In this document: positions 1-55,335 of the stretch, in pieces
How the letters are laid out: every line of letters starts with the position of its first letter
How positions within the stretch are numbered: position 1 is the stretch's first letter
Source of the DNA: a virus
Taxonomy: Duplodnaviria > Caudoviricetes
Virus record (IMG/VR): IMGVR_UViG_3300020042_002590
Coordinates: 1-55,335 of that record
DNA: 55,335 bases
Reading direction: 5' to 3' (one strand)
Program-made: the position numbers and the translations under genes
Notes under the pieces: generated by a model
What the model saw: only the letters and a program-made list of their open reading frames with translations
Database searches by the model: none
Told to the model about the DNA's origin: nothing

Positions 1-2255
1 AAAAAGACACCCGCGACCGCAGAGATTGGATTCAAACCTACGTCGAAGGCTTGAAGCTTCTGGGTCTGCGCTATGAAGAGCGTACAGAACCTTGGGCAGG
101 AGCCTGCGGTGTATTTCACCCAATGCTGACCGAGTCTGTTGTCAGGTTCCAGTCAGAAGGTATTACCGAGACATTCCCAGCGATGGGGCCGGTCAAGACC
201 AAGATCATCGGCAAAGAGACTCCAGAGACCGAAGAAGCTGCGCAGCGCGTCCAAGAGGACATGAACTATCAGTTGACCGAGGTGATGACTGAGTACCGCC
301 CAGAGCATGAAAAACTTCTGTGGTCTTTGCCCATTACCGGCTCGGCCTTTAAAAAGGTCTACTACGACCCATCAAAAGGTCGTCAGATGGCTGTGTTCAT
401 CCCCGCAGAGGACTTGGTTGTTCCTTATGGTGCACGGGATATTGAGTCTTCAGAGCGTGTTACCCACGTAATGCGCAAGACCAAGAACGAGGTTTTGAAG
501 CTTCAGGAGTCGGGTTTCTACCTAGATGTTGATCTTGGCGACCCCGGCTATGAGCTTGATGATGTTGAGAAGCAGAAATCAGAAGAAAGCGGCATGTCTG
601 CTATCCAAGATGACCGCTACCGCATCCTTGAAATGCACGTAGACATTGACCTTAAAGGCTTTGAGCATACAAACGACAAGGGTGAGAAGACCGGCATTGC
701 CTTGCCTTACGTTATTACAGTTGAGAAAAGCACCGCAGAGATTCTTTCAATAAGGAGAAATTGGTATGAGGGAGACGAACTGCACATTAAGCGACAGCAT
801 TTTGTCCACTACCAATACATCCCCGGTGATGGCTTCTATGGTTACGGTCTTATCCACCTTATCGGGGGCTACGCAAAATCTGCAACCATGCTCATCCGAC
901 AGCTTGTTGATGCTGGCACGTTGTCTAACTTACCCGGAGGTCTTAAATCTCGCGGCCTGCGCATTAAAGGAGACGACACCCCCATCCAGCCCGGAGAGTT
1001 CCGAGATGTAGATGTGCCAAGCGGGTCTATCCGCGACAATATCTTACCGTTGCCTTACAAAGAACCAAGTCAGGTTCTGTTTGCCTTATTCCAAAACATC
1101 GTAGAAGAAGGCCGTTCTTTTGCCAACGGCGGGGACATGAATGTCTCCGACATGTCTGCGCAGGCTCCTGTAGGCACAACACTGGCTATTCTGGAAAGAA
1201 CCCTGAAGGTCATGGGCGCAGTCCAGTCTCGTATGCACTTCTCAATGAAGCAAGAGTTCAAGCTCTTGAAGGTGATCATTGCCGACTACGCGCCAGAAGA
1301 CTACGACTACGAGCCAGAAGAGGGTAGCCGTGCCGCCCGTAAATCTGATTACGACAGCACAGACGTAATACCCGTCAGCGATCCCAATGCCTCCACAATG
1401 GCGCAGAAGATTGTCCAGTATCAGGCAGTTCTTCAGTTAGCTCAGGGTGCGCCCCAGTTGTATGACCTGCCCTTGTTGCACCGTCAGATGATTGAGGTTC
1501 TTGGGGTAAAGAACGCTCATAAGCTGGTCAAAACTGAAGATGACCAAGTGCCGACCGACCCTGTTCAGGAAAACCAAAACATCTTGACGGGCAAGTCGGT
1601 AAAGGCTTTTGTGGAGCAAAACCACGAAGCTCACATCCAAGTCCACATGATGGCAATGCAAGATCCCAAGATTGCCCAAATCATGGCCCAAAACCCACAA
1701 GCTCAGATGATGCAAGCGGCAATGCTTGCGCACATCAACGAACACACTGGGTTCCAGTACCGCCTTGAGATTGAAAAGCGCATGGGCATGGTCTTGCCGA
1801 CAGAAGAGCAAACCAAGCAAGTTCCTCCAGAAATGGCGGACAACCTTGCAATCATGGCGGCAGAAGCAGCCAAACAACTGTTCCAGCAAAACAGCCAAGA
1901 AGCTCAGCAACAGCAGGCTCAGCAGCAAATGCAAGATCCTATCGTTCAGATGCAGATGCAAGAACTCCAGATCAAGCAGGGCGAGTTGCAGCTTAAGCAG
2001 CAAAAACAACAGATCGACGCAGCAGCAAAGGCTGACCAGATCCGTATTGAAGAAGCCCGTATTGCCGCGCAGAAAGAAATTGCAGCCATGCAGGTATCGG
2101 CAAAAGCTGCCGAGAGCAAGGATCGTTTAAACAAACAAATGGAATTGGACGGGTCTCGCTTAGGTGTGGACATCGCCAAACATCGCAGCCAAATGGCTGT
2201 GCAAGCCGCGCAAAGAACTGCGCAACAACTTCCTAACAAACCCAAGAAAGGTTAA
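1..2255 (+). CDS. Portal protein (5'-truncated; frame is open from base 3, so the true start lies upstream of the window)
   Basis: Frame reads KDTRDRRDWIQTYVEGLKLLG... into the 734-aa ORF; podovirus-type portal motifs (HPMLTESVVRFQ, GSAFKKVYYD, LVDAGTLSNLPGG); Gln-rich coiled-coil C-terminus; first gene of the head module. Confidence 0.85.
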   Translation, partial: KDTRDRRDWIQTYVEGLKLLGLRYEERTEPWAGACGVFHPMLTESVVRFQSEGITETFPAMGPVKTKIIGKETPETEEAAQRVQEDMNYQLTEVMTEYRPEHEKLLWSLPITGSAFKKVYYDPSKGRQMAVFIPAEDLVVPYGARDIESSERVTHVMRKTKNEVLKLQESGFYLDVDLGDPGYELDDVEKQKSEESGMSAIQDDRYRILEMHVDIDLKGFEHTNDKGEKTGIALPYVITVEKSTAEILSIRRNWYEGDELHIKRQHFVHYQYIPGDGFYGYGLIHLIGGYAKSATMLIRQLVDAGTLSNLPGGLKSRGLRIKGDDTPIQPGEFRDVDVPSGSIRDNILPLPYKEPSQVLFALFQNIVEEGRSFANGGDMNVSDMSAQAPVGTTLAILERTLKVMGAVQSRMHFSMKQEFKLLKVIIADYAPEDYDYEPEEGSRAARKSDYDSTDVIPVSDPNASTMAQKIVQYQAVLQLAQGAPQLYDLPLLHRQMIEVLGVKNAHKLVKTEDDQVPTDPVQENQNILTGKSVKAFVEQNHEAHIQVHMMAMQDPKIAQIMAQNPQAQMMQAAMLAHINEHTGFQYRLEIEKRMGMVLPTEEQTKQVPPEMADNLAIMAAEAAKQLFQQNSQEAQQQQAQQQMQDPIVQMQMQELQIKQGELQLKQQKQQIDAAAKADQIRIEEARIAAQKEIAAMQVSAKAAESKDRLNKQMELDGSRLGVDIAKHRSQMAVQAAQRTAQQLPNKPKKG

Positions 2256-2257
2256 TT

Positions 2258-2455
2258 ATGGATGCAACTCGTGTATTGCAGCACGTGCGAAAAGAGCTTG
2301 AAACCATCCGCAATGAGCAGGTGGAATTTTTAGCCAGTGGAAGAGTGACTGATTTTGCCGAGTATCGGCACGTTTGCGGGGTGATTCGAGGTCTTGGTCA
2401 CGCAGATGGTTTTATATCCGACCTTGCGAAAAAAATGGAGTACTCCGATGACTGA
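2258..2455 (+). CDS. Small conserved phage protein (between portal and GroES)
   Basis: 65-aa ORF tightly packed after the portal; G..DFAEYR..CG.IRGL pattern typical of this slot. Confidence 0.7.
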   Translation: MDATRVLQHVRKELETIRNEQVEFLASGRVTDFAEYRHVCGVIRGLGHADGFISDLAKKMEYSDD

Positions 2456-2858
2456 ATTTGATGTTGAGGCGGTTGATCTGTCTGGCATTTTGAACACAAC
2501 TGCTGAACAAAAGGCCAAACAACTACCTGACCCGACGGGTTTTATGCTGCTTACCGTTGTCCCAGAGGCGATGGAAGAGTACGCAGACAGCGACATTGGG
2601 ATTGTCAAGTCCACCCAAGCGATCTGGAAAGAAGAGATTCTGACCCCTGTGCTTTTTGTTGTAAAGCTTGGCCCAGAGGCTTACAAGGACGCAACTAGGT
2701 TCCCATCAGGGCCACGTTGCAAGGTTGGTGACTTTGTCATCGTCCGACCCAATTCAGGAACCCGCCTGAAGATTCATGGTCGTGAATTCCGTCTCATTAA
2801 CGATGACTCGGTTGAAGCGGTTGTGGAAGACCCCCGTGGCATTACACGTGCAGCATAA
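2448..2858 (+). CDS. groES: GroES-like co-chaperonin
   Basis: ATG 2448 with GGAG RBS; LPDPTGFMLL...VVKLGPEAY...KVGDFVI...G..LKIHGREFRLINDDSVEAVV matches the GroES fold pattern. Confidence 0.8.
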   Translation: MTEFDVEAVDLSGILNTTAEQKAKQLPDPTGFMLLTVVPEAMEEYADSDIGIVKSTQAIWKEEILTPVLFVVKLGPEAYKDATRFPSGPRCKVGDFVIVRPNSGTRLKIHGREFRLINDDSVEAVVEDPRGITRAA

Positions 2859-2868
2859 GGAGTAATAC

Positions 2869-3831
2869 ATGGCAACACAAATTGACAAAGATACGTACGA
2901 GTTTCCTGACGAAAAGGAAACTAAAGCCTCAGAGGAAAAGTTTGAGATAGAGATTGAAGACGACACCCCAGAGGTCGACCGAGGCCGCAAAAGCGCCCCC
3001 ATAAATGAGCCTGAAGATGAAGAACTGACCCAGTACAGCAAGGATGTACAAGATCGCGTCGGGAAACTCAAGCGCGGCTACCATGACGAACGCAGAGCAA
3101 AAGAAAAGGCTGAGCGCGAGCGTATAGCGGCAGAAGAGTTTGCGGCTCAGGTGTATGAGGAAAACAAGCGTTTAAAAGGACAGCTCAAGTCCGGCAGCGA
3201 AGTTTTCATTGAGCAAAACAAATCTACAGCCCAGATGGCTCTGGACGCAGCCAAGAAGCGCTACAAAGAAGCCTATGAATCTGGCGACTCTGACGGCGTG
3301 GCTGATGCTCAAATGGAGATCACCAAAGCGACTCTCAGGATCGACCGGGCAGAGCAAATGCGCCCAATTGACGAGCCTGAAACGTTTAGACCTCCCGCTC
3401 AGGAAGCCACACAAAAGATGTCGCCAAGAACCCAGAAGTGGGTTGAGGACAATTCTTCGTGGTTTGGCGCAGACGAAGAAATGACGATGGCGGCTATGGG
3501 CCTTGACAGGAAACTGAAAAAGGAATATGGTGACGACTATGCGGGTACTGAAGAGTACTTCCAAACCATCGACAAAACGATGCGCAAAAGATTTCCTGAG
3601 AACTTTGAGTCTCAGCGCCATGAGGATGATGACACCTCCAATACGTCATCAGAATCGGATGAGGGTACACCTCGCCGCGCCAAACCAGCTTCTGTTGTAG
3701 CTCCTGCTACTCGAAGCACCCCTCCAAATCGCGTAAAACTATCAGCATCTCAAGCCGCCATTGCGCGTCGGCTTAATGTGCCTATGGAAGAGTATGCGAA
3801 AGCGGTAGCAAATTTAAGAAGGAATGCATAA
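2869..3831 (+). CDS. Putative capsid scaffolding protein
   Basis: Acidic N-terminus, long coiled coil, C-terminal LSASQAAIARRLNVPMEEYAK helix; position between portal and capsid; AGGAG RBS. Confidence 0.65.
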   Translation: MATQIDKDTYEFPDEKETKASEEKFEIEIEDDTPEVDRGRKSAPINEPEDEELTQYSKDVQDRVGKLKRGYHDERRAKEKAERERIAAEEFAAQVYEENKRLKGQLKSGSEVFIEQNKSTAQMALDAAKKRYKEAYESGDSDGVADAQMEITKATLRIDRAEQMRPIDEPETFRPPAQEATQKMSPRTQKWVEDNSSWFGADEEMTMAAMGLDRKLKKEYGDDYAGTEEYFQTIDKTMRKRFPENFESQRHEDDDTSNTSSESDEGTPRRAKPASVVAPATRSTPPNRVKLSASQAAIARRLNVPMEEYAKAVANLRRNA

Positions 3832-3832
3832 C

Positions 3833-4303
3833 ATGGATCAAGTACAAGTGTCTGACAAGACAAATCGCAAGCCCCGTGAGCTTGAAGGCCGTCAAGAGAT
3901 GCAACGACCAACGTCGTGGCGTTTACCCGATGCCCTTCCTTCTCCTGAAGATCGAGCCGGTTGGTCGCATCGCTGGATTAGAACAAGCACATTGGGAACA
4001 AGTGATCCATCAAACATTTCATCTAAATTCAGAGAAGGATACGAACCCTGCAAAGCAGAAGAGTATCCAGAGCTAATGATGCACGCTTCTACGGAAGGTC
4101 GCTTCAAAGGCAACATTGAAGTTGGTGGGTTGATTCTCTGTCGTATTCCGGCTGAGTTTATGGATCAACGGGAAGCACATTTTTCCCGCCAAAACAAAGC
4201 GCAGATGGAATCGGTAGATAACACCTACATGAAAGACAACGATCCACGTATGTCGAAATTTGCAGAAAGATCGACAAAAGTGACATTCGGCCCCGGTTCT
4301 TAA
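3833..4303 (+). CDS. Conserved head-module hypothetical protein
   Basis: WSHRWIR...NISSKFREGYEP...IEVGGLILCRIP pattern; start ATG 3833 after AAGG. Confidence 0.7.
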   Translation: MDQVQVSDKTNRKPRELEGRQEMQRPTSWRLPDALPSPEDRAGWSHRWIRTSTLGTSDPSNISSKFREGYEPCKAEEYPELMMHASTEGRFKGNIEVGGLILCRIPAEFMDQREAHFSRQNKAQMESVDNTYMKDNDPRMSKFAERSTKVTFGPGS

Positions 4304-4325
4304 TTTTTTTTAAAAGGAGTCTTAA

Positions 4326-5159
4326 ATGGCTTATCCAGTGATTGACGCTCCATACGGACTGTTGGCACAAAACTTGATTGGTGGTCAAGTATTTGCGGGT
4401 TCTACTCGCTTTTACCCCATCCAGTACGGTTATGCGACTGACATCTTCTATGGTGATTTTGTTGTTTTATCCCGTGGCTTTGCCACCCGCGCCTCAGTTA
4501 CTACCGGCACTGGTTTGAACCAGACCGTTGGTATTTTCTTGGGTTGCACATTCACTAACCCTGTAACTAAGCAGAAGCAATTCAGCCAATACTGGCCCGC
4601 AAGCACCGCCGCTGGCGACTGCGAAGCCTATGTGTTGGACGATCCCGATGCTGTGTTCAAAGCTGTTGTTTGTTCTTCTGGTACTACCGTTGCTTCTGGC
4701 GCTTTGGCGATGATTGGCACTAACGTGTCAGCTATCAACAACACCGGCAACACCAGCACCGGAAATTCCAAAAACGCAGTTTTGGCTCCCTCTGACACTC
4801 CTGTCACCACCACTCTGCCTTTGCGCGTGATTGGTGTTGTTCCTGACACGGCAGTTGATTTGGGTACAGTTACTTACAGTTCGGGTACTACTACCCTGAC
4901 CGTCAGTGCTTTGCCTTTTGCCTTGCCAGTCGGTACAGACGTTGGTGTGGTGACCACAAACGGTCAAATTGCCGCCACAGGTTCTTTTGTTGATACCGCA
5001 GCCGCAGCAGGCGCAACTTCTGTTGTGCTGAACCAAGCCGCCACATTCACATTGAACTCTGGTGTTTACACATCGACTGTGGTTTTCACTCAGTATCCTG
5101 AAGTCTTGGTTAAGTTGAACCAAGGTTTGCATGGTTACTATTCCGCCACTGGCGCATAA
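4326..5159 (+). CDS. Putative capsid decoration/cement protein
   Basis: Directly upstream of the major capsid gene; beta-rich T/G/A/V composition; AAGGAG RBS. Confidence 0.6.
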   Translation: MAYPVIDAPYGLLAQNLIGGQVFAGSTRFYPIQYGYATDIFYGDFVVLSRGFATRASVTTGTGLNQTVGIFLGCTFTNPVTKQKQFSQYWPASTAAGDCEAYVLDDPDAVFKAVVCSSGTTVASGALAMIGTNVSAINNTGNTSTGNSKNAVLAPSDTPVTTTLPLRVIGVVPDTAVDLGTVTYSSGTTTLTVSALPFALPVGTDVGVVTTNGQIAATGSFVDTAAAAGATSVVLNQAATFTLNSGVYTSTVVFTQYPEVLVKLNQGLHGYYSATGA

Positions 5160-5171
5160 GGAGTTACTTAA

Positions 5172-6083
5172 ATGGCTATTTCACGCGCACAACTACTCAA
5201 AGAACTCTTACCCGGCTTGAATGCCTTGTTTGGTATGGAGTATGCTCGTTACGGCGAGGAACATAAAGAGATTTATGAAACCGAAACCTCAGAGCGTTCT
5301 TTTGAAGAAGAGACCAAGTTGTCTGGCTTCTCAGCCGCACCTGTCAAGAACGAAGGCTCAGCCATCGCTTATGACAATGCGCAAGAGGCATGGACTACAC
5401 GCTACAACCACGAAACCATTGCTTTGGGTTTCTCAATCACTGAAGAGGCGATTGAAGATAACTTGTACGACAGCTTGTCTGCTCGTTACACCAAAGGTCT
5501 GGCTCGTGCTATGGCTTACACCAAGCAGGTCAAAGCTGCTGCTATTCTGAACAACGGTTTCTCTGCCGCCTATCCCGGTGGCGACGGCGTTGCTTTGTTT
5601 AGCACTGCTCACCCCTTGGTTTCTGGTGGTACTACCTCCAACCGCCCTGCCACTGCTGCTGACTTGAATGAAACTTCGTTGGAAAACGCTGTTATTCAGA
5701 TCGCTGCATGGACAGACGAGCGTGGTTTGTTGATCGCCGCCAAGCCCAAGAAGCTGATTGTTCCCCCTGCATTGCAGTTCGTGGCTACCCGCCTGTTGGA
5801 AACCAACCTCCGTGTTGGCACTACCGACAACGACATCAACGCATTGAAGAACAATGGCTCTATCCCTGAAGGCTACACCATTAACCACTACCTGACCGAC
5901 ACAAACGGCTGGTATTTGACTACTGATGTGCCTAACGGTCTGAAGCATTTCGTTCGTTCACCCCTTGCCAACAGCATGGACGGTGACTTTGATACCGGCA
6001 ACGTCCGTTACAAAGCCCGCGAGCGTTACAGCTTTGGCTGGTCTGATCCATTGGGAATGTTCGGTTCCCCCGGTTCGGCTTAA
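5172..6083 (+). CDS. Major capsid protein (HK97 fold, Mu gpT-like family)
   Basis: MAISRAQLLKELLPGLNALFG...DGVALFSTAHP...KLIVPPALQF...GNVRYKARERYSFGWSDP; highly biased codons; followed by a terminator. Confidence 0.9.
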   Translation: MAISRAQLLKELLPGLNALFGMEYARYGEEHKEIYETETSERSFEEETKLSGFSAAPVKNEGSAIAYDNAQEAWTTRYNHETIALGFSITEEAIEDNLYDSLSARYTKGLARAMAYTKQVKAAAILNNGFSAAYPGGDGVALFSTAHPLVSGGTTSNRPATAADLNETSLENAVIQIAAWTDERGLLIAAKPKKLIVPPALQFVATRLLETNLRVGTTDNDINALKNNGSIPEGYTINHYLTDTNGWYLTTDVPNGLKHFVRSPLANSMDGDFDTGNVRYKARERYSFGWSDPLGMFGSPGSA

Positions 6084-6092
6084 TAGGCCGAT

Positions 6093-6120
6093 AAAAAAGG
6101 GAGCTTCGGCTCCCTTTTTT
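6093..6120. terminator. Rho-independent terminator (bidirectional) after the capsid gene
   Basis: AAAAAAGGGAGC-TTCG-GCTCCCTTTTTT perfect hairpin with A and T tracts. Confidence 0.9.
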
Positions 6121-6133
6121 ATTGTTTAAACTC

Positions 6134-6162
6134 TTGTCGAGAACGTTTAAATGATGTATATT
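6134..6162 (+). promoter_or_regulatory. Sigma70-like promoter
   Basis: TTGTCG-17 nt-TATATT right after the terminator and right before the structured RNA. Confidence 0.55.
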
Positions 6163-6169
6163 GCAACCA

Positions 6170-6248
6170 CCCCGAGAATCATCGGCGTATCAAACAGGCT
6201 CGGCTGACCTCATGCAGATTGATACGCTCCAACGCATGGAGAATTAAC
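6170..6248 (+). ncRNA. Double-pseudoknot cis-regulatory RNA, probably the Mu-gpT-DE motif
   Basis: Pairings GCGTATCAA 6185-6193/TTGATACGC 6219-6227, CAG/CTG, CCGAG 6172-6176/CTCGG 6199-6203, CATGC 6211-6215/GCATG 6234-6238 at the RBS; lies after the terminator of a Mu-gpT-like capsid gene. Confidence 0.65.
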
Positions 6249-6785
6249 ATGGCAAATAGCACATTCAGCGGCCCAGTAAGATCGCAAAACGGTTTTGAGA
6301 CTGTTTCAATCAGCCCAACCACTGGCGCAGTTACCGTCACCTCTGTTCTTGGCGCAGCTACCAGCATAACAACCTTGGCTGCTACAACCGTAACAGCCGC
6401 AAATCTGGTCTTTACGGATCAAAACCACCCAACAACCGCTGCTATCAACGCAACAGCCACAGCTACCGCAGCAGAAGTTGCTACTGGCTACATCACTTCT
6501 ACTTCTGCTTCCCCAACTACTATTACTTTGCCTACCGGCACAGACCTTGGTACAGCCTTGGGCGCAACTCGCGGCACTACGCTGGACTTGTTTGTTGACA
6601 ACACTCTTGGCGCATCAACTGTGACTATTGCTGTGGCAACTAACGGCATCTTGTCCGCTGCCGCTGCCGCCGGTTCAGGCGCTGGCGCTGGTTTGTTGAC
6701 TGTACCTTCTGGCGTTACAGGTCTGGCCTGCTTCAGAATTATGTTCTCTAGCGCCACTGCATACGTGTTCTCTCGTATCGCTTAA
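6249..6785 (+). CDS. Virion structural protein (MANSTFSGPVRS family; head fibre/decoration-like)
   Basis: ATG 6249 after GGAG; Thr/Ala-rich beta composition; own terminator. Confidence 0.7.
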   Translation: MANSTFSGPVRSQNGFETVSISPTTGAVTVTSVLGAATSITTLAATTVTAANLVFTDQNHPTTAAINATATATAAEVATGYITSTSASPTTITLPTGTDLGTALGATRGTTLDLFVDNTLGASTVTIAVATNGILSAAAAAGSGAGAGLLTVPSGVTGLACFRIMFSSATAYVFSRIA

Positions 6786-6792
6786 TCAACCC

Positions 6793-6814
6793 AAGGGGCT
6801 TCGGCCCCTTTTTT
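6793..6814 (+). terminator. Rho-independent terminator
   Basis: AAGGGGC-TTCG-GCCCCTT-TTTT. Confidence 0.85.
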
Positions 6815-6828
6815 AAAGGAGATTGATT

Positions 6829-7116
6829 ATGGCAATGCAGACAGACGTACGATCACAGCATTTGACTGCCAGCGGCAATATTGACGGACTTAGCCGTAAT
6901 CGTTTTAAAGCTCTTTCCTACCGAGGAACTGGGGCAGACGGTTATGTGCGGTTACGCAATGGCGGCTCGGGTGGCGCTATTTTGTGTGAGTTAGATGTTG
7001 GCGTAAGTGACTCATTCACAATTTACGTCTTATTGCCCGGCGAAGGCATCTTGTTCCCCAGTGGTATTTACGTAGATTTATCCAACGTAGCTGCTTGCAC
7101 GGTGTTCTATGGCTAA
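6829..7116 (+). CDS. Small virion-module hypothetical protein
   Basis: MAMQTDV...LPGEGILF..GIYVDL...TVFYG; AGGAG RBS. Confidence 0.7.
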   Translation: MAMQTDVRSQHLTASGNIDGLSRNRFKALSYRGTGADGYVRLRNGGSGGAILCELDVGVSDSFTIYVLLPGEGILFPSGIYVDLSNVAACTVFYG

Positions 7117-7366
7117 GAAAAAAGGCCCCTCCCTCGCTGTTGGTCGTGGCGAAAAGCTACCCGCTTCCAAGGGGGCGGGTTTGACCGCCAAAGGTCGCGC
7201 CAAGTACAACGCAGCAACAGGAAGCAATCTTAAGGCTCCGCAACCCGGAGGCGGCGCACGTAAGAAGTCATTCTGCGCTCGTATGTCTGGTATGCCCGGC
7301 CCGATGAAAGATGAAAAAGGCAAGCCCACCCGCAAGGCGGCTTCCTTAGCAAGATGGAAGTGCTGA
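7109..7366 (+). CDS. Small basic protein (DUF6321-like)
   Basis: GAGLTAKGRAKYNAATGSNLKAP...RKKSFCARMSG...ARWKC. Confidence 0.65.
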   Translation: MAKKKGPSLAVGRGEKLPASKGAGLTAKGRAKYNAATGSNLKAPQPGGGARKKSFCARMSGMPGPMKDEKGKPTRKAASLARWKC

Positions 7367-7367
7367 C

Positions 7368-7631
7368 ATGGACTTAAATTCATTATGGTCGCTGGCTTTG
7401 TCAATCGTTGTTGGCGGATTTGGATTTTTCTTGCGAGAAAAGTTTGCTGACGTTAAGCAAAACACCGAAGAAACCAAGCGAATTGAACGATTGCTTAACA
7501 TAACCCGAGAGGAGATTGCTCGTGACTACGCCACCAATTCAGAGGTTCAAAGAGTTACTGACCACATTGACCAACGTTTTAACAGACTTGAAGCAAAGAT
7601 TGATCAGCTTATTCAAGCCAAAGGACAGTGA
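7368..7631 (+). CDS. Small membrane protein with coiled coil
   Basis: N-terminal hydrophobic helix, TREEIARDY...FNRLEAKIDQL. Confidence 0.6.
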   Translation: MDLNSLWSLALSIVVGGFGFFLREKFADVKQNTEETKRIERLLNITREEIARDYATNSEVQRVTDHIDQRFNRLEAKIDQLIQAKGQ

Positions 7632-8068
7632 TGCCAGCAACAAGTGAAAAACAAAAGAAATTCATGGATGCTGTGGCGCATAACCCAGCATTTGCGAAGA
7701 AGGTTGGAGTTCCTAAAGCCGTGGGCAAGGACTTCAGCGAGGCCAGCAAAGGTATGAAGTTTCGCTCCAAAACACGTGCAGACTCTCAAACAATCAACAA
7801 TCCCAAAACCAATCAAGGTAAACAGGAACTTTTTAAAGAAGGTGGATCTATGGCAACGAAAATGAACCCCGGTTTTATGGCAATGATAGCTAAGAAAAAA
7901 GCTGGAGCCAAGTCAGAAATGCCCTCCAAGATGGGCAAACCTGTGATGAAAAAAGGCATGGACATGGCTAAAGACGGCATGAAGATGGCTAAAGGTGGTG
8001 GCGTTGAAGTCAAAGGCAAAACCAAAGGCAAGATGATCAAGATGAACAAGGGCGGCAAAGCCTGCTAA
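7631..8068 (+). CDS. Lys/Met/Gly-rich basic protein, probable internal virion protein
   Basis: MPATSEKQKKFMDAVAHNPAFAKKVGVP; three [MF]xxGG motifs; may include a second start at ATG 7850. Confidence 0.65.
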   Translation: MPATSEKQKKFMDAVAHNPAFAKKVGVPKAVGKDFSEASKGMKFRSKTRADSQTINNPKTNQGKQELFKEGGSMATKMNPGFMAMIAKKKAGAKSEMPSKMGKPVMKKGMDMAKDGMKMAKGGGVEVKGKTKGKMIKMNKGGKAC

Positions 8069-8078
8069 GGAGTACAAG

Positions 8079-8828
8079 ATGGCAAAACTCAAAGATTTGG
8101 CTGGCTTGGCTGCGCTTGGCGCAATTGGCTACAAGCTGTCGCAGAGAGGTAAAGATGACGCTGGCAAGATGGCGGATTCAAGCTCTTATGCACCCAGTGA
8201 CGCTCGCACAAAAAGTTCGGTTACGGCTGCGGACATGTCGTCTCCCGCTCAATCAGCGGCGGATGACACCAGCGCCGGTGTTCTAAAGGCAATTACAGCG
8301 CCTAAATCAGCACCAAACGATCAAGCTGGTAATCAAGGTGTTGTTTCGCCAAAATCAAAAGACAAGGCCAAGTCTTCTGTGGGCAGTGGCACACGTCCCG
8401 CTTCAGTCAAGAACCCAAACTACAGCAACGAAGGCCGTAGCTCTACTGCTTCAGCCAAAAATCCTAACTACAGCAATGAAGGTCGTAGCTCTGTCAAAGC
8501 AGCAACTCCTTCTACAGCAACTCCATCAACAATGCCCAGCACTTACCGCGACTTGAGCGGTAAAGTTAAATCTATTGGGCCAAGCGGCTTGTCCTCATCG
8601 CAAATTGCAAGTGATGCAGTGGTTTCCGGCGCTAAAAAAATTGGCAGTGGTGTTGCTGATTATGTAAAAAACTTTGAAACCCCAGCAGAGCGCCGCTCAC
8701 GTGAGGCCAAAGAAGCCTCGGGCATGAAGCGTGGTGGAACAGTCAAGATGGCCTCCGGGGGCATGACTGCTTCGCGCCGTGGTGACGGCATCGCCACCAA
8801 GGGCAAGACACGCGGAAAGATTTGCTGA
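8079..8828 (+). CDS. Low-complexity basic protein, probable internal virion protein
   Basis: AGGAG RBS; internal KNPNYSNEGRSS duplication; C-terminal MKRGG, MASGG and RGDGIATKGKTRG motifs. Confidence 0.65.
   Translation: MAKLKDLAGLAALGAIGYKLSQRGKDDAGKMADSSSYAPSDARTKSSVTAADMSSPAQSAADDTSAGVLKAITAPKSAPNDQAGNQGVVSPKSKDKAKSSVGSGTRPASVKNPNYSNEGRSSTASAKNPNYSNEGRSSVKAATPSTATPSTMPSTYRDLSGKVKSIGPSGLSSSQIASDAVVSGAKKIGSGVADYVKNFETPAERRSREAKEASGMKRGGTVKMASGGMTASRRGDGIATKGKTRGKIC
8400..8492 (+). repeat. Imperfect 48-nt tandem duplication encoding ASxKNPNYSNEGRSS twice
   Basis: GCTTCAGTCAAGAACCCAAACTACAGCAACGAAGGCCGTAGCTCT vs GCTTCAGCCAAAAATCCTAACTACAGCAATGAAGGTCGTAGCTCT; differences mostly synonymous. 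Confidence 0.85.
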
Positions 8829-8830
8829 TC

Positions 8831-9109
8831 ATGATGGCCTCTCGCGGTATGGGCGCAATGAACCCGTCAAAGATGCCGAAGAAGAAGGTCATCCACCGCA
8901 AGGACAAGCCACAGGATGTGGATATGTATGCGGAAGGTGGCAAGGTCAACGCCGCTGGAAACTACACGAAACCAAGCCTTCGTAAGAAGATTGTGTCTCA
9001 AGTCAAAGCGGCGGCAACGCACGGCACTGGCGCAGGTCAGTGGTCAGCAAGGAAAGCGCAGCTTGTAGCCAAGAAATACAAAGCTGCTGGCGGAGGATAC
9101 AGAGATTGA
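8831..9109 (+). CDS. Small basic protein (N-terminal half of a DUF5872-like family)
   Basis: NYTKPSLRKKI...GQWSARKAQLVAKKYKAAGGGY. Confidence 0.65.
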   Translation: MMASRGMGAMNPSKMPKKKVIHRKDKPQDVDMYAEGGKVNAAGNYTKPSLRKKIVSQVKAAATHGTGAGQWSARKAQLVAKKYKAAGGGYRD

Positions 9110-9339
9110 AAGCACCGCAGACTTCCCTTAAAAACTGGGGTGACCAGAAATGGCGCACCAAGTCGGGAAAGCCTTCGTCAAAAACAGGTGAGAGGTATCT
9201 TCCTGAAGCCGCTATCAAGTCTTTGTCTTCTGCTGAGTATGCTGCCACAACCAAAGCCAAGCGCAAGGGCAAGGCGGCGGGTAAGCAGTTTGTTGCCCAG
9301 CCCAAAGGTATAGCAAAGAAAACGGCAGGATTTAGATAA
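9106..9339 (+). CDS. Small basic protein (C-terminal half of a DUF5872-like family)
   Basis: TTG start overlapping the previous TGA, GGAGG RBS; QTSLKNWGDQKWRTKSG...ERYLPEAAIKSL...GKQFVAQP. Confidence 0.6.
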   Translation: MKAPQTSLKNWGDQKWRTKSGKPSSKTGERYLPEAAIKSLSSAEYAATTKAKRKGKAAGKQFVAQPKGIAKKTAGFR

Positions 9340-10265
9340 TGGCAAACACCTCTGGCGCAGTAAGTTTCAACCTAGACCTCACCGAGTTGGTGGAGGAAGC
9401 GTTTGAACGCGCCGGTGGTGAGCTTCGCACCGGATATGACCTGCGTACAGCCAGACGCAGTTTAAACATCATGTTTGCTGATTGGGCAAACCGTGGCATC
9501 AACCTGTGGACGATTGAGACCGGCACGATTGACTTTGTGCAGGGCCAGAACACCTACGCCCTGCCAGACGACACCATTGATTTACTTGAGCATGTGATCC
9601 GTACAGGCGCTAACGTAGCCGCAACTCAGGCTGACTTGAGTATCACAAGAATTAGCGTTTCTACCTACGCCACAATCCCCAACAAGATTCAACAAGCCAG
9701 ACCTATTCAGGTTTGGATTCAACGGTACAACGGTCAGACTTCGCCGACAGGGATAACCCTAAATGGTGCAATCACAGCCACTTCAACTGAAATTACGCTA
9801 AGTACTGCAATTGGTTTGCCAGCCGCTGGGTTTGTAAAGATCGACAACGAGATCATCAACTATAGCTACATAGACGGGAACACCCTATATAACTGTTTCC
9901 GGGGTCAGCAAAACACAACCGCCGCAAGCCACACAAGTACGACTGCTGTCTATTGGCAGCAAGTTCCAGCGATCACCGTTTGGCCTACCCCAGACAATGC
10001 ACAGCAATACCAATTTGTGTATTGGCGGCTGCGACGTACCCAAGACGCAGGCGGCGGTGTCAACATCATGGATGTGCCTTTTAGATTCTTGCCTTGTATG
10101 GCGGCTGGCCTGTCGTATTACATCGCCGGAAAGATTCCAAACGGCGCAGAGCGCATCCCATTCCTCAAGACGCAGTATGACGAGGCGTGGGAGCTTGCAG
10201 CCTATGAAGATCACGAGAAGGCAGCTTTGAGACTTGTACCCCGTCAAGCCTACATTGGGAGGTAA
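9339..10265 (+). CDS. Head-tail adaptor/connector-like structural protein
   Basis: DLTELVEEAFERAG...ARRSLNIMFADWANRGINLWT...TVWPTPD...PFRFLPCMAAGLSYY. Confidence 0.6.
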   Translation: MANTSGAVSFNLDLTELVEEAFERAGGELRTGYDLRTARRSLNIMFADWANRGINLWTIETGTIDFVQGQNTYALPDDTIDLLEHVIRTGANVAATQADLSITRISVSTYATIPNKIQQARPIQVWIQRYNGQTSPTGITLNGAITATSTEITLSTAIGLPAAGFVKIDNEIINYSYIDGNTLYNCFRGQQNTTAASHTSTTAVYWQQVPAITVWPTPDNAQQYQFVYWRLRRTQDAGGGVNIMDVPFRFLPCMAAGLSYYIAGKIPNGAERIPFLKTQYDEAWELAAYEDHEKAALRLVPRQAYIGR

Positions 10266-10267
10266 CG

Positions 10268-10693
10268 GTGAGTAATCGTTATGCCTCCGGCAGACATGCA
10301 ATTTCGGAGTGTGATCGGTGCGGACAACGGTTTAAACTGAAGACTCTGAAGACTGAGATCATCAAGACAAAACAATATAACTTGTTGGTTTGTCCGGCTT
10401 GTTGGGATCCAGACCATCCTCAGTTGCAGTTGGGTATGTACCCCATCGATGACCCGCAGGCTTTGAGGAATCCACGCCCTGATCGCAGTTATGTGCTTTC
10501 AGGCACAAACGGGTTGCAGCTTGACCCAACCGGCACTGGGATTGATGGAGCAGGAACGGTAGAAGGCGGCAGTCGAATCTTCCAATGGGGTTGGTATCCT
10601 GTTGGCGGGGCGAGTGGATTTGACGCAGGGCTGACACCAAATAACTTGGTTTTAGCGATAGAACTTGGTACAGTAACGGTTACAACGACATAA
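10268..10693 (+). CDS. Hypothetical protein with CxxC...CxxC
   Basis: GTG start; ECDRCG...VCPACWDPDHPQL...DPQALRNPRPD. Confidence 0.65.
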   Translation: MSNRYASGRHAISECDRCGQRFKLKTLKTEIIKTKQYNLLVCPACWDPDHPQLQLGMYPIDDPQALRNPRPDRSYVLSGTNGLQLDPTGTGIDGAGTVEGGSRIFQWGWYPVGGASGFDAGLTPNNLVLAIELGTVTVTTT

Positions 10694-10703
10694 GGAGTCG
10701 ATC

Positions 10704-10916
10704 ATGGACAAGAAAGATTTAAAGCAAGACAAAAAGATGATTGCTGGTGCAGTGCATAAGCACGAGAAAAAGCTGCACCCCGGCAAGCCTATGACCAAAT
10801 TAGCCAAGGGTGGCGTTTCTAAGATGCACAAAGGTGGAAAAACCAATGATGACATGATGAAAATGGGACGTGGTATGGCTAAAGTAGCCAACCAAAAAAC
10901 CGGCATGAAAGGTTAA
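10704..10916 (+). CDS. Small basic protein with xxKGG motifs
   Basis: AGGAG RBS; LAKGG, MHKGG, GRGMAKV. Confidence 0.65.
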   Translation: MDKKDLKQDKKMIAGAVHKHEKKLHPGKPMTKLAKGGVSKMHKGGKTNDDMMKMGRGMAKVANQKTGMKG

Positions 10917-10918
10917 TC

Positions 10919-11185
10919 ATGGCTAAATTCAGCGACAAGCGAATGGGCAAAGAAGTTGGCAATGCTATGGTGTACGCCGAGCCACACACCATGACTGGCA
11001 AAGCTGTTGGCATTGAACCCAACCCCGGCAAACTGCCAAATCACAGTGAAGCCAAAACAGTCAACATGAGCGTTGGTAATGTCAGCAAATTTGCTGGCAA
11101 CCAGCCTGTCAAAACCGACGGCATCAAAATGCGCGGCACAGGCGCAGCTACCAAAGGCTTGATGTCTAGAGGCCCAATGGCATGA
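10919..11185 (+). CDS. Small basic protein
   Basis: C-terminal KTDGIKMRGTGAATKGLMSRGPMA. Confidence 0.65.
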   Translation: MAKFSDKRMGKEVGNAMVYAEPHTMTGKAVGIEPNPGKLPNHSEAKTVNMSVGNVSKFAGNQPVKTDGIKMRGTGAATKGLMSRGPMA

Positions 11186-11871
11186 ATTACGCCCAGCTTG
11201 TAGTTGCGGTCACTGACTACACTGAGAACACCGTTCCGACGGCGAATATGAACACGTTCATAACTCAGGCAGAACAACGCATCTACAACACAGTTCAGTT
11301 CCCTTCGTTGCGTAAAAACGTGACGGGGATAACAACGTCTGGAAACAAATACTTGTCTTGCCCCGGCGACTTCTTGTCATCGTTCTCTATGGCGGTGATT
11401 GACGCAAGTGGCAACTACGAGTATTTGTTGAACAAGGATGTGAACTTCATTCGTCAGGCGTATCCACAGCCAACTGACACCGCACTGCCCAAGTACTACG
11501 CATTGTTTGGCCCAACCACAACTTCGGGTGCAACCCCCGTTGTAACGAATGAGTTAAGTTTTATTCTTGGCCCAACACCCGATGCAGCTTACAACGTCGA
11601 GTTGCATTACTACTACTACCCTGAGTCAATTGTTACGGCATCCACTACATGGTTGGGAGATAACTTTGATTCTGTCCTGTTGTACGGAACGCTGGTTGAG
11701 GCTTACACCTACATGAAGGGCGAGCCAGACATCATGGCCTTGTATGACGGCAAATACAAAGAAGCACTTGCACTTGCTCAGCGTCTTGGCGATGGCTTGG
11801 AGCGCAGTGACGCATACCGCAGTGGTCAGTACCGTGTGGTTCCGCTACCTCAGAATAACGGGGTGCGATAA
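11182..11871 (+). CDS. Head-tail adaptor protein
   Basis: MNYAQL...FITQAEQRIY...ILGPTPDAAYNVELHYY...LLYGTLVEAYTYMK. Confidence 0.65.
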   Translation: MNYAQLVVAVTDYTENTVPTANMNTFITQAEQRIYNTVQFPSLRKNVTGITTSGNKYLSCPGDFLSSFSMAVIDASGNYEYLLNKDVNFIRQAYPQPTDTALPKYYALFGPTTTSGATPVVTNELSFILGPTPDAAYNVELHYYYYPESIVTASTTWLGDNFDSVLLYGTLVEAYTYMKGEPDIMALYDGKYKEALALAQRLGDGLERSDAYRSGQYRVVPLPQNNGVR

Positions 11872-12294
11872 ATGGCATTCACCGGCAACTTCTCCTGCAA
11901 CACGCTTCGCGCTGGCTTGGCTAATGCGTCAATCAACTTGACGACCGACACGTTCTATTTAGCCTTGTACACCAACAATGCCACGTTGAGTCAAACCACG
12001 ACCGAGTACACAACTACAGGCGAAGCGTCTGGTGGAAATTACGTTGCAGGTGGTCAAGTTGTAGCAGCAACAGTTTCATCTGAGCCAACATCTTCCGGCA
12101 GTGTTGTGTATGTATCCTTTACATCTCCAGCATGGACTGGGTCAATCACTGCTCGCGGTGCTTTGATCTACAAAGCCGGAGCAAACGGCGCAATCTGCGT
12201 TTTAGATTTTGGTAATGACAAAACATCTACCAATAGTTTCATCGTGACGATGCCTGCTAACACCAGCACATCTGCACTCATTCGACTTATTTAA
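11872..12294 (+). CDS. Tail-associated structural protein
   Basis: FYLALYT...GNYVAGG...ITARGALIY...VLDFG.DKTS. Confidence 0.6.
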   Translation: MAFTGNFSCNTLRAGLANASINLTTDTFYLALYTNNATLSQTTTEYTTTGEASGGNYVAGGQVVAATVSSEPTSSGSVVYVSFTSPAWTGSITARGALIYKAGANGAICVLDFGNDKTSTNSFIVTMPANTSTSALIRLI

Positions 12295-12304
12295 GGAGCA
12301 ACAA

Positions 12305-12886
12305 ATGTCAACCGTAGAAAAAGCCCAAGCCGCCGACGTTATCGGTAGCGCAATCACCAAAGCCTTAGAAGCTGGAGAGACAGCGTCTGCCAAGGGTGTT
12401 TACACCATGCAGTGCTTTGACAAAGACGGAAACCTGAAGTGGGAAGCTGAATGCCTCAATCTGGTCGTCAATGGCGGCTTGCAGGATATGAACAACAAGT
12501 ACTTCCTTGGCAGTGCGTACACCGCCACTTGGTATATTGGTTTGTACGGCTCAGGCGCTTCAAACAGTCCTGCCGCTGGCGATACTATGGCTTCACATGC
12601 CGGATGGACTGAAGTTGTTCCTTACAGCCAAGCAACCCGCCCTGCTTGCACATTTGCCACACCGACCACAGCCAACCCATCTGTAGCTACAAACTCAGCT
12701 TCTCCTGCTGTGTACAGCATCAACGCAACATCAACTGTTGGCGGCGCATTCTTGGTCAGCGACAACACAAAGAACGGATCAACAGGCATTCTGTACTCTG
12801 CATCTGACTTCACCTCTCCCGGCGACCGCTCTGTTGTTTCAGGCGATACGCTGAACGTCACTTACACACTCAGCTTGGCAGGTTAA
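12305..12886 (+). CDS. Tail-associated structural protein (fibre base-like)
   Basis: NLVVNGGL...WYIGL...GILYSASDF...VVSGDTLNVTY. Confidence 0.6.
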   Translation: MSTVEKAQAADVIGSAITKALEAGETASAKGVYTMQCFDKDGNLKWEAECLNLVVNGGLQDMNNKYFLGSAYTATWYIGLYGSGASNSPAAGDTMASHAGWTEVVPYSQATRPACTFATPTTANPSVATNSASPAVYSINATSTVGGAFLVSDNTKNGSTGILYSASDFTSPGDRSVVSGDTLNVTYTLSLAG

Positions 12887-12888
12887 TC

Positions 12889-13065
12889 ATGGCAACATTT
12901 AAAAAAGGCGATGTCGTAAAGCTGGCTGGCGTTGTTCCACAAGGCCCAGTAATCAGTATGCGCATGGATGAAGATGGCAATGTGTCTTACTTGATTGAGT
13001 GGACAGATGTCAACGGTCGTAAACAACAGCGCTGGTTTGCCGAATCTGATTTGGCGGCAGTTTAA
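12889..13065 (+). CDS. 58-aa YodC/DUF2158-like protein (below the ORF-track cutoff)
   Basis: MATFKKGDVVKLAGVVPQGPV...IEWTDVNGRKQQRWFAESDL. Confidence 0.55.
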   Translation: MATFKKGDVVKLAGVVPQGPVISMRMDEDGNVSYLIEWTDVNGRKQQRWFAESDLAAV

Positions 13066-13083
13066 ATGAGTGGGGCATGACGA

Positions 13084-14106
13084 GTGTTCGGCATATCCGC
13101 ATTCTCACAAGCCCCGTTTTCGTCGCTTAGTAATTCTGTCTACAACGCATTCATAGCAGAGACAGCCACAGCGACGGATAGCATTTCTTCGCTTTTAACT
13201 TTCCTCTCTTCTGTATCTGAGACAGCCACTGCCACTGATTCAATATCAGCCAAGGCAACATTCCCCTGTGCGGTCGTTGAATCTGCAACAGCCACGGACT
13301 CAATTTCAGCCAAAGCTACATTTGCTACAAACATAGCAGAGTCATCTACGGCAACCGACTCGTTCTTTGCCTCGCAGAATTTTGTGTCCGCAATCGCGGA
13401 AACAGCCACAGCCACAGACTCTTTTGCAAGCAGAATCATTTTTACGTCTTCGGTAGCGGAAACATCAACTGCCACAGACACAGGTACGGTCGCAGCCAGC
13501 ACGTTCAACGCCCCAGTGGTAGAGACTGCCAGCGCATCAGATTCAATCTTGTCCAAAGCCACATTCCGGACGGCGGTCAGCGAAACAGCGACAGCTACAG
13601 ATTCAACTTCTACCAAACAAACTTTTGCTACAAATGTAGCGGAGACTGCTACAGCCACAGACTCGGTTTCAACGACACCGATCTACTTGGCCTTGATTGC
13701 TGAGAACGCCACAGCCACGGATGTAGTATCAAGCTCCTTTGCCTTCCTTGGCGCAGTGAGTGAGACAGCGACCGCAACTGATTCTGTAGTTGGGCGCACA
13801 ATTTACCCGGCTCAGATTGTGGAGTCGTCCACAGCCGCAGATGCGTTTAATGCAGCCGCTACATTTGAGGCGTTGATCCAAGAATTTGGCTCTGTAACGG
13901 ATGTTGTGTTTGTCACGCAGGTGTTTATGTGTGCCATCCAAGAAACGATCACGGCATCTGATTCGTTCTTTGCGCGGTTCTTGTGGGAGCTTATCAACGA
14001 TAGCCAGAACGCAAATTGGGTAAATACAAACACCTCAGAAAGCACTACATGGGTGATAATTAACGATAGTAACCCCAATACTTGGACAGAAATTGGGACA
14101 ACCTGA
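13084..14106 (+). CDS. Fibre/shaft protein with 14 x 20-aa repeats
   Basis: GTG start, MFGISAFSQAPFSSL N-terminus, repeats of [VI]xETATATDS.....F. Confidence 0.7.
   Translation: MFGISAFSQAPFSSLSNSVYNAFIAETATATDSISSLLTFLSSVSETATATDSISAKATFPCAVVESATATDSISAKATFATNIAESSTATDSFFASQNFVSAIAETATATDSFASRIIFTSSVAETSTATDTGTVAASTFNAPVVETASASDSILSKATFRTAVSETATATDSTSTKQTFATNVAETATATDSVSTTPIYLALIAENATATDVVSSSFAFLGAVSETATATDSVVGRTIYPAQIVESSTAADAFNAAATFEALIQEFGSVTDVVFVTQVFMCAIQETITASDSFFARFLWELINDSQNANWVNTNTSESTTWVIINDSNPNTWTEIGTT
13153..13995 (+). repeat. Coding tandem repeat, 60-nt period, about 14 units
   Basis: IAETATATDSISSLLTFLSS / VSETATATDSISAKATFPCA / VVESATATDSISAKATFATN ...; one unit is 21 aa. Confidence 0.85.
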
Positions 14107-14115
14107 GAGTAAAAC

Positions 14116-14574
14116 ATGGCCTTAGTTTTAGCTGATCGCGTTCGGGAAACTACTACCACCGTTGGTACAGGCACAGTCACGCTTGCCGGAGCCGTCACGG
14201 GCTTTCAATCATTTGCGGTTGTTGGTAACGGCAACACTACGTACTACACAATTGCTGGGCAAGGCACTTCCGAGTGGGAAGTTGGTATTGGGACTTACAC
14301 CTCGTCAGGTACTACGCTGGCACGGACAGCCGTGCTTGCTTCAAGCAATTCTGGGTCGCTGGTCAGTTTCAGCGCAGGTACAAAGGATGTGTTTGTCACG
14401 TATCCAGCCGGTAGATCGGTATCTGGTGGCGAAGGTTACACAGAAAACGATGCCACAATTGACGTAAGTTCAACCATAAATACAGGCAGAAACGCCATAT
14501 CTGCTGGGCCAATATCAATTGCTGGTGGGGTTACTGTGACTGTTCCTACAGGCTCAGTCTGGACTGTTGTCTGA
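14116..14574 (+). CDS. Tail-fibre adaptor protein
   Basis: MALVLADRVRETTTT...EWEVGIGTY...FSAGTKDVFVTYPA; C-terminal END...VTVTVPTGSVW module. Confidence 0.65.
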   Translation: MALVLADRVRETTTTVGTGTVTLAGAVTGFQSFAVVGNGNTTYYTIAGQGTSEWEVGIGTYTSSGTTLARTAVLASSNSGSLVSFSAGTKDVFVTYPAGRSVSGGEGYTENDATIDVSSTINTGRNAISAGPISIAGGVTVTVPTGSVWTVV

Positions 14575-14606
14575 TAAAGAAATAGAATGCACACAGGAGT
14601 TTAAAC

Positions 14607-15221
14607 ATGCCATCAGCATATACCGACCTACTAAAGCTGGTTCAGCCAGTCACTGGAGAACTCACCAATACGTGGGGTAACGTAACCAACTCCACGCTTA
14701 CGCAGTTTGTTGAGAACGCTATTGCTGGCTTTCAAACCTTCAGCGTGACCAGCACAGACTGGACGCTCTCCACAACAACCCCCGGCGATACAGCGGCGGC
14801 TTCAACCAATGCTGCTCGTTATGCAATTCTGATTACCACAGGTACACCAGCAACAACTCGGTATATCTACGCCCCGCAGCAGAGCAAAACCTACGTCGTC
14901 ATCAACAATTGCACCGACAGTAGCTCGGTTTATATTCGTGGTGGTACATCAAGCTCGTACACAACCGGCGTAGAGATTGAGGCGGGAAGCTCTGCTCTTG
15001 TCGCATGGGATTCATCTGCCAATGATTTCATCAAGGTTGCAGGTGGCGGTGGCGGTGCGGCGGGTGGTGGTAGTGACCAGATCTTCTTTGAGAACGACCA
15101 GACAGTCACAGCCAGCTACAGCATCCCGACAGGCAAGAACGCAGGTACGTTTGGCCCAGTTTCAATCAACGGTGGAGTCACCGTCACAGTTCCCACGGGT
15201 TCTGTTTGGTACGTAATTTAA
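14607..15221 (+). CDS. Tail-fibre proximal protein
   Basis: LKLVQPVTGELTNTWG N-terminus; C-terminal FFEND...VTVTVPTGSVW module. Confidence 0.65.
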   Translation: MPSAYTDLLKLVQPVTGELTNTWGNVTNSTLTQFVENAIAGFQTFSVTSTDWTLSTTTPGDTAAASTNAARYAILITTGTPATTRYIYAPQQSKTYVVINNCTDSSSVYIRGGTSSSYTTGVEIEAGSSALVAWDSSANDFIKVAGGGGGAAGGGSDQIFFENDQTVTASYSIPTGKNAGTFGPVSINGGVTVTVPTGSVWYVI

Positions 15222-15230
15222 GGAGAACAC

Positions 15231-15821
15231 ATGTCCCTAGTAGCACTCTCAGGTAATGCCAGCGGCACAGGTACGCTGACTATTGCCGCACCAAACACAA
15301 ACAGCAACTTCACGCTGACGTTGCCTACAAACACTGGAACTTTAATAAGTACCGCTTCTACTTTTGCGGGGACTGGCCCTGCGTTTTTTGCTACTGGCGC
15401 AGCAACTGTTTGCGCTAATACTGTTGCCACGCTAGTAACAAATGGAACTGAAACATTTGACACAAACGGTTGTTACAACAATACAGGAAGCACAGTAACT
15501 TTAAACGGCATTTCTGCGCCAGCTTATTCTTTTGCTCCAAATGTTGCTGGCTATTATCAATTTACTGCGGTTGTATTTATTAATGGTTCTGCTTCAGATA
15601 GGCCATCTATTTACATATATAAAATTGGCTCTCCTATTATTTCAACATATTCAGCGGGTACTGCGTTGAGTGGGGGCCAAAGCTATCAAATAACTGGGCT
15701 TATCAGCCTTAATGGCACTTCTGATTATGTTCAATGCTACTACGCCCAAGCAAGCGGTAGCTCGCTAACTACAAATAGCGGCCTTACTTATTTTTGTGGT
15801 TCATTGGTAAGGGGAGCGTAA
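15231..15821 (+). CDS. Receptor-binding/fibre subunit with C1q-like C-terminus
   Basis: GPAFFA...ETFDTNGCYNNT...FAPNVAGYYQF...LNGTSDYVQCY...YFCGSLV. Confidence 0.6.
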   Translation: MSLVALSGNASGTGTLTIAAPNTNSNFTLTLPTNTGTLISTASTFAGTGPAFFATGAATVCANTVATLVTNGTETFDTNGCYNNTGSTVTLNGISAPAYSFAPNVAGYYQFTAVVFINGSASDRPSIYIYKIGSPIISTYSAGTALSGGQSYQITGLISLNGTSDYVQCYYAQASGSSLTTNSGLTYFCGSLVRGA

Positions 15822-15992
15822 ATGGGACTCTTTGAAAAAATCAAACAAATCTACCCCGAATTAACTTTGGAAGATTTTATTGCCCCAAACCAAACCATTT
15901 ACCTGCAAAACGACAGCGATGGCAAAGGTGATTACATTGCAAAGTGGGAACACCCAACATTGCCTAAACCCACAGAGGAGCAATTAGCATGA
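15822..15992 (+). CDS. 56-aa XkdW-like fibre-associated protein
   Basis: MGLFEKIKQIYPEL...LQNDSDGKGDYIAKWEHPTLPKPTEEQLA; abuts both neighbours. Confidence 0.65.
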   Translation: MGLFEKIKQIYPELTLEDFIAPNQTIYLQNDSDGKGDYIAKWEHPTLPKPTEEQLA

Positions 15993-17077
15993 CCATAGCA
16001 ATCTCAGGAACAACGGGTATTACCCTTACCGGGCAGTTTGATTCTGCCTCCACGTTTGGCTTCAAAAACCGCATCATCAATGGTTCAATGGTTGTCTCAC
16101 AAAGGAATGCGGGGGCTAGTGTTACACCTACAAGTAGTGCATATACATTAGATAGATGGTCGCTAACAATTACTCAAGCTAGTAAACTTTCTGCTCAACA
16201 AAATGCTGGTTCTGTAACGCCGCCAGTAGGATTCAAAAACTATTTAGGCGCAACATCACTTTCTGCATATTCTGTTTCAGCTTCAGATTATTTTTTACTT
16301 TATCAGGGAATTGAAGGATTTAATGTTGCTGATTTGCAATGGGGTACTGCTAATGCTAGAACTGTTACTTTGTCGTTTCAAGTCTATTCTTCATTAACTG
16401 GCACTTTTGGTGGTTCATTAGTAAATGCTGGTTTTAATAGAAGTTATCCTTTTACTTATACAGTTTCTTCTGCCAATACATGGACTAATATTTCAGTAAC
16501 TATTGCTGGCGATACATCAGGCACTTGGGCAACAGACAATACTCAAGGTATAAGACTTTACTTTGGTCTTGGTGTTGGGGCAACTAATAGCGGAACTGCT
16601 GGTGCATGGGCAGGGGCGCAATATCTTTCAGCCACAGGTGCAACATCAGTAGTCGGCACAAATGGAGCAACTTTCTACATCACAGGCGTACAGCTAGAAA
16701 AAGGCTCAACAGCAACGAGCTTTGATTACAGACCTTATGGGACTGAGCTTCAGCTTTGTCAACGCTATTTTGAAAAGTCATACAACACAGATGTAGCAGT
16801 AGCAACATCGACAGATACTGGCACAGTCTCTACAAGATCACCTCAAGCAGATATGCAAGACACAATCCAGTTTGCAGTTGAAAAAAGATCGGGGCCAGAT
16901 ATAGTTTATTACACAGGTTTGGGTGTAATCAATAATTGGAGAGATGTAAGTGCTGGCGCAAATAAATCAATGTCTACAGCGGTTACAGGGTCAAGACAGT
17001 TTACTTGGGCTAATTCAAGCAGTATGCCTGTTGGCAACGTATTGCGTGGTCATTGGACTGCATCAGTGGAGCTATAA
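15989..17077 (+). CDS. Tail-fibre/receptor-binding subunit (carbohydrate-binding-like)
   Basis: FKNRIING.M.VSQR...YTLDRW...ITGVQLEKGSTATSFDYRPYGTELQLCQRYF; AT-rich interior. Confidence 0.7.
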   Translation: MTIAISGTTGITLTGQFDSASTFGFKNRIINGSMVVSQRNAGASVTPTSSAYTLDRWSLTITQASKLSAQQNAGSVTPPVGFKNYLGATSLSAYSVSASDYFLLYQGIEGFNVADLQWGTANARTVTLSFQVYSSLTGTFGGSLVNAGFNRSYPFTYTVSSANTWTNISVTIAGDTSGTWATDNTQGIRLYFGLGVGATNSGTAGAWAGAQYLSATGATSVVGTNGATFYITGVQLEKGSTATSFDYRPYGTELQLCQRYFEKSYNTDVAVATSTDTGTVSTRSPQADMQDTIQFAVEKRSGPDIVYYTGLGVINNWRDVSAGANKSMSTAVTGSRQFTWANSSSMPVGNVLRGHWTASVEL

Positions 17078-17233
17078 ATGTATCAACTTTCAATATACCC
17101 AAACATGGTTCAGTGCTTAACAACATTTGCATGGATACCATTTGACCCAGCAAACACAAGTTACCAAGCCTACCTAGAGTGGCTTGCAGAGGGCAACACA
17201 CCACTTCCCGCAGATGAAGGAGAGCAACAATGA
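17078..17233 (+). CDS. 51-aa fibre-associated small protein
   Basis: IPFDPANTSYQAYLEWLAEGNTPLPADE. Confidence 0.65.
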   Translation: MYQLSIYPNMVQCLTTFAWIPFDPANTSYQAYLEWLAEGNTPLPADEGEQQ

Positions 17234-18264
17234 CTGTAACGATTAACGGCACAAGCGGCATAGCTGGAGTTGATGGCTCTGCTGGCACACCCGCAATTCA
17301 AGGCGCAGATACCAATACAGGTATGTTTTTTCCTGCCGCTGACACCATTGCTTTTGCCACGGCTGGTACTGAGGATATGCGGATTGACTCCTCTGGTAAT
17401 GTGGGGATTGGTACTGCTTCTCCAGCAAGCAAGTTGGACATAAATACAGGCGGCTCAACTGGCACACAAGACTTGATAACTCTGTCAGGTCTAGATAGTG
17501 CCTCGACAAAACAGACCTATGCCACTATTCGCATGGGTATTGAAAACAGCACTGCTGGCTCAGAACAAGGAAACTTGCATCTTCAAACAGTTGAATCTGG
17601 AACTGTTAGAGACAGAATTTTTATGAAGGGCGGGGGTGAAATTGCGTTTTTCAATGGCGGCTCAGAACGTATGCGTATCGACTCCAGCGGTAACTTGCTG
17701 GTGGGGACTACGGCTTTAAGAGGTTCTGAAAGAGTTTCAATCCAAGCGGCAAGCTCATCGCAAGGTTTAAATATTTCTCAATTTAGTACCTCTGGAAATC
17801 CAACCATATTTAAGATTGAAACAGGATTAGCTGGTGGCGCTATTGGAACTGGTCGCTTCATTGATACTTATGATGGAGGCTCAAACAAATTTTTTATTGC
17901 TGGTTCTGGTGTGGTTAATTCAACAAGCACCTCAATCACCTCCATTTCTGATTTTAGACTCAAAGAAAATATTCGCGATCTAGAAACAGGGCTTGATGCA
18001 GTAATGACTCTTAAGCCAAGGCGCTTTGATTGGAAAGAAGGTCAAGGCACTAACAAAAAAGATGTGGCTGGTTTTATTGCACAAGAAGTTGAAACTGTAT
18101 TGCCTGATTTAATTGGTGAATGGAAGAACAATGAAAGCGATGAGACCATATACAAATCGTTGTCGATGGGTGATATGTTGCCCACTCTTGTTAAAGCCAT
18201 CCAAGAACAACAAGCCATCATCACAGCCCTGACAGCACGAATCACTGCACTTGAGGCTAAATAA
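17230..18264 (+). CDS. Tail fibre with C-terminal intramolecular chaperone (peptidase S74-like)
   Basis: ERMRIDSSGN repeats; SDFRLKENI...LKPRRFDWK...GFIAQEVE...LVKAIQEQQ. Confidence 0.85.
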   Translation: MTVTINGTSGIAGVDGSAGTPAIQGADTNTGMFFPAADTIAFATAGTEDMRIDSSGNVGIGTASPASKLDINTGGSTGTQDLITLSGLDSASTKQTYATIRMGIENSTAGSEQGNLHLQTVESGTVRDRIFMKGGGEIAFFNGGSERMRIDSSGNLLVGTTALRGSERVSIQAASSSQGLNISQFSTSGNPTIFKIETGLAGGAIGTGRFIDTYDGGSNKFFIAGSGVVNSTSTSITSISDFRLKENIRDLETGLDAVMTLKPRRFDWKEGQGTNKKDVAGFIAQEVETVLPDLIGEWKNNESDETIYKSLSMGDMLPTLVKAIQEQQAIITALTARITALEAK

Positions 18265-18932
18265 TTGACCCGATCTCCATCCTCTTTGCCGCCAATGCTT
18301 GTGTCGCCGCAATCAAGCAGGGGTGCAAGCTGTACAAAGATGCCAAAACATCTTTCATGGAGATCAAAAAGACTGTTGATGAAGTTGTTACCGATGCCAA
18401 AGCAGTCAGAAGTTTCTGGCAAAAACTCTTCGGTTCCGCGCCCACCGCAAGCCCCAAGCCTGTGGCGAAAAAGAAGGAAGCCTACGTTGCCGTTGACGAA
18501 ACCCAAGTTATGGCAGACATCGTTGTTCAGCTTTCCCAATTTTTTAAACTGCAAGAGCAGCTTGCCGACCACATAAGGGAAGAGGAAGAGAAGAGCAAGA
18601 CAGTCTACGACCCCGATGCTAACCTGATGGAAGCCGCCCTAAAGCGGGTCATGGCTCAAGACCAAATGGCGTTGCTGGAAACGGAGATCAGAGAAGCAAT
18701 GGTGTACGGCGCTCCTAAAGAGATGGGGGCTTTGTATAGCAAAGTGTTTGATATGCGGGATGTCATCAAGATAGAGCAGGACAAAGCAAGGAAGAAACGG
18801 GATGATGAATCATGGCAACGCAAGGAAGAGGAGCGGCTCCTAAGAGAAAGGCAGGCGTATCTGCTGGCGACTATCCTATTCCTCCTATATATGTGGTTGC
18901 TCCTCGGCCTCTTGTACAAGATTGGGAGATAG
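18264..18932 (+). CDS. Membrane-anchored coiled-coil protein, probable non-canonical ATT start
   Basis: In-frame stop at 18258-18260, GAGG at 18253-18256, then ATT GAC CCG ATC (MDPISILFAANACVAAIKQG...) 31 codons before the first ATG at 18357; C-terminal TM helix. Confidence 0.6.
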   Translation: MDPISILFAANACVAAIKQGCKLYKDAKTSFMEIKKTVDEVVTDAKAVRSFWQKLFGSAPTASPKPVAKKKEAYVAVDETQVMADIVVQLSQFFKLQEQLADHIREEEEKSKTVYDPDANLMEAALKRVMAQDQMALLETEIREAMVYGAPKEMGALYSKVFDMRDVIKIEQDKARKKRDDESWQRKEEERLLRERQAYLLATILFLLYMWLLLGLLYKIGR

Positions 18933-18934
18933 TT

Positions 18935-19084
18935 GTGGGGTGGATAGCAGCTTGTGTTCTTGTAGTATTGTTGCTACCTATCATGGGTATGTTGTACATT
19001 GATATTTTGGAAGCTAGACATGAAGCTAGACAGCAACAAGAAAAAGTCCAAAAACTAATTAAACAACTTGAAAAGGAAAAATGA
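18935..19084 (+). CDS. Small membrane protein (lysis region)
   Basis: GTG start after GGGAG; TM helix plus short coiled coil. Confidence 0.5.
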   Translation: MGWIAACVLVVLLLPIMGMLYIDILEARHEARQQQEKVQKLIKQLEKEK

Positions 19085-19578
19085 TGGATTGGCTTAAACA
19101 AATTGCACCGACTATAGCTACCGCCCTTGGTGGCCCATTAGCAGGTTTGGCGGTTGACGCAATCAGTAAAGCGGTTGGCATTGACCCCAAAGATGTTCAA
19201 TCAACCATTGACCAAGGCAAACTCACCTCCGATCAAATTGCGCAACTAAAAACTGCTGAAATAGCAATGGCTGCACGGGCGCAAGAGTTAGGTTTGGACT
19301 TTGAGAAGATTGCTGTTGATGACCGCAAATCAGCAAGAGAGATGCAAAGCAAGACGCTATCGTGGATACCCGGCCTGATGGCAATTGTGGTAACTATTGG
19401 CTTCTTTGGAATCCTAGTTGGCTTGATGACTGAGCATTTCAAAACATCTGATGCATTGATGTTAATGCTTGGAAGTTTGGGAACAGCATGGACTGGGATC
19501 ATTGCTTTTTATTTTGGCTCTTCTGCTGGCAGTCAACGTAAAGATGAATTGTTGCATAAGTCTTCACCAAGCAAATAA
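19081..19578 (+). CDS. Holin (3TM, GTA-holin-like)
   Basis: IAPTIATALGGPLAG...DRKSAREM...two TM helices...IIAFYFGSS. Confidence 0.7.
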   Translation: MMDWLKQIAPTIATALGGPLAGLAVDAISKAVGIDPKDVQSTIDQGKLTSDQIAQLKTAEIAMAARAQELGLDFEKIAVDDRKSAREMQSKTLSWIPGLMAIVVTIGFFGILVGLMTEHFKTSDALMLMLGSLGTAWTGIIAFYFGSSAGSQRKDELLHKSSPSK

Positions 19579-19655
19579 AAAATAATAATTTACATCAAAA
19601 TTCACTTGGTTGTCATTGATTTAGTTTAATTTCAAGCAACTTCATTGGAGTTGCT

Positions 19656-20618
19656 ATGGGCAAAACTGTTTACAGCGATCAAGAGTTTATTGAGCTTTGG
19701 AAAACGCACGGATCAGGCACTGTGATGGCAAAGGCCCTTGGTATGGATCTACGCAATATCCTGAGGCGTAAAAATAACTTAGAAGCTAGATACGACATTA
19801 CACTGCCCCAAAAATCAAACGTAATTAAGATGATTGCCAAGCCAAATAATTCGGCTCGCAAAGAATTGGGGATTGAAAATGGCGTTGTTCTTGTTTTTAG
19901 CGATGCTCATTTTTGGCCGGGCATACATACAACAGCGTACAAGGGACTTCTTTGGGCAATTAAAGAGTTCCAACCAAAGGCTATCATTGCCAATGGAGAT
20001 GTGTTTGATGGCGCTAGTATTTCTCGTTATCCTCGCATTGGGTGGGATTCAACGCCATCAGTAATACAAGAACTCAAAGCCTGCGAGATTGCTTTGGGTG
20101 ATATTGAGGATGCCGCCAAGAAAGCGCGGCACAATGTCAAGCTGGTGTGGACACTTGGTAACCATGATGCTAGATTTGAAAATAGACTTGCCGCCAATGC
20201 GCCGCAATATGAGTTTGTAAAAGGTTTTACGTTGAAAGACCACTTCCCCACATGGGAGCCGTGCTGGTCTTGTTGGCCCACCGAAGATGTCGTTGTAAAA
20301 CACCGCTGGAAGGGTGGAATCCATGCCACGCATAACAACACTTCCATGAGCGGAAAAACGATGGTCACGGGTCACTTGCACAGTCTCAAGGTAACTCCTT
20401 ATGCTGATTACAACGGAAATAGGTTTGGCGTTGATACAGGCACTCTGGCAGAGACTGATGGGCCGCAGTTCATGAACTATTTGGAAGACTCGCCAACCAA
20501 CTGGCGATCAGGGTTTGCGGTACTCACGTTCCATGAAGGTAAGCTTTTATGGCCCGAGTTGGTACACAAGTGGAGTGAGAATCAAATTGAGTTTAGGGGT
20601 AAGGTTTATGACGTATGA
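19656..20618 (+). CDS. Calcineurin-like metallophosphoesterase with N-terminal HTH-like segment
   Basis: SDAH, NGDVFD, LGNHD, KH, TGHLHS motifs. Confidence 0.85.
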   Translation: MGKTVYSDQEFIELWKTHGSGTVMAKALGMDLRNILRRKNNLEARYDITLPQKSNVIKMIAKPNNSARKELGIENGVVLVFSDAHFWPGIHTTAYKGLLWAIKEFQPKAIIANGDVFDGASISRYPRIGWDSTPSVIQELKACEIALGDIEDAAKKARHNVKLVWTLGNHDARFENRLAANAPQYEFVKGFTLKDHFPTWEPCWSCWPTEDVVVKHRWKGGIHATHNNTSMSGKTMVTGHLHSLKVTPYADYNGNRFGVDTGTLAETDGPQFMNYLEDSPTNWRSGFAVLTFHEGKLLWPELVHKWSENQIEFRGKVYDV

Positions 20619-20820
20619 CCTTGTTGCTTATCTAAGATCAGAAATCAAAGAACTGCATAACATTCTGCATGAAACGCAGCTTGCTTTGGCGCAAGCAAAT
20701 GACAGATTAAACCGCAGATCCGAGCCTTTAACTGACGAGCGCGTTTACACGCTTTACCGCCGCAGTCTTGACTGGCGGCAGTTGGCAAGAGACATAGAAG
20801 CTGAACACGATATTGAATAA
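20608..20820 (+). CDS. Hypothetical protein
   Basis: ATG 20608 overlapping the upstream gene; coiled coil then PLTDERV...ARDIEAEHDI. Confidence 0.6.
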   Translation: MTYDLVAYLRSEIKELHNILHETQLALAQANDRLNRRSEPLTDERVYTLYRRSLDWRQLARDIEAEHDIE

Positions 20821-20834
20821 AACAAAGCATTAAT

Positions 20835-21071
20835 GTGAAAACAATAATTCATGTGAATCAGCACGTCATTAAAGCCAACGCAAAAAGTGGTGCAAATGAT
20901 CCAGTGTTAACAGTCAAAACATACAAAAGCAACACCTACGCACATGCAGTCGAAATCAATGGGCCAAGTCGCCTGATATATAAGCCCAACAACCCCCTCT
21001 CATGCGGGGCAAAGGTGTGGCTTGAGACGGATGCCGAGGTGACTTGTTTGCCATTTGCAAATGGCGAATAA
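20835..21071 (+). CDS. Conserved phage hypothetical protein
   Basis: KTIIHVNQHVIKAN...PVLTVK...PLSCGAKVWLET. Confidence 0.7.
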   Translation: MKTIIHVNQHVIKANAKSGANDPVLTVKTYKSNTYAHAVEINGPSRLIYKPNNPLSCGAKVWLETDAEVTCLPFANGE

Positions 21072-21119
21072 AAAAAGGGGAGTCCTAAGACCCCCCTGCA
21101 AGTAACAACTGCACCTGAA

Positions 21120-21413
21120 TTATGACACACGAACCCAGACTAAGCCATCTTCGTCTTCTACGATCTCTCCGATTTCGTATTCTCCGGATTCTTCGTCTTC
21201 GTCGGTTTCGCCTTCGTCGTCTTCGCTGACTTCTTCATCGAACTGGTTGTCTTCAAATTCGTCAGTCACGTCATAGTCGACGCACCAGCCGTACTGCTGT
21301 TGGAATTCAATGAACTCTTGGATGATTGCAATTTTCTCAAAATCATCTGTCTCAATGGTTACTGAGTCATCTCCAAATTCCCACTCTGCAATGTTAATCT
21401 CAATCTTGTACAT
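21120..21413 (-). CDS. Highly acidic small protein (possible DNA mimic)
   Basis: About 37 D/E and 3 K/R in 97 aa; AAGGGG RBS; hairpin plus T-tract on - strand at about 21070-21096. Confidence 0.65.
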   Translation of the reverse strand: MYKIEINIAEWEFGDDSVTIETDDFEKIAIIQEFIEFQQQYGWCVDYDVTDEFEDNQFDEEVSEDDEGETDEDEESGEYEIGEIVEDEDGLVWVRVS

Positions 21414-21518
21414 GATATTCCCCTTGGTTATGGCATGATTGCCAAGTAAAATCCTATCTCTGATTTATGACAACTTCTAGCAATGAACCGCAAATTTGTA
21501 CAACGAAAGGCCAAATAA

Positions 21519-21983
21519 ATGAACTTGTCTGCCAATTTTTCTTTAAAAGAATTAACAAGATCAGATATTGCCTTGCGCATGGGTTTGGACAACACCCCCG
21601 GTGAAAAAGAAATTGCAGCTTTGAGGCTCTTGGCGGAAAAGGTTCTTCAGCCTGTGCGCGACCATTTTGGCAGGCGTGTAACCGTAAATTCAGGGTTCCG
21701 CAGTATTGCTACAAATGTAGCCACGGGAGGCTCAAAGACCTCAGACCATGTCAAAGGACAAGCAGGCGATATAGAAATTGAAGGCATACCCAACGCAGAG
21801 CTTGCGCAATGGATCATGGATAACTTAGAATACACACAACTCATTCTTGAGTTCTACACTCCCGGCATACCTGACAGTGGCTGGGTGCATGTTTCGTATG
21901 ACCCAAACAACCTGAAAAAACAGGAGTTGACCGCTATGAAGGTCGCTGGTAAAACGCAATATGTTCCCGGCCTAGTAGCTTGA
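21519..21983 (+). CDS. Endolysin, peptidase M15A family
   Basis: LSANFSLKEL...VNSGFRS...SDHVKGQAGDI...WVHVSY zinc-peptidase motifs. Confidence 0.85.
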   Translation: MNLSANFSLKELTRSDIALRMGLDNTPGEKEIAALRLLAEKVLQPVRDHFGRRVTVNSGFRSIATNVATGGSKTSDHVKGQAGDIEIEGIPNAELAQWIMDNLEYTQLILEFYTPGIPDSGWVHVSYDPNNLKKQELTAMKVAGKTQYVPGLVA

Positions 21984-21987
21984 TGCC

Positions 21988-24348
21988 ATGCCATTACAAA
22001 AGATCCTCTTCAAGCCCGGTATAAACAGGGAAAACACAAGGTACACCACCGAAGGGGGTTACTACGACTGCGACAAAGTGCGGTTTCGTCAAGGCACACC
22101 AGAGAAGATTGGCGGCTGGCAGCAGATTTCCACCAGTACTTTTGAAGGTACATGCCGTTCATTGTGGACATGGGACAGCTTAGGTGGCGTTAACTATATC
22201 GGCGTTGGCACAAACCTGAAGTTCTACATATCCAGCGGTGGTGCTTACGACGACATCACGCCACTGCGTTCGGTGCAGATGAGTTTAAACGGCCCTTTCG
22301 CGGCAACCGCAGGCTCAACCACCATCACAGTTACGGACAACTCACATGGAGCAACGGATGGTGACTTCGTTAATTTCTTGGGCGCGGTAGCTCTAAGTAC
22401 GCAGACGTTTACACGCTCCACAGCCACAAACTTCACCTTGTCTACAGCACTTGCGCAGAACACTCCCGTAATCCTGACAATATCTGCTGGTGGCTCATTA
22501 CCTGCTGGCTTGGCTGAAAACACCCAGTACTACATCAATGTTGTGTCAGGCACTACGGTTAATTTCACCAACGTGCCAAACGGCGCGGCAATCAGCACAA
22601 CAACCGCAGGGTCGGGTACGTTCTCTCTGTACGTTAATAGCGGCATCACGGCTGAAGTTCTTAACCAGAGCTTTCAAATTACAGTTGTCAACACCAACTC
22701 TTACACAATTCAGTCTTCTGTTGCGGCTGGCGTGTATGACACTGGAAATGGCGGCAATCCAGTCAATGCGTACTACGAGATCAATGTCGGTAAAGATGCT
22801 GCTCAACCTTTAACTGGCTGGGGCGCTGGCCCTTGGGGTGAAGGCCCTTGGGGTGTTGGCACTCCAAGCGTGTCGCCTATCAGGATTTGGTCGCAGGCTA
22901 ACTTTGGGCAGGACTTGATCTTTGCCTATCGTGGTGGCCCGATGTACTACTGGAACGCTTCGGTTGGGGCTTCACCAAACCCAGTAAGCATCACAATTGC
23001 AACCCCCGGCGTGTTCACACTTGGCTACGGCAGCTTAACCGACACGATGGCTGTTGTTTTGGTTACCACTGGCGCACTGCCGACCGGGCTGACTTCAGGT
23101 ACTGTGTACTATGTAAGCGGCGCTTCCGGCTCGACGTTTAGACTTTCAACCACTTATGCAAACGCAGTGGCTGGGGTGTATATCACCACATCTGGAACGC
23201 AGTCTGGTACGCATTACGTTTCTCCTCGCGCCATCCCAGTGACCTCTTTGGGCGGCGCATCGGATGTGCCAGCAGCCGTGGATTTTGTCATGGTGTCGGA
23301 CGCAAGCCGGTTCGCGATTGCGTTTGGTGCTACACCCTTCGGTGGCGGTACGCTTGACCCCATGCTGATTCGTTGGTCAGACCAAGAGTCGGTTGTTGAA
23401 TGGACACCTGCGGCAACCAATCAGGCTGGCTTTATCCGACTGTCCCACGGCTCTGAAATCCGCACAGCAGTGCAGGCGCGGCAAGAGATTGTTGTGTTTA
23501 CAGATGCGTCTTTGTATTCTCTGCAATACCTTGGCCCACCATATGTTTGGGGTTCACAGCTTCTTGGCGACAACATCTCAATCGCTGGGTTTAACACGGC
23601 GGTCATTGCCTCTGGCGTTATTTATTGGATGGGCATAGACAAGTTCTACAAATACGATGGTCGCATTCAGACCTTACGTTGTGACCTGCGTCAATACATC
23701 TTTCAAGACATTAACCTTGACCAGCAGTCTCAGTTCTTTGCTGGCACAAGCGAAGGCTTCAACGAAGTTTGGTGGTTCTACTGTTCGTCTAGCTCAACCG
23801 TAATTGACAAGTATGTTGTGTACAACTACGCAGAAGACATTTGGTACTACGGCACTTTGGGCAGGACTGCTTGGCTGGACTCTGGCATCAATCAGTACCC
23901 CATCGGCGCTACATACGCAAACAACCTTGTGTACCATGAGTATGGCGTAGATGACCGCACCACAGAAACTGCCGTGGCTATTGAGTCATACATTGCTTCC
24001 TCTGAGTTTGACATTGGTGATGGTCACAACTTTGGGTTCATCTGGAGAATAATTCCTGACATCACGTTCCGTGGCTCTACTGCTGCCAGCCCACAAGTAA
24101 CCATGACCATTAAGCCATTGCAAAGCTCTGGTTCTGGGTACAACACGCCTGAGTCTGAAGGTGGCGTAAGTTCCGGCACTGTCACCCGCACAGCAACCGT
24201 GCCGGTCGAGCAGTTCACCCAGTATATTTATGTTCGGGTGCGCGGTCGTCAGATGTCGTTTAGGGTGGACGGCACTCAGCTTGGCCTTCAGTGGCAGTTG
24301 GGTGCGCCTCGTATTGACATCAAGCCCGACGGACGCAGGGGTTCGTAA
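21988..24348 (+). CDS. Tail/packaged-DNA stabilisation protein (P22 gp10-like nozzle)
   Basis: KPGINRENT...DKVRFR.G.PEKIGGW; IRWSDQE; EVWWFY; RVRGRQM...WQLGAPRIDIKPDGRR. Confidence 0.7.
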   Translation: MPLQKILFKPGINRENTRYTTEGGYYDCDKVRFRQGTPEKIGGWQQISTSTFEGTCRSLWTWDSLGGVNYIGVGTNLKFYISSGGAYDDITPLRSVQMSLNGPFAATAGSTTITVTDNSHGATDGDFVNFLGAVALSTQTFTRSTATNFTLSTALAQNTPVILTISAGGSLPAGLAENTQYYINVVSGTTVNFTNVPNGAAISTTTAGSGTFSLYVNSGITAEVLNQSFQITVVNTNSYTIQSSVAAGVYDTGNGGNPVNAYYEINVGKDAAQPLTGWGAGPWGEGPWGVGTPSVSPIRIWSQANFGQDLIFAYRGGPMYYWNASVGASPNPVSITIATPGVFTLGYGSLTDTMAVVLVTTGALPTGLTSGTVYYVSGASGSTFRLSTTYANAVAGVYITTSGTQSGTHYVSPRAIPVTSLGGASDVPAAVDFVMVSDASRFAIAFGATPFGGGTLDPMLIRWSDQESVVEWTPAATNQAGFIRLSHGSEIRTAVQARQEIVVFTDASLYSLQYLGPPYVWGSQLLGDNISIAGFNTAVIASGVIYWMGIDKFYKYDGRIQTLRCDLRQYIFQDINLDQQSQFFAGTSEGFNEVWWFYCSSSSTVIDKYVVYNYAEDIWYYGTLGRTAWLDSGINQYPIGATYANNLVYHEYGVDDRTTETAVAIESYIASSEFDIGDGHNFGFIWRIIPDITFRGSTAASPQVTMTIKPLQSSGSGYNTPESEGGVSSGTVTRTATVPVEQFTQYIYVRVRGRQMSFRVDGTQLGLQWQLGAPRIDIKPDGRRGS

Positions 24349-25001
24349 TGGCTGGATTTGAACCAAAATTAGCGGATTTTATAAACCCTGTTGCGCCTAA
24401 CTTACCGCTTGCGCCTAATGAATACGACCGGCAATTCCAAGATCAGTTTGAAAATATTCTGCGGCTGTACTTTAATCAACTTGACAGTGCGTTTGGGGCA
24501 TTACTTGGCCCGACCGGCGCTAAATACTTAAAGTTTCCATACGGAGCGTTCTCCAGCGACCAAGATCAGACCACAACGGCAAACACCGCCACGCTGATGA
24601 CGCTCAACACCACAGACTTTGCCAATGAGGTGTCAATCAGTTCGTCCAAAATCACGGTGGTGAATGCGGGCATCTACAACCTACAGTTCAGCACACAGTT
24701 TGCAAACACAAACAGTAACGTCCAAGATGTATATATTTGGCTGCGTCAAAACGGGACTAACATTACCGGATCAACAGGCTTTGTATCTATTCCGGGTAGT
24801 CACGGAGGTACGGATGGGCATTCAATTGTTGGCTGGAATTATTTTTTAAATATGGCGGCAAGCGATTATGTGGAAATCTACTGGTCTGTGCCTAACGCCG
24901 CTGTTAGCATCCAGCACCTTGCTGCTTCCGGCGCGCCAACCAAACCGTCCACCCAGTCCGTCGTAGCTACGATGTCATTTGTGTCAAGGCTCCCATCATG
25001 A
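24348..25001 (+). CDS. Tail-associated structural protein
   Basis: APNLPLAPNEYD...LRLYFNQLD; C-terminal GIYNLQFS...IWLRQNG beta domain. Confidence 0.6.
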   Translation: MAGFEPKLADFINPVAPNLPLAPNEYDRQFQDQFENILRLYFNQLDSAFGALLGPTGAKYLKFPYGAFSSDQDQTTTANTATLMTLNTTDFANEVSISSSKITVVNAGIYNLQFSTQFANTNSNVQDVYIWLRQNGTNITGSTGFVSIPGSHGGTDGHSIVGWNYFLNMAASDYVEIYWSVPNAAVSIQHLAASGAPTKPSTQSVVATMSFVSRLPS

Positions 25002-25007
25002 TACTAT
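24979..25007 (+). promoter_or_regulatory. Candidate sigma70 promoter for the ejection-protein genes
   Basis: TTGTGT-17 nt-TACTAT with extended TGn. Confidence 0.4.
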
Positions 25008-25034
25008 CAATAAACCCGTTTAAATGAGGCAAAA

Positions 25035-26819
25035 ATGAGCCTACAAATCGCAGCCCAACATCTGTCTTCGCAAGGTCGTGGTAATGACTCCATGCTCGTT
25101 CACATGTCCCCACGGGAAGTGAACAGTTTAAACGCAATTGCCAAAGCCCACGGCGGTCAATTGACCATCAACCCAAAGACGGGCTTGGCAGAAGCTGGCT
25201 TCCTTGAGTCTATCCTGCCTATGGTGGCGGGCGCAGCCCTGACTGCTACGGGTGTTGGCGCTCCTATGGCTGCATTGATGGTCGGTGGCGGCATGACTTT
25301 AATGACCGGTAGCCTTGAAAAAGGTTTGATGGCGGGCTTGGGTGCTTATGGTGGCGCAGGATTAGGCTCGTCACTCATGGCTAGTGGCGCAACTCCTGCG
25401 GCTGCTGGTGCAGCCGAGTCGGGTATATCTGGAGCAATGCAAGCGCAACACGCCGCTCAAGTAACTGCCGCTCAAACCGCTCAGCAAGCTCAGCAAGCAG
25501 CCGCCATACAAAACGCCGCGATTCAACAAGCCGCTACCGCCGCCCCCGTAGTAACGAACTTGCCCCCACAGGGGGTTATGAATTCTGCCGACTTGCTGGC
25601 TAAACAAAATGCACTGTCAGGTTCGCAGGCTATTGACGCTTCCGTTGCCGCTACACCGCCCAACCCAAATCATTACTCTGTAATGACGGGTAATTCCCCC
25701 GCGTTTCAAGCCCCCGTAAAAGCCCCGCCGTCCTTCATGGACAACCTTAAAACTATGGGTAGCAACATATCTCCATCTAACTTGATGAAGTTTGTTAAAG
25801 AAGACCCATTGTCGGCTGCATCCGGCGCGGCTTCGCTATATCCTACAAAGAAAAAAACCCCAGAGGAAGAAAAAGCCAATACGGACATGGGCCAACGCTA
25901 TGCTTTCAGCCCCGGTTATGTAAACCCTATGCCCGATGCGAGTGCTTCAGGTCAAGAGCAGACCTTTATGAACCCCTCTTACCGTCCCATCGGTAACGAA
26001 GAGGCCAAGAAAATTTATGGCTACGCCGATGGCGGCGCTACAGCCGACCCAGCAGCACCCCCAGTACCCACTTCATACACAGCCGCTGAACCCACAACAC
26101 CTATCAGCACACGCGCATCTGCTTTTGAAGTTCCAGAAGTAGATAGCCTTGCCGAATTGGCTAGAGCAAAAGAATCTCAGCGTTTTATCGACGCATACCT
26201 TAACCGTCCTGCGCCCATTGATGTGCAAGCGCAGTACAACGACTACCTACAGAGAACTTTGAACGCCCCGCCTGTTGCTGTGGCAAATTCAGGTTTAAGA
26301 GCCGTGACCCCATCTGCATCAACCAACGCAGAAGACGAGTTCATCTTCGATGCAAATACGCAAAGATACATACCAAATCCAAAAAGAGCAGAAGCAGAAG
26401 CCGCAAAAGCAAAAGCCAAAAAGAAGCCTTCGATTGGGGGTATTGGCGGTAAAGCTGGAGCGCCCCCAGCAAATAGCTATAACGCAAATCGCGGTAGGTT
26501 TGCCGAAGGTGGCGGCATCTCTGACGCAGGCTACAACCTTGGTGGTTACTCTGATGGCGGTAGATTACTGCGTGGCCCCGGTGACGGTGTATCCGACTCT
26601 ATCCCTGCGGTGATCGGCAAGAAGCAACCTGCACGATTGGCTGACGGTGAGTTTGTGGTTCCGGCACGTATTGTTTCTGAGTTGGGTAATGGCTCGACCG
26701 AAGCTGGCGCACGTAAGCTGTACGCAATGATGGACAGGATTCAAAAGGCTCGCGGCAAGACGGTGGGTAAGGGTAAGGTAGCTAAGAACAGCCGCTCTGA
26801 TAAATACCTCCCTGCGTAA
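25035..26819 (+). CDS. Internal virion/ejection protein
   Basis: GRGNDSMLVHM...TINPKTGLAEA; Gly/Ala hydrophobic segment; three [YF]xxGG motifs; C-terminal GPGDGVSDSIPA...LADGEFVVPA domain. Confidence 0.65.
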   Translation: MSLQIAAQHLSSQGRGNDSMLVHMSPREVNSLNAIAKAHGGQLTINPKTGLAEAGFLESILPMVAGAALTATGVGAPMAALMVGGGMTLMTGSLEKGLMAGLGAYGGAGLGSSLMASGATPAAAGAAESGISGAMQAQHAAQVTAAQTAQQAQQAAAIQNAAIQQAATAAPVVTNLPPQGVMNSADLLAKQNALSGSQAIDASVAATPPNPNHYSVMTGNSPAFQAPVKAPPSFMDNLKTMGSNISPSNLMKFVKEDPLSAASGAASLYPTKKKTPEEEKANTDMGQRYAFSPGYVNPMPDASASGQEQTFMNPSYRPIGNEEAKKIYGYADGGATADPAAPPVPTSYTAAEPTTPISTRASAFEVPEVDSLAELARAKESQRFIDAYLNRPAPIDVQAQYNDYLQRTLNAPPVAVANSGLRAVTPSASTNAEDEFIFDANTQRYIPNPKRAEAEAAKAKAKKKPSIGGIGGKAGAPPANSYNANRGRFAEGGGISDAGYNLGGYSDGGRLLRGPGDGVSDSIPAVIGKKQPARLADGEFVVPARIVSELGNGSTEAGARKLYAMMDRIQKARGKTVGKGKVAKNSRSDKYLPA

Positions 26820-26821
26820 CT

Positions 26822-27229
26822 ATGCCTCTGCATCACGTTCACCCTAACCATCTTCCAGTCGTATGGCCTGTTGCTCTGCCCCTCCTCAAAAAAGCGATGG
26901 ACTTGGAGCCGGGGTCACACAACGAGCAGTTCATTGAGTACAGCATTCGCACAGGTAGGACGCATTTGTTGGTATGGGAAGAACCCAGTGAAGGCATAAC
27001 CGGTGCTTGCACGATTGAGTTCATTGACTACCCAATGGAGCGCATTGGGCATGTGAATTTGATGGGTGGTAAAGGAATTGTCAGGGACTACGTGTTTGAT
27101 GAAGCCAAAGAATTTATGCGGCTCAACGGTGCAAAGAAAGCCCAATGTTGGGCAAGAGGCTCTCTTGTTGAGATGTACAAGAAAATGGGTATGGAAAATA
27201 CCCACCAAGTAATGAGGATTGAATTATGA
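26822..27229 (+). CDS. GNAT-like protein in the ejection module
   Basis: 135 aa, HLLVWE...ITGACTIEFIDYP...VNLMGG...EMYKKMG; position like P22 gp14/T7 gp13. Confidence 0.5.
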   Translation: MPLHHVHPNHLPVVWPVALPLLKKAMDLEPGSHNEQFIEYSIRTGRTHLLVWEEPSEGITGACTIEFIDYPMERIGHVNLMGGKGIVRDYVFDEAKEFMRLNGAKKAQCWARGSLVEMYKKMGMENTHQVMRIEL

Positions 27230-29334
27230 AGCGCAGCTATTCTCGTCGTGAGTTATACGCATTGGGCGAACCGCTCGGTGATTCTGCGACCTACCGCAAG
27301 GCTGGTGGTTTAGTCCTTGGCGACGGCGGCGGTGGTGGTGGCGCTCCCCCTCCCCCTGATAAAACTACACAGACGGTAGAGCTTCCCGAATGGGCGCGTC
27401 CATACGCACAGAGTACCCTTGCTAAAGGCGCGGCGCTTACCGACATCAACCAAAACCCATACCAACAGTACGGCGGTAACCGTATTGCTGGGTTTACTCC
27501 AATGCAGATGCAGTCGTTCCAAGGCGCTGCAAACATGGACGCAGGCCCAAGAGGGTTTCAAGAGAATGTCGGCGGCTACATGTCCCCCTACATGCAGAAT
27601 GTGGTGGACGTTGAAAAGCGTGGGGCAATTCGTGACTATCAAATTGGTAACACCATGCAACAGGCGCAAGCCACACAGGCAGGTGCTTTTGGCGGCGGTC
27701 GTGAAGCTATCCAACGTGCAGAGCGTGAACGTGGTCTGATGGGAACTCTTGGCGGTATCCAAGCCAGAGGTGCGCAATCTGCGTTTGACCAAGCTTCAAA
27801 TCAGTTCCGCCAAGGCATTCAGCAAGGCGTAGCGGTCAATCAGTTGCAGAACCAATACGGCGGTCAAATGCAACAGCAAGCCCAGCGTCCGCTGGACATG
27901 GCGTATCAGGACTTCCTGAATCAACAGAACTACCCATACAAGCAGTTGGGCTTCATGTCTGACTTGGTGCGTGGTATGCCTTTGGGTCAGAAGTCTACAA
28001 GCACTGTGTATGAGGCCCCCGGCAGCACAATGGGTCAGCTTGCTGGCTTGGGTATGGGTGCGTATGGCTTGTCTCAAATGGGCATGAAGTTTGCCGATGG
28101 CGGTGAGATCATGGATGGCGAGTCTGTAGTTCGTTATGCAGATGGTGGTGTCACCAGCAGCCAAAACGTTGAAGGCATCCTTGAAAAACTGAGCGACCAA
28201 CAGTTACAGCAAGCAAAACAAACTGCTTTAGCTAGACGTGATGTTGAGCAAGCCAACATGATTGACGCAGAAATAGCACAACGGTCATCTATCCGCAGTG
28301 GTATTAGCGCAGCCATAACCCCTGAGTTTGCTGACCAGATGGAAGAGGGCATGGCTTCCGGCGGCATTGTTGCGTTTGCTGATCGCGGCGCAGTCGTTGA
28401 CAAAACCAAAAAGGGTATGCCAGCCGTTGTTGAGTCTGCTGTTTCTAAATTAGCAGCACAAACAGGTGAGCCTGAGCAAGACTTGAGAGCAGAGACCCAG
28501 AAGAACGTTGAGATGTTTAAACGTGATTACCAGCCTTTGCTTGACCAGATCAACAAGTCAGTTGAAGAAGCCAAGCCCGACAGTGAGGCAATTAAACAGC
28601 AGGGTTTGGGTCAGGCTCTGGCTCAGTTTGGTTTCAAGATGGCTGCTGCGGCAGCAAAACCTAAAGCTAGGTTCTTGGAAAGCGCATCAGCCGCCGCACC
28701 TGAGTTGGCAACAGCCGCCGCAAAGACACAAGACCTGATTGCGGCTCAACAGCAGAACTACAACAAGCTGAAGATGGATCAGACCAAGTACGAGGTTGCC
28801 CTGCAAAACGGCAACATGAAGGATGCCGCCATCTTGGCTGGTCAGATTCGCGCAGGTCGTCAAGCAGACAAACAACTTGCCGCAACAATGGCTCGTTACG
28901 AAGACCAGTTCAAAAACGAACAAGCACAGTTGGCTGTCCAGCGCCAACAAGTGGCTGCAACAGCAGGAAGACAGCCTGAAGATTTGCGTTCACTTGCTGC
29001 GGTACTGATGAAGAATGACCAATCCTTGACTATGTCCCAAGCTTTGGAACAAGCCTCAAAACTCAGATATGGTATGAGCGCCGATATTCGGAGTGATGCC
29101 TCGACCAAGGCGGCTTTGGCTAAAGAGTTGACGGATATTGACAAAGAGTTTCCGCCAATAACCTTGCAGGGCGACTCCAAGTTGGCGCAAAGAAGCAGGG
29201 CTGAGAGGCAGGATCGTATAAACAGGCTTTACGCAACCTATGGTATGTCACCGTCTGAAGGCGGCGCTGCGCAGGCAAGCCCAACCCAAACTCCATTAGC
29301 TCAAAAAGGGTTTAAACTTCTAGGCACGGAGTAA
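27226..29334 (+). CDS. Internal virion/ejection (DNA transfer) protein
   Basis: Gly run, LPEWARPY, YMSPYMQNVVD, AGAFGGGR, Gln-rich helices, several xxxGG motifs. Confidence 0.65.
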   Translation: MKRSYSRRELYALGEPLGDSATYRKAGGLVLGDGGGGGGAPPPPDKTTQTVELPEWARPYAQSTLAKGAALTDINQNPYQQYGGNRIAGFTPMQMQSFQGAANMDAGPRGFQENVGGYMSPYMQNVVDVEKRGAIRDYQIGNTMQQAQATQAGAFGGGREAIQRAERERGLMGTLGGIQARGAQSAFDQASNQFRQGIQQGVAVNQLQNQYGGQMQQQAQRPLDMAYQDFLNQQNYPYKQLGFMSDLVRGMPLGQKSTSTVYEAPGSTMGQLAGLGMGAYGLSQMGMKFADGGEIMDGESVVRYADGGVTSSQNVEGILEKLSDQQLQQAKQTALARRDVEQANMIDAEIAQRSSIRSGISAAITPEFADQMEEGMASGGIVAFADRGAVVDKTKKGMPAVVESAVSKLAAQTGEPEQDLRAETQKNVEMFKRDYQPLLDQINKSVEEAKPDSEAIKQQGLGQALAQFGFKMAAAAAKPKARFLESASAAAPELATAAAKTQDLIAAQQQNYNKLKMDQTKYEVALQNGNMKDAAILAGQIRAGRQADKQLAATMARYEDQFKNEQAQLAVQRQQVAATAGRQPEDLRSLAAVLMKNDQSLTMSQALEQASKLRYGMSADIRSDASTKAALAKELTDIDKEFPPITLQGDSKLAQRSRAERQDRINRLYATYGMSPSEGGAAQASPTQTPLAQKGFKLLGTE

Positions 29335-29336
29335 CC

Positions 29337-32300
29337 ATGCCAGTATACAAAGTCCAAGCGCCAGACGGTAAGGTATATCGCATTCAAGGGCCTGCGAACG
29401 CAAACCCTGAAGATTTGTTTGCCACAATTGCCGAACAAAACCCAATGGCGGCTAAAACAACCGCAGAACTGGAGTCGGCTAAATCTGCTCCTATGTCGAT
29501 TGGCGACACACTTAAGTCTCTTGGTAGCGGCGTTGTTGGCGGCGGCAAAAGCATTGTCGACTTCTTTGGCGCTGGCACTGACATATCCAAAGGTCTTGGT
29601 GAAGCGCAAAGCTACCTGCAAGAAAGCTTGTCACCAGAGCGCCAAGCAGAGATTGCCCGGCGACAGGAGTTGCAAGACCGAGCCGCCCGTTCGGGTAGCC
29701 TATTCCAAGAAGCCAAAGCGTTTATCGGTGGCGTTACTGAAGCTCCCATTCAATCCCTAGCGCAAGCCGCAGGATCGTCTGTGCCAGCTATTGTTGCTGG
29801 TATTGCAACTCTTCCCGCTTCAGCCCCTGCTGGTCTGGCGCTGGGCGTAGGAACCATAGCCAAGTTGGCTGTGGGCGCTATACAAGGCGTTGGCGAGATG
29901 AAGGGCGGCGTGTTTGATGCCGTCAAAGCCGAATACATGAAGCAGGGCAAGACTGAAAAAGAAGCTGAAGAGCTTGCCATCAAATCATCTGAGTATTCAA
30001 GAGAAATGGCTCTTCAAACTGGCGGGGCGGCTTTGCTTGGCGCATTAGATGCCGCCACAGGTGCTGAACCCGGCATTGCTAAGGCTATGCGCAAGGCATC
30101 TCCAACAGGTGCAATGACCAAAGAGGCTATTGACGCAGGCATTGGCGCATTGCCAGAAAAGGCCGTCAAAGCCCCCTCTTACCTCGGTCAGCTTGCCAAA
30201 GGCGTGGCGACAGAGGCCCCGCTTGAAGGCGCTCAAGGTGCATTTGGTCAGTATGGTGAGAATGTTGCACTGCAACCAACAGGCGCAGATGTAACCCCCA
30301 TGCAGGGTGTATTGGGTGCTGGCCTGCGAGATGCCACAGTTGGCGCTTTGTTTGGTGGTGCAGCCTCTCCGTTGGGTATGAGGTCTGCCCGTCAGGACTA
30401 CGCCACCGACCAATTCCTGCGTCAAGCCAAGGAAGATATTGAGCTTGATAAACGTGCGGCTGAATCTGAAAAGATTAAGAGTCAAGCTAGAGAGGGCTTG
30501 GGAGCAACTGGCAAACAGCTTCTCCTGCCTGCCCCCGGCAAGACCTACGAAGAGCCTAAAGACGTATTGCAAGATCCTGTCGGTCGCGTCACCGAAGACG
30601 AACTCGGCAAGGCAATTGGCAACAACACTGTCGTCAATTACCTGAACAAGTACCGCAAAGACAACAACCTGCCGAAACTGAAGTCCTACAGTATTGAGGA
30701 CATCAAAGACGCAATGACCGCCCAAAACCCAGAGGGCGAGGCTGGTGCTTTAAACAGTATTCTGGCGTATAAAACAGGATACAAGAACGAAACCTATACA
30801 CCAGAGGACATCAACAAGGTCGCTCTGGCAAAGAACGTTGCCACTGAAACCAAGGGATTTTCTGATTTCCTGACCCGGGCAACTGGCAAATCTGATTTAA
30901 ACACCATGACGCAGCCGGAGCTTCATTCGGCTTACAAGGCTTTAAATGCCCTGCCACGCGAAGGCACTGAGGCGCAACTTGTGCTGCCTGAAGGTTCTAA
31001 CGCCACACGGTTTACACAGGATCAATACAACCAAGGCGTAACCACTGCGCTGATGGGTGTGAAGCAGGGCAAGCCCGTCACCCTTGAGCAGGCTCGTAAT
31101 TCTGTCAAAGCGCAGACTGATCTCAAGACTGATCGTGACGCAGACCAAGTGCTTAGGACTGCCGCCTCAAACGAAGACTTGATCATCGAAAGAGGTACTG
31201 GCTTCCAAGCCAAAAACAAAGCTGGCGATGTTCTTGGCACATACGGAACTGAGGCAGAAGCCAAACGTAATCACCGCAGAGCCGACATTTCACCTGTTGA
31301 AACGCAAATTGTCCGTGCGCCAGAAGAGATAAAGACAGAAAAGACTGCACAACTCCCAGAAGGCTACGGCATTGAGAAGGTCGCAGAGGCTGGCGATGAG
31401 CGCCCTGCTGCCTATGTTGTACGAGCAGAAGGCTCACAAAAGAACGAATCGCAAACATTTGCTGAAGAGGTTGATGCTAAAGGTCGTTTAGCGTCGCTTA
31501 CCCGTGGACGCGAGGCAAATGCTAAGGCAAAAGAAGCTTCGGCTGACCGCATCCGCCAAGATCTTGAAAAAGAACAAGCCAAAATTGTTCAGATGGAAGC
31601 TGATGGCTTAACAGGTACATCAGAACATACAAAGGCTGTAAATGCGTTTAAAGCAGCAAACGTAACCAAGAGCGCACAGATTACCTCGCTTCTTGATGAG
31701 GCTGAGGCTTTCCGTGCGCCACTCAAGATTGTCCCGCTTGGAAAGAAAACAACCAAGGTAGAGAAGCATACGGTCACCAAGGGCGGCAAGAAGCTTGGCA
31801 CATTCCCCAATAAGACTGAAGCGGAAAAGAGCATCCTTGCTCAAGCAACTGACGCAGAACTCCAGACCATCGCTGATCGCGGCGGTGCATTTGGTAAACG
31901 CGCAGAGGTTGAGTTGGGTGAGCGTAAGCGCACCACCCCCGGCATCAAGGTCAAGGGAACTGCTGAAGGCTTAGAGAAGGCGGGTGTGCGCACCCCTGAA
32001 ACTGAAGCCAAGCTCAAGGAGTTGGAAGCCAAGTTGCTCCCGCTGCTGAAGAAGTTTGGCCTCGAACAAGTTGGTTTAAACGTTGTTCGGGCCATCGAAA
32101 ACAACGCAGAAGGCTCCTTCAAGGGTGCTGACAAGCTGATTCAAGTGGCGTTTGACGCCATCAACCCCATCAAGACCATGCGCCATGAGGCGCTACATGC
32201 CCTTAAAGAGCTTGGTTTCTTCACGCCCCAGCAGTGGAAGTCTTTGGAGAAGCAGGCCAAAGAGAAATGGATTGGCAAGTACCTTGAGAACGTCAAGTTT

Positions 32301-35300
32301 GATGCAGACACATCCCGTTTACAGGCGTACCGCAACCTTGGCCTGACCGAGGACGACATCATTGAAGAGGCAATTGCTGATGCCTTTGCTGACTTTGAGG
32401 CTGCTGGCAAAGCCCCGGCAGGTATGCTGGATGCACTGTTTAAACGCTTACAACAGTTCTTTAAGGCGCTGCGTCAGGCGTTAACCGGCGCAGGCTTTGA
32501 GTCTGCGGACGAGATCTTTGGCAAGATTGAGCGTGGAGAGTTGAAGGCCGGTAAGCAAGCTGGCGGCAAGGGAGAAAAGTTTAGTCTTGCGCCAGTGTCT
32601 TTAAACACTATCGCTGGCCCCGCGCTTAACGCCTACAAATCCGAATATCTTGATCCCATCAGTGAAGCGGTAGCCAAAGGAAACTCCAAACCAATAACAC
32701 TGAAAGACGGGACTCAGGTTAACTTGGTATTAGGCGCAGAAAAAACTGACGACACAAGAGGGGTGATTGCTGCCGTTGATCAAGAGGGCGATATTGTTGG
32801 TCGTCTTGTGTTTTACAAAAACGAAACTGAAGATGGTCGTAGGTTTGGGCCTGATGTCAACGTTAATCAAAATTTTCGTCGCAAGGGATTGGCTACAGCC
32901 ATGTACGACCTTGCGGAAGAAAATGGTGCGTTAATACCAGATTTAGAGCCAAGACAATTCCGCACCGATGAAGGCCAAGCATTCCGCGAGTCAAGAGAAA
33001 ACGCATGGAAGGCCAGCAAGCAAACAATAGAAGCCGCAGACAAGTACGAAGAAGAAAACGGTATCCGTCCATATGTGTCTGAGGGCTTCTTAGACTTGCC
33101 AACCGATGGCACAAAGTACTCTCTTCAGAAGTACAACCCTGAGAAGCATTTAAGCTTTGATGCGACGCTGGGCGTACCTATCAACAAAAACGGTTTGATC
33201 ACCCTTTACTACCACACGACCAAAGAGAATGCGGTCAAGATTGGCAACAAGAAGATCATCCCATCTGAAGGCCGTAACCGCATTTACCTGACCAACGAGT
33301 CAAACGGCGCAGATGTCTTACGCAACCGTGGAAACTTTGATCAAGAGTTTGACGGCAGCACTGTGTTGGTGTACGTCCATCCCGACATGCTTCAACTGGA
33401 TGATGTCCAAGACAATGGGCGCAGAGATTTCTTTATTCCGTTGGCGCAAGGAGACTTCTTCAACAAGAAGATGAAGCTCCAGTCCATCCAAAAATCACGC
33501 AAATCTGCGATTGTTGAGTCGTTTAGCTACAGCGACCACGAAATGCGGATTGCAGAAGCTGTTCAAAAGTACAAGGATGCAACTGCGGCAGAGCGCAAGA
33601 AGATGGTTGCCAGCGCCCGTAAGCTTTTGAAGCTTGAACATAACGTAGGCACGTTGCTGACTGAAAACGGCAAGCTGGAGAAGACTCGCGTTGGTGAGTA
33701 CGACTTGGACTGGGACGGCAACAGCGTTGCCTCTATGGGTCTTGGTCTTGCCTCTGCCCAGCAAATCTCTGAAAAGGTGTCTACCTGCCCCCGCTCAGGA
33801 ATCTGCGAAGGTTTGTGTTTGGGTGAAACATCTGGTGGTAACTTCATGTTTGGAGGAGCTGCATCTGAGGATGTGGGCGACATACAGAAGAGTTCATTCC
33901 GCGCCGCCGCAAGGATGATGCAGTACCTTAAAACAGAGGCGCTGGTCGTTCATCCCGAAGAGTTTGCAATGGTTCTTCAAGCTGAGATTGACTCACTGGC
34001 TAAATGGTGCGCATCTGAGACTCAGAACAAACGCGACCCAGAAACCAAGAAGAACGAGAAGATCGCCAAAGAGATCTATCAGCCTGCTGTGCGTTTAAAC
34101 GTTACATCTGATTTCAAACCAACAATGTTCCGGGCCATCATCGAAGCCAACCCGGACACAATGTTCTATGACTACACCAAGCTGGGTAGCGAGTCCATTG
34201 CGCCAAATCACCACTTAACCTATTCCTCAACCGGCTTTGGTCAGGTTGTAAACGGTGAAAAGGTGTTCTTCAAAGACAAGTCTGGCAAGTACGACCACAA
34301 CTGGGCCACCATGCGCTCACGTTTAAACAAGGGTCAGAACGTCGCAATGGCTTTTTCCAGCAAGTCTGGCATCCCATCGTTCTTGGTTGATGAAGAGACT
34401 GGCGAGAAGTATCGCGTGTGGAATGGCGATGATTACGATGCTCGCTTCCTTGACCCTAAACAGCCTGACGGCAAGGGTATGATCATTGGCCTGAAGAACA
34501 AGGCTGGTAACTTGAGCGAAAAGAACGCCACCGAAAAGACTGGCGGTTTCTTTGTTCAGTACGACCCCAAGACAGACGGCGACACAGTTGTTGTGCCTAA
34601 TCAAGCGCAGTTCAAAGGGTTGAAGGATATATCAGTCTCAACCGCCAAGTACAGCCTGCGCACTCCTGAAACCAAGGGGTTCAAAAACTGGGTTGGCAAA
34701 AACCCAATTATTCCTGCCGACGATACATCCAAATACAAGGGTGGCAGTGCTGTGTTCCAAGCATTTCACGGCACAACGTACAGCAACATTACTGTGTTTG
34801 ACCCAGAGCGAGGTAGCCAATTGGGCGCTCTTGGCGCTGGCCCATACTTCTCAACATCAGCCAAAGATGCAAGTGTTAATTACGCTGGCATCGGCCCTGA
34901 TTTGAAGTTGAGGATTGAGTTGCTTGCAGACAATTTAGAAGATGACTTTAATTACAACTTTGAAGACAGCAAACAAAGACTTCAAGAATATTTTGATGAC
35001 AACGACATAAAAGTTGACGTTAATGATCTTGACCCAAAAGCTGCAAAGTTTGAAGACAACTCTCCAGATAAATACTTTGAAAAAGCATCAAAGTATTTAG
35101 CCACCAAGCAACTCAAGGGCGACTCCGATGGGTTGGTTATGCCTGTTTATATCAAGTTGGAAAAACCATTTGATATGACAAGCAAGAAAATTGAGTTCAT
35201 GTATGACCCAGATTCAGAGGGTTCTGAAGTTGATGACTTTGGCAAATTAATTGACGAAGTAAAAGTTCTTGCAGATCAAATGCAAGTTGACCCCGCCAAG

Positions 35301-38300
35301 GCGCTGGATGCCATTTATGATAAGTCAGATGGCATGACCGCAAGAGAATTGCGCGATATCATTAAAGACAAAATATCACTGTATGACGATCCATACACTG
35401 GAGAGCCTTCAAGCTCTAACCAATTCATGCAGTATCTTGCAAGAGAACTTGGTTATGACGGCATCATTCAAGATGCCTCGGATGAGTACTACACAATGGT
35501 TGGCGTTGAGAGATCAAGAGATCCCAGCGCAAACAGAACATTCCATATCATGCCGTTTACACCGCAGCAGGTTAAATCTGAGACGGGTAACTCTGGCGCA
35601 TTTGATCCAACAAACAAAGATATCCGCTATAGCCTCAAAACATTCTTCCCCACCGCAGAAGCTGCTGAGAAAGCTGCGTACAAGAAAGCTCCGCCCGGAA
35701 CGGCAGAGTTTAAACGCTTCTTTGGCGGCAGCAAGGTCATGGAAGAAGGCCGTGCGCAACCTATGTTCCACGCCAGCATGGAAGACTTCAACATCTTCCG
35801 TGAGAACAGGCCAATCTTTGTCTCTCCTGACGCAGGCTTTGCCGAAGACTTCATCAAGCGCAGAATATCCGAGTCCGGCTCATTGAGCTATCTGAGTGAA
35901 GGTCAAGTCAAGAAGAAGACCGCAAAGATCTATCCTTTGTGGGTTCGTGCAGAAACTCCGTTTGATTACGACAACGACGAGCATATCCAGCAGATTGTTG
36001 GGTACTTACAAGCCAACAATCAAGTAACTGGCGGTCGCGTTCAAATGGCTGGATTGGGCTTAATGACCCCCGAAGAAATTACAAAGGGATTGAGTCAAGG
36101 TAAATGGACTGTTATTGAGGATGGCAAGACACAAGAAGCATTGAAGGCGCTTGGTTTTGATTCTTTCTACACCAGCGAGGGTGGAGCAAAGAACCTTGCG
36201 GTGTTTAAAGCCAACCAGCTCAAATCCATTACTGGAAACCTTGGTGGCTTTGATGAGAGTGGCGACATCCGCTACAGCTTAAAGAATTCTGCGTTCCATT
36301 CTGGCGATCTTGGTTATGGCGGAGATACCACCCTTGGTCGGATTGACGGCAGTAGAAGCACTGGGCATTTTGGTACAGGCGTTTACTTTGTCAGTGGAGT
36401 AGATAAGCTGGGGCTTGATAATAGGTTCTCTGGACGCTCTGACCGCCCAGTCCATCAGGTTGATTTGTCTCCATATAAACTTGCCGAGCCGCTCACTAAT
36501 TACCACGCAGAACTTTTACATGATGGTTTGAGGATCGTCAATGGCTTGGTTGGCAATAGAAGCGGGTCACGCGAAGAGATAGAAGAATATTTAAACGAAG
36601 CCACAAGGAAAATCAAGTCTGGCTTAAGCTTAAAAGAATCAGATCCTGAAATCAAAAAAATCATCTTGAGTGCTGTTAAAACAGCCAAAAGAAACAAGAC
36701 AGACGAGGTCATCCATACAAGCAAATATCTAGACTCTGCGTCCACTATGGTTATCAAGGGTCTTGGATTTGATGGCATTGATGTTCGCCGCTTAGACAAG
36801 TTTGACAATACAAAGTACGGCACTGTTGTATACCGTGAGTCACTCCCAGCCGCTGATGCTGCGTCTCAAAAATACAGCTTAAAGCCAGTCAGCGCAGACA
36901 TTGATGCCGCCATCGACAGAACCACGACAGCCCGTGAAGAGCAGGGCTTTATCGGTCGCATCCTTGAGGCAATTTTCCCCAAGTCTGCCGGTCACTTCCG
37001 TCAACAAGCTTTAAACAGATACAACCAGCTTGGTGTCTATGACAAGATGTTGGCTGAGAAGATGGGTGGAGCGGCTCTCCTTGCCGATGCAAGCGCAGAA
37101 TCTGCGGCTCTCATGTCTGATCTGTCTGCGTCTGTAACTGCCTCTGCGTTTGGATATGGCAACCGTACCGGCGGCGTACCTGTTTACAAGAATGGCTTGA
37201 CCACCATCGACACGTCCGTCAAAGGCCCAATTGCCATCCTTGCCCCGCTGGCTAGGTACAACAACCCTCGCATCTATCAACGCTACCAATTCTGGGCTGG
37301 CGTTAAGCGCGGTAAGCGCTTCATGGCTGACGGCAAAGAGAAGAACTTTGAGCAGGCAGACATTGCCCGTGCCGCGCAGTTAGAAAAAGAACATCCTGAG
37401 TTTGTTCAGATCCAAAAGGAAATGAACGAGTTCAACAATGGGTTGGTCAAGTACATGGTGCAGACAGGTGTGCTTGATCCTGCAAGAGGTCAGATATACA
37501 TGCAGCACGCAGACTACATCCCCTTCTATCGTCAGATGGATGGCGAGCGCACCATTGGCCCTAACATCTTTCAATCAATCTCAGGTGTTAGACCACCCAA
37601 GGCATTAAAGGGTAGCGAGGCTCCTGTTGCTGACTACTTGGAAACCATTGTCCGCAACACCCAGTCAGCCATACAGTCAGGCATGAAGAACGTTGCCGCA
37701 CAAAGAGCGGTTGGTGTTGCTGAAAAGATTGGCTTGGCGCAGCGTTTAAACACACAGGATTCAGGCCCAGACACCGTGCAGGTTATGGAGAAGGGTGTTC
37801 GCGTCTCTTACCGCGTGGCTGACCCGTTGTTTATCGATGCCTGCCGCAGTTTAAACCTGCCTGACTTACCATTTATGGGTCTTCTGGCTGCTCCTGCCGA
37901 CATTTTGCGCAACTTGGTGACCAAAGATCCCGGCTTTATGTTGGCAAACATGATGCGTGACTCCCTGTCTTCATGGGTTACCAGCGGGGCAAACGTAACA
38001 CCCCTCATAGGAACGATGTCCGGCTTTGCAAAAGCTTTGTCCGGCAAGTCCGCAAGCATGGAGGCTCTTTTAAACGCAGGTATTCTGGGAGGTTATGAGT
38101 TCTCCTCCGGTGTGCTGAAGAGCGGAGAGGTGCTGGCTGCGGACATGAACAAGAAGTACGGCAAGGCGACCGGAGCCAAGGTTCTTCTCAAGCCGTTTAC
38201 ATCGTTGTGGGATGCGTTGGAAAAAGGTACTGAGGCATCTGATGCCGCAACCCGTATTGCAATCTATGAGCGAGTCTTGGCTGACACAGGCAATGAGGCG

Positions 38301-39404
38301 GAGGCAATCTTCCGTTCCTTGGAGGTGATGAACTTTAACCGCAAGGGAAGCTCAGCCATTATCCGTATCGCAACCGCAGCCATCCCCTTCTTGAATGCAC
38401 GTATGCAGGGTCTGGATATCTTCTACAGGACTGCGTTTGGTCGTGACACTGATGCCAATGCCGCCTTAAAACAGAAAGCCTTCTTCGTGCGCGGTGCGAC
38501 CTTGATGGCTATCTCTGTGGCGCTGTTTACTATGGTCTCTGATGACGAGGAATACAAGAAGCAGGAAGAGGAAACCAAGGACAACTACTGGATCATTCCG
38601 GGCGTTGGCAAGTTCCCCATTCCCTTTGAGGTTGGATTCCTGTTTAAAACAGTTCCAGAGCGCATTTATGCGGCTATGTTTGGAGATGACACCGGCGAGG
38701 ATCTGAAAGAATCCATGAAGCGCGGCATCACCAGCACATTGGCGTTCAACCCCATGCCGCAAACGTTTAAACCTATTGCCGAGGCTCTGGTTAACTACAA
38801 CTCCTTTACTGGACGGGTCATTGTCGGGGCTGGTATGGAAGGCAGAGCGCCCGAGTTCCAAGTTGGGCCAAGCACATCAGAGGTTGCTCAAAGGCTGGGA
38901 TCTGCGCTGGGCTTGTCTCCCCTCAAGGTTGACCATGTATTGCAGGGCTACACAGGAACAATCGGTATGTACCTTGTTCAGGTGACTGACTCTGTGCTGA
39001 CTGCCAACGACAACTCTCCTAACGCCTCTAAGAGGTTTGAGCAGTTGCCAATCATCAAGAGGTTTGCAGTTGACCCCGAGGCTCGTGGCAACATCACGCA
39101 GTTCTATGCCCTGAAGAACGCGACCGATCAGGCTGTGACAACCCTCAACTTCCTTGAAAGATCTGGTGACGCAGAAGCCTACGCCAAGTACTTTGAGGAC
39201 AACGCAGGGATTCTTGCAAACAAGAACTATGTCCAAAGCATAGAAAAGCAGATGAAGAAGTACCGCGAGATGAGGTCTATGGTTCAGTCAGCAGAGATGA
39301 CCGGCGACGAGAAGCGGGATCTATTGATAGATATTGGCAGGGCAGAGAACGCCTTGAATGAAAACATCAAGGAAGTTAAAAAGATAATCAAAGAAGTCCA
39401 ATAA
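29337..39404 (+). CDS. Giant polyvalent virion protein (3355 aa): zincin metallopeptidase, GNAT, ADP-ribosyltransferase-like cassettes, Gp88-like domain, C-terminal LPD38-like region
   Basis: RHEALH (aa 949-954) plus EEAIAD; FRRKGLATAMY; FHGT..GPYFS; MFHAS..IFVS; TCPRSGICEGLCLG; KDNYWIIP..PIPFEVG..SPLKVDHVLQGYTG. Confidence 0.85.
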   Translation: MPVYKVQAPDGKVYRIQGPANANPEDLFATIAEQNPMAAKTTAELESAKSAPMSIGDTLKSLGSGVVGGGKSIVDFFGAGTDISKGLGEAQSYLQESLSPERQAEIARRQELQDRAARSGSLFQEAKAFIGGVTEAPIQSLAQAAGSSVPAIVAGIATLPASAPAGLALGVGTIAKLAVGAIQGVGEMKGGVFDAVKAEYMKQGKTEKEAEELAIKSSEYSREMALQTGGAALLGALDAATGAEPGIAKAMRKASPTGAMTKEAIDAGIGALPEKAVKAPSYLGQLAKGVATEAPLEGAQGAFGQYGENVALQPTGADVTPMQGVLGAGLRDATVGALFGGAASPLGMRSARQDYATDQFLRQAKEDIELDKRAAESEKIKSQAREGLGATGKQLLLPAPGKTYEEPKDVLQDPVGRVTEDELGKAIGNNTVVNYLNKYRKDNNLPKLKSYSIEDIKDAMTAQNPEGEAGALNSILAYKTGYKNETYTPEDINKVALAKNVATETKGFSDFLTRATGKSDLNTMTQPELHSAYKALNALPREGTEAQLVLPEGSNATRFTQDQYNQGVTTALMGVKQGKPVTLEQARNSVKAQTDLKTDRDADQVLRTAASNEDLIIERGTGFQAKNKAGDVLGTYGTEAEAKRNHRRADISPVETQIVRAPEEIKTEKTAQLPEGYGIEKVAEAGDERPAAYVVRAEGSQKNESQTFAEEVDAKGRLASLTRGREANAKAKEASADRIRQDLEKEQAKIVQMEADGLTGTSEHTKAVNAFKAANVTKSAQITSLLDEAEAFRAPLKIVPLGKKTTKVEKHTVTKGGKKLGTFPNKTEAEKSILAQATDAELQTIADRGGAFGKRAEVELGERKRTTPGIKVKGTAEGLEKAGVRTPETEAKLKELEAKLLPLLKKFGLEQVGLNVVRAIENNAEGSFKGADKLIQVAFDAINPIKTMRHEALHALKELGFFTPQQWKSLEKQAKEKWIGKYLENVKFDADTSRLQAYRNLGLTEDDIIEEAIADAFADFEAAGKAPAGMLDALFKRLQQFFKALRQALTGAGFESADEIFGKIERGELKAGKQAGGKGEKFSLAPVSLNTIAGPALNAYKSEYLDPISEAVAKGNSKPITLKDGTQVNLVLGAEKTDDTRGVIAAVDQEGDIVGRLVFYKNETEDGRRFGPDVNVNQNFRRKGLATAMYDLAEENGALIPDLEPRQFRTDEGQAFRESRENAWKASKQTIEAADKYEEENGIRPYVSEGFLDLPTDGTKYSLQKYNPEKHLSFDATLGVPINKNGLITLYYHTTKENAVKIGNKKIIPSEGRNRIYLTNESNGADVLRNRGNFDQEFDGSTVLVYVHPDMLQLDDVQDNGRRDFFIPLAQGDFFNKKMKLQSIQKSRKSAIVESFSYSDHEMRIAEAVQKYKDATAAERKKMVASARKLLKLEHNVGTLLTENGKLEKTRVGEYDLDWDGNSVASMGLGLASAQQISEKVSTCPRSGICEGLCLGETSGGNFMFGGAASEDVGDIQKSSFRAAARMMQYLKTEALVVHPEEFAMVLQAEIDSLAKWCASETQNKRDPETKKNEKIAKEIYQPAVRLNVTSDFKPTMFRAIIEANPDTMFYDYTKLGSESIAPNHHLTYSSTGFGQVVNGEKVFFKDKSGKYDHNWATMRSRLNKGQNVAMAFSSKSGIPSFLVDEETGEKYRVWNGDDYDARFLDPKQPDGKGMIIGLKNKAGNLSEKNATEKTGGFFVQYDPKTDGDTVVVPNQAQFKGLKDISVSTAKYSLRTPETKGFKNWVGKNPIIPADDTSKYKGGSAVFQAFHGTTYSNITVFDPERGSQLGALGAGPYFSTSAKDASVNYAGIGPDLKLRIELLADNLEDDFNYNFEDSKQRLQEYFDDNDIKVDVNDLDPKAAKFEDNSPDKYFEKASKYLATKQLKGDSDGLVMPVYIKLEKPFDMTSKKIEFMYDPDSEGSEVDDFGKLIDEVKVLADQMQVDPAKALDAIYDKSDGMTARELRDIIKDKISLYDDPYTGEPSSSNQFMQYLARELGYDGIIQDASDEYYTMVGVERSRDPSANRTFHIMPFTPQQVKSETGNSGAFDPTNKDIRYSLKTFFPTAEAAEKAAYKKAPPGTAEFKRFFGGSKVMEEGRAQPMFHASMEDFNIFRENRPIFVSPDAGFAEDFIKRRISESGSLSYLSEGQVKKKTAKIYPLWVRAETPFDYDNDEHIQQIVGYLQANNQVTGGRVQMAGLGLMTPEEITKGLSQGKWTVIEDGKTQEALKALGFDSFYTSEGGAKNLAVFKANQLKSITGNLGGFDESGDIRYSLKNSAFHSGDLGYGGDTTLGRIDGSRSTGHFGTGVYFVSGVDKLGLDNRFSGRSDRPVHQVDLSPYKLAEPLTNYHAELLHDGLRIVNGLVGNRSGSREEIEEYLNEATRKIKSGLSLKESDPEIKKIILSAVKTAKRNKTDEVIHTSKYLDSASTMVIKGLGFDGIDVRRLDKFDNTKYGTVVYRESLPAADAASQKYSLKPVSADIDAAIDRTTTAREEQGFIGRILEAIFPKSAGHFRQQALNRYNQLGVYDKMLAEKMGGAALLADASAESAALMSDLSASVTASAFGYGNRTGGVPVYKNGLTTIDTSVKGPIAILAPLARYNNPRIYQRYQFWAGVKRGKRFMADGKEKNFEQADIARAAQLEKEHPEFVQIQKEMNEFNNGLVKYMVQTGVLDPARGQIYMQHADYIPFYRQMDGERTIGPNIFQSISGVRPPKALKGSEAPVADYLETIVRNTQSAIQSGMKNVAAQRAVGVAEKIGLAQRLNTQDSGPDTVQVMEKGVRVSYRVADPLFIDACRSLNLPDLPFMGLLAAPADILRNLVTKDPGFMLANMMRDSLSSWVTSGANVTPLIGTMSGFAKALSGKSASMEALLNAGILGGYEFSSGVLKSGEVLAADMNKKYGKATGAKVLLKPFTSLWDALEKGTEASDAATRIAIYERVLADTGNEAEAIFRSLEVMNFNRKGSSAIIRIATAAIPFLNARMQGLDIFYRTAFGRDTDANAALKQKAFFVRGATLMAISVALFTMVSDDEEYKKQEEETKDNYWIIPGVGKFPIPFEVGFLFKTVPERIYAAMFGDDTGEDLKESMKRGITSTLAFNPMPQTFKPIAEALVNYNSFTGRVIVGAGMEGRAPEFQVGPSTSEVAQRLGSALGLSPLKVDHVLQGYTGTIGMYLVQVTDSVLTANDNSPNASKRFEQLPIIKRFAVDPEARGNITQFYALKNATDQAVTTLNFLERSGDAEAYAKYFEDNAGILANKNYVQSIEKQMKKYREMRSMVQSAEMTGDEKRDLLIDIGRAENALNENIKEVKKIIKEVQ

Positions 39405-39675
39405 CTTTGTTCTCGAAAAGCCAGCCTATCGTGGAGCGATGAGCTTCCTCCCACATGTTTAAACGCTCTTCCCGGGACATAGCCCGGCCTTGGTCTAACT
39501 CGGCGTGGCAAGTAAAACACAAGGCGGCTATGCGGTAGTCGTTGGCTTTAAGGCTACGCCCCTTGCCGTCTCTGCCTTGGTTTGAGTGGGCGGCAACAAC
39601 TGTGCCGTCCTCTCTCCCGCAGTGTTGACAGGGGCAGTCCCTAACAGCTTCAAGTAGTTTTTGGTTTCGGTACAT
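39388..39675 (-). CDS. DUF1364/YbcO-like Zn-binding nuclease-fold protein
   Basis: CPCQHCG...VVAAHSN...GKG...KANDYRIAALCFTCH. Confidence 0.75.
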   Translation of the reverse strand: MYRNQKLLEAVRDCPCQHCGREDGTVVAAHSNQGRDGKGRSLKANDYRIAALCFTCHAELDQGRAMSREERLNMWEEAHRSTIGWLFENKVIGLL

Positions 39676-39820
39676 TTAAACGATTATCGCGGCTTTGTTG
39701 TAGCTGCATACGCAACCATTTAGACCCACCAATTTTTATCCACTCCTCGTATTCGCTGACGGTAACTCGAACTCCAATTGTTTTGCCTGACTTTGTCAGT
39801 TCAGTCTTCGGTCTTGGCAC
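39650..39820 (-). CDS. Small putative DNA-binding (ribbon-helix-helix-like) protein
   Basis: GTG start; PRPK...IGVRVTVSEYEEWIKIGGSKWLR. Confidence 0.5.
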   Translation of the reverse strand: MPRPKTELTKSGKTIGVRVTVSEYEEWIKIGGSKWLRMQLQQSRDNRLNVPKPKTT

Positions 39821-40001
39821 TTTCTTTCCCCTTGCTGTAAACAAGCACTTGCTTCTTTTCGTCCAGTTTATCTCTTGCTCGTTGGCTTGCAAGTTGCCCC
39901 GCTCTAACGCCGCCTGCCATTTGTTTCATTTTCTTGTCGATGGAAAATAAACTTGGCCCCTGCCAATCAAATGCCGTTCCCGTAGATCTCTGCACAGTCA
40001 T
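39801..40001 (-). CDS. Hypothetical protein
   Basis: ATG after GGAG; overlapping gene chain. Confidence 0.5.
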   Translation of the reverse strand: MTVQRSTGTAFDWQGPSLFSIDKKMKQMAGGVRAGQLASQRARDKLDEKKQVLVYSKGKESAKTED

Positions 40002-40140
40002 GCTTGTCTCCATCTCTCTTTGTTAAAAATACAAGTTTACATTTGGTGCAAGCCCAAGCCGTACCAACCACCACAATGGTCTTTTTGTTTGCGTGTGTGC
40101 CAATCAGTCTTCCAAAGAATGTGCGTATGCGTTCAAGCAT
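39967..40140 (-). CDS. Small Zn-finger-like protein
   Basis: WACTKCKLVF...KHDC. Confidence 0.5.
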   Translation of the reverse strand: MLERIRTFFGRLIGTHANKKTIVVVGTAWACTKCKLVFLTKRDGDKHDCAEIYGNGI

Positions 40141-40295
40141 TATTCCTTCCCCCGCCAAATCCTTATTGCCCTCTTGATTGCGTACCACAAGCTACTACGC
40201 ATAAGCTGCTTCTTTAACCGCTCGTTCTCCAACAATAACTCGCTGTTGTGCATGGACATTAGATTCCATGCTTTTTGAATTGCTTCTTTATCCAT
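40140..40295 (-). CDS. Hypothetical protein
   Basis: MDKEAIQKAW...; GGAGG RBS. Confidence 0.5.
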   Translation of the reverse strand: MDKEAIQKAWNLMSMHNSELLLENERLKKQLMRSSLWYAIKRAIRIWRGKE

Positions 40296-40488
40296 TGTGT
40301 TTCCTCCATCTTCTGCATAAATCTTTTGCCGCTTTGCTCTTGGGTTTCCTGTTGCACATGGCGCTGATAGATTTCTCCTTTGCTTTTTGTTGTAACTGCC
40401 AAGGCGTAATGGGTTGTGGCGGCTCGGGGAACATGCCATGCCACCCTGAAACGCTAAGTATTGCGCTTAGGATGAGTCGGTCAATCAT
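40288..40488 (-). CDS. Small protein with N-terminal hydrophobic segment
   Basis: MIDRLILSAILSV...; ATGA overlap. Confidence 0.5.
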   Translation of the reverse strand: MIDRLILSAILSVSGWHGMFPEPPQPITPWQLQQKAKEKSISAMCNRKPKSKAAKDLCRRWRKHNG

Positions 40489-40700
40489 TCTTCCTCCTCT
40501 GCGTGTTCAAACAAGCGTTGCTTCAACCTTTCGATTCGGCGACTGTTGTATTGAATAGTGGCATCTGCATACTCAGCGGCAGTCTCAGCTTCCAACTTGC
40601 GTAGGTGTGCCTCTTGCAGTTCTGCGTAAATAACTTCGTAGATAGTCTTTGACCTAAGAATATCCTTGATGTACTTGATTGTGGTTTCTCTGAATGTCAT
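40485..40700 (-). CDS. Hypothetical coiled-coil protein
   Basis: MTFRETT...ELQEAHLRKLEAETAAEYA. Confidence 0.55.
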   Translation of the reverse strand: MTFRETTIKYIKDILRSKTIYEVIYAELQEAHLRKLEAETAAEYADATIQYNSRRIERLKQRLFEHAEEEE

Positions 40701-40891
40701 GCTTCCATCGCTTTCACCGCTTTCAGTTTTGAGTCTGCGTCCTTGTCCGACAAATACCTCTCGCTCCTTGTCCATGCAAGGACGGTATAAATCATTGACC
40801 AAGGTAAGAACTTGGTGCAGCTACAACACCACACCCATTGCTTGTCTTTGCCCAAACGCCACAGTGCGTGGTCTTCAAGTAGCCAAATCAT
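40697..40891 (-). CDS. Hypothetical protein
   Basis: ATGA overlaps at both ends; GAGGAG RBS. Confidence 0.45.
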   Translation of the reverse strand: MIWLLEDHALWRLGKDKQWVWCCSCTKFLPWSMIYTVLAWTRSERYLSDKDADSKLKAVKAMEA

Positions 40892-41163
40892 TTCTTCATC
40901 TCCTCAATGTGTTTTACCAAAATATCAAACCATTCCTGCGTGGATTTGCCCCTACCCATACCTTCCAACGGCATGATGGCGGGACGCAGTTCTTTGATGG
41001 CTTGTACGACTGATTCCAATGCGTCTCTGACTCCATCGTCATAACTCTCTATGAGAAGTTTGGTCAACGCTTCTTTCGCGTCCACTGATGACTTCACCGC
41101 TTCTTTCTTGGCAATGCTCCTGCGTTCAATCTCGTTGAACGCTTCATCTTCTTCAGTCATCAT
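40888..41163 (-). CDS. Hypothetical protein
   Basis: MMTEEDEAFNEIERR; GGAGG RBS. Confidence 0.55.
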   Translation of the reverse strand: MMTEEDEAFNEIERRSIAKKEAVKSSVDAKEALTKLLIESYDDGVRDALESVVQAIKELRPAIMPLEGMGRGKSTQEWFDILVKHIEEMKK

Positions 41164-41284
41164 CGCCTCCGTTCTGTGTTGTGTAAACCATCCAACCAAT
41201 CATGGCGCAAACAAAGACAAACAGAATAGCGCCCAGCGCCAACAGCACAGTCATCAACAAAATGTGCAAAATAGCTTCCCACAT
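41153..41284 (-). CDS. 43-aa membrane peptide
   Basis: MWEAILHILLMTVLLALGAILFVFVCAMIGWMVYTTQNGGDDD; GAGG RBS; fills the gap. Confidence 0.55.
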   Translation of the reverse strand: MWEAILHILLMTVLLALGAILFVFVCAMIGWMVYTTQNGGDDD

Positions 41285-41285
41285 G

Positions 41286-41501
41286 TCAGTCCTCCTCTGA
41301 TTTGTCTTCTCTTGGCTCGCCAGCCCAGTAACCGTCTTTGTTTAAACGGTATCCCCGGGTTTCCATTTCTTCAGGTGTGCGGCATCTGCGGTCAGTGCCA
41401 AATGCTCCTGTGCGGTGCATTTCAAACACAGAGTTACTGTTGAAGTAAAGACCACAGCCTCTACACTGATTCCTTGATATTCCCACCTTCAACATTGGCA
41501 A
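41286..41501 (-). CDS. Phage FDXHR-like zinc-binding protein
   Basis: QCRGCGLYFNSNSVFEMHRTG...RRCRTPEEM. Confidence 0.65.
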   Translation of the reverse strand: MPMLKVGISRNQCRGCGLYFNSNSVFEMHRTGAFGTDRRCRTPEEMETRGYRLNKDGYWAGEPREDKSEED

Positions 41502-41808
41502 CCTCCTTTGTTTTCTTTTCCCTGCGTTTGAGTTTGTTCAACTCGGTCTCAACCAACTCGGCAAACGATGCGCCCGACGGAAACCGCATCTGCGCAGGTT
41601 TCATGTCGTTTACAGCGTCAATGGACTTATCTACGCCAGCGTTAAAGCCAGCCTGATATGGGTCACCATTGACCATACGTTGGGAGATTGCCTCCCTGAT
41701 GATCTGCGCCATAGGTAGCTTTGTCTGCTTTGAAAACTTCTTGAGCTTGTCGATCTCTGTCGGCTCCAAGTACGCCATGAAAGGCTTGTACTGCTTAAAA
41801 TGGGTCAT
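41461..41808 (-). CDS. Ribbon-helix-helix DNA-binding protein
   Basis: FMAYLEP..IDKLKKFS.QTKLPMAQIIREAI. Confidence 0.6.
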   Translation of the reverse strand: MTHFKQYKPFMAYLEPTEIDKLKKFSKQTKLPMAQIIREAISQRMVNGDPYQAGFNAGVDKSIDAVNDMKPAQMRFPSGASFAELVETELNKLKRREKKTKEVANVEGGNIKESV

Positions 41809-42184
41809 TACTCCCTCCTGTTTTAAATTCCAACACCAACGAGTCATAAGCCATTTGTGCCTCTTCATTGCCGTTAAGTTCCGAGCGGGATGTTATGCCA
41901 CACCGTTTACACAGTTCAGCAGCAGCCCTCATTTCCGTCGTGGCTCCCAAGAATTCCTGAAAGTCCTCTTGTCTACACAACATGCCAGCTTGCTGAACAC
42001 GGTTTGAGTATGCGGTTGGTGACTCATCATCTTGAATTCTCACCATCGCACATCCGTACCTTGACCCAACAAAGTCCCGCAAAAGTTCTTCGGGGATTTC
42101 GTCGGGGTGCAGGGAGAGGGTCAGGACGTACCCCGTCCTGTCCTGCTTCAAGGCTACCTTTCTTGCCTCAAATTGAAGAGCCAT
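41795..42184 (-). CDS. Conserved phage hypothetical protein
   Basis: QFEARKVALKQDRTGYVLTLSLHP...CGITSRSEL. Confidence 0.65.
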   Translation of the reverse strand: MALQFEARKVALKQDRTGYVLTLSLHPDEIPEELLRDFVGSRYGCAMVRIQDDESPTAYSNRVQQAGMLCRQEDFQEFLGATTEMRAAAELCKRCGITSRSELNGNEEAQMAYDSLVLEFKTGGSNDPF

Positions 42185-42551
42185 AAGATGCCAGCCTTTT
42201 TTCTAGGTAGTTAATGATTGCATTTAAGCGAGCTATCTCTATAGATGCGGCGGCAAGAGCGGCAGTGTTGTGCGTAACTGTTGTATCTAGCTTTGTCGGC
42301 TTCGTCTCATCCAACTCAATTGGTATCTGTTGAGTGAGTGAAGATCCCTTGAGCATCTCAATGTGATCAGCCTTTGCCTTGGCAAGGTATGCGGCTTTCG
42401 CCTTAACACCCGTCACACCAGACCGATACCTTGCGTAATACACGTACTTCTTTTCGCACTGCATACGCGCCGCCGCCTCATCGGGAGTCATAAGAGGATT
42501 TGCTTTAACAAACGCAGTTATCTTGCGTAGCTTTTCTCTGTCGTATTTCAT
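42168..42551 (-). CDS. Hypothetical protein with HTH-like N-terminus
   Basis: MKYDREK...MTPDEAAARMQCEKKYVY; GAGG RBS. Confidence 0.5.
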   Translation of the reverse strand: MKYDREKLRKITAFVKANPLMTPDEAAARMQCEKKYVYYARYRSGVTGVKAKAAYLAKAKADHIEMLKGSSLTQQIPIELDETKPTKLDTTVTHNTAALAAASIEIARLNAIINYLEKRLASYGSSI

Positions 42552-42564
42552 GGTTACCACCTCA

Positions 42565-42864
42565 TCAAAAAGGAATATCGTCATCAGGGAAGTCGTTCTG
42601 CGGTGCTGGCGCAGGTGCTTCCAACTTGGCTTTGGGGATGTAACGGTCAACAGCCAGCGACAGGTATGTCTTGCCGCTCTTGCTTACCTTCTTCCACCCA
42701 CTCAGTTTGATGATGGTCATACCATCCTCAGTGCGAACATTCGTCATGTCCTTGAGGTTGATGGCAATCTCACCAAAGTAATCCTTGCCCAACGGGTTGG
42801 TCTTGGATTGGACAGCGTGTAGGTTGCCGCTGTCGGGACGGGGTTTAAATGTGTTATCACTCAT
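42565..42864 (-). CDS. Putative single-stranded DNA-binding protein
   Basis: Small OB-like core (LSGWKK..KSGKTYLSL) and acidic DDDIPF tail; next to the annealing protein. Confidence 0.6.
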   Translation of the reverse strand: MSDNTFKPRPDSGNLHAVQSKTNPLGKDYFGEIAINLKDMTNVRTEDGMTIIKLSGWKKVSKSGKTYLSLAVDRYIPKAKLEAPAPAPQNDFPDDDIPF

Positions 42865-43555
42865 TTACTTGCTCCTTTTCTTGCAATGCCTTCTTCTTCT
42901 CGGCAAATGCGTTACGAACCTGTGCGTATAGCTCAGGGTGACTTACTTTCAAGCCATCAAGCTGAACCTGATTGGCCTTCCAATAACTGTTTAAACCTTT
43001 AACGTCTTGGTCGTTGAGGCTCAGAAGCTCAACCATGCCAGCGGCAAATAGCTCTGCGTTGTTCTCAGCATCCTTGATGGCTGGGATGGCTTTGGCTACA
43101 GGCGCTGAAATCTGCACATCAACTGCCGCAGTTTCTGTCGTTACGGTCATCGTTGCTGACGCATCCTCAAGGGGGAGATCATCTCCAGCATAGATGTATA
43201 AACCGAGTCCCTGCATGGCAATCGACTTAACCAAGCACCGCATGATCGCTGTATTGATATCCATTGCGTTGGGGTGAGGGATGGGCTTGTTGCGGTAGTC
43301 CAACACAGGAAGCTGGCAAGTGATGGCTTTGCCAAAGATGGTTGTAGTCACCCACACCATCGCTGAGTCGCCAAAATTCATCAACACCGTCTGACCTATA
43401 CCTGTCCCGTCAGCCCACAGCTCTACCTTCCATGTGGCGGCTGGATCAGCCTTTAAAACCTCAGTCCACGCGTACGCCCATGACAAATATGTCATGCCGT
43501 TCTTCTTCTCTGTGCGGTCGTTCACGTTAATCTTTAAAAGCTCTTGCGTATTCAT
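42857..43555 (-). CDS. Sak3/DUF1071-type single-strand annealing protein
   Basis: EKKNGMTYLSWAYAW...LPVLDYRNK...INTAIMRCLVKSIAMQGLGLYIYAGDDLP. Confidence 0.85.
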   Translation of the reverse strand: MNTQELLKINVNDRTEKKNGMTYLSWAYAWTEVLKADPAATWKVELWADGTGIGQTVLMNFGDSAMVWVTTTIFGKAITCQLPVLDYRNKPIPHPNAMDINTAIMRCLVKSIAMQGLGLYIYAGDDLPLEDASATMTVTTETAAVDVQISAPVAKAIPAIKDAENNAELFAAGMVELLSLNDQDVKGLNSYWKANQVQLDGLKVSHPELYAQVRNAFAEKKKALQEKEQVNE

Positions 43556-43887
43556 AACAATCCTTTGTAAAAAATTCCTGCCTCTTTGAAATCATCAAAC
43601 TCTTTTGCCTGACTGTTCTCTATTTGAAACCTTATGGTTTTGGTAAAGAATCCCCTGTCAGTCTCCCAAGGTTTAACAACGTATGTGTGGGGTCTGTCTG
43701 ACTTGCCCTCTTTCTTTGACTGTTTAAATAACAACAGACACAAGTAAACCCCACGATGCGAGTTGATCACCAAGTACTTACCCTTCTTGGGTATGCTTAA
43801 CTTCCGCTTGGTACTGTTTGCACCACTGTGCAACTCCGCAGTAGTTTCCTGCGCATCGGGTGTACTCTCCTTGTCTTGTTTCAACAT
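43552..43887 (-). CDS. Hypothetical protein (start uncertain)
   Basis: Fills the gap between exonuclease and Sak3; 5' part overlaps the exonuclease. Confidence 0.35.
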   Translation of the reverse strand: MLKQDKESTPDAQETTAELHSGANSTKRKLSIPKKGKYLVINSHRGVYLCLLLFKQSKKEGKSDRPHTYVVKPWETDRGFFTKTIRFQIENSQAKEFDDFKEAGIFYKGLL

Positions 43888-44653
43888 ATCCTTTTTCCTT
43901 TTCTGCCAACTCTGTGGCTTCTTCTAGCGTTTTAAAAACACGGATCGCAGTCTTACGACCCTCCCTCTTCGTTGCATAGGTGGTTTCTTTTGCCCACCTT
44001 TCCTCATCGGTGCAGGGCTGTAAGTCCTCACCAAAATCATGTGCCATCTTGGCTTCTCTGTGCATCTCCAAACGAGTGCGCACGTATGTCTCAGCCTTGA
44101 CTGCGTCCCATAGCGGAACATCAATCATTACCGCCTCCGCTTCGGGGTAGCCCTCTTTGGTCTCATGTTGGCTGTAGTCCTTAATAAAAGCGCAGATCTG
44201 AAGCCGCTTGACAGGCTTGCGCTTGGCTTTCTCGACCAACCATTTGTAGACGTTAAGCTGGGTCTCCCAATCAGACTTGTTCATCATTACCGACCAAGCC
44301 TTGACGAACTTGTAGTCCACAATCTCCACGCCGTCAGGGTCATCCTTCTGAAGATCAATCTGCCCACTGATGGTGATGCCATCTATCTCTACGTAGATGC
44401 GCTCCTCGTTGATGTAGCCCTCAATCTCCTTGGCTTCCAACTTGCCATGCATGAATGTCCCAAACTGAGAGGCAAGCATGGAGGTAACATCAATCTCTAT
44501 CTGATTATCATATTGTTCGCGCAACCGTCTAATTTTTGGTGGCGACATAAGCTCAGTAACGCTATACTGAGATGCGCCTTTTGTGTAGAAGTTGCGAGTC
44601 AACAAAGCCACGACTGGCGGGGGTAAATTCTGTTTATTGGTTATCTTCATCAT
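43778..44653 (-). CDS. PD-(D/E)XK exonuclease (Cas4/RecB-like)
   Basis: SVTEL...GTFMH...ISGQIDL...IVDYK...QLNVY; C-terminal Cys cluster RCAGNYCGVAQWC. Confidence 0.8.
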   Translation of the reverse strand: MMKITNKQNLPPPVVALLTRNFYTKGASQYSVTELMSPPKIRRLREQYDNQIEIDVTSMLASQFGTFMHGKLEAKEIEGYINEERIYVEIDGITISGQIDLQKDDPDGVEIVDYKFVKAWSVMMNKSDWETQLNVYKWLVEKAKRKPVKRLQICAFIKDYSQHETKEGYPEAEAVMIDVPLWDAVKAETYVRTRLEMHREAKMAHDFGEDLQPCTDEERWAKETTYATKREGRKTAIRVFKTLEEATELAEKEKGYVETRQGEYTRCAGNYCGVAQWCKQYQAEVKHTQEG

Positions 44654-44700
44654 CACTCCAAGGGATTTGTATGGACACAGGACATGATAATAGTGCTTGT

Positions 44701-45114
44701 ATGGATGAATTGCAAGCACTATCTTTAATTATTTTTGGGGAGCCTGCAAGTAAGGCCAACTCAAGGCGGGTTGTGAAGTTTGGCAACATGTCCAGACTCA
44801 TCAAATCGCAGAAGGCTCTGGACTACTCTGAAGCGTTTAAACGGCAATGCCCACCTTTGGCAAAGCTGATGTCCGGAGATATAAAGATGACCATGTGGAT
44901 TTATTACGCCAGCCGCAGACCTGACTTGGACGAGTCTTTGATCTTGGATCTGCTGCAAGGGTTGGTGTATTTAAACGACCGTCAGGTAAAGGAGCGGCAT
45001 GTGTTCTGGAGGCTGGATAAGGACAAGCCCCGGGCGGAAATGATCATTGAGCAGATTCCGCCTGTTTACACAGAAAAAAAGCCCGCAACGAGGCGGGCTA
45101 AAAAAGGAGAGTGA
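44701..45114 (+). CDS. RusA-like Holliday junction resolvase
   Basis: GEPASKANSRR...RRPDLDESLILDLLQG.VYLNDRQV. Confidence 0.75.
   Translation: MDELQALSLIIFGEPASKANSRRVVKFGNMSRLIKSQKALDYSEAFKRQCPPLAKLMSGDIKMTMWIYYASRRPDLDESLILDLLQGLVYLNDRQVKERHVFWRLDKDKPRAEMIIEQIPPVYTEKKPATRRAKKGE
45074..45100 (-). terminator. Rho-independent terminator on the - strand
   Basis: On -: AGCCCGC-CTCGTT-GCGGGCT-TTTTTT. Confidence 0.65.
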
Positions 45115-45133
45115 CAACTGCTTGTCGGGGTTA

Positions 45134-45162
45134 ATTGTACGTCATGTACAAAAAACCCACAA
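45134..45162 (-). promoter_or_regulatory. Leftward sigma70-like promoter
   Basis: On -: TTGTGG-17 nt-TACAAT. Confidence 0.55.
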
Positions 45163-45175
45163 ATTTATACATGAC
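45141..45175. promoter_or_regulatory. Inverted repeat/operator between divergent promoters
   Basis: GTCATGTA (45141-45148) ... TACATGAC (45168-45175). Confidence 0.5.
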
Positions 45176-45180
45176 ACCGC

Positions 45181-45208
45181 TTGACACATATAGAAAATAT
45201 GATAGAGT
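45181..45208 (+). promoter_or_regulatory. Rightward sigma70 promoter
   Basis: TTGACA-16 nt-TAGAGT with extended TGn. Confidence 0.7.
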
Positions 45209-45211
45209 CCA

Positions 45212-45308
45212 TCCTGTTGTCGTCGAAGTCAACAGTAGTGAAGCCATTTACACATGCCTCGCCCCGTTAAGGGGAACTTCGACGGGGCAGTTGTAAGTGG
45301 CTTTTTTA
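45212..45308 (+). ncRNA. Candidate structured small RNA/attenuator with pseudoknot
   Basis: Hairpin CTGTTG/CAACAG; long stem AAGCCATTTACA/TGTAAGTGGCTT plus T-tract; loop CGTCGAAGT complementary to ACTTCGACG. Confidence 0.55.
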
Positions 45309-45589
45309 TTGCCCCTCCTACTTCAGCCGTACTCCATACGATAGCAAGAGTTCAGCCTGACTGCGTGGAAGAAAAGGGTTACACGGTAAGCGTAAAGGCG
45401 CGGGGCAACTACCCTCAACAATCCGTGGTGCTGGTCTAATTTGCAAGCACAGGGGCGTTGACGCAAGTCAACCATGCAAATGCCGTAAGGCGGGTGAACC
45501 TCCTCTCCAACTCCATTGTTCGCATTGGGGAAGGGGGGTCTTTGGGGTGAATTTATCAACAAGCCCCGCAAAGGGGCGTTAAAAGGAGA

Positions 45590-45796
45590 GTGACGATGAG
45601 AATATATTTAATTGCAAGTAACAGGGGTGTACGTCTTGTACGTGCCAACACAAGAGCGCAGGCTTTGAATCATGTAGCCTCGCAGGAGTTGACGGTCAGG
45701 GTTGCATCGCAGGATGACTTAGTCAAGTATTTAGCAGAGGGCAGCTCAGTTGAGACAGTAGTTGCGCCCGACCAAGGAAAACTAGATCTTATATAA
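45590..45796 (+). CDS. Hypothetical protein
   Basis: AAGGAGA RBS (start GTG 45590 or ATG 45596); RLVRANTRAQALNHVA. Confidence 0.65.
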   Translation: MTMRIYLIASNRGVRLVRANTRAQALNHVASQELTVRVASQDDLVKYLAEGSSVETVVAPDQGKLDLI

Positions 45797-45806
45797 GGGA
45801 GGATTT

Positions 45807-46124
45807 ATGGAATTTCATAGAGCAAGGAACACCGACCCGTCTACCAGCCACATGGCGGCGGCATCCGTCAAAGAATCGGCACAGATTCACCATGAACAAA
45901 TTGTCAACTGCTTAAAAAGATTTGGCCCAATGGGCAAAGACGGTATAGCTTTACACGCAAACATCAACGGTTCTGCTGACGGCAATGCTGTTGCTAGGCG
46001 TTTGCCCGAGCTTGAAAAAATGGGACTTGTGATGCAAACTGGCAGGCTCGTTGTCTCTAAAAGCGGTCGCAAAGAACGAGAGTGGGCTTATGTCTTGCCG
46101 CAAAGCCAACGTGTTTTATTTTAG
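45807..46124 (+). CDS. Winged-helix DNA-binding protein
   Basis: ARNTDPSTSHMAA...VARRLPELEKMGLV...SGRKEREW. Confidence 0.65.
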   Translation: MEFHRARNTDPSTSHMAAASVKESAQIHHEQIVNCLKRFGPMGKDGIALHANINGSADGNAVARRLPELEKMGLVMQTGRLVVSKSGRKEREWAYVLPQSQRVLF

Positions 46125-46133
46125 GGAGGGATT

Positions 46134-46307
46134 ATGGAAACTGATCTAAACAACTTAACGATGCGCGACCTGTTCGCCATGTTTGCAATGGCTGGGATGT
46201 TGTCGGATGAGTCCGTAAGGGCGAACGTTTACATCCTAAGCGCAGATGCATACAAATGCGCAGATGCAATGATTGAGCAAAGGAACAAAGATGCCACGCA
46301 ACTTTAA
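46134..46307 (+). CDS. 57-aa conserved phage protein
   Basis: LTMRDLFAMFAMAGML...AYKCADAMIEQR; GGAGG RBS. Confidence 0.65.
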   Translation: METDLNNLTMRDLFAMFAMAGMLSDESVRANVYILSADAYKCADAMIEQRNKDATQL

Positions 46308-46530
46308 ACAAGAATACAAAACGCAAGTTGGGCGGGGCGAACACGAAAACCGCATGGAGCGTCAACGAGCAAGGCGCAAGCTTGACGCAAAAGGCGTAGA
46401 CCGTGCAGGCAAGGACGTAGCCCACGTCAAAGCTTTAAGCAAGGGAGGCTCTAACGCTACTGGCATCAAGCTCGAAGCACCAAGCAAGAACCGAAGCTTT
46501 AAACGCAAGTCCGACGGCAGCATGAAATGA
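46291..46530 (+). CDS. HNH-like small protein, possibly degenerate
   Basis: RARRKL...GKDVAHVKALSKGGSN...NRS. Confidence 0.6.
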   Translation: MPRNFKQEYKTQVGRGEHENRMERQRARRKLDAKGVDRAGKDVAHVKALSKGGSNATGIKLEAPSKNRSFKRKSDGSMK

Positions 46531-48230
46531 TTGCAGAGTTAGTTGAGTCAACATACTTCAACGAAACTGCTCGCGTATCTTGCCCTTTCTGCTCGCCCGA
46601 ACGCAGGAAATCAAATAGTAAAGATATGACCTTGACCCGCAAAGATGACGGCGCGGTTGTCTATCACTGCCACCATTGTTTTGCCAATGGATCTGTGCAA
46701 CCCGAAAAAAAGGAATTCAAATTGTCTGCCGTCCCATCCAAAACGGTCATCAACCAACCACTATCTCAACCCCACTACGACTGGCTCATGTCACGTGGGA
46801 TCTCTCAACAAACCGCAGACAAGTTCAAACTGTTTGCCGCAGACAAGTACTTCAACAAGATAGGCAAGGTCACATCTGCGGTTGGCTTTCCCTACTTCAG
46901 AGACGGCGCATTGATTGCCACCAAGTACAGATCAATTGATGCAAAGGACTTCACCCAAGACATGGGCGGGGCGCATGACTTCTTTGGCATAGACCAAGTT
47001 AAAGCAGGCGAACCCATCATCATTGTCGAGGGAGAGATGGATGTCCTGTCCGCTGTCGAGGCAGGTTTAAACAACGTGGTTTCAGTTCCTTCAGGCGCAC
47101 CCGTCAAGGTTGCGGACGGAAAAGTGCTTCCGTCTGAGGATAAAAAGTTTGCCTTTGTATGGAATGCGCGGGAAGTTCTTGAGAAAGCACCCTACATCGT
47201 ATTGGCTACAGATCAAGACAGCGCAGGGCAAGCGTTAGCCGAGGAGTTGGCAAGACGTATTGGCAAAGACAAATGCAGGCTGGCTAAGTTCCACAAGAAA
47301 GATTTAAACGAAGTCCTGATGGATGACGACCCAACGCTAGATGATCACCCGTCAAAGCTAATACAGAAGATCATTGATGACGCACAGCCGTACCCGATCA
47401 GCGGACTCACCGACCCAAGCGCATACTTTGATCGTTTAAACGATCTCTGGGCAAAGGGATCTGGCAAAGGGTTCAGCACAGGTTATCCCTCCATAGATGA
47501 TGTTTACACGATAGCGCCTGCACAGATGACGGTGGTGACAGGCTACCCCAGTTCGGGTAAGTCCAACTTTGTTGATCAGATCATGGTCAACTTAGCCGCC
47601 AAGTTTGATTGGAAGTTTGCGGTCTGCTCGTTTGAGAATCAGCCTGAGATCCACATCAGTCGGTTGATGGAGATCTACACAAAGAAAAGATTCTTTGATG
47701 GGCGGGACAGGATGACTGACTCAGATAAAGAGGATGCGTTTAAATTCGTACAGGAACACTTCCTCTTCATTGACACAAACGGTGAAGAGCCTAGCACCCT
47801 TGAGTCGATACTTGAGAGGGCAAAGGTTGCTGTTAAACGCATGGGTGTACGTGGCTTGGTCATTGACCCATACAACTACATCGATCTCAATAAGACCAAC
47901 AGCACAGAGACAGAAGCAATCAGCAATATGTTGACCAAGGTACAGAAGTTCTGTAAAGCCTTTGACGTGCATACGTGGTTCGTTGCCCATCCCTCAAAGA
48001 TCAATCGATCAGGCGTAGACCAGCCCCGCCCTGATGGCATGTCGATATCAGGATCTATGGCGTGGTGGGCAAAGACTGACTGCGGCATCACCGTCCACAG
48101 GGGCGACAGGAATGTCGTTGAAATTGCAGTATGGAAGTGCCGCTATAGGTGGGTGGGTACACAAGGGGAAACGACCCTGCTCTACAACAAAGTGAGCGGG
48201 ACTTATGAGGAAAACCTAGACAACTTCTAG
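46527..48230 (+). CDS. Primase-helicase (T7 gp4/Twinkle-like)
   Basis: Zn ribbon CPFC...CHHC; TOPRIM IVEGEMD and ATDQDSAG; Walker A GYPSSGKS; VIDPYN; VAHP. Confidence 0.92.
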   Translation: MIAELVESTYFNETARVSCPFCSPERRKSNSKDMTLTRKDDGAVVYHCHHCFANGSVQPEKKEFKLSAVPSKTVINQPLSQPHYDWLMSRGISQQTADKFKLFAADKYFNKIGKVTSAVGFPYFRDGALIATKYRSIDAKDFTQDMGGAHDFFGIDQVKAGEPIIIVEGEMDVLSAVEAGLNNVVSVPSGAPVKVADGKVLPSEDKKFAFVWNAREVLEKAPYIVLATDQDSAGQALAEELARRIGKDKCRLAKFHKKDLNEVLMDDDPTLDDHPSKLIQKIIDDAQPYPISGLTDPSAYFDRLNDLWAKGSGKGFSTGYPSIDDVYTIAPAQMTVVTGYPSSGKSNFVDQIMVNLAAKFDWKFAVCSFENQPEIHISRLMEIYTKKRFFDGRDRMTDSDKEDAFKFVQEHFLFIDTNGEEPSTLESILERAKVAVKRMGVRGLVIDPYNYIDLNKTNSTETEAISNMLTKVQKFCKAFDVHTWFVAHPSKINRSGVDQPRPDGMSISGSMAWWAKTDCGITVHRGDRNVVEIAVWKCRYRWVGTQGETTLLYNKVSGTYEENLDNF

Positions 48231-48232
48231 GC

Positions 48233-48270
48233 AAAAGAAAAGGGGGATAAGAAATCTTATCCCCCTGTTT
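48233..48270. terminator. Terminator between convergent units
   Basis: AGGGGGATAAG-AAAT-CTTATCCCCCT, A-tract upstream and GTTT downstream. Confidence 0.75.
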
Positions 48271-48280
48271 AAACGCTTCT

Positions 48281-48478
48281 TTAATCTTGCTTGTCGAGGT
48301 AATCACCTAGCGGACGACTAAACTTTTCGGGTGTTCTGCCCATTTGCATACCAAGAATAAAAATAGCATCATCACGACTCTTGGCAACAAGGCCAAGCCC
48401 TAACACGCCAATCTCGTCATAGTATTCTGCCATCCAAACTTTGAGGTCTTTTATGTATTTAACTTTGATACTCATCAC
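48281..48478 (-). CDS. Hypothetical early protein
   Basis: AGGAG RBS. Confidence 0.55.
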   Translation of the reverse strand: MMSIKVKYIKDLKVWMAEYYDEIGVLGLGLVAKSRDDAIFILGMQMGRTPEKFSRPLGDYLDKQD

Positions 48479-48560
48479 ATCTCCTAGTTAAGGTTGTTAC
48501 TGTTTAAACATAACGCAGCAGCCAGCAGCAGCTCACCAGATGAGCTTCGAGCTTGACTGT

Positions 48561-48800
48561 TTAAACAAGCCGAGCTTTAAAGACTGCGGACAGGATGTTG
48601 TCATAGCGACCCCAATATCTAGGGGTTGCAAGATGCACCTTGGATTTGACGTAGACCAGCCATGCCCCATTGTCATGCTTGATGTAGGCTTCGCCCTTGG
48701 GTATGTAGGAATGGTCAGCGACCAATGCAATACAAGCCCATTTGGACACTTCAGCATGAAATTTGGCACAGGGTTGGTCAATTATCTTTACAACCCTCAT
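48561..48800 (-). CDS. Hypothetical early protein
   Basis: ATGA overlap with the upstream gene. Confidence 0.5.
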   Translation of the reverse strand: MRVVKIIDQPCAKFHAEVSKWACIALVADHSYIPKGEAYIKHDNGAWLVYVKSKVHLATPRYWGRYDNILSAVFKARLV

Positions 48801-49078
48801 GCACTTACGCTGATAGGCTGACCACGATAAAACATCGGATCGCCATTACGCTTGCAGTTGGCATAAAGAATAATCGCAGAGTGGATCGTGTCCCAGTTCA
48901 AGCCATAGTTGGCATCAAACGCAGTCTCAGCAACACGCATAACGTTTAAACAGTCTTCATCGGTAAACCCTGAAGCATCCTCAATGTTTTCTGTTTCAAT
49001 GCAGTTGCGTATGTCTTCAATACTCCACTCGTCACGCAATACCCACTCGTCATCGTTTCCTTGAATTAATCTAGCCAT
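48797..49078 (-). CDS. Hypothetical acidic early protein
   Basis: WSIEDI...FTDEDCLNVM...FDANYGLNWDTI; GGGAG RBS. Confidence 0.65.
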   Translation of the reverse strand: MARLIQGNDDEWVLRDEWSIEDIRNCIETENIEDASGFTDEDCLNVMRVAETAFDANYGLNWDTIHSAIILYANCKRNGDPMFYRGQPISVSA

Positions 49079-49230
49079 GTTGTTTCTCCCAAAAGTTTAA
49101 AGTTATGTGCGGTCTCTCCCGCCGTCACCGCTTCAGCATATTCAATCTGCGGTTGACTGTTCGAAAGTTGCACCCCCCAAAAATCTTGAAGGGGGTAGAG
49201 GATGCAAACACATATGCAAGATGATATGAA

Positions 49231-49476
49231 TTAACCCCCAACAATTTCAGTAAAAACTTGCTCGTTGATTGGTAGGTTTTCAAAATACAAATAACCATCC
49301 TCAACAGCTATCGCCAAAAGATATTTGTTTAAACACTTACCCGTGTAGTAAATATCGAGTGGCTCTTCAATCTTTACGGCAAGCCTAAAGTCAGCACGAC
49401 CCAAGCCAACATCAACAATCGTTGGCTCAAGTCCAAAGCCACGCAAGTCAGCAATAATATTTAAAGCATCCATCAA
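49231..49476 (-). CDS. Hypothetical early protein
   Basis: GAGG RBS; gene chain. Confidence 0.55.
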   Translation of the reverse strand: MMDALNIIADLRGFGLEPTIVDVGLGRADFRLAVKIEEPLDIYYTGKCLNKYLLAIAVEDGYLYFENLPINEQVFTEIVGG

Positions 49477-49700
49477 TGTACCTCATCAGAATCAGGTTGA
49501 AAAAAGTTTTCGTATTCCCATACGTACTCAAGGCGGTCAAAAAAGTCTTGCTTGTTTGCGCCTGTTGACATGGAAAGCAACACCAGCACCTTGGTAAGCA
49601 CTGCTATGGCTTCCTGTGGGGTTAGTTCGGCATGGCTAACCATTTCAACGATCCCCTCGTAGAACATAGACAGTTCTTTTGGTGCTGATGGCTGTTCCAT
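49473..49700 (-). CDS. Hypothetical early protein
   Basis: TAATG coupling. Confidence 0.55.
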   Translation of the reverse strand: MEQPSAPKELSMFYEGIVEMVSHAELTPQEAIAVLTKVLVLLSMSTGANKQDFFDRLEYVWEYENFFQPDSDEVH

Positions 49701-49939
49701 TATTTATTTTCTCCACTTGTTACGTCTTGGTAGTAGTCATACCATGATGATATGGATTCATGCACTTGCGCCATGAATGCTTGCTTCGACCCGCCAACTC
49801 TCTTGGCATTAATACCAGCCCCGCCAATGGTTGCACAAAGTGCGTGTAAACAAACGCTGAAATCCTCACCTGCAAGGACGTCATCAAGTTCATCATGCAG
49901 ATCGTTTACACGATCCAATTCTTCTACGGTCATCTTCAT
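49700..49939 (-). CDS. Hypothetical early protein
   Basis: ATGA coupling; GAGG RBS. Confidence 0.55.
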   Translation of the reverse strand: MKMTVEELDRVNDLHDELDDVLAGEDFSVCLHALCATIGGAGINAKRVGGSKQAFMAQVHESISSWYDYYQDVTSGENK

Positions 49940-50106
49940 TCTTCCACCTCTTCTACGTCAACAATTCTCCAATCACCTTTGTCGGCGTTTTCAAAACTCC
50001 CGCCGTCCATTTCACGTGCTATGTTGTAGGCTTCGTCTTCATCTTTTGCATCAACGTATGTAAAGCAGGACGTGGTGTAGTAAGCAGTGATCCTATATTG
50101 TTTCAT
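49936..50106 (-). CDS. 56-aa acidic protein (DpnD/PcfM-like pattern)
   Basis: MKQYRITAYY...VDAKDEDEAYNIAREM; GAGGAG RBS. Confidence 0.55.
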   Translation of the reverse strand: MKQYRITAYYTTSCFTYVDAKDEDEAYNIAREMDGGSFENADKGDWRIVDVEEVEE

Positions 50107-50245
50107 GTGTCATCTCCTCTTCCAAATCATCATCGCTGACCTCGTCAACCATAATTGATATTACTCGTAAGCCCTCAAAGATTTCGACAACCTCAAAGTC
50201 GATACCCGCCTTGTCTAAGGCTTCATACAGTTCATCTGCATTCAT
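50093..50245 (-). CDS. 50-aa acidic protein
   Basis: MNADELYEALDKAGIDFEVVEIFEG...; AAGGAG RBS. Confidence 0.55.
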   Translation of the reverse strand: MNADELYEALDKAGIDFEVVEIFEGLRVISIMVDEVSDDDLEEEMTHETI

Positions 50246-50472
50246 GCCAACTCCTTAAAGTTAAATGGAACATTCACCTCGCTCAGAATATCCCCATCGC
50301 AGTCATAGACAGTCACATTAAAGAAATCCAACTCTTGGCGGATATGCACATAGCCACCGTCCTTTGTCACCTCACGTTGTTCAGTGTCGTACACATCAAA
50401 GTTCACGACAACTGAGTCATCATCAAGTCTGTCTGTACGCATCAAAATATTTTCATGGTCTTGCAGTTTCAT
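50242..50472 (-). CDS. Hypothetical acidic protein
   Basis: AAGGAG RBS. Confidence 0.6.
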   Translation of the reverse strand: MKLQDHENILMRTDRLDDDSVVVNFDVYDTEQREVTKDGGYVHIRQELDFFNVTVYDCDGDILSEVNVPFNFKELA

Positions 50473-50773
50473 TTTCTTTCTCCTTTGTGTTTAAACGTTT
50501 ATCCAATCGGATGGATTCTTTGTGTGCGGCGGCGAGTGCGAGTTCAATGGTTGTGTGTGCTGAAAGGTTGACCCACCCCACATTGCGCTTGCGAACAAGC
50601 GAAACAATATAAGGGCGTTTGCGATCAACATCGACCCACCTACTCAAATTGCGCCACGACTGATGCCTGATGTAAATAAAGTCGCCGTGCTTGAGGCACT
50701 CAAGCCAAGGCGTGGTCACCAGCGAGTCGTGGAGCGCACCTTTCGGTATACCCTCACCTAAAAATATTTTCAT
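50453..50773 (-). CDS. Hypothetical protein
   Basis: ATG 50773 after AAGGAG. Confidence 0.55.
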   Translation of the reverse strand: MKIFLGEGIPKGALHDSLVTTPWLECLKHGDFIYIRHQSWRNLSRWVDVDRKRPYIVSLVRKRNVGWVNLSAHTTIELALAAAHKESIRLDKRLNTKEKENETARP

Positions 50774-50784
50774 TTCAATTCTCC

Positions 50785-50967
50785 TTATGAATAGGTGTTT
50801 GCTTTGACTTGCTCGTGGTAGAGTTTGACCAAGCGATCTTGCACCTCGCCCCAACCCTTATCCCAATACAACTCTTGTAGCGCCATGCCAATAGACCAAC
50901 GCACATCTTCATCATCTTCCATATGGTCTACCGCCTCAGCGATCAATGCATCAATATCAATCTTCAT
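50785..50967 (-). CDS. Hypothetical protein
   Basis: GAGGAG RBS. Confidence 0.55.
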   Translation of the reverse strand: MKIDIDALIAEAVDHMEDDEDVRWSIGMALQELYWDKGWGEVQDRLVKLYHEQVKANTYS

Positions 50968-51109
50968 TGGTCATCTCCTCTTCGGGTAAAAAGTGCATCG
51001 CCTTGTTGTTGGGTATGTCCGCAATCAATTCCTCAATAGCAGTCATGTCCCCCCATTTAACGTCTTTGGCAATCTGCTCCAACACTCGGTCTAATAATTT
51101 CTTGTTCAT
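50957..51109 (-). CDS. 50-aa hypothetical protein
   Basis: MNKKLLDRVLEQIAKDVKWGDMTAIEELI; AAGGAG RBS. Confidence 0.55.
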   Translation of the reverse strand: MNKKLLDRVLEQIAKDVKWGDMTAIEELIADIPNNKAMHFLPEEEMTNED

Positions 51110-51121
51110 TTCGATTCTCCT

Positions 51122-52768
51122 TTATGCGGCTAGTTTGATTTGTTTAAATGATGCAGTACCGAGGTCTGCAATGCTCTTCACGTGTACGTTGTTTGAGTAA
51201 ACATCGCTCACGTTGTACTGGATACCGACCCCGATAGTCGTGATTCCAAGGCGCTCACCCACTTGCGCCTGATGCTTGGCGGCGGCTTTGTGACCATCGC
51301 CATCGGTGATAACGAACATCACCTTGCGCTCTTCATGCCTTTGCAAAAGCAGACCGTGCCCGTAGCGGATTGCAAAGTAATCATTCGACCCGCCACCTGC
51401 CTCAATACGCACCAGCAAGTCATTAACCTTTTTGTGATTCATGTCGAAAGGTTTCAGCACGGCGGTGCTATCGCCAAAGGTCAGCACACAAGTGGCTACA
51501 CCAGCACGGTTCAGCGTGTCCAGCAGGGCGGCAGTGGTCTGAATGGCGGCAGTCATGCGCTCGGCATCGGGGTTGCCATAGTCCCTAAACATAGACCCTG
51601 AAATGTCCAGTGCGATAACCACTGCACTGTCGATGCCCTCGGTCTCTTGCCTGCGTTTAAACAGGCGCTCACCGCCCATCGCCACATTGGGTAAGGCGTG
51701 GACATTGATTGACCCTGCCTTGCGGTTGCGTTGAAATTCAGACAAGCCTGAGTTTTCAAACAGGCGCTTGACCTCATAGCGTAACTTGGCGGGGACAGTG
51801 GGCAGGATGGTGAATCGACCATCGGGGCGGCTATTTATATCCGCATGGTTAGTCGCCTCGGTCAAGCCTGATCCCTCGCAATACCCGCCCGAACCGCCAC
51901 TCTCATCAGGCGCTTGGTTGGTAGGCTCGACCTCGACAGGCTCGGAGTGCTCATCAGGCGCAGAGGCTTTGCCTACGCCATCGCCATCGACCGCCTCACC
52001 GCCCTTACCCTCACCCTCGCCCTCTGCATCGCCGTCAGAGGCGCTCTCACCCTCGCCCTGACCCTCACCCTCACCCTCGCCGTCTTTGCCCTCTTCCTGA
52101 CCATCCTGATCGGTCTCAGACCCATCGCCTTGGTCATCGCCTTGGTCATCTTGCTGGTCATCATCTAAGTGCTGGAGTTGATCCATCATCCACTTTGCGA
52201 CTCGCAGGGTATCGGTGCTGGATGAGCAATCATCAATCATCAGCGATGCCTTGTAAAAGATCGACTGCAAGCCCGTTGCAAGCGGTACACGCTTGGCATA
52301 GCGGCGACCATAGGCGGCAAAGACAAAAGGATATTGCAAGGGGTCAGCCCAATCGATCTTTGCCTCAAAAGCCTTGTCGATCATGTTGTTGATCACATTG
52401 GCAAGCAATGCTTCAATGTTGCCTGTCAATTTGACATTGATGGCGGTGCGCTCAATCCAAACATCCTCGACTGCATTGTGAAGCTTGGCAAGGTAACGTG
52501 TATCGCCACGCACGTTGAAGTCAGTGTATTTGCGGTGCAGTAGTTCATGCACCACGTACCCGCAATAGTCTTCAAACACCGCACGACTCACCACTGCATC
52601 ATCAGCAATGTCAGCCAACTGGATCACGCCACGCCCATTGATACAGGCGGTTTGAACACCGACTGACCAATAGAGGGATACTGGTTTCAAGCCAAGAAAC
52701 TTGCAGACCTTGTGGCAAAGGGAAGTGACCCCCGCCCGTACCTCATAGCCTTTGTAAAATGCTTTCAT
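51122..52768 (-). CDS. CobT-like protein: N-terminal HExxH domain, acidic linker, vWA domain
   Basis: YVVHELLH...NAVEDVWIE; D/E/G-rich linker; MIDAS LDISGSM; ITDG. Confidence 0.8.
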   Translation of the reverse strand: MKAFYKGYEVRAGVTSLCHKVCKFLGLKPVSLYWSVGVQTACINGRGVIQLADIADDAVVSRAVFEDYCGYVVHELLHRKYTDFNVRGDTRYLAKLHNAVEDVWIERTAINVKLTGNIEALLANVINNMIDKAFEAKIDWADPLQYPFVFAAYGRRYAKRVPLATGLQSIFYKASLMIDDCSSSTDTLRVAKWMMDQLQHLDDDQQDDQGDDQGDGSETDQDGQEEGKDGEGEGEGQGEGESASDGDAEGEGEGKGGEAVDGDGVGKASAPDEHSEPVEVEPTNQAPDESGGSGGYCEGSGLTEATNHADINSRPDGRFTILPTVPAKLRYEVKRLFENSGLSEFQRNRKAGSINVHALPNVAMGGERLFKRRQETEGIDSAVVIALDISGSMFRDYGNPDAERMTAAIQTTAALLDTLNRAGVATCVLTFGDSTAVLKPFDMNHKKVNDLLVRIEAGGGSNDYFAIRYGHGLLLQRHEERKVMFVITDGDGHKAAAKHQAQVGERLGITTIGVGIQYNVSDVYSNNVHVKSIADLGTASFKQIKLAA

Positions 52769-52783
52769 GTTTAAACGCTCCTT

Positions 52784-54256
52784 TTAACTGTTGTCACGGA
52801 TGTAAGTGGCATCGATACAGGCGGCGTAAACGCTCGCCAATGTAGCGTGGGATTCGGCGGGTTGGCGGCTGACTACAGCAGACTTCCATGCCTCTTCAAC
52901 TGAGAGCATCGCCAATGCCCGAATGAAACCGATCACTGAGCGGATCGATGGGGCATCCACGATATCGCCTGTGGTCACCTTGGATCGGGCAACATGGATC
53001 GCCTTTAGCACGTGCCTTGCTACCTCATCAGTGCAACCAGTGTGGCGCACCACTGCCTCGACCTCTTGCTTCATTGGCAAAAAGTCAAAGCGGACGACAC
53101 GGGCAAAGCGGTCAATCAAAGCGCTATTCATGGTGCGTGTACCAGCGTACCGTCCTGAGTCATCGCCATTGCCCAATGTGTTATCAGCGGCAAAAACCAT
53201 CACCCCGTTGGCTTTGCGGCGTACTGCACCGCCGTAGGACACGGCGCTGTTAGGCTCTAGAAAACCATTGAGCGGGGCAAGTTCACCAGCATCAGCGTTG
53301 GTCACTTCATCCAGCAGAATGATTGTGCTAGGGCACGTATACGCCATCAGAAAATCTTTAGGCTGAAACACTGTCTCGCCGTTGACCAAGCCAACAGCAC
53401 CCAAATAATCCTCTGCCGAGGTGTACTTGTGGAAGTTGATACGCACGTAGTTACGTCCAGTACGGGCGGCAAATTGTCTAGCGGTTTCGCTCTTGCCTGT
53501 ACCCTTTTCACCGCCGAACCACAAGTGTTCGCCCGTAGACTGAGACAACAACAATTGTTTCAGAATGGACTCAGTCCAAATAAAGTTGGGATCAATCGCA
53601 GGGGCATTGGGGTGATTCCAAATGTCAACTCCGACAATGTCGCCCTTTGCGTTGCGTACATCAACACCAAAAACCTCACGCACCGACTTGCATTCAGTTA
53701 TGTAGACCCCCGCAAGGTCAGCAACATCGGTCATCACCTCGGCAGTCACTGCCTGTTTAAACGGGGCAAAAGTGTCTGCGACTGCCTTGGCGACTTGATT
53801 TTGCAGGGCTATAGGGTCAACCTCACCTTTGACCTCGCCAAGCTTTTGATTCAGTGAGCGCTCAAGCTTGACAAGCTTGGTATCCACTTCCATGCTCATG
53901 TCAGCTACTTTGCTGATCCTTGTCACAAGGTCATTCATCCCCTGCCTAGTGGTCATCGCAAGTTGATGGGCTTCCAGCGATGCATCCATCGCCCGATTAG
54001 TAGTGGCTTCCAGCGCCGTTAATGCAGGGTCACTGCTACCGCCTGACAGGGGGCTTGTTGTTGGCAGGGGAGTGGCGGCTTTGATCACCGCCAAGGTCAT
54101 ATCGCCACGGGCAACCGCCCCCGCAAGGTTCGTTGCCATGTCGCCAACGCTACTGCCATTCGCCCCAAAATGGGACAAATGTGCGCCCCTTATAGTCGCA
54201 CTGCCAAGGCGGCTGATTTCAACTGCAATTCTGCTGATTTCGATTTTGGTAGTCAT
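52784..54256 (-). CDS. CobS/MoxR-like AAA+ ATPase
   Basis: Walker A GEKGTGKS, Walker B ILLDE, AADNT.G.GD...NSALIDRF; adjacent to the vWA gene. Confidence 0.85.
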   Translation of the reverse strand: MTTKIEISRIAVEISRLGSATIRGAHLSHFGANGSSVGDMATNLAGAVARGDMTLAVIKAATPLPTTSPLSGGSSDPALTALEATTNRAMDASLEAHQLAMTTRQGMNDLVTRISKVADMSMEVDTKLVKLERSLNQKLGEVKGEVDPIALQNQVAKAVADTFAPFKQAVTAEVMTDVADLAGVYITECKSVREVFGVDVRNAKGDIVGVDIWNHPNAPAIDPNFIWTESILKQLLLSQSTGEHLWFGGEKGTGKSETARQFAARTGRNYVRINFHKYTSAEDYLGAVGLVNGETVFQPKDFLMAYTCPSTIILLDEVTNADAGELAPLNGFLEPNSAVSYGGAVRRKANGVMVFAADNTLGNGDDSGRYAGTRTMNSALIDRFARVVRFDFLPMKQEVEAVVRHTGCTDEVARHVLKAIHVARSKVTTGDIVDAPSIRSVIGFIRALAMLSVEEAWKSAVVSRQPAESHATLASVYAACIDATYIRDNS

Positions 54257-54269
54257 GGTTTCTTTCGGA

Positions 54270-54854
54270 TTAAATGTTAAAGGTTTCGCCATCTTGGGGG
54301 CAGATCGGCAGACCAAAGGTCAGCCACTTTTGAGTGAGTCGCACGGTGTAACCACAGGCGGGACATGATGCTTTGATCATGCGTGTCCCTTGGACTTTGC
54401 GGTCAGAGTAAGACAGTTCACCATGCGGGTATGCGCCCAACCCTGCGATCAGGTCAGCGTAGGCAGTGGCAAACTCTGTCGTGCCACGGGTTGACTTCCA
54501 AGCGTTCTTTGCGGCAGGATCACCGCATGGCTCTAACAGCATGGCAGTGGCGGCTTTTTGGAAGTTGATGCCGTGGTTCATTGCCCCGCTAGTGCTATGG
54601 CATAACTCATGCACCAGCACCGCAAATACATCGACAGGGTCAGCAATTGTCGGGCTGATCAAAATTTCGATGGTCTTATCGGCAGAGTTGTCAGATGCCC
54701 AACATTCGCCAATAGCCTTACTTCTCTTGGCATTCAAAGGGAAACCACAAGCCAACCGTATGCGCTTGGGCAACGGCTTGCCGATCAGGTCATAGCTGGT
54801 ACGCAATTCAGCGACTGCCGCCTGTAGCCATTCTTCACGTGTCTGATAAGTCAT
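54270..54854 (-). CDS. SprT-like zinc metalloprotease with Zn ribbon
   Basis: LVHELCH...NHGINF; CPACG...CPQD. Confidence 0.75.
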   Translation of the reverse strand: MTYQTREEWLQAAVAELRTSYDLIGKPLPKRIRLACGFPLNAKRSKAIGECWASDNSADKTIEILISPTIADPVDVFAVLVHELCHSTSGAMNHGINFQKAATAMLLEPCGDPAAKNAWKSTRGTTEFATAYADLIAGLGAYPHGELSYSDRKVQGTRMIKASCPACGYTVRLTQKWLTFGLPICPQDGETFNI

Positions 54855-54878
54855 GTTAAATCTTTCGGGTTTGTTGGT

Positions 54879-54920
54879 GCTAGTGAGAATTGTACCACAA
54901 CCACTAGCAGTTTACACAAG
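54879..54920 (-). promoter_or_regulatory. Extended -10 promoter flanked by an inverted repeat
   Basis: On -: TGG-TACAAT (54889-54897); GCTAGTG 54879-54885 / CACTAGC 54902-54908. Confidence 0.5.
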
Positions 54921-54927
54921 GTTGAAA

Positions 54928-55077
54928 TTATTTTTCGTTTAAAGCTTCAGTCAATACGTGTCCAAAGAACACGCCGCCCATCACCAGCATGGATACCCAC
55001 AGGTAACCGCCGTCCACGTTGAACGCACCGAACAGCAAAAAAACAACAGAAGCAGTGGTCATAAAAATGTAGTACAT
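54928..55077 (-). CDS. Small two-TM membrane protein
   Basis: ATG 55077 after AAAGGA; two hydrophobic segments. Confidence 0.55.
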   Translation of the reverse strand: MYYIFMTTASVVFLLFGAFNVDGGYLWVSMLVMGGVFFGHVLTEALNEK

Positions 55078-55335
55078 GATTTTTCCTTTCAGAGTGGGGT
55101 TTTTTGAATAGCTGACTTCACTATGCGATTCCAGTCGCTGATCGTGATGGTGACGGGCAACCAAGCGGGACGCTTGCGCTGATGAATCTGCTCTGCCCCG
55201 AAAGGCAAAGTCACCCCGTTTAAAAGCACTCTAGTGCGACCGTCATAACCCCAACCCATTGGAGTACCGTAGTCAAAGAGTTCAACCCGAATCTCATGGG
55301 TTTTAAAATAAGAGTCAGTGGCATTGATGACGCGG

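Follow-up and report, generated by a model that had tools for sequence, protein, structure and literature searches.

The palindrome GTTTAAAC is held at about one copy per kb in uncultured freshwater phages, apparently as a protein-recognition site and a mark of module exchange

The octamer palindrome GTTTAAAC occurs 32 times in the window, i.e. the whole stretch of 55,335 bp analyzed here (an IMG/VR phage record). Uncultured freshwater phages of a large group maintain it at about one copy per kb, apparently because a protein recognizes it and selection preserves it, and it seems also to mark the places where modules are swapped. The explanation that we tentatively prefer, with considerable reservation, is that the word serves as a selected, dyad-symmetric recognition site of a protein that accompanies the phages, and that crossovers occur there preferentially; it would then not be a compositional imprint of the host. 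Such a system apparently has no described phage counterpart.

Enrichment in the window

A preliminary description of this DNA had listed at least 31 copies against about 0.8 expected by chance. All 31 coordinates proved exact and one further copy, at 35708-35715, had been missed. Dinucleotide-preserving shuffles (n = 100) yielded 1.10 copies on average (sd 0.99, maximum 4), none of them reaching 32, and the control word, which is GTTTAAAC reversed but not complemented, is present twice. Analytic Markov models predicted 1.05, 0.84 and 2.8 copies at orders 1, 2 and 3, and 6.9, 14.9 and 27.5 copies at orders 4, 5 and 6. The preliminary description had allowed that the enrichment might vanish under a higher-order or codon-preserving null. 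The values at the high orders do rise toward the observed count, but they are no valid refutation because the underlying 7-mers (GTTTAAA, 47 in the window; TTTAAAC, 45) derive mostly from GTTTAAAC itself, which renders the comparison circular. The enrichment survived the codon-preserving null, in which synonymous codons were permuted 500 times within each ORF (greedy calls, no gene finder used) and the five non-coding copies were held fixed: the mean was 6.9 (sd 1.3, maximum 11) versus 32 observed, corresponding for coding DNA alone to about 2 expected versus 27 observed. Of 73 Leu-Asn pairs, 27 are encoded by TTAAAC, even though TTA makes up 14% of Leu codons. When four genomes were pooled, 160 copies were observed versus 4.9 expected.

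As had been described, the copies lie in genes in different frames and in intergenic DNA. Among the 27 coding copies, 18 are read as xGT-TTA-AAC and 9 as xxG-TTT-AAA-C, and the frame containing TAA is used by none; the five non-coding copies start at 6124, 14599, 48267, 48502 and 52769. The general avoidance of palindromes was likewise borne out: 19 six-base palindromes are absent from the window, e.g. TGGCCA (expected 31) and CAGCTG (expected 25), and neither CCWGG (109 expected) nor GGWCC (76 expected) occurs even once. That the excess is an artifact of chance, codon usage or a repeat element, as the order-6 expectation might suggest, has practically no standing: it is refuted by the shuffles, by the low Markov orders and the codon-preserving null, by replication in 99 of 105 related contigs, and by conservation that stops one flanking base out, leaving no dispersed longer repeat.

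Recognition profile, spread and placement

Across the 160 pooled sites, a pyrimidine precedes the palindrome in 67% and a purine follows it in 79%, with no conservation beyond this one flanking base. Many one-mismatch variants had been reported in the preliminary description; only 4 of the 12 one-mismatch classes are in fact enriched, namely GTGTAAAC (9.3-fold), CTTTAAAC (5.7-fold), ATTTAAAC (5.5-fold) and GTATAAAC (3-fold). A purely mutational origin, which had also been considered, fits poorly with this profile, as inner transitions are unenriched while one transversion variant is 9-fold up. Lineages without GTTTAAAC or TTTAAA carry the substitute words GTTTAAAT, MTTTAAAK or GTTTACAC: contig L020 has GTTTAAAT 20 times and GTTTAAAC not once, L240 and L244 contain TTTAAA 0 and 2 times yet GTTTACAC 8 and 14 times, and G004, L078 and L234 carry the CATTTAAATG / TCTTTAAAGA types. 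The asymmetric substitute forms are spread over both strands without bias (6:5, 3:3 and 10:9). Recognition by a protein, one of the functions put forward earlier, is supported because variant tolerance is specific and near-cognate words replace the palindrome where it is missing.

GTTTAAAC ranks first among octamer palindromes in 99 of the 105 related viral contigs, including some without CCWGG avoidance. The phages rich in it range from 35% to 57% GC and differ in the restriction sites that they avoid, and one lineage departs from the others in both flank preference and restriction-avoidance profile. The word is also present in G455, a distant family member, and extends beyond the family to G453, a complete 41.7-kb phage of 35% GC with other terminase and head families, in which 34 copies stand against none of the control word; 15 of the 34 lie outside ORFs, spaced at about one per small gene. 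Its occurrence in this structurally different phage might just as well reflect a host factor that is shared or conserved. Five isolated distant relatives lack the enrichment.

Selection is evident at aligned positions, where sites are kept in 8 of 11, 5 of 9 and 4 of 11 cases against backgrounds of 18%, 10% and 10%, respectively. Sites arise by synonymous as well as amino-acid changes. In the primase/helicase gene (46527-48230, plus strand), the R-L-N position at 47434-47441 is a site in 61 of 81 genes of the family, spelled CGT-TTA-AAC in 61 of 65 cases, and G004 has GTTTAAAT there; other primase positions acquire GTTTAAAC via changes to R/G-L-N. A second copy in this gene (47065-47072) is conserved in G002.

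Density differs 3-4-fold between modules of one genome, being lower in structural genes (0.23 per kb) and highest in early/replication genes and the polyvalent-protein gene. In the structural part of the window, copies are found in the portal gene 3-2255 (2125-2132, plus strand, frame xGT-TTA-AAC), directly 3' of a T-run following the major head gene 5172-6083 (6124-6131), in the tail-fibre-like gene 9339-10265 (9460-9467, plus) and in ORF 10268-10693 (10330-10337, plus, frame xxG-TTT-AAA-C). The copy at 14599-14606, preceded by a Shine-Dalgarno-like AGGAG and followed by the ATG at 14607, and that at 22283-22290 within the virion protein gene 21988-24348 (plus) form the edges of the fibre/lysis block, which was correctly described as free of sites (none between 14606 and 22283). 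This block has lower GC and its orthologs are mostly missing in four complete relatives, but given the density in structural genes the gap is only mildly unusual. Further copies lie in ORF 25035-26819 (25126-25133, plus) and in the ejection-protein-like gene 27226-29334 (28515-28522 and 29310-29317, plus), the latter at its 3' end with the polyvalent gene starting 27 nt on; a homology block shared with G011 begins 6 nt before each of these two copies.

The polyvalent protein gene (29337-39404, plus) contains eight copies: 32074-32081, 32438-32445, 34093-34100 (conserved in G001), 34321-34328, the previously missed one, 37744-37751 (conserved in G003), 37849-37856 (conserved in G001, G002 and G003) and 38765-38772. 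Downstream, sites lie within the HNH endonuclease gene (39457-39464, conserved in G001), in the early region with uncertain ORF assignment (41340-41347), in the Sak gene (42989-42996, conserved in G001 and G002) and in the small ORF 44761-44958 (44835-44842, minus), where G004 has ATTTAAAG at the orthologous position. Beyond the primase gene, small ORFs 48797-49078 and 49231-49476 (both minus) carry the copies at 48944-48951 and 49327-49334, respectively. The copy at 50489-50496, near the 3' end of ORF 50453-50854 (minus), is conserved in G001, and a G012 homology block ends at its first base. The VWA-domain gene 51122-52768 (minus) contains a copy conserved in G001, G002 and G003 (51655-51662), and another is placed between AAGGAG and the ATG of this gene on the minus strand (52769-52776). 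The last copy, at 53755-53762, lies in the MoxR-type AAA gene 52784-54316 (minus).

Mosaic junctions and the 235-bp cassette

A link to recombination, also raised in the preliminary description, is supported by mosaic junctions that fall at sites. Of 1091 ends of homology blocks, 114 are no more than 3 nt away from a site versus 1.8% expected, and about 9-10% of the junctions are exactly at a site versus about 2% expected, with about 90% of junctions lying away from sites. Counted as independent junction clusters, 32 of 355 are at a site. The excess is present inside ORFs (9.2% versus 1.4%) and at ORF edges (11.7% versus 4.2%), and junctions peak sharply at the outer edge of the site, identity being 84% before and 26% after. 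Among 86 clean insertions, 3 are bordered by sites on both sides and 19 on one side; in the window alone, about 5 of 90 distinct block ends are in contact with a site. Synonymous identity around shared sites is not raised in a halo beyond 15 nt, which speaks against homologous conversion being strongly concentrated there.

A 235-bp cassette (48275-48509, minus strand), comprising the small ORF 48281-48478 (minus) and a site copy, is absent from G011 and G012 and is bounded by GTTTAAAC on both sides. The left boundary is the copy at 48267-48274, where homology to G011 and G012 ends, and the right boundary is the copy at 48502-48509. In two public runs, a population variant lacking the cassette has its junction precisely at 48274. 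Directly before the left copy lies a hairpin (48238-48269, plus strand; 15-nt arms, 2-nt loop), whose core also precedes a copy in G001. Another copy follows 57 nt after that at 48502 (48559-48566), and both, as TGTTTAAACA, flank a conserved small hairpin.

Candidate readers and alternative explanations

In the preferred model, the fuller site YGTTTAAACR would be read by a sequence-specific DNA-binding or DNA-cutting protein traveling with the phages. Its density of roughly one copy per kb would be maintained, synonymous and amino-acid changes would introduce it into genes, it would often lie at the edges of small gene cassettes and it would serve as a preferred point for the exchange of modules between related phages. 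The putative reader may be a phage-encoded dimer, candidates being the HNH endonuclease (39388-39675), an Arc-like ribbon-helix-helix protein (41461-41868, minus) and small early proteins. Its binding or cutting might organize early-gene expression, or start recombination via the phage's own pair of a Sak single-strand-annealing protein and a PD-(D/E)XK nuclease (42857-43555 and 43778-44719; span 42857-44719, minus). The HNH protein (minus strand; phrog_131, E 3e-24; 66-82% identity in four complete relatives) is a candidate reader or cutter, but its gene is also present in the variant-motif lineage. The ribbon-helix-helix protein had been suggested as a binding partner, but its DNA-reading beta-strand shows no change between lineages of different motif type, which speaks against it. 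As to a co-occurring gene, a 66-aa protein of no known family (45596-45796, plus) is encoded by 47 of the 68 loci that span its position and by none of the 3 loci with a variant motif; it is not a clean correlate of the motif. Methylation, also proposed before, is unsupported, as six-frame searches of five genomes revealed no PF01555 or PF00145 methyltransferase.

Alternatively, the site may be purely regulatory, a stoperator-like operator or roadblock at which a phage repressor or timing factor shuts off or partitions early transcription, with the junctions a by-product of 8-10-bp microhomology. Early genes indeed have the highest density, 34 of the 160 sites lie outside ORFs versus 5.4-6.4% non-coding DNA (3.6-fold), 11.3% fall within 30 nt upstream of a start versus 3.5% (3.2-fold), and the placement in G453 is similarly suggestive. 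Moreover, copies in G001 form arrays of 4 with a spacing of 67-69 bp 3' of the primase gene, the Arc-like protein is conserved, and the genomes of L5-type phages are dotted with more than twenty repressor sites (in the available part of PMC9283540). However, 79% of the sites are inside ORFs, including mid-gene positions made by amino-acid change, which is odd for a plain operator; the sites have no polarity, whereas stoperators are orientation-dependent (same part of PMC9283540); and no integrase or immunity repressor was found among the proteins scanned, a subset of the ORFs. We regard this explanation as possible, if unlikely.

It is doubtful that the word is a host-driven element like HIP1, created or selected by a host methyltransferase with a repair system or by an abundant host DNA-binding protein and mirrored by the phages, as cyanophages can mirror HIP1. 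The statistical side of the likeness to cyanobacterial HIP1, drawn in the preliminary description, holds, both being octamer palindromes enriched about 30-fold, at about 1 per kb (HIP1 values from portions of PMC5861425 and PMC4390886), and GTTTAAAC being kept beyond codon usage. Its presence in two structurally unrelated phage groups, the joint shift of flank preference and restriction-avoidance profile in one lineage, and phages without a methyltransferase of their own are consistent with a host origin. The imprint itself was not found in the genomes sampled: none of 251 cyanobacterial and 181 Burkholderiales genomes was enriched, the maximum being 3.4 times the control word, all lying at or below about 0.06 per kb and most under-representing GTTTAAAC, in a survey that left out Actinobacteriota, Verrucomicrobiota, most Bacteroidota, Alpha- and Gammaproteobacteria, and most phyla. 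Neither was GTTTAAAC enriched in 10 single genomes. Furthermore, several hosts are suggested by the range of GC and of avoided restriction sites, modules of a single genome differ in density, and the variant profile is unlike mutational decay.

A Chi-like self-tag, at which an exonuclease of the host or the phage would halt or be modulated so that phage DNA is spared, appears improbable. In its favor, density stays near 1 per kb even under restriction pressure that rules out the palindrome, ordinary bacterial DNA has 30-60 times fewer copies per kb than phage DNA, and a palindrome could act whichever DNA end the enzyme enters from. Known Chi sites, however, are asymmetric, strand-biased and host-enriched (cf. 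the part available of PMC3784561), unlike GTTTAAAC, which is palindromic, without polarity and not enriched in the bacterial genomes sampled. In addition, the phage owns its Sak/nuclease pair and density is uneven along the genome.

Finally, there is very little to recommend a priming or replication-initiation site, at which a T7 gp4-like primase-helicase or a host initiator would start synthesis, the palindrome being available identically on either strand. A Cys4 zinc-binding motif (C19, C22, C48, C51) of the kind that reads template sequence is present in the primase, the spacing of about 1 kb resembles the scale of Okazaki fragments, and site clusters in G001 adjoin DnaA boxes. Known primase sites, however, comprise only 3-5 nt, the 3-4-fold lower density in structural genes is left unexplained, and no primase of the window-phage family is detectable in G453. 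Among the few proteins common to the window and G453 is a SprT-like protein with a C-terminal zinc ribbon (54270-54854, minus; phrog_6361).

The iterated palindrome in the window phage and its family

The window, an IMG/VR virus record of 55,335 bp with a completeness of ~89%, encodes portal, HK97-type head, tail-fibre and ejection proteins as well as a Sak annealing protein, a PD-(D/E)XK nuclease, an RHH protein and a T7 gp4-like primase-helicase. Further genes specify a polyvalent protein of 3,355 aa with ART-PolyVal, LPD38 and GP88 domains (29337-39404, + strand), an HNH endonuclease (39388-39675, - strand), a family-wide conserved pair of a MoxR-type AAA ATPase and a VWA-domain protein (CobS/CobT-like; 51122-54316, - strand) and a SprT-like protein with a C-terminal zinc ribbon (54270-54854, - strand). 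Megablast against isolated phages matched solely a 641-bp tail-fibre stretch, Rfam returned no family for the window, and the tRNA scan found no tRNA, hence no hint to the host.

The 8-base palindrome GTTTAAAC occurs in 32 copies (0.58 per kb): the 31 positions read by eye in the preliminary description are all correct, and one additional copy is located at 35708. Dinucleotide shuffles predict 1.1 copies (maximum 4) and Markov models of orders 1-3 predict 0.8-2.8. At orders 5-6 the expectation nears the observed count because the motif itself supplies the respective 6- and 7-mers (47 GTTTAAA and 45 TTTAAAC in the window). When synonymous codons were permuted within ORFs, 6.9 ± 1.3 copies were obtained, including the 5 non-coding copies that were kept fixed. 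The enrichment thus remains under Markov orders 1-3 and under the codon-preserving null, the comparisons that the preliminary description had proposed. Codon choice reflects the motif: Leu-Asn is spelled TTAAAC in 27 of 73 cases, with TTA making up 14% of Leu codons, and Phe-Lys is spelled TTTAAA in 24 of 44.

Restriction-site avoidance is extreme in the window. Nineteen six-base palindromes are absent, among them TGGCCA, CAGCTG and CTGCAG with expected counts of 31, 25 and 20, and neither CCWGG nor GGWCC is present (109 and 76 expected). Enrichment of GTTTAAAC therefore opposes the general rule of this genome. The set of missing sites differs per relative; the complete relative G001, for instance, has 0 CGCG vs 134 expected.

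A search with the primase-helicase retrieved 221 related stretches among viral contigs. GTTTAAAC ranked first among octamer palindromes in 99 of 105 loci (77 of 80 in a first set and 22 of 25 in a second set of distinct loci). Complete relatives carry 43, 39 and 46 copies, giving a range of 32-46 per genome with the window included, and four genomes pooled contain 160 copies vs 4.9 expected. Conservation around these 160 sites stops at one flanking base (fuller form YGTTTAAACR), so that the element is not a dispersed longer repeat. Five isolated, more distant relatives, whose portal proteins are 35-46% identical, have 0-3 copies. Public runs containing the stretch are freshwater and lake metagenomes from many studies.

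Selection is apparent from the retention of aligned sites (8/11, 5/9 and 4/11), as compared to 10-18% for random octamers. In 81 primase genes, sites occupy 7 positions with a mean of 1.3 per gene; one R-L-N position reads CGT-TTA-AAC in 61 of 65 cases, and at other positions the site was gained via a protein change to R/G-L-N. GTTTAAAC is a real, selected and family-wide cis-element.

Viral contigs were also scanned for sites lying close together in pairs; among the matches listed, 35 of 118 loci had four or more sites at a density of no less than 0.4 per kb. These were mostly family members, and also included the distant member G455 and the structurally different phage G453, a complete genome of 41,750 bp and 35% GC with terminase and head families unlike those of the window family. 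G453 has 34 copies of GTTTAAAC, almost all in the form TGTTTAAACA, vs 0 copies of the control word (the reversed, non-complemented form), and 15 of them fall outside ORFs, in clusters among small genes. A third phage group bearing GTTTAAAC may be represented by G451 (L390), whose primase-like match to the family is only weak; this 7,509-bp fragment carries 19 copies (2.5 per kb), and each of its TTTAAA words is part of a full GTTTAAAC. The polyvalent protein measures 3,007-3,271 aa in relatives and is 42-59% identical, with one domain common to the unrelated G453. The SprT-like zinc-ribbon protein is likewise among the few proteins common to both GTTTAAAC-rich phage groups; its HExxH motif is kept in the window, G001 and G453 and replaced in the relatives G002-G004.

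Recognition profile and placement of the sites

Among the 12 one-mismatch classes of GTTTAAAC, enrichment was detected for GTGTAAAC (9.3-fold), CTTTAAAC (5.7-fold), ATTTAAAC (5.5-fold) and GTATAAAC (3-fold) and for no others; in particular, inner transitions were not enriched. Judged from these sequence counts, the tolerated variants look like a binding profile and not like decay, which speaks against the mutational process that had been offered as one origin of the repeats. The six of 105 contigs in which GTTTAAAC is not the top palindrome carry near-cognate words. L020 has 0 GTTTAAAC and 20 GTTTAAAT; the variant-motif lineage G004 and the loci L078 and L234 use A/C-TTTAAA-G/T (MTTTAAAK) in its place; L240 and L244 contain 0 and 2 TTTAAA words and 8 and 14 copies of GTTTACAC, respectively. 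The asymmetric substitutes display no strand bias relative to genes (6:5, 3:3 and 10:9). The function thus persists when the palindrome is forbidden and lacks polarity. Both features speak against a role at the RNA level, a transcription-polar role or a Chi-like one, and fit a putative symmetric reader of duplex DNA.

Site density in the window rises from 0.23 per kb in the structural module through 0.54 in the internal virion module and 0.79 in the polyvalent gene to 0.94 in the early genes, and G001 follows the same trend. Of the 160 sites, 126 (79%) are inside called ORFs and 34 outside, and as non-coding DNA amounts to ~6%, this corresponds to a 3.6-fold enrichment there. Over-representation is also seen in the last 30 nt before a start (11.3% vs 3.5%); some copies occupy the gap from the ribosome-binding site to the ATG, and a hairpin precedes some, though not all, intergenic copies.

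A regular array was observed 3' of the primase-helicase gene at L086 4620-4833 (G001 24620-24833), where four copies of GTTTAAAC are spaced at 67, 69 and 68 bp in non-coding DNA; the window has the small hairpin of this array as well, at 48510-48558 and with reversed orientation. Clusters of 2-4 perfect DnaA boxes adjoin GTTTAAAC upstream of the terminase region in G001 (31357-31391 and 32378-32389; L086), and such clusters are also found in the close relative G012, in G013 and in G004; the window ends before this region. The boxes hint at use of the host DnaA. The supposed direct terminal repeat of G004 was discarded as a genome end, as it comprises only 31 nt and is an assembly overlap.

Mosaic junctions at the sites

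The preliminary description had listed a recombination site among the possible roles. Homology blocks of 85% identity or more were delimited in 84 family sequences, and a block end was scored as lying at a site when no more than 3 nt away from it. Indeed, 114 of 1,091 block ends fell at a site vs 1.8% expected, and they concentrated at its outer edge, where identity dropped from 84% before to 26% after. Clustered, independent junctions at sites numbered 32 of 355. The excess was seen inside ORFs (9.2% vs 1.4%) as well as at ORF edges (11.7% vs 4.2%). The role in recombination thereby gains ground, with the restriction that most mosaic junctions are located away from sites.

An example is provided by a 235-bp cassette at 48275-48509 in the window, which has a copy of GTTTAAAC on either side and is missing from two close relatives. 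Public contigs from two runs join to the cassette-less form exactly from 48274; among the 15 joints listed for public contigs, 1 is bounded by a site. Of 86 clean insertions, 22 were flanked by at least one site and 64 by none. No gene-conversion halo was detectable around shared sites beyond 15 nt, and lineage-specific sites were located in locally more divergent DNA. GTTTAAAC is best explained as a putative dyad-symmetric protein recognition site and crossover point.

A more specific mechanism, which we consider unlikely, would be a linker system, portable between lytic phages of fresh water, in which genes are shuffled at the sites by a phage nuclease and an annealing pair. A phage-encoded nuclease, e.g. 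the conserved HNH enzyme, would nick or cut the 8-10-bp palindrome, and the ends would be rejoined at sites by the phage annealing protein together with an exonuclease, so that any stretch between two copies would constitute an exchangeable and invertible cassette. Such an integron-like or restriction-and-rejoin device would be common to unrelated phage families. Selection would keep sites at ~1 per kb even within essential genes, and where a restriction enzyme of the host rules out the palindrome, sites would be rewritten as near-cognate words.

Known repeated words and the search for a reader

The preliminary description had likened the palindrome to HIP1, which together with the alternate HIPs comprises GCGATCGC, GGGATCCC, TCGATCGA and CAGGCCTG of cyanobacterial chromosomes (PMC5861425, PMC4390886). 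An octamer palindrome counts as a HIP from 16-fold over-representation and 0.2 copies per kb upwards (PMC5861425); GTTTAAAC exceeds both thresholds (32 vs 0.8-2.8; 0.58 per kb). HIPs, like GTTTAAAC, are tens-fold over expectation, occur at ~0.5-1 per kb in and between genes and are conserved between relatives beyond codon usage (PMC5861425, PMC4390886), and this conservation is found here as well. In contrast to HIPs, GTTTAAAC is AT-rich, resides in phage genomes otherwise purging palindromes and has a module-dependent density. Nor is it a property of a cyanobacterial chromosome, the window being a virus record and 251 cyanobacterial genomes being unenriched, and a word-specific methyltransferase of PF01555 or PF00145 was not found in G000-G004. 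The likeness thus holds for statistics and conservation and fails for cyanobacterial enrichment and the methyltransferase.

PeSL (promoter-early stem-loop) cassettes of T4-type phages are described as repeated elements that flank small non-essential genes and mark the limits of the insertions, deletions and replacements by which close relatives differ (PMC2839356). Cassette edges at the element are shared with GTTTAAAC, several intergenic copies of which follow a hairpin, and the junction excess and the 22 of 86 insertions agree with such bounding, although most junctions lie elsewhere. However, PeSLs are intergenic composites of a sigma-70 promoter and a terminator, tens of bases long (PMC2839356), whereas 8-10 bases are shared here, with one flanking base conserved in 160 sites, and most copies are within conserved genes.

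Stoperators of Cluster A mycobacteriophages offer a parallel in copy number: the L5 repressor gp71 has more than 20 copies of a short site across the genome (PMC9283540), and lineage-specific versions are reported (PMC6550527). GTTTAAAC has 32-46 copies per genome and lineage-specific versions, too. Stoperators, as characterized there, are asymmetric, monomer-bound 13-mers of temperate phages with orientation-dependent action in short intergenic spaces (PMC9283540). The element studied here is an 8-10-bp palindrome without polarity (substitutes 6:5, 3:3 and 10:9), and 126 of 160 copies are in called ORFs despite the 3.6-fold non-coding enrichment. No integrase or immunity repressor was found among the proteins scanned, many small ORFs being without a family.

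Chi, DNA-uptake sequences and other short genomic words share with GTTTAAAC that a dense word is kept by selection and identifies DNA as self to a protein machine; they are asymmetric, host-chromosomal and mostly strand-biased (PMC5861425), whereas GTTTAAAC is palindromic, phage-borne and unbiased. No enrichment in the 442 genomes sampled accompanies it. GTTTAAAC and TTTAAA are identical to the PmeI and DraI/AhaIII sites, respectively. One or the other is missing altogether from some relatives, and GTTTAAAC from some cyanobacterial genomes (0 vs 96 control words), as expected where such enzymes act; restriction accounts for loss of the words but not for a 30-fold gain.

Statistically, GTTTAAAC resembles HIP1; its copy number recalls stoperators and its position at cassette edges recalls PeSLs, but it fails a defining feature of each (PMC5861425, PMC4390886, PMC2839356, PMC9283540). 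In the literature searched, no description of a phage enriched for such a palindrome was found, and all GTTTAAAC matches were cloning primers. HIP1, Chi, uptake sequences and stoperators each led to a protein machine that reads the word. The freshwater phages that maintain GTTTAAAC form a large, abundant and uncultured family that otherwise strips palindromes; the word withstands opposing restriction pressure via near-cognate words and coincides with module-exchange points.

With regard to the origin of the reader protein, the preliminary description had suggested a survey of candidate hosts. None of 442 genomes (251 evenly drawn cyanobacterial, 181 Burkholderiales and 10 others) was enriched for GTTTAAAC, and most under-represent it; an unpublished genome of the Burkholderiales sample, G296, has an ordinary count, and no conclusion depends on it. 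Prokaryote contigs with two copies within 30 nt gave at least 120 matches from many taxa, and the densest of these loci (two Brocadia, Nitrospirota, Omnitrophota and UBP2) were rejected as hosts, their genome-wide counts equalling the control and the clusters being local. In the cyanobacterial genomes G154, G037 and G067, GTTTAAAC and the control word number 0 vs 96, 10 vs 108 and 10 vs 100, as expected for PmeI-type restriction systems. Three phage records assigned to different cyanobacterial hosts (OL906435.1, OQ594354.1 and PP438419.1) have equal length (65,014 bp) and equal match statistics; the sequence examined has 69% GC.

In GC content, GTTTAAAC-rich phages range from 35 to 57%, and they do not all avoid the same restriction sites. 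On these grounds, and as none of the 442 sampled genomes is enriched, we favour a reader protein that travels with the phages. A phage-encoded reader would establish a new genome-wide cis-element/protein pair in lytic phages and could give a mechanistic handle on how mosaicism is channelled; with a host-encoded reader, GTTTAAAC would become a sharp host-prediction marker. In addition, PmeI/DraI digestion or simple k-mer counts would flag group members in viromes.

The methylation option raised previously found no counterpart in G000-G004, where six-frame searches for N6/N4 (PF01555) and C5 (PF00145) methyltransferases gave no match while the controls responded. The RHH protein (41461-41868, - strand) is a candidate reader, with a specificity strand that is the same across motif types. 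Other candidate readers are the HNH enzyme, the SprT-like zinc-ribbon protein and small proteins of 66 aa, 105 aa (45807-46124) and 79 aa (46291-46530). In the proposed check for a co-occurring gene, the only candidates absent from the variant lineages are the 66-aa protein (45596-45796, + strand) and the adjacent conserved non-coding-looking stretch; co-occurrence of the protein is not clean, as it is present in 47 of 68 covered loci. The stretch (45300-45590, ~290 bp, upstream of the 66-aa gene) has hairpin-like segments and no Rfam match; 34 related loci retain it, variant-motif loci lack it, and it might represent a structured RNA or an origin.

Follow-up and report, generated by a model that had tools for sequence, protein, structure and literature searches.

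The window, which is the whole 55,335-nucleotide stretch of viral DNA analyzed here, encodes a giant protein of 3355 amino acids that contains six copies of a [KR][YF]SL motif, and we conclude that each copy exemplifies a conserved junction motif that lies between modules, in the flexible linkers of LPD38-type giant polyvalent proteins. An earlier note, made from the DNA alone, had proposed that a peptidase domain of the same protein cuts at this motif. Since the motif is found at the joints throughout the protein family, lies in linkers and is accompanied by a conserved domain, the cleavage idea remains the best explanation; the most probable reading, which we hold tentatively, is that the motif is a processing site for the protein's own conserved zincin-like domain. 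Lying next to the conserved zinc-protease-like domain, the motif would give the self-processing that has long been proposed for polyvalent proteins a concrete candidate for the site of cutting.

Architecture of the giant protein

The ORF, with its HEALH and EEAIAD sequences, and all six motif copies were found where the earlier note had placed them. The features of the protein are as follows.

29337..39404, +: giant ORF (P0001), LPD38-type polyvalent protein of 3355 aa, resembling an internal/ejection protein by placement
29337..31943, +: N-terminal part, aa 1-869, without a motif copy
32031..32561, +: predicted zincin-like HExxH...EE domain, aa ~899-1075, mostly helical in the model
32184..32198, +: HEALH, aa 950
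32364..32381, +: EEAIAD, aa 1010-1015, candidate third metal ligand helix
32577..32588, +: junction motif 1, KFSL, aa 1081, at the end of a low-pLDDT stretch (aa 1067-1083)
32589..33113, +: cassette 1, GNAT acetyltransferase-like (Pfam, Foldseek)
33114..33125, +: junction motif 2, KYSL, aa 1260, within a low-pLDDT stretch (aa 1250-1264)
33126..34646, +: cassette 2, beta-rich N-terminal half and Cys-rich GP88 domain (aa 1458-1634)
34647..34658, +: junction motif 3, KYSL, aa 1771
34659..35624, +: cassette 3, ART-PolyVal split by an acidic insert (Pfam, hhalign)
35625..35636, +: junction motif 4, RYSL, aa 2097
35637..36269, +: cassette 4, ART-PolyVal (Pfam, hhalign)
36270..36281, +: junction motif 5, RYSL, aa 2312
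36282..36869, +: cassette 5, C-terminal half helical in the model; ART-like label unsupported
36870..36881, +: junction motif 6, KYSL, aa 2512
36882..39401, +: C-terminal scaffold, common to giant proteins of isolated phages
38544..39056, +: LPD38, aa 3070-3240 (Pfam E 4.4e-37)

Upstream of the giant ORF are ORFs 26822-27229 and 27226-29334 (weak PHROG "DNA ejection protein" match). The N-terminal part contains a hydrophobic Ala/Gly-rich stretch (aa 141-185, nt 29757-29891), and a Pfam search of aa 1-869 found no family. The C-terminal scaffold also has a hydrophobic stretch (aa 3047-3068), and the LPD38-like C-terminus described earlier is the Pfam LPD38 domain listed above.

The five cassettes had been labeled GNAT-like, ART-like plus GP88-like, ART-like with an insert, ART-like and ART-like, and our Pfam and hhalign results agree with GNAT, with GP88 and with ART for cassettes 3 (including its insert) and 4, but not with ART for cassettes 2 and 5. 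Cassette 1 matches GNAT in Pfam at 23.7 bits, compared with a cut-off of 20.7, has weak Foldseek GNAT matches too, and is found in 24 to 29 of 119 homologues by HSP coverage. Cassette 4 matches ART-PolyVal in Pfam at 76 bits. Cassette 3 matches the same family in two stretches, which indicates an insert, and compared with cassette 4 it has an hhalign probability of 98.8%. The N-terminal half of cassette 2 has no ART match in Pfam at E values up to 10 and an hhalign value of 3.2% against cassette 4, while cassette 5, which also has no ART match in Pfam at E values up to 10, has a value of 14.7% from a profile of 2 homologues only. The Pfam scan of the whole protein yielded only LPD38, ART-PolyVal, GP88, the weak GNAT match and one chance-level match. 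With GNAT, GP88, two ART-PolyVal domains and LPD38 on a phage contig, the giant ORF is, by the criteria for that class, a phage polyvalent protein.

The junction motif in the giant protein and its relatives

[KR][YF]SL is present in exactly six copies in the 3355 residues, whereas shuffled sequences average 0.146 copies and contain at most 2, and six copies were reached in 0 of 5000 shuffles. Outside the six copies the protein has no [YF]SL tripeptide, and the N- and C-terminal parts contain no motif copy, as the earlier note had observed. Elsewhere in the window there are two more strict motifs only (stop-to-stop frames of at least 60 aa, both strands), of which one, at nt 3200, is out of frame relative to the overlapping long ORF 2869-3831 and the other, at nt 31823, lies antisense to the giant ORF, on the minus strand. 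We found no strict motif in the other genes of the window.

Based on two AF2 models, the sequence around all six copies is linker-like, with each copy in or at the edge of a stretch in which pLDDT is <50 or near 50, a signal that may also reflect shallow alignments, above all in cassette 5. None of the copies lies within a confidently folded domain, the placement that the earlier note had said would count against its proposal. In BLAST comparisons with 119 homologues, HSP starts and ends pile up at five of the six copies, with 91 HSP ends within aa 1060-1099 around copy 1. The exception, copy 2, is inside a block kept in 115 of the 119 homologues, and the upstream edge of this block is ~40 to 60 aa before the copy; its serine, S1262, is invariant in 41 sequences. 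These results support the claim that the copies fall at domain boundaries.

In 120 metagenomic homologues, whose cargo is mosaic, the relaxed motif [KR]-[YFLMW]-S-[LIVM] has 516 instances, which is 4.3 per protein compared with 0.79 expected, and the strict motif is present at junctions in 117 of the 120. This recurrence and the shuffling results refute the explanation that six copies of a four-residue pattern arose by chance in a long protein, to which we give a negligible probability. When three motif variants are counted in 238 domain-bearing proteins of at least 1500 aa, 992 are observed and 257.7 expected. Among 65153 internal HSP endpoints, 23.6% are no more than 5 aa from a motif, compared with 2.0% for random positions, and for 398 of the 516 relaxed-motif instances, 5 or more homology breakpoints fall within 15 aa. 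The 704 motif-to-motif cassettes form 58 sequence families (28 with at least 2 members), the ART-PolyVal and GP88 families included. Conservation at junctions that carry different cargo, which had been named as a test of the proposal, is thus what we find.

The first relaxed motif is 131 to 200 aa past HExxH in most of 113 proteins measured, and 29 proteins have a motif on either side of the zincin-like domain itself. The relaxed motif is absent from 31 of 139 further representatives, many of which carry an xKSLR or KPSLR variant, and all three variants are absent in 7 of 239. More distant relatives conserve S-L-[RK]. Judged from these sequences, the form of the motif in this clade is [KR]-[Y/F/L/M]-S-L-[R/K], with S-L-[R/K] as the core in the wider family. 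In 43 of 49 proteins, the ART tail and the post-domain junction agree in the class of the residue that precedes Ser, a count that ignores phylogeny and depends on noisy regexes.

The homology breakpoints that fall on the motif are also consistent with the motif being a by-product of cassette shuffling, either an inherited junction or a recombination microhomology, that has no role in the protein. Copies 5 and 6 have the 12 nt TACAGCTTAAAG in common, as had been claimed, and this is the longest identity among the six copies. Furthermore, the motif Ser is encoded by AGY in 240 of 294 copies (82%), compared with 32% for the remaining Ser codons in these ORFs, an excess that suggests common descent of many junctions. 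However, the 294 copies, from 80 loci, are encoded by 180 distinct 12-nt versions, in which each of the six Leu codons appears, in proportions near background. TCN encodes the motif Ser in 54 of the 294, and AGY and TCN are both used in 39 of 63 loci that have at least 2 copies. The fact that Ser and Leu are kept although their codons drift indicates that selection acts on the peptide, and the number of 12-nt versions, the use of every Leu codon and the use of both AGY and TCN for Ser place the constraint there rather than on a patch of DNA homology. The ≤12 nt common to the six copies were also judged too short and variable for homologous exchange. We therefore regard a by-product without a role in the protein as very unlikely, and the earlier suggestion of a crossover point for cassette swapping as weakly favored by the breakpoints and opposed by the 180 versions.

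The zincin-like domain and the proposed self-processing

The domain occurs in almost all members of the family. Across 41 sequences there is no variation at H950, E951, H954, E1010, E1011 or D1015. Of 259 proteins, 256 retain HExxH, and of 265 domain copies, 262 retain EE; in the alignment, the region concerned is absent from the 3 exceptions among the 259, which we read as N-terminal truncations, and we found no natural "dead-peptidase" member among the 259. In the model, pLDDT is 80 to 94 across aa ~940-1040, and HExxH and EE are on predicted helices. The zincin core includes a three-stranded sheet (Iyer et al., PMC5512222), with an N-terminal helix ahead of the HExxH helix; before the HExxH helix, aa ~906-929 have pLDDT <50 and AF2 models no sheet. 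For the HExxH domain, Pfam yields no credible match at E values up to 10, polyvalent-protein peptidase models included, and the PDB yields no Foldseek peptidase match and no profile match. A language-model search gave leads only, namely LPD23 in 18 to 20% of members of the nearest clusters, and also LPD1 and MuF_C. We conclude from sequence and model that the domain is a predicted zincin-like metallopeptidase that is assignable to no described peptidase family.

The motif and the domain share a distribution, which is confounded by their common descent, and they are not strictly coupled. Eleven giant proteins of isolated phages have only the C-terminal scaffold in common with this protein and are without the domain, and in these the motif is not enriched (4 variant-motif matches compared with 10.0 expected). 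The domain (37% identity) is present and the junction motif absent in Ruegeria phage 45A6, and P0123 has four domain copies and zero relaxed motifs.

The protein consists of an N-terminal part with a hydrophobic stretch, the zincin-like domain, variable cassettes that each end in the motif, and a conserved C-terminal scaffold. In the processing that we propose, the motif would be a candidate proteolytic site at which the protein's own zincin-like domain acts, either in cis or on another copy of the protein, and cuts there would free GNAT, two ART-PolyVal domains, the GP88 module and one module without an assignment from both scaffold ends. The position of the gene and its relatives suggest that the giant protein is packaged and ejected. 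We infer the cutting at the motif, the responsible enzyme, the bond and the timing, which the earlier note gave as after ejection.

Some of the same evidence may be explained if the motif is a processing site for another protease, such as a host enzyme after ejection or an unrecognised phage assembly protease, and the zincin-like domain has a different task, e.g., attack on host proteins or the cell wall. A short conserved linker peptide at every joint has the features of a cleavage site, and the motif is absent from some domain-bearing proteins. Effector roles for such domains are listed by Iyer et al. (PMC5512222), and a cell-wall role has been suggested for the metallopeptidase domain of phi24B gp47 (bioRxiv 10.64898/2026.04.10.717836). 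However, the window already encodes a wall enzyme, which is the only other peptidase family among the ORFs scanned.

21519..21983, +: Peptidase_M15_3 protein, cell-wall enzyme, not part of the giant protein

A scan of ~40 window ORFs, including those of the capsid module, revealed no recognisable prohead protease, although several capsid-module ORFs carry no assigned function, which casts some doubt on this absence and is compatible with another protease. A phage-wide maturation protease would be likelier to have further sites in virion proteins, but the strict motif is in no other gene of the window. Also, the scaffold homologues without the domain are not enriched for the motif even though their cargo is likewise multi-domain. 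We consider cleavage by another protease unlikely.

A real but lesser possibility than processing by the zincin-like domain is that the motif is not cut and is a linker signal for a binding partner or for handling of the chain, with a role in capsid packing of 370 kDa, tail threading, chaperone docking or modification at the invariant Ser. The motif is conserved, located in linkers and independent of cargo, as such a signal would be, and there are precedents for such domains in proteins delivered full-length (Iyer et al., PMC5512222). The phi24B gp47 protein is abundant in virions, and the available part of its report does not mention processing or address gel size (bioRxiv 10.64898/2026.04.10.717836). 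However, we identified no partner, and the 29 proteins in which the zincin-like domain is flanked on both sides fit release of a module better than packing. The existence of scaffold homologues of similar size and similar modularity that lack the motif indicates that it is no general need of such proteins.

Comparison with known systems

In MARTX toxins, conserved ends enclose a series of effectors, a protease acts in cis, and the linkers between effectors carry short conserved sites. They are secreted bacterial toxins, and their cysteine protease is activated by inositol phosphate and cleaves after Leu. The comparison with MARTX made in the earlier note stands as an analogy of logic only, since the whole-protein Pfam scan found no CPD-type cysteine protease domain. 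MARTX repeat regions are likewise absent from the results of that scan, and the giant protein is phage-encoded and has a zincin-like domain. T4 Alt and internal proteins and the ejection proteins of phiKZ-like phages and SPN3US are packaged, injected and cut at short consensus sites by a prohead protease. The proteins trimmed in this way include an ADP-ribosyltransferase, and the same separate protease also trims capsid proteins. Unlike T4- and phiKZ-type processing, the system described here has no recognised prohead protease in the window and has a motif confined to one protein.

Polyvalent proteins combine two to fifteen effector-type domains per phage or plasmid polypeptide (Iyer et al. 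2017, PMC5512222), and they resemble the giant protein in having ART-PolyVal, GNAT, LPD38 and HExxH with a downstream Glu. Iyer et al. propose that zincin-like domains process polyvalent proteins, with autoproteolytic domain release at one of three stages, namely ahead of packaging, inside the head or following injection; the N4 virion RNA polymerase, ArdC and TraC1 have such domains yet are delivered uncut (PMC5512222). In the available text of that paper a cleavage site or linker motif is not described ("linker" occurs 0 times and "cleavage site" only in a reference title), and its supplementary alignments could hold this clade (PMC5512222). The giant protein is thus a known polyvalent-protein theme, here with a junction motif that we did not find described in the accessible portions of the literature searched.

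The phi24B gp47 protein (bioRxiv 10.64898/2026.04.10.717836) and the Bcep22 gp75/JC1 "DarB-like" protein (PMC9144972) are podovirus proteins of very large size whose C-terminal region contains LPD38, a Pfam domain family that is all they have in common with the giant protein. Neither phi24B nor Bcep22 is among the matches listed when the C-terminal scaffold is searched by tblastn (40 of 51 records), and the available parts of the two reports give no processing data or junction motif for these proteins. The gp47 protein was identified as a virion protein by proteomics and is a proposed ejection protein (bioRxiv 10.64898/2026.04.10.717836). P1 DdrB is virion-associated, has a C-terminal zincin-like domain and is known to be proteolytically processed; it differs from the giant protein in that, as described in the available text of Iyer et al. 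(PMC5512222), it has no repeated junction motif, has another architecture and undergoes one processing event before packaging.

The giant protein and its junction motif

The giant ORF, which encodes an LPD38-type polyvalent protein, lies directly after ejection-like genes, a position that we infer to be that of internal or ejection proteins in podoviruses. Replication and recombination genes occupy the far side of the 55.3-kb phage contig. The genes that matter here are as follows.

51-2255: portal-like protein (PHROGs/Pfam scan of window ORFs)
5172-6083: HK97-type major capsid protein (PHROGs/Pfam scan)
15989-18264: tail-fibre proteins (PHROGs/Pfam scan)
21519-21983: small cell-wall peptidase, Peptidase_M15_3 (E 3.9e-19)
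27226-29334: 702-aa virion structural protein with a weak "DNA ejection protein" match
29337-39404, plus strand: giant ORF, 3355 aa

Megablast of the giant ORF against 50,697 isolated phage records found no close relative. In the encoded protein, the pattern [KR][YF]SL occurs exactly six times (copies 1 to 6, at aa 1081, 1260, 1771, 2097, 2312, and 2512), and these are its sole [YF]SL tripeptides. They follow a HEALH sequence, which starts at aa 950 (nt 32184), and an EEAIAD sequence (aa 1010-1015), and the nucleotide positions that the earlier note assigned to HEALH and the six copies are correct. Six copies are far beyond chance, as shuffles of the protein contain a mean of 0.146 copies and a maximum of two (5000 trials). 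As had also been noted, copies 5 and 6 share TACAGCTTAAAG. Over all six frames, the strict pattern has only two more occurrences elsewhere in the window, one at nt 3200, in a different frame from the long ORF 2869-3831 that overlaps it, and one at nt 31823, on the strand opposite the giant ORF.

The copies separate five cassettes and are followed by a C-terminal scaffold that includes LPD38. The Pfam matches in the protein are the following.

Cassette 1: GNAT, barely over the cut-off when the cassette is scanned by itself
Cassette 2, aa 1458-1634 (window 33708-34238): GP88
Cassette 3: ART-PolyVal, in two stretches around an acidic insert
Cassette 4: ART-PolyVal
aa 3070-3240: LPD38

These matches agree with the GNAT-like, Gp88-like, and LPD38-like parts and the acidic insert described previously. 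The description of four ART-like regions stands for cassettes 3 and 4, which are also related to each other in profile comparison (98.8%, hhalign), and is unsupported for the first half of cassette 2 (3.2%) and for cassette 5 (14.7%, with a thin profile). In the place of the former is a beta-rich domain (aa 1264-1455, window 33126-33700) with conserved "YYHTT", "RxYLTNES", and "DFFIP" sequences, which is always found upstream of the GP88 module, matches no family, and has no ART-PolyVal kinship detectable by Pfam or hhalign. The GP88 module is the most widely kept cargo cassette (115/119 homologues) and contains a Cys cluster (C1484, C1490, and C1494, within "...STCPRSxICEGLCLGETSGGN...") that is invariant in 41 sequences. 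Foldseek comparison of a 921-residue model with the PDB gave weak GNAT matches only (best E 4.1e-03), and tblastn with an ART cassette gave no match in plasmids and one weak match in phages. No Pfam family was found in the N-terminal 869 residues. A Kyte-Doolittle scan detects a hydrophobic Ala/Gly-rich stretch at the N-terminal end (aa 141-185, window 29757-29891) and a second hydrophobic stretch just before LPD38 (aa 3047-3068, window 38475-38540); lying in both conserved ends of the protein, the two would fit membrane insertion by an ejection protein.

The proposal that the copies fall at domain boundaries is borne out by two kinds of evidence. BLAST comparison with 119 homologues yields 475 segments whose boundaries cluster at copies 1, 3, 4, 5, and 6, while copy 2 lies within a block that is kept in 115/119 homologues and starts 40 to 60 aa before it. 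We also built two AlphaFold2 models from homologue alignments, covering aa 870-1790 (mean pLDDT of 73.0) and aa 2085-2640 (mean pLDDT of 59.3); cassette 3 is largely outside both. In the first model, stretches with a pLDDT of <50 (residues 198-214, 381-395, and 893-921) contain copies 1, 2, and 3 or end at them, and in the second, such stretches (residues 1-15, 218-301, and 395-453) contain or border copies 4, 5, and 6. The earlier note named copies inside folded domains as a refutation of its proposal, and none of the six is within a confidently folded domain, although two of them (copies 3 and 4) are close to the ends of the modelled fragments, cassette 5 has no model for its first half either, and thin alignments can also lower pLDDT.

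We tentatively favor a reading in which the motif, situated in flexible linkers, is where the protein would be processed, most likely by its own zincin-like (HExxH) domain. Cutting at the motif would detach the cargo enzymes from the scaffold at either end. This mechanism is a plausible candidate. The rival that we rank first, in which the motif is a linker signal that is not cut, would account for the same linker location and is somewhat unlikely. A predicted complex of the zincin-like domain (residues 30-205 of the first alignment), Zn, and a 34-aa linker peptide (aa 2083-2116) scored 0.00, was run without controls, and is uninformative either way.

The motif across homologues

A search with aa 900-2600 found 373 proteins at E values up to 0.001, and the best 120 of these 373, query included, were examined. 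All are giant, metagenomic, and patchily similar to the query. The strict motif is present in 117/120 of these best matches and in at least two copies in 98/120. The relaxed form [KR][YFLMW]S[LIVM] has 516 instances in the 120 proteins, or 4.3 per protein versus 0.79 in shuffles. In the 441 distinct contexts, the basic residue is followed by Y in 46%, L in 24%, F in 22%, and M in 6%; Ser is followed by L in 85%, and the position after that is R or K in 71%. A separate search for shorter homologues returned 52 proteins, mostly with LPD38, which we took to be fragments of the same family and left out of the counts.

The motif is kept at junctions despite differences in cargo, which was the check suggested with the original observation. 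All-against-all comparison of the 120 proteins gave 65153 internal segment endpoints, 23.6% of which are within 5 aa of a motif, versus 2.0% for random positions, and for 398/516 motif instances, five or more endpoints lie no farther than 15 aa away. When 259 proteins were cut at the motif and two variants of it and cassettes of 60 to 900 aa were kept, the resulting 704 cassettes formed 58 families by sequence, of which 28 have at least two members. ART (314 cassettes) and the GP88 module (124 cassettes) are among these families, many of which have no Pfam match at all. The sequence upstream of the motif depends on the type of module ("...TGNxGxFDxxNxDI-RYSL" after ART, "...LDLPTxxx-KYSL" before the GP88 module, and "...GELKAGKxxxxx-KxSL" after the HExxH domain), and the motif is therefore not the tail of a single domain family. 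We rejected simple duplication of ART tails as an origin, because copies also occur after the HExxH domain, the GNAT region, GP88, and cassettes of no known family.

A further rival, ranked third and in our view improbable, is that the motif is a by-product of recombination. The longest ORFs of 80 related viral contigs (loci L013 to L092) contain 294 relaxed copies of the motif. Because these copies have 180 different 12-nt versions, use all six Leu codons in roughly background proportions, and include both Ser codon families in 39 of the 63 loci that have two or more copies, the constraint is on the peptide. The motif Ser is encoded by AGY in 240/294 copies (82%), versus 32% AGY among other serines of the same ORFs. 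Since AGY and TCN are not interconvertible by a single synonymous step, a plausible explanation for this excess is common descent of many junctions (frozen ancestry); it may also reflect a DNA-level preference.

The HExxH domain and its association with the motif

The HExxH domain occupies approximately aa 899-1075 of the giant protein, and an alignment of 41 sequences shows no variation at H950, E951, H954, E1010, E1011, and D1015. When aa 870-1085 were searched against the full library, 1806 cluster representatives matched at E values up to 0.001; nearly all of the best 150 of these 1806 are giant proteins. Of 259 proteins, 256 have an intact HExxH, and we read the three exceptions, which do not have that part of the domain in the alignment, as N-terminal truncations. 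The EE pair is present in 262/265 domain copies. From the HExxH helix onward, the domain is modelled as helical at high confidence, and no sheet is modelled in the stretch before this helix, which is the expected place of the zincin sheet. The domain has no Pfam match at E values up to 10 and no Foldseek match in the PDB, and a PDB profile search with the alignment of aa 870-1790 gave chance coiled-coil matches only. A language-model search gave leads to clusters with LPD23 in a minority of members and to LPD1 and MuF_C clusters. The label "zincin-like" thus refers to a conserved motif pair and its predicted helices, not to family membership.

Motif and domain mostly go together in the sequences compared. 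In most of 113 proteins measured, a relaxed motif lies 131 to 200 residues after HExxH, and in 29 proteins, the domain is motif flanked on both sides. Among more distant domain-bearing proteins, 31/139 are without the relaxed motif, and by inspection, many of these 31 carry xKSLR, KPSLR, or DIRKSLR at the same junctions. Therefore, the conserved core is S-L-[RK], with a residue before Ser that varies by clade. Together, the three variants of the motif have 992 copies versus 257.7 expected (238 proteins). The class of residue before Ser is the same at the ART tail and at the post-domain junction in 43/49 proteins, a count uncorrected for descent.

Eleven giant proteins of isolated phages (of Escherichia, Aeromonas, Planktothrix, Vibrio, Achromobacter, Bacillus, Thalassomonas, Shewanella, and Pelagibacter, plus one uncultured podovirus) have only the C-terminal scaffold in common with the window protein, at 23 to 29% identity. 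They have other cargo and no HExxH domain, and they contain 4 variant copies versus 10.0 expected. Strict coupling is counted against because of three observations. Ruegeria phage 45A6, the only isolated phage among the 50,697 records with the HExxH domain (37% identity), has no junction motif. The metagenomic homologue P0123 (4460 aa) has four copies of the domain (31% identity), with a nearly identical sequence after each, and none of the relaxed motifs, and so its organization differs from that of the rest of the domain family. None of the three variants is present in 7/239 proteins.

In one clade of homologues (P0168, P0181, P0190, and P0157), a "KK-SLR" junction is also found before the HExxH domain, such that the putative peptidase is itself a motif-delimited cassette. 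The window protein has no motif upstream of the domain.

Proposed proteolytic processing and other window genes

Polyvalent proteins occur widely in phages and conjugative elements. MARTX toxins, the processing of T4 and phiKZ head proteins, and viral polyproteins are analogies to the giant protein, but membership tests for these classes, where run, did not place the protein in any of them. Iyer et al. 2017 (PMC5512222) described the protein class and proposed processing by zincin-like domains; its abstract and Peptidases section define no cleavage site, and its main text does not contain the word "linker." A preprint on phi24B (bioRxiv 10.64898/2026.04.10.717836) reports that gp47, an LPD38 protein, is abundant in virions and proposes it as an ejection protein; in the portion consulted, we found no data on gp47 processing. 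The JC1 paper (PMC9144972) lists LPD38 in a DarB-like giant protein. Full-text literature searches yielded no mention of the junction motif.

Autoproteolysis of polyvalent proteins has been proposed since 2017 without a defined site, and the window supplies a candidate, a five-residue junction motif in hundreds of uncultured-phage proteins that delimits at least 58 cargo families and co-occurs with one strictly conserved HExxH domain. This makes the general self-processing proposal simply testable by experiment. The motif also offers a practical rule for dividing giant proteins into functional units, of which the majority belong to no known family. Should cleavage be confirmed, these proteins would be a phage counterpart of effector-train toxins.

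For a zincin that prefers a hydrophobic residue after the scissile bond, cutting either before the hydrophobic residue of the motif or between Ser and Leu would fit. Because either cut would leave Tyr, Phe, or Leu at the new N terminus, we also considered the speculation, which we regard as very improbable, that the motif combines a cut site with an inbuilt timer. Such N termini are recognized by bacterial ClpS/ClpAP for rapid degradation. With a cut before Y/F/L/M or before the Leu of S-L-[RK], released enzymes would start with Tyr, Phe, or Leu (in the Leu case, followed by Arg or Lys), and the phage would inject a train of host-takeover enzymes that is freed on entry and then cleared by the host N-degron pathway. 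The residue frequencies at the motif (Y/L/F/M before Ser, L after it, and R/K next) are compatible with this. Two other candidates were rejected. A 2A-type translational skipping signal has no sequence resemblance to the motif. Self-cleavage via the Ser hydroxyl (Nup98/SEA type) does not suit a motif that is in linkers rather than in a bond-straining fold and that in some clades has Lys, Pro, or Ala before Ser.

Cleavage of the motif by another protease is the rival that we rank second and consider fairly improbable. This could be an unrecognized assembly protease among the window ORFs, but the only further peptidase family that PHROGs or Pfam detects in about 40 ORFs is the M15 cell-wall enzyme. 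A 320-aa protein of the capsid module gave a weak lead to scaffolding proteins only.

The M15_3 gene is within the structural module, directly upstream of the gene for a 786-aa virion structural protein and not beside a recognizable lysis cassette, and its product may be a virion-associated wall hydrolase. On the minus strand, 51122-54316 contains two adjacent large genes with PHROG matches to CobT-like/VWA proteins (548 aa) and to CobS/porphyrin-biosynthesis-type AAA ATPases (510 aa), a gene pair that is frequent in marine phages.
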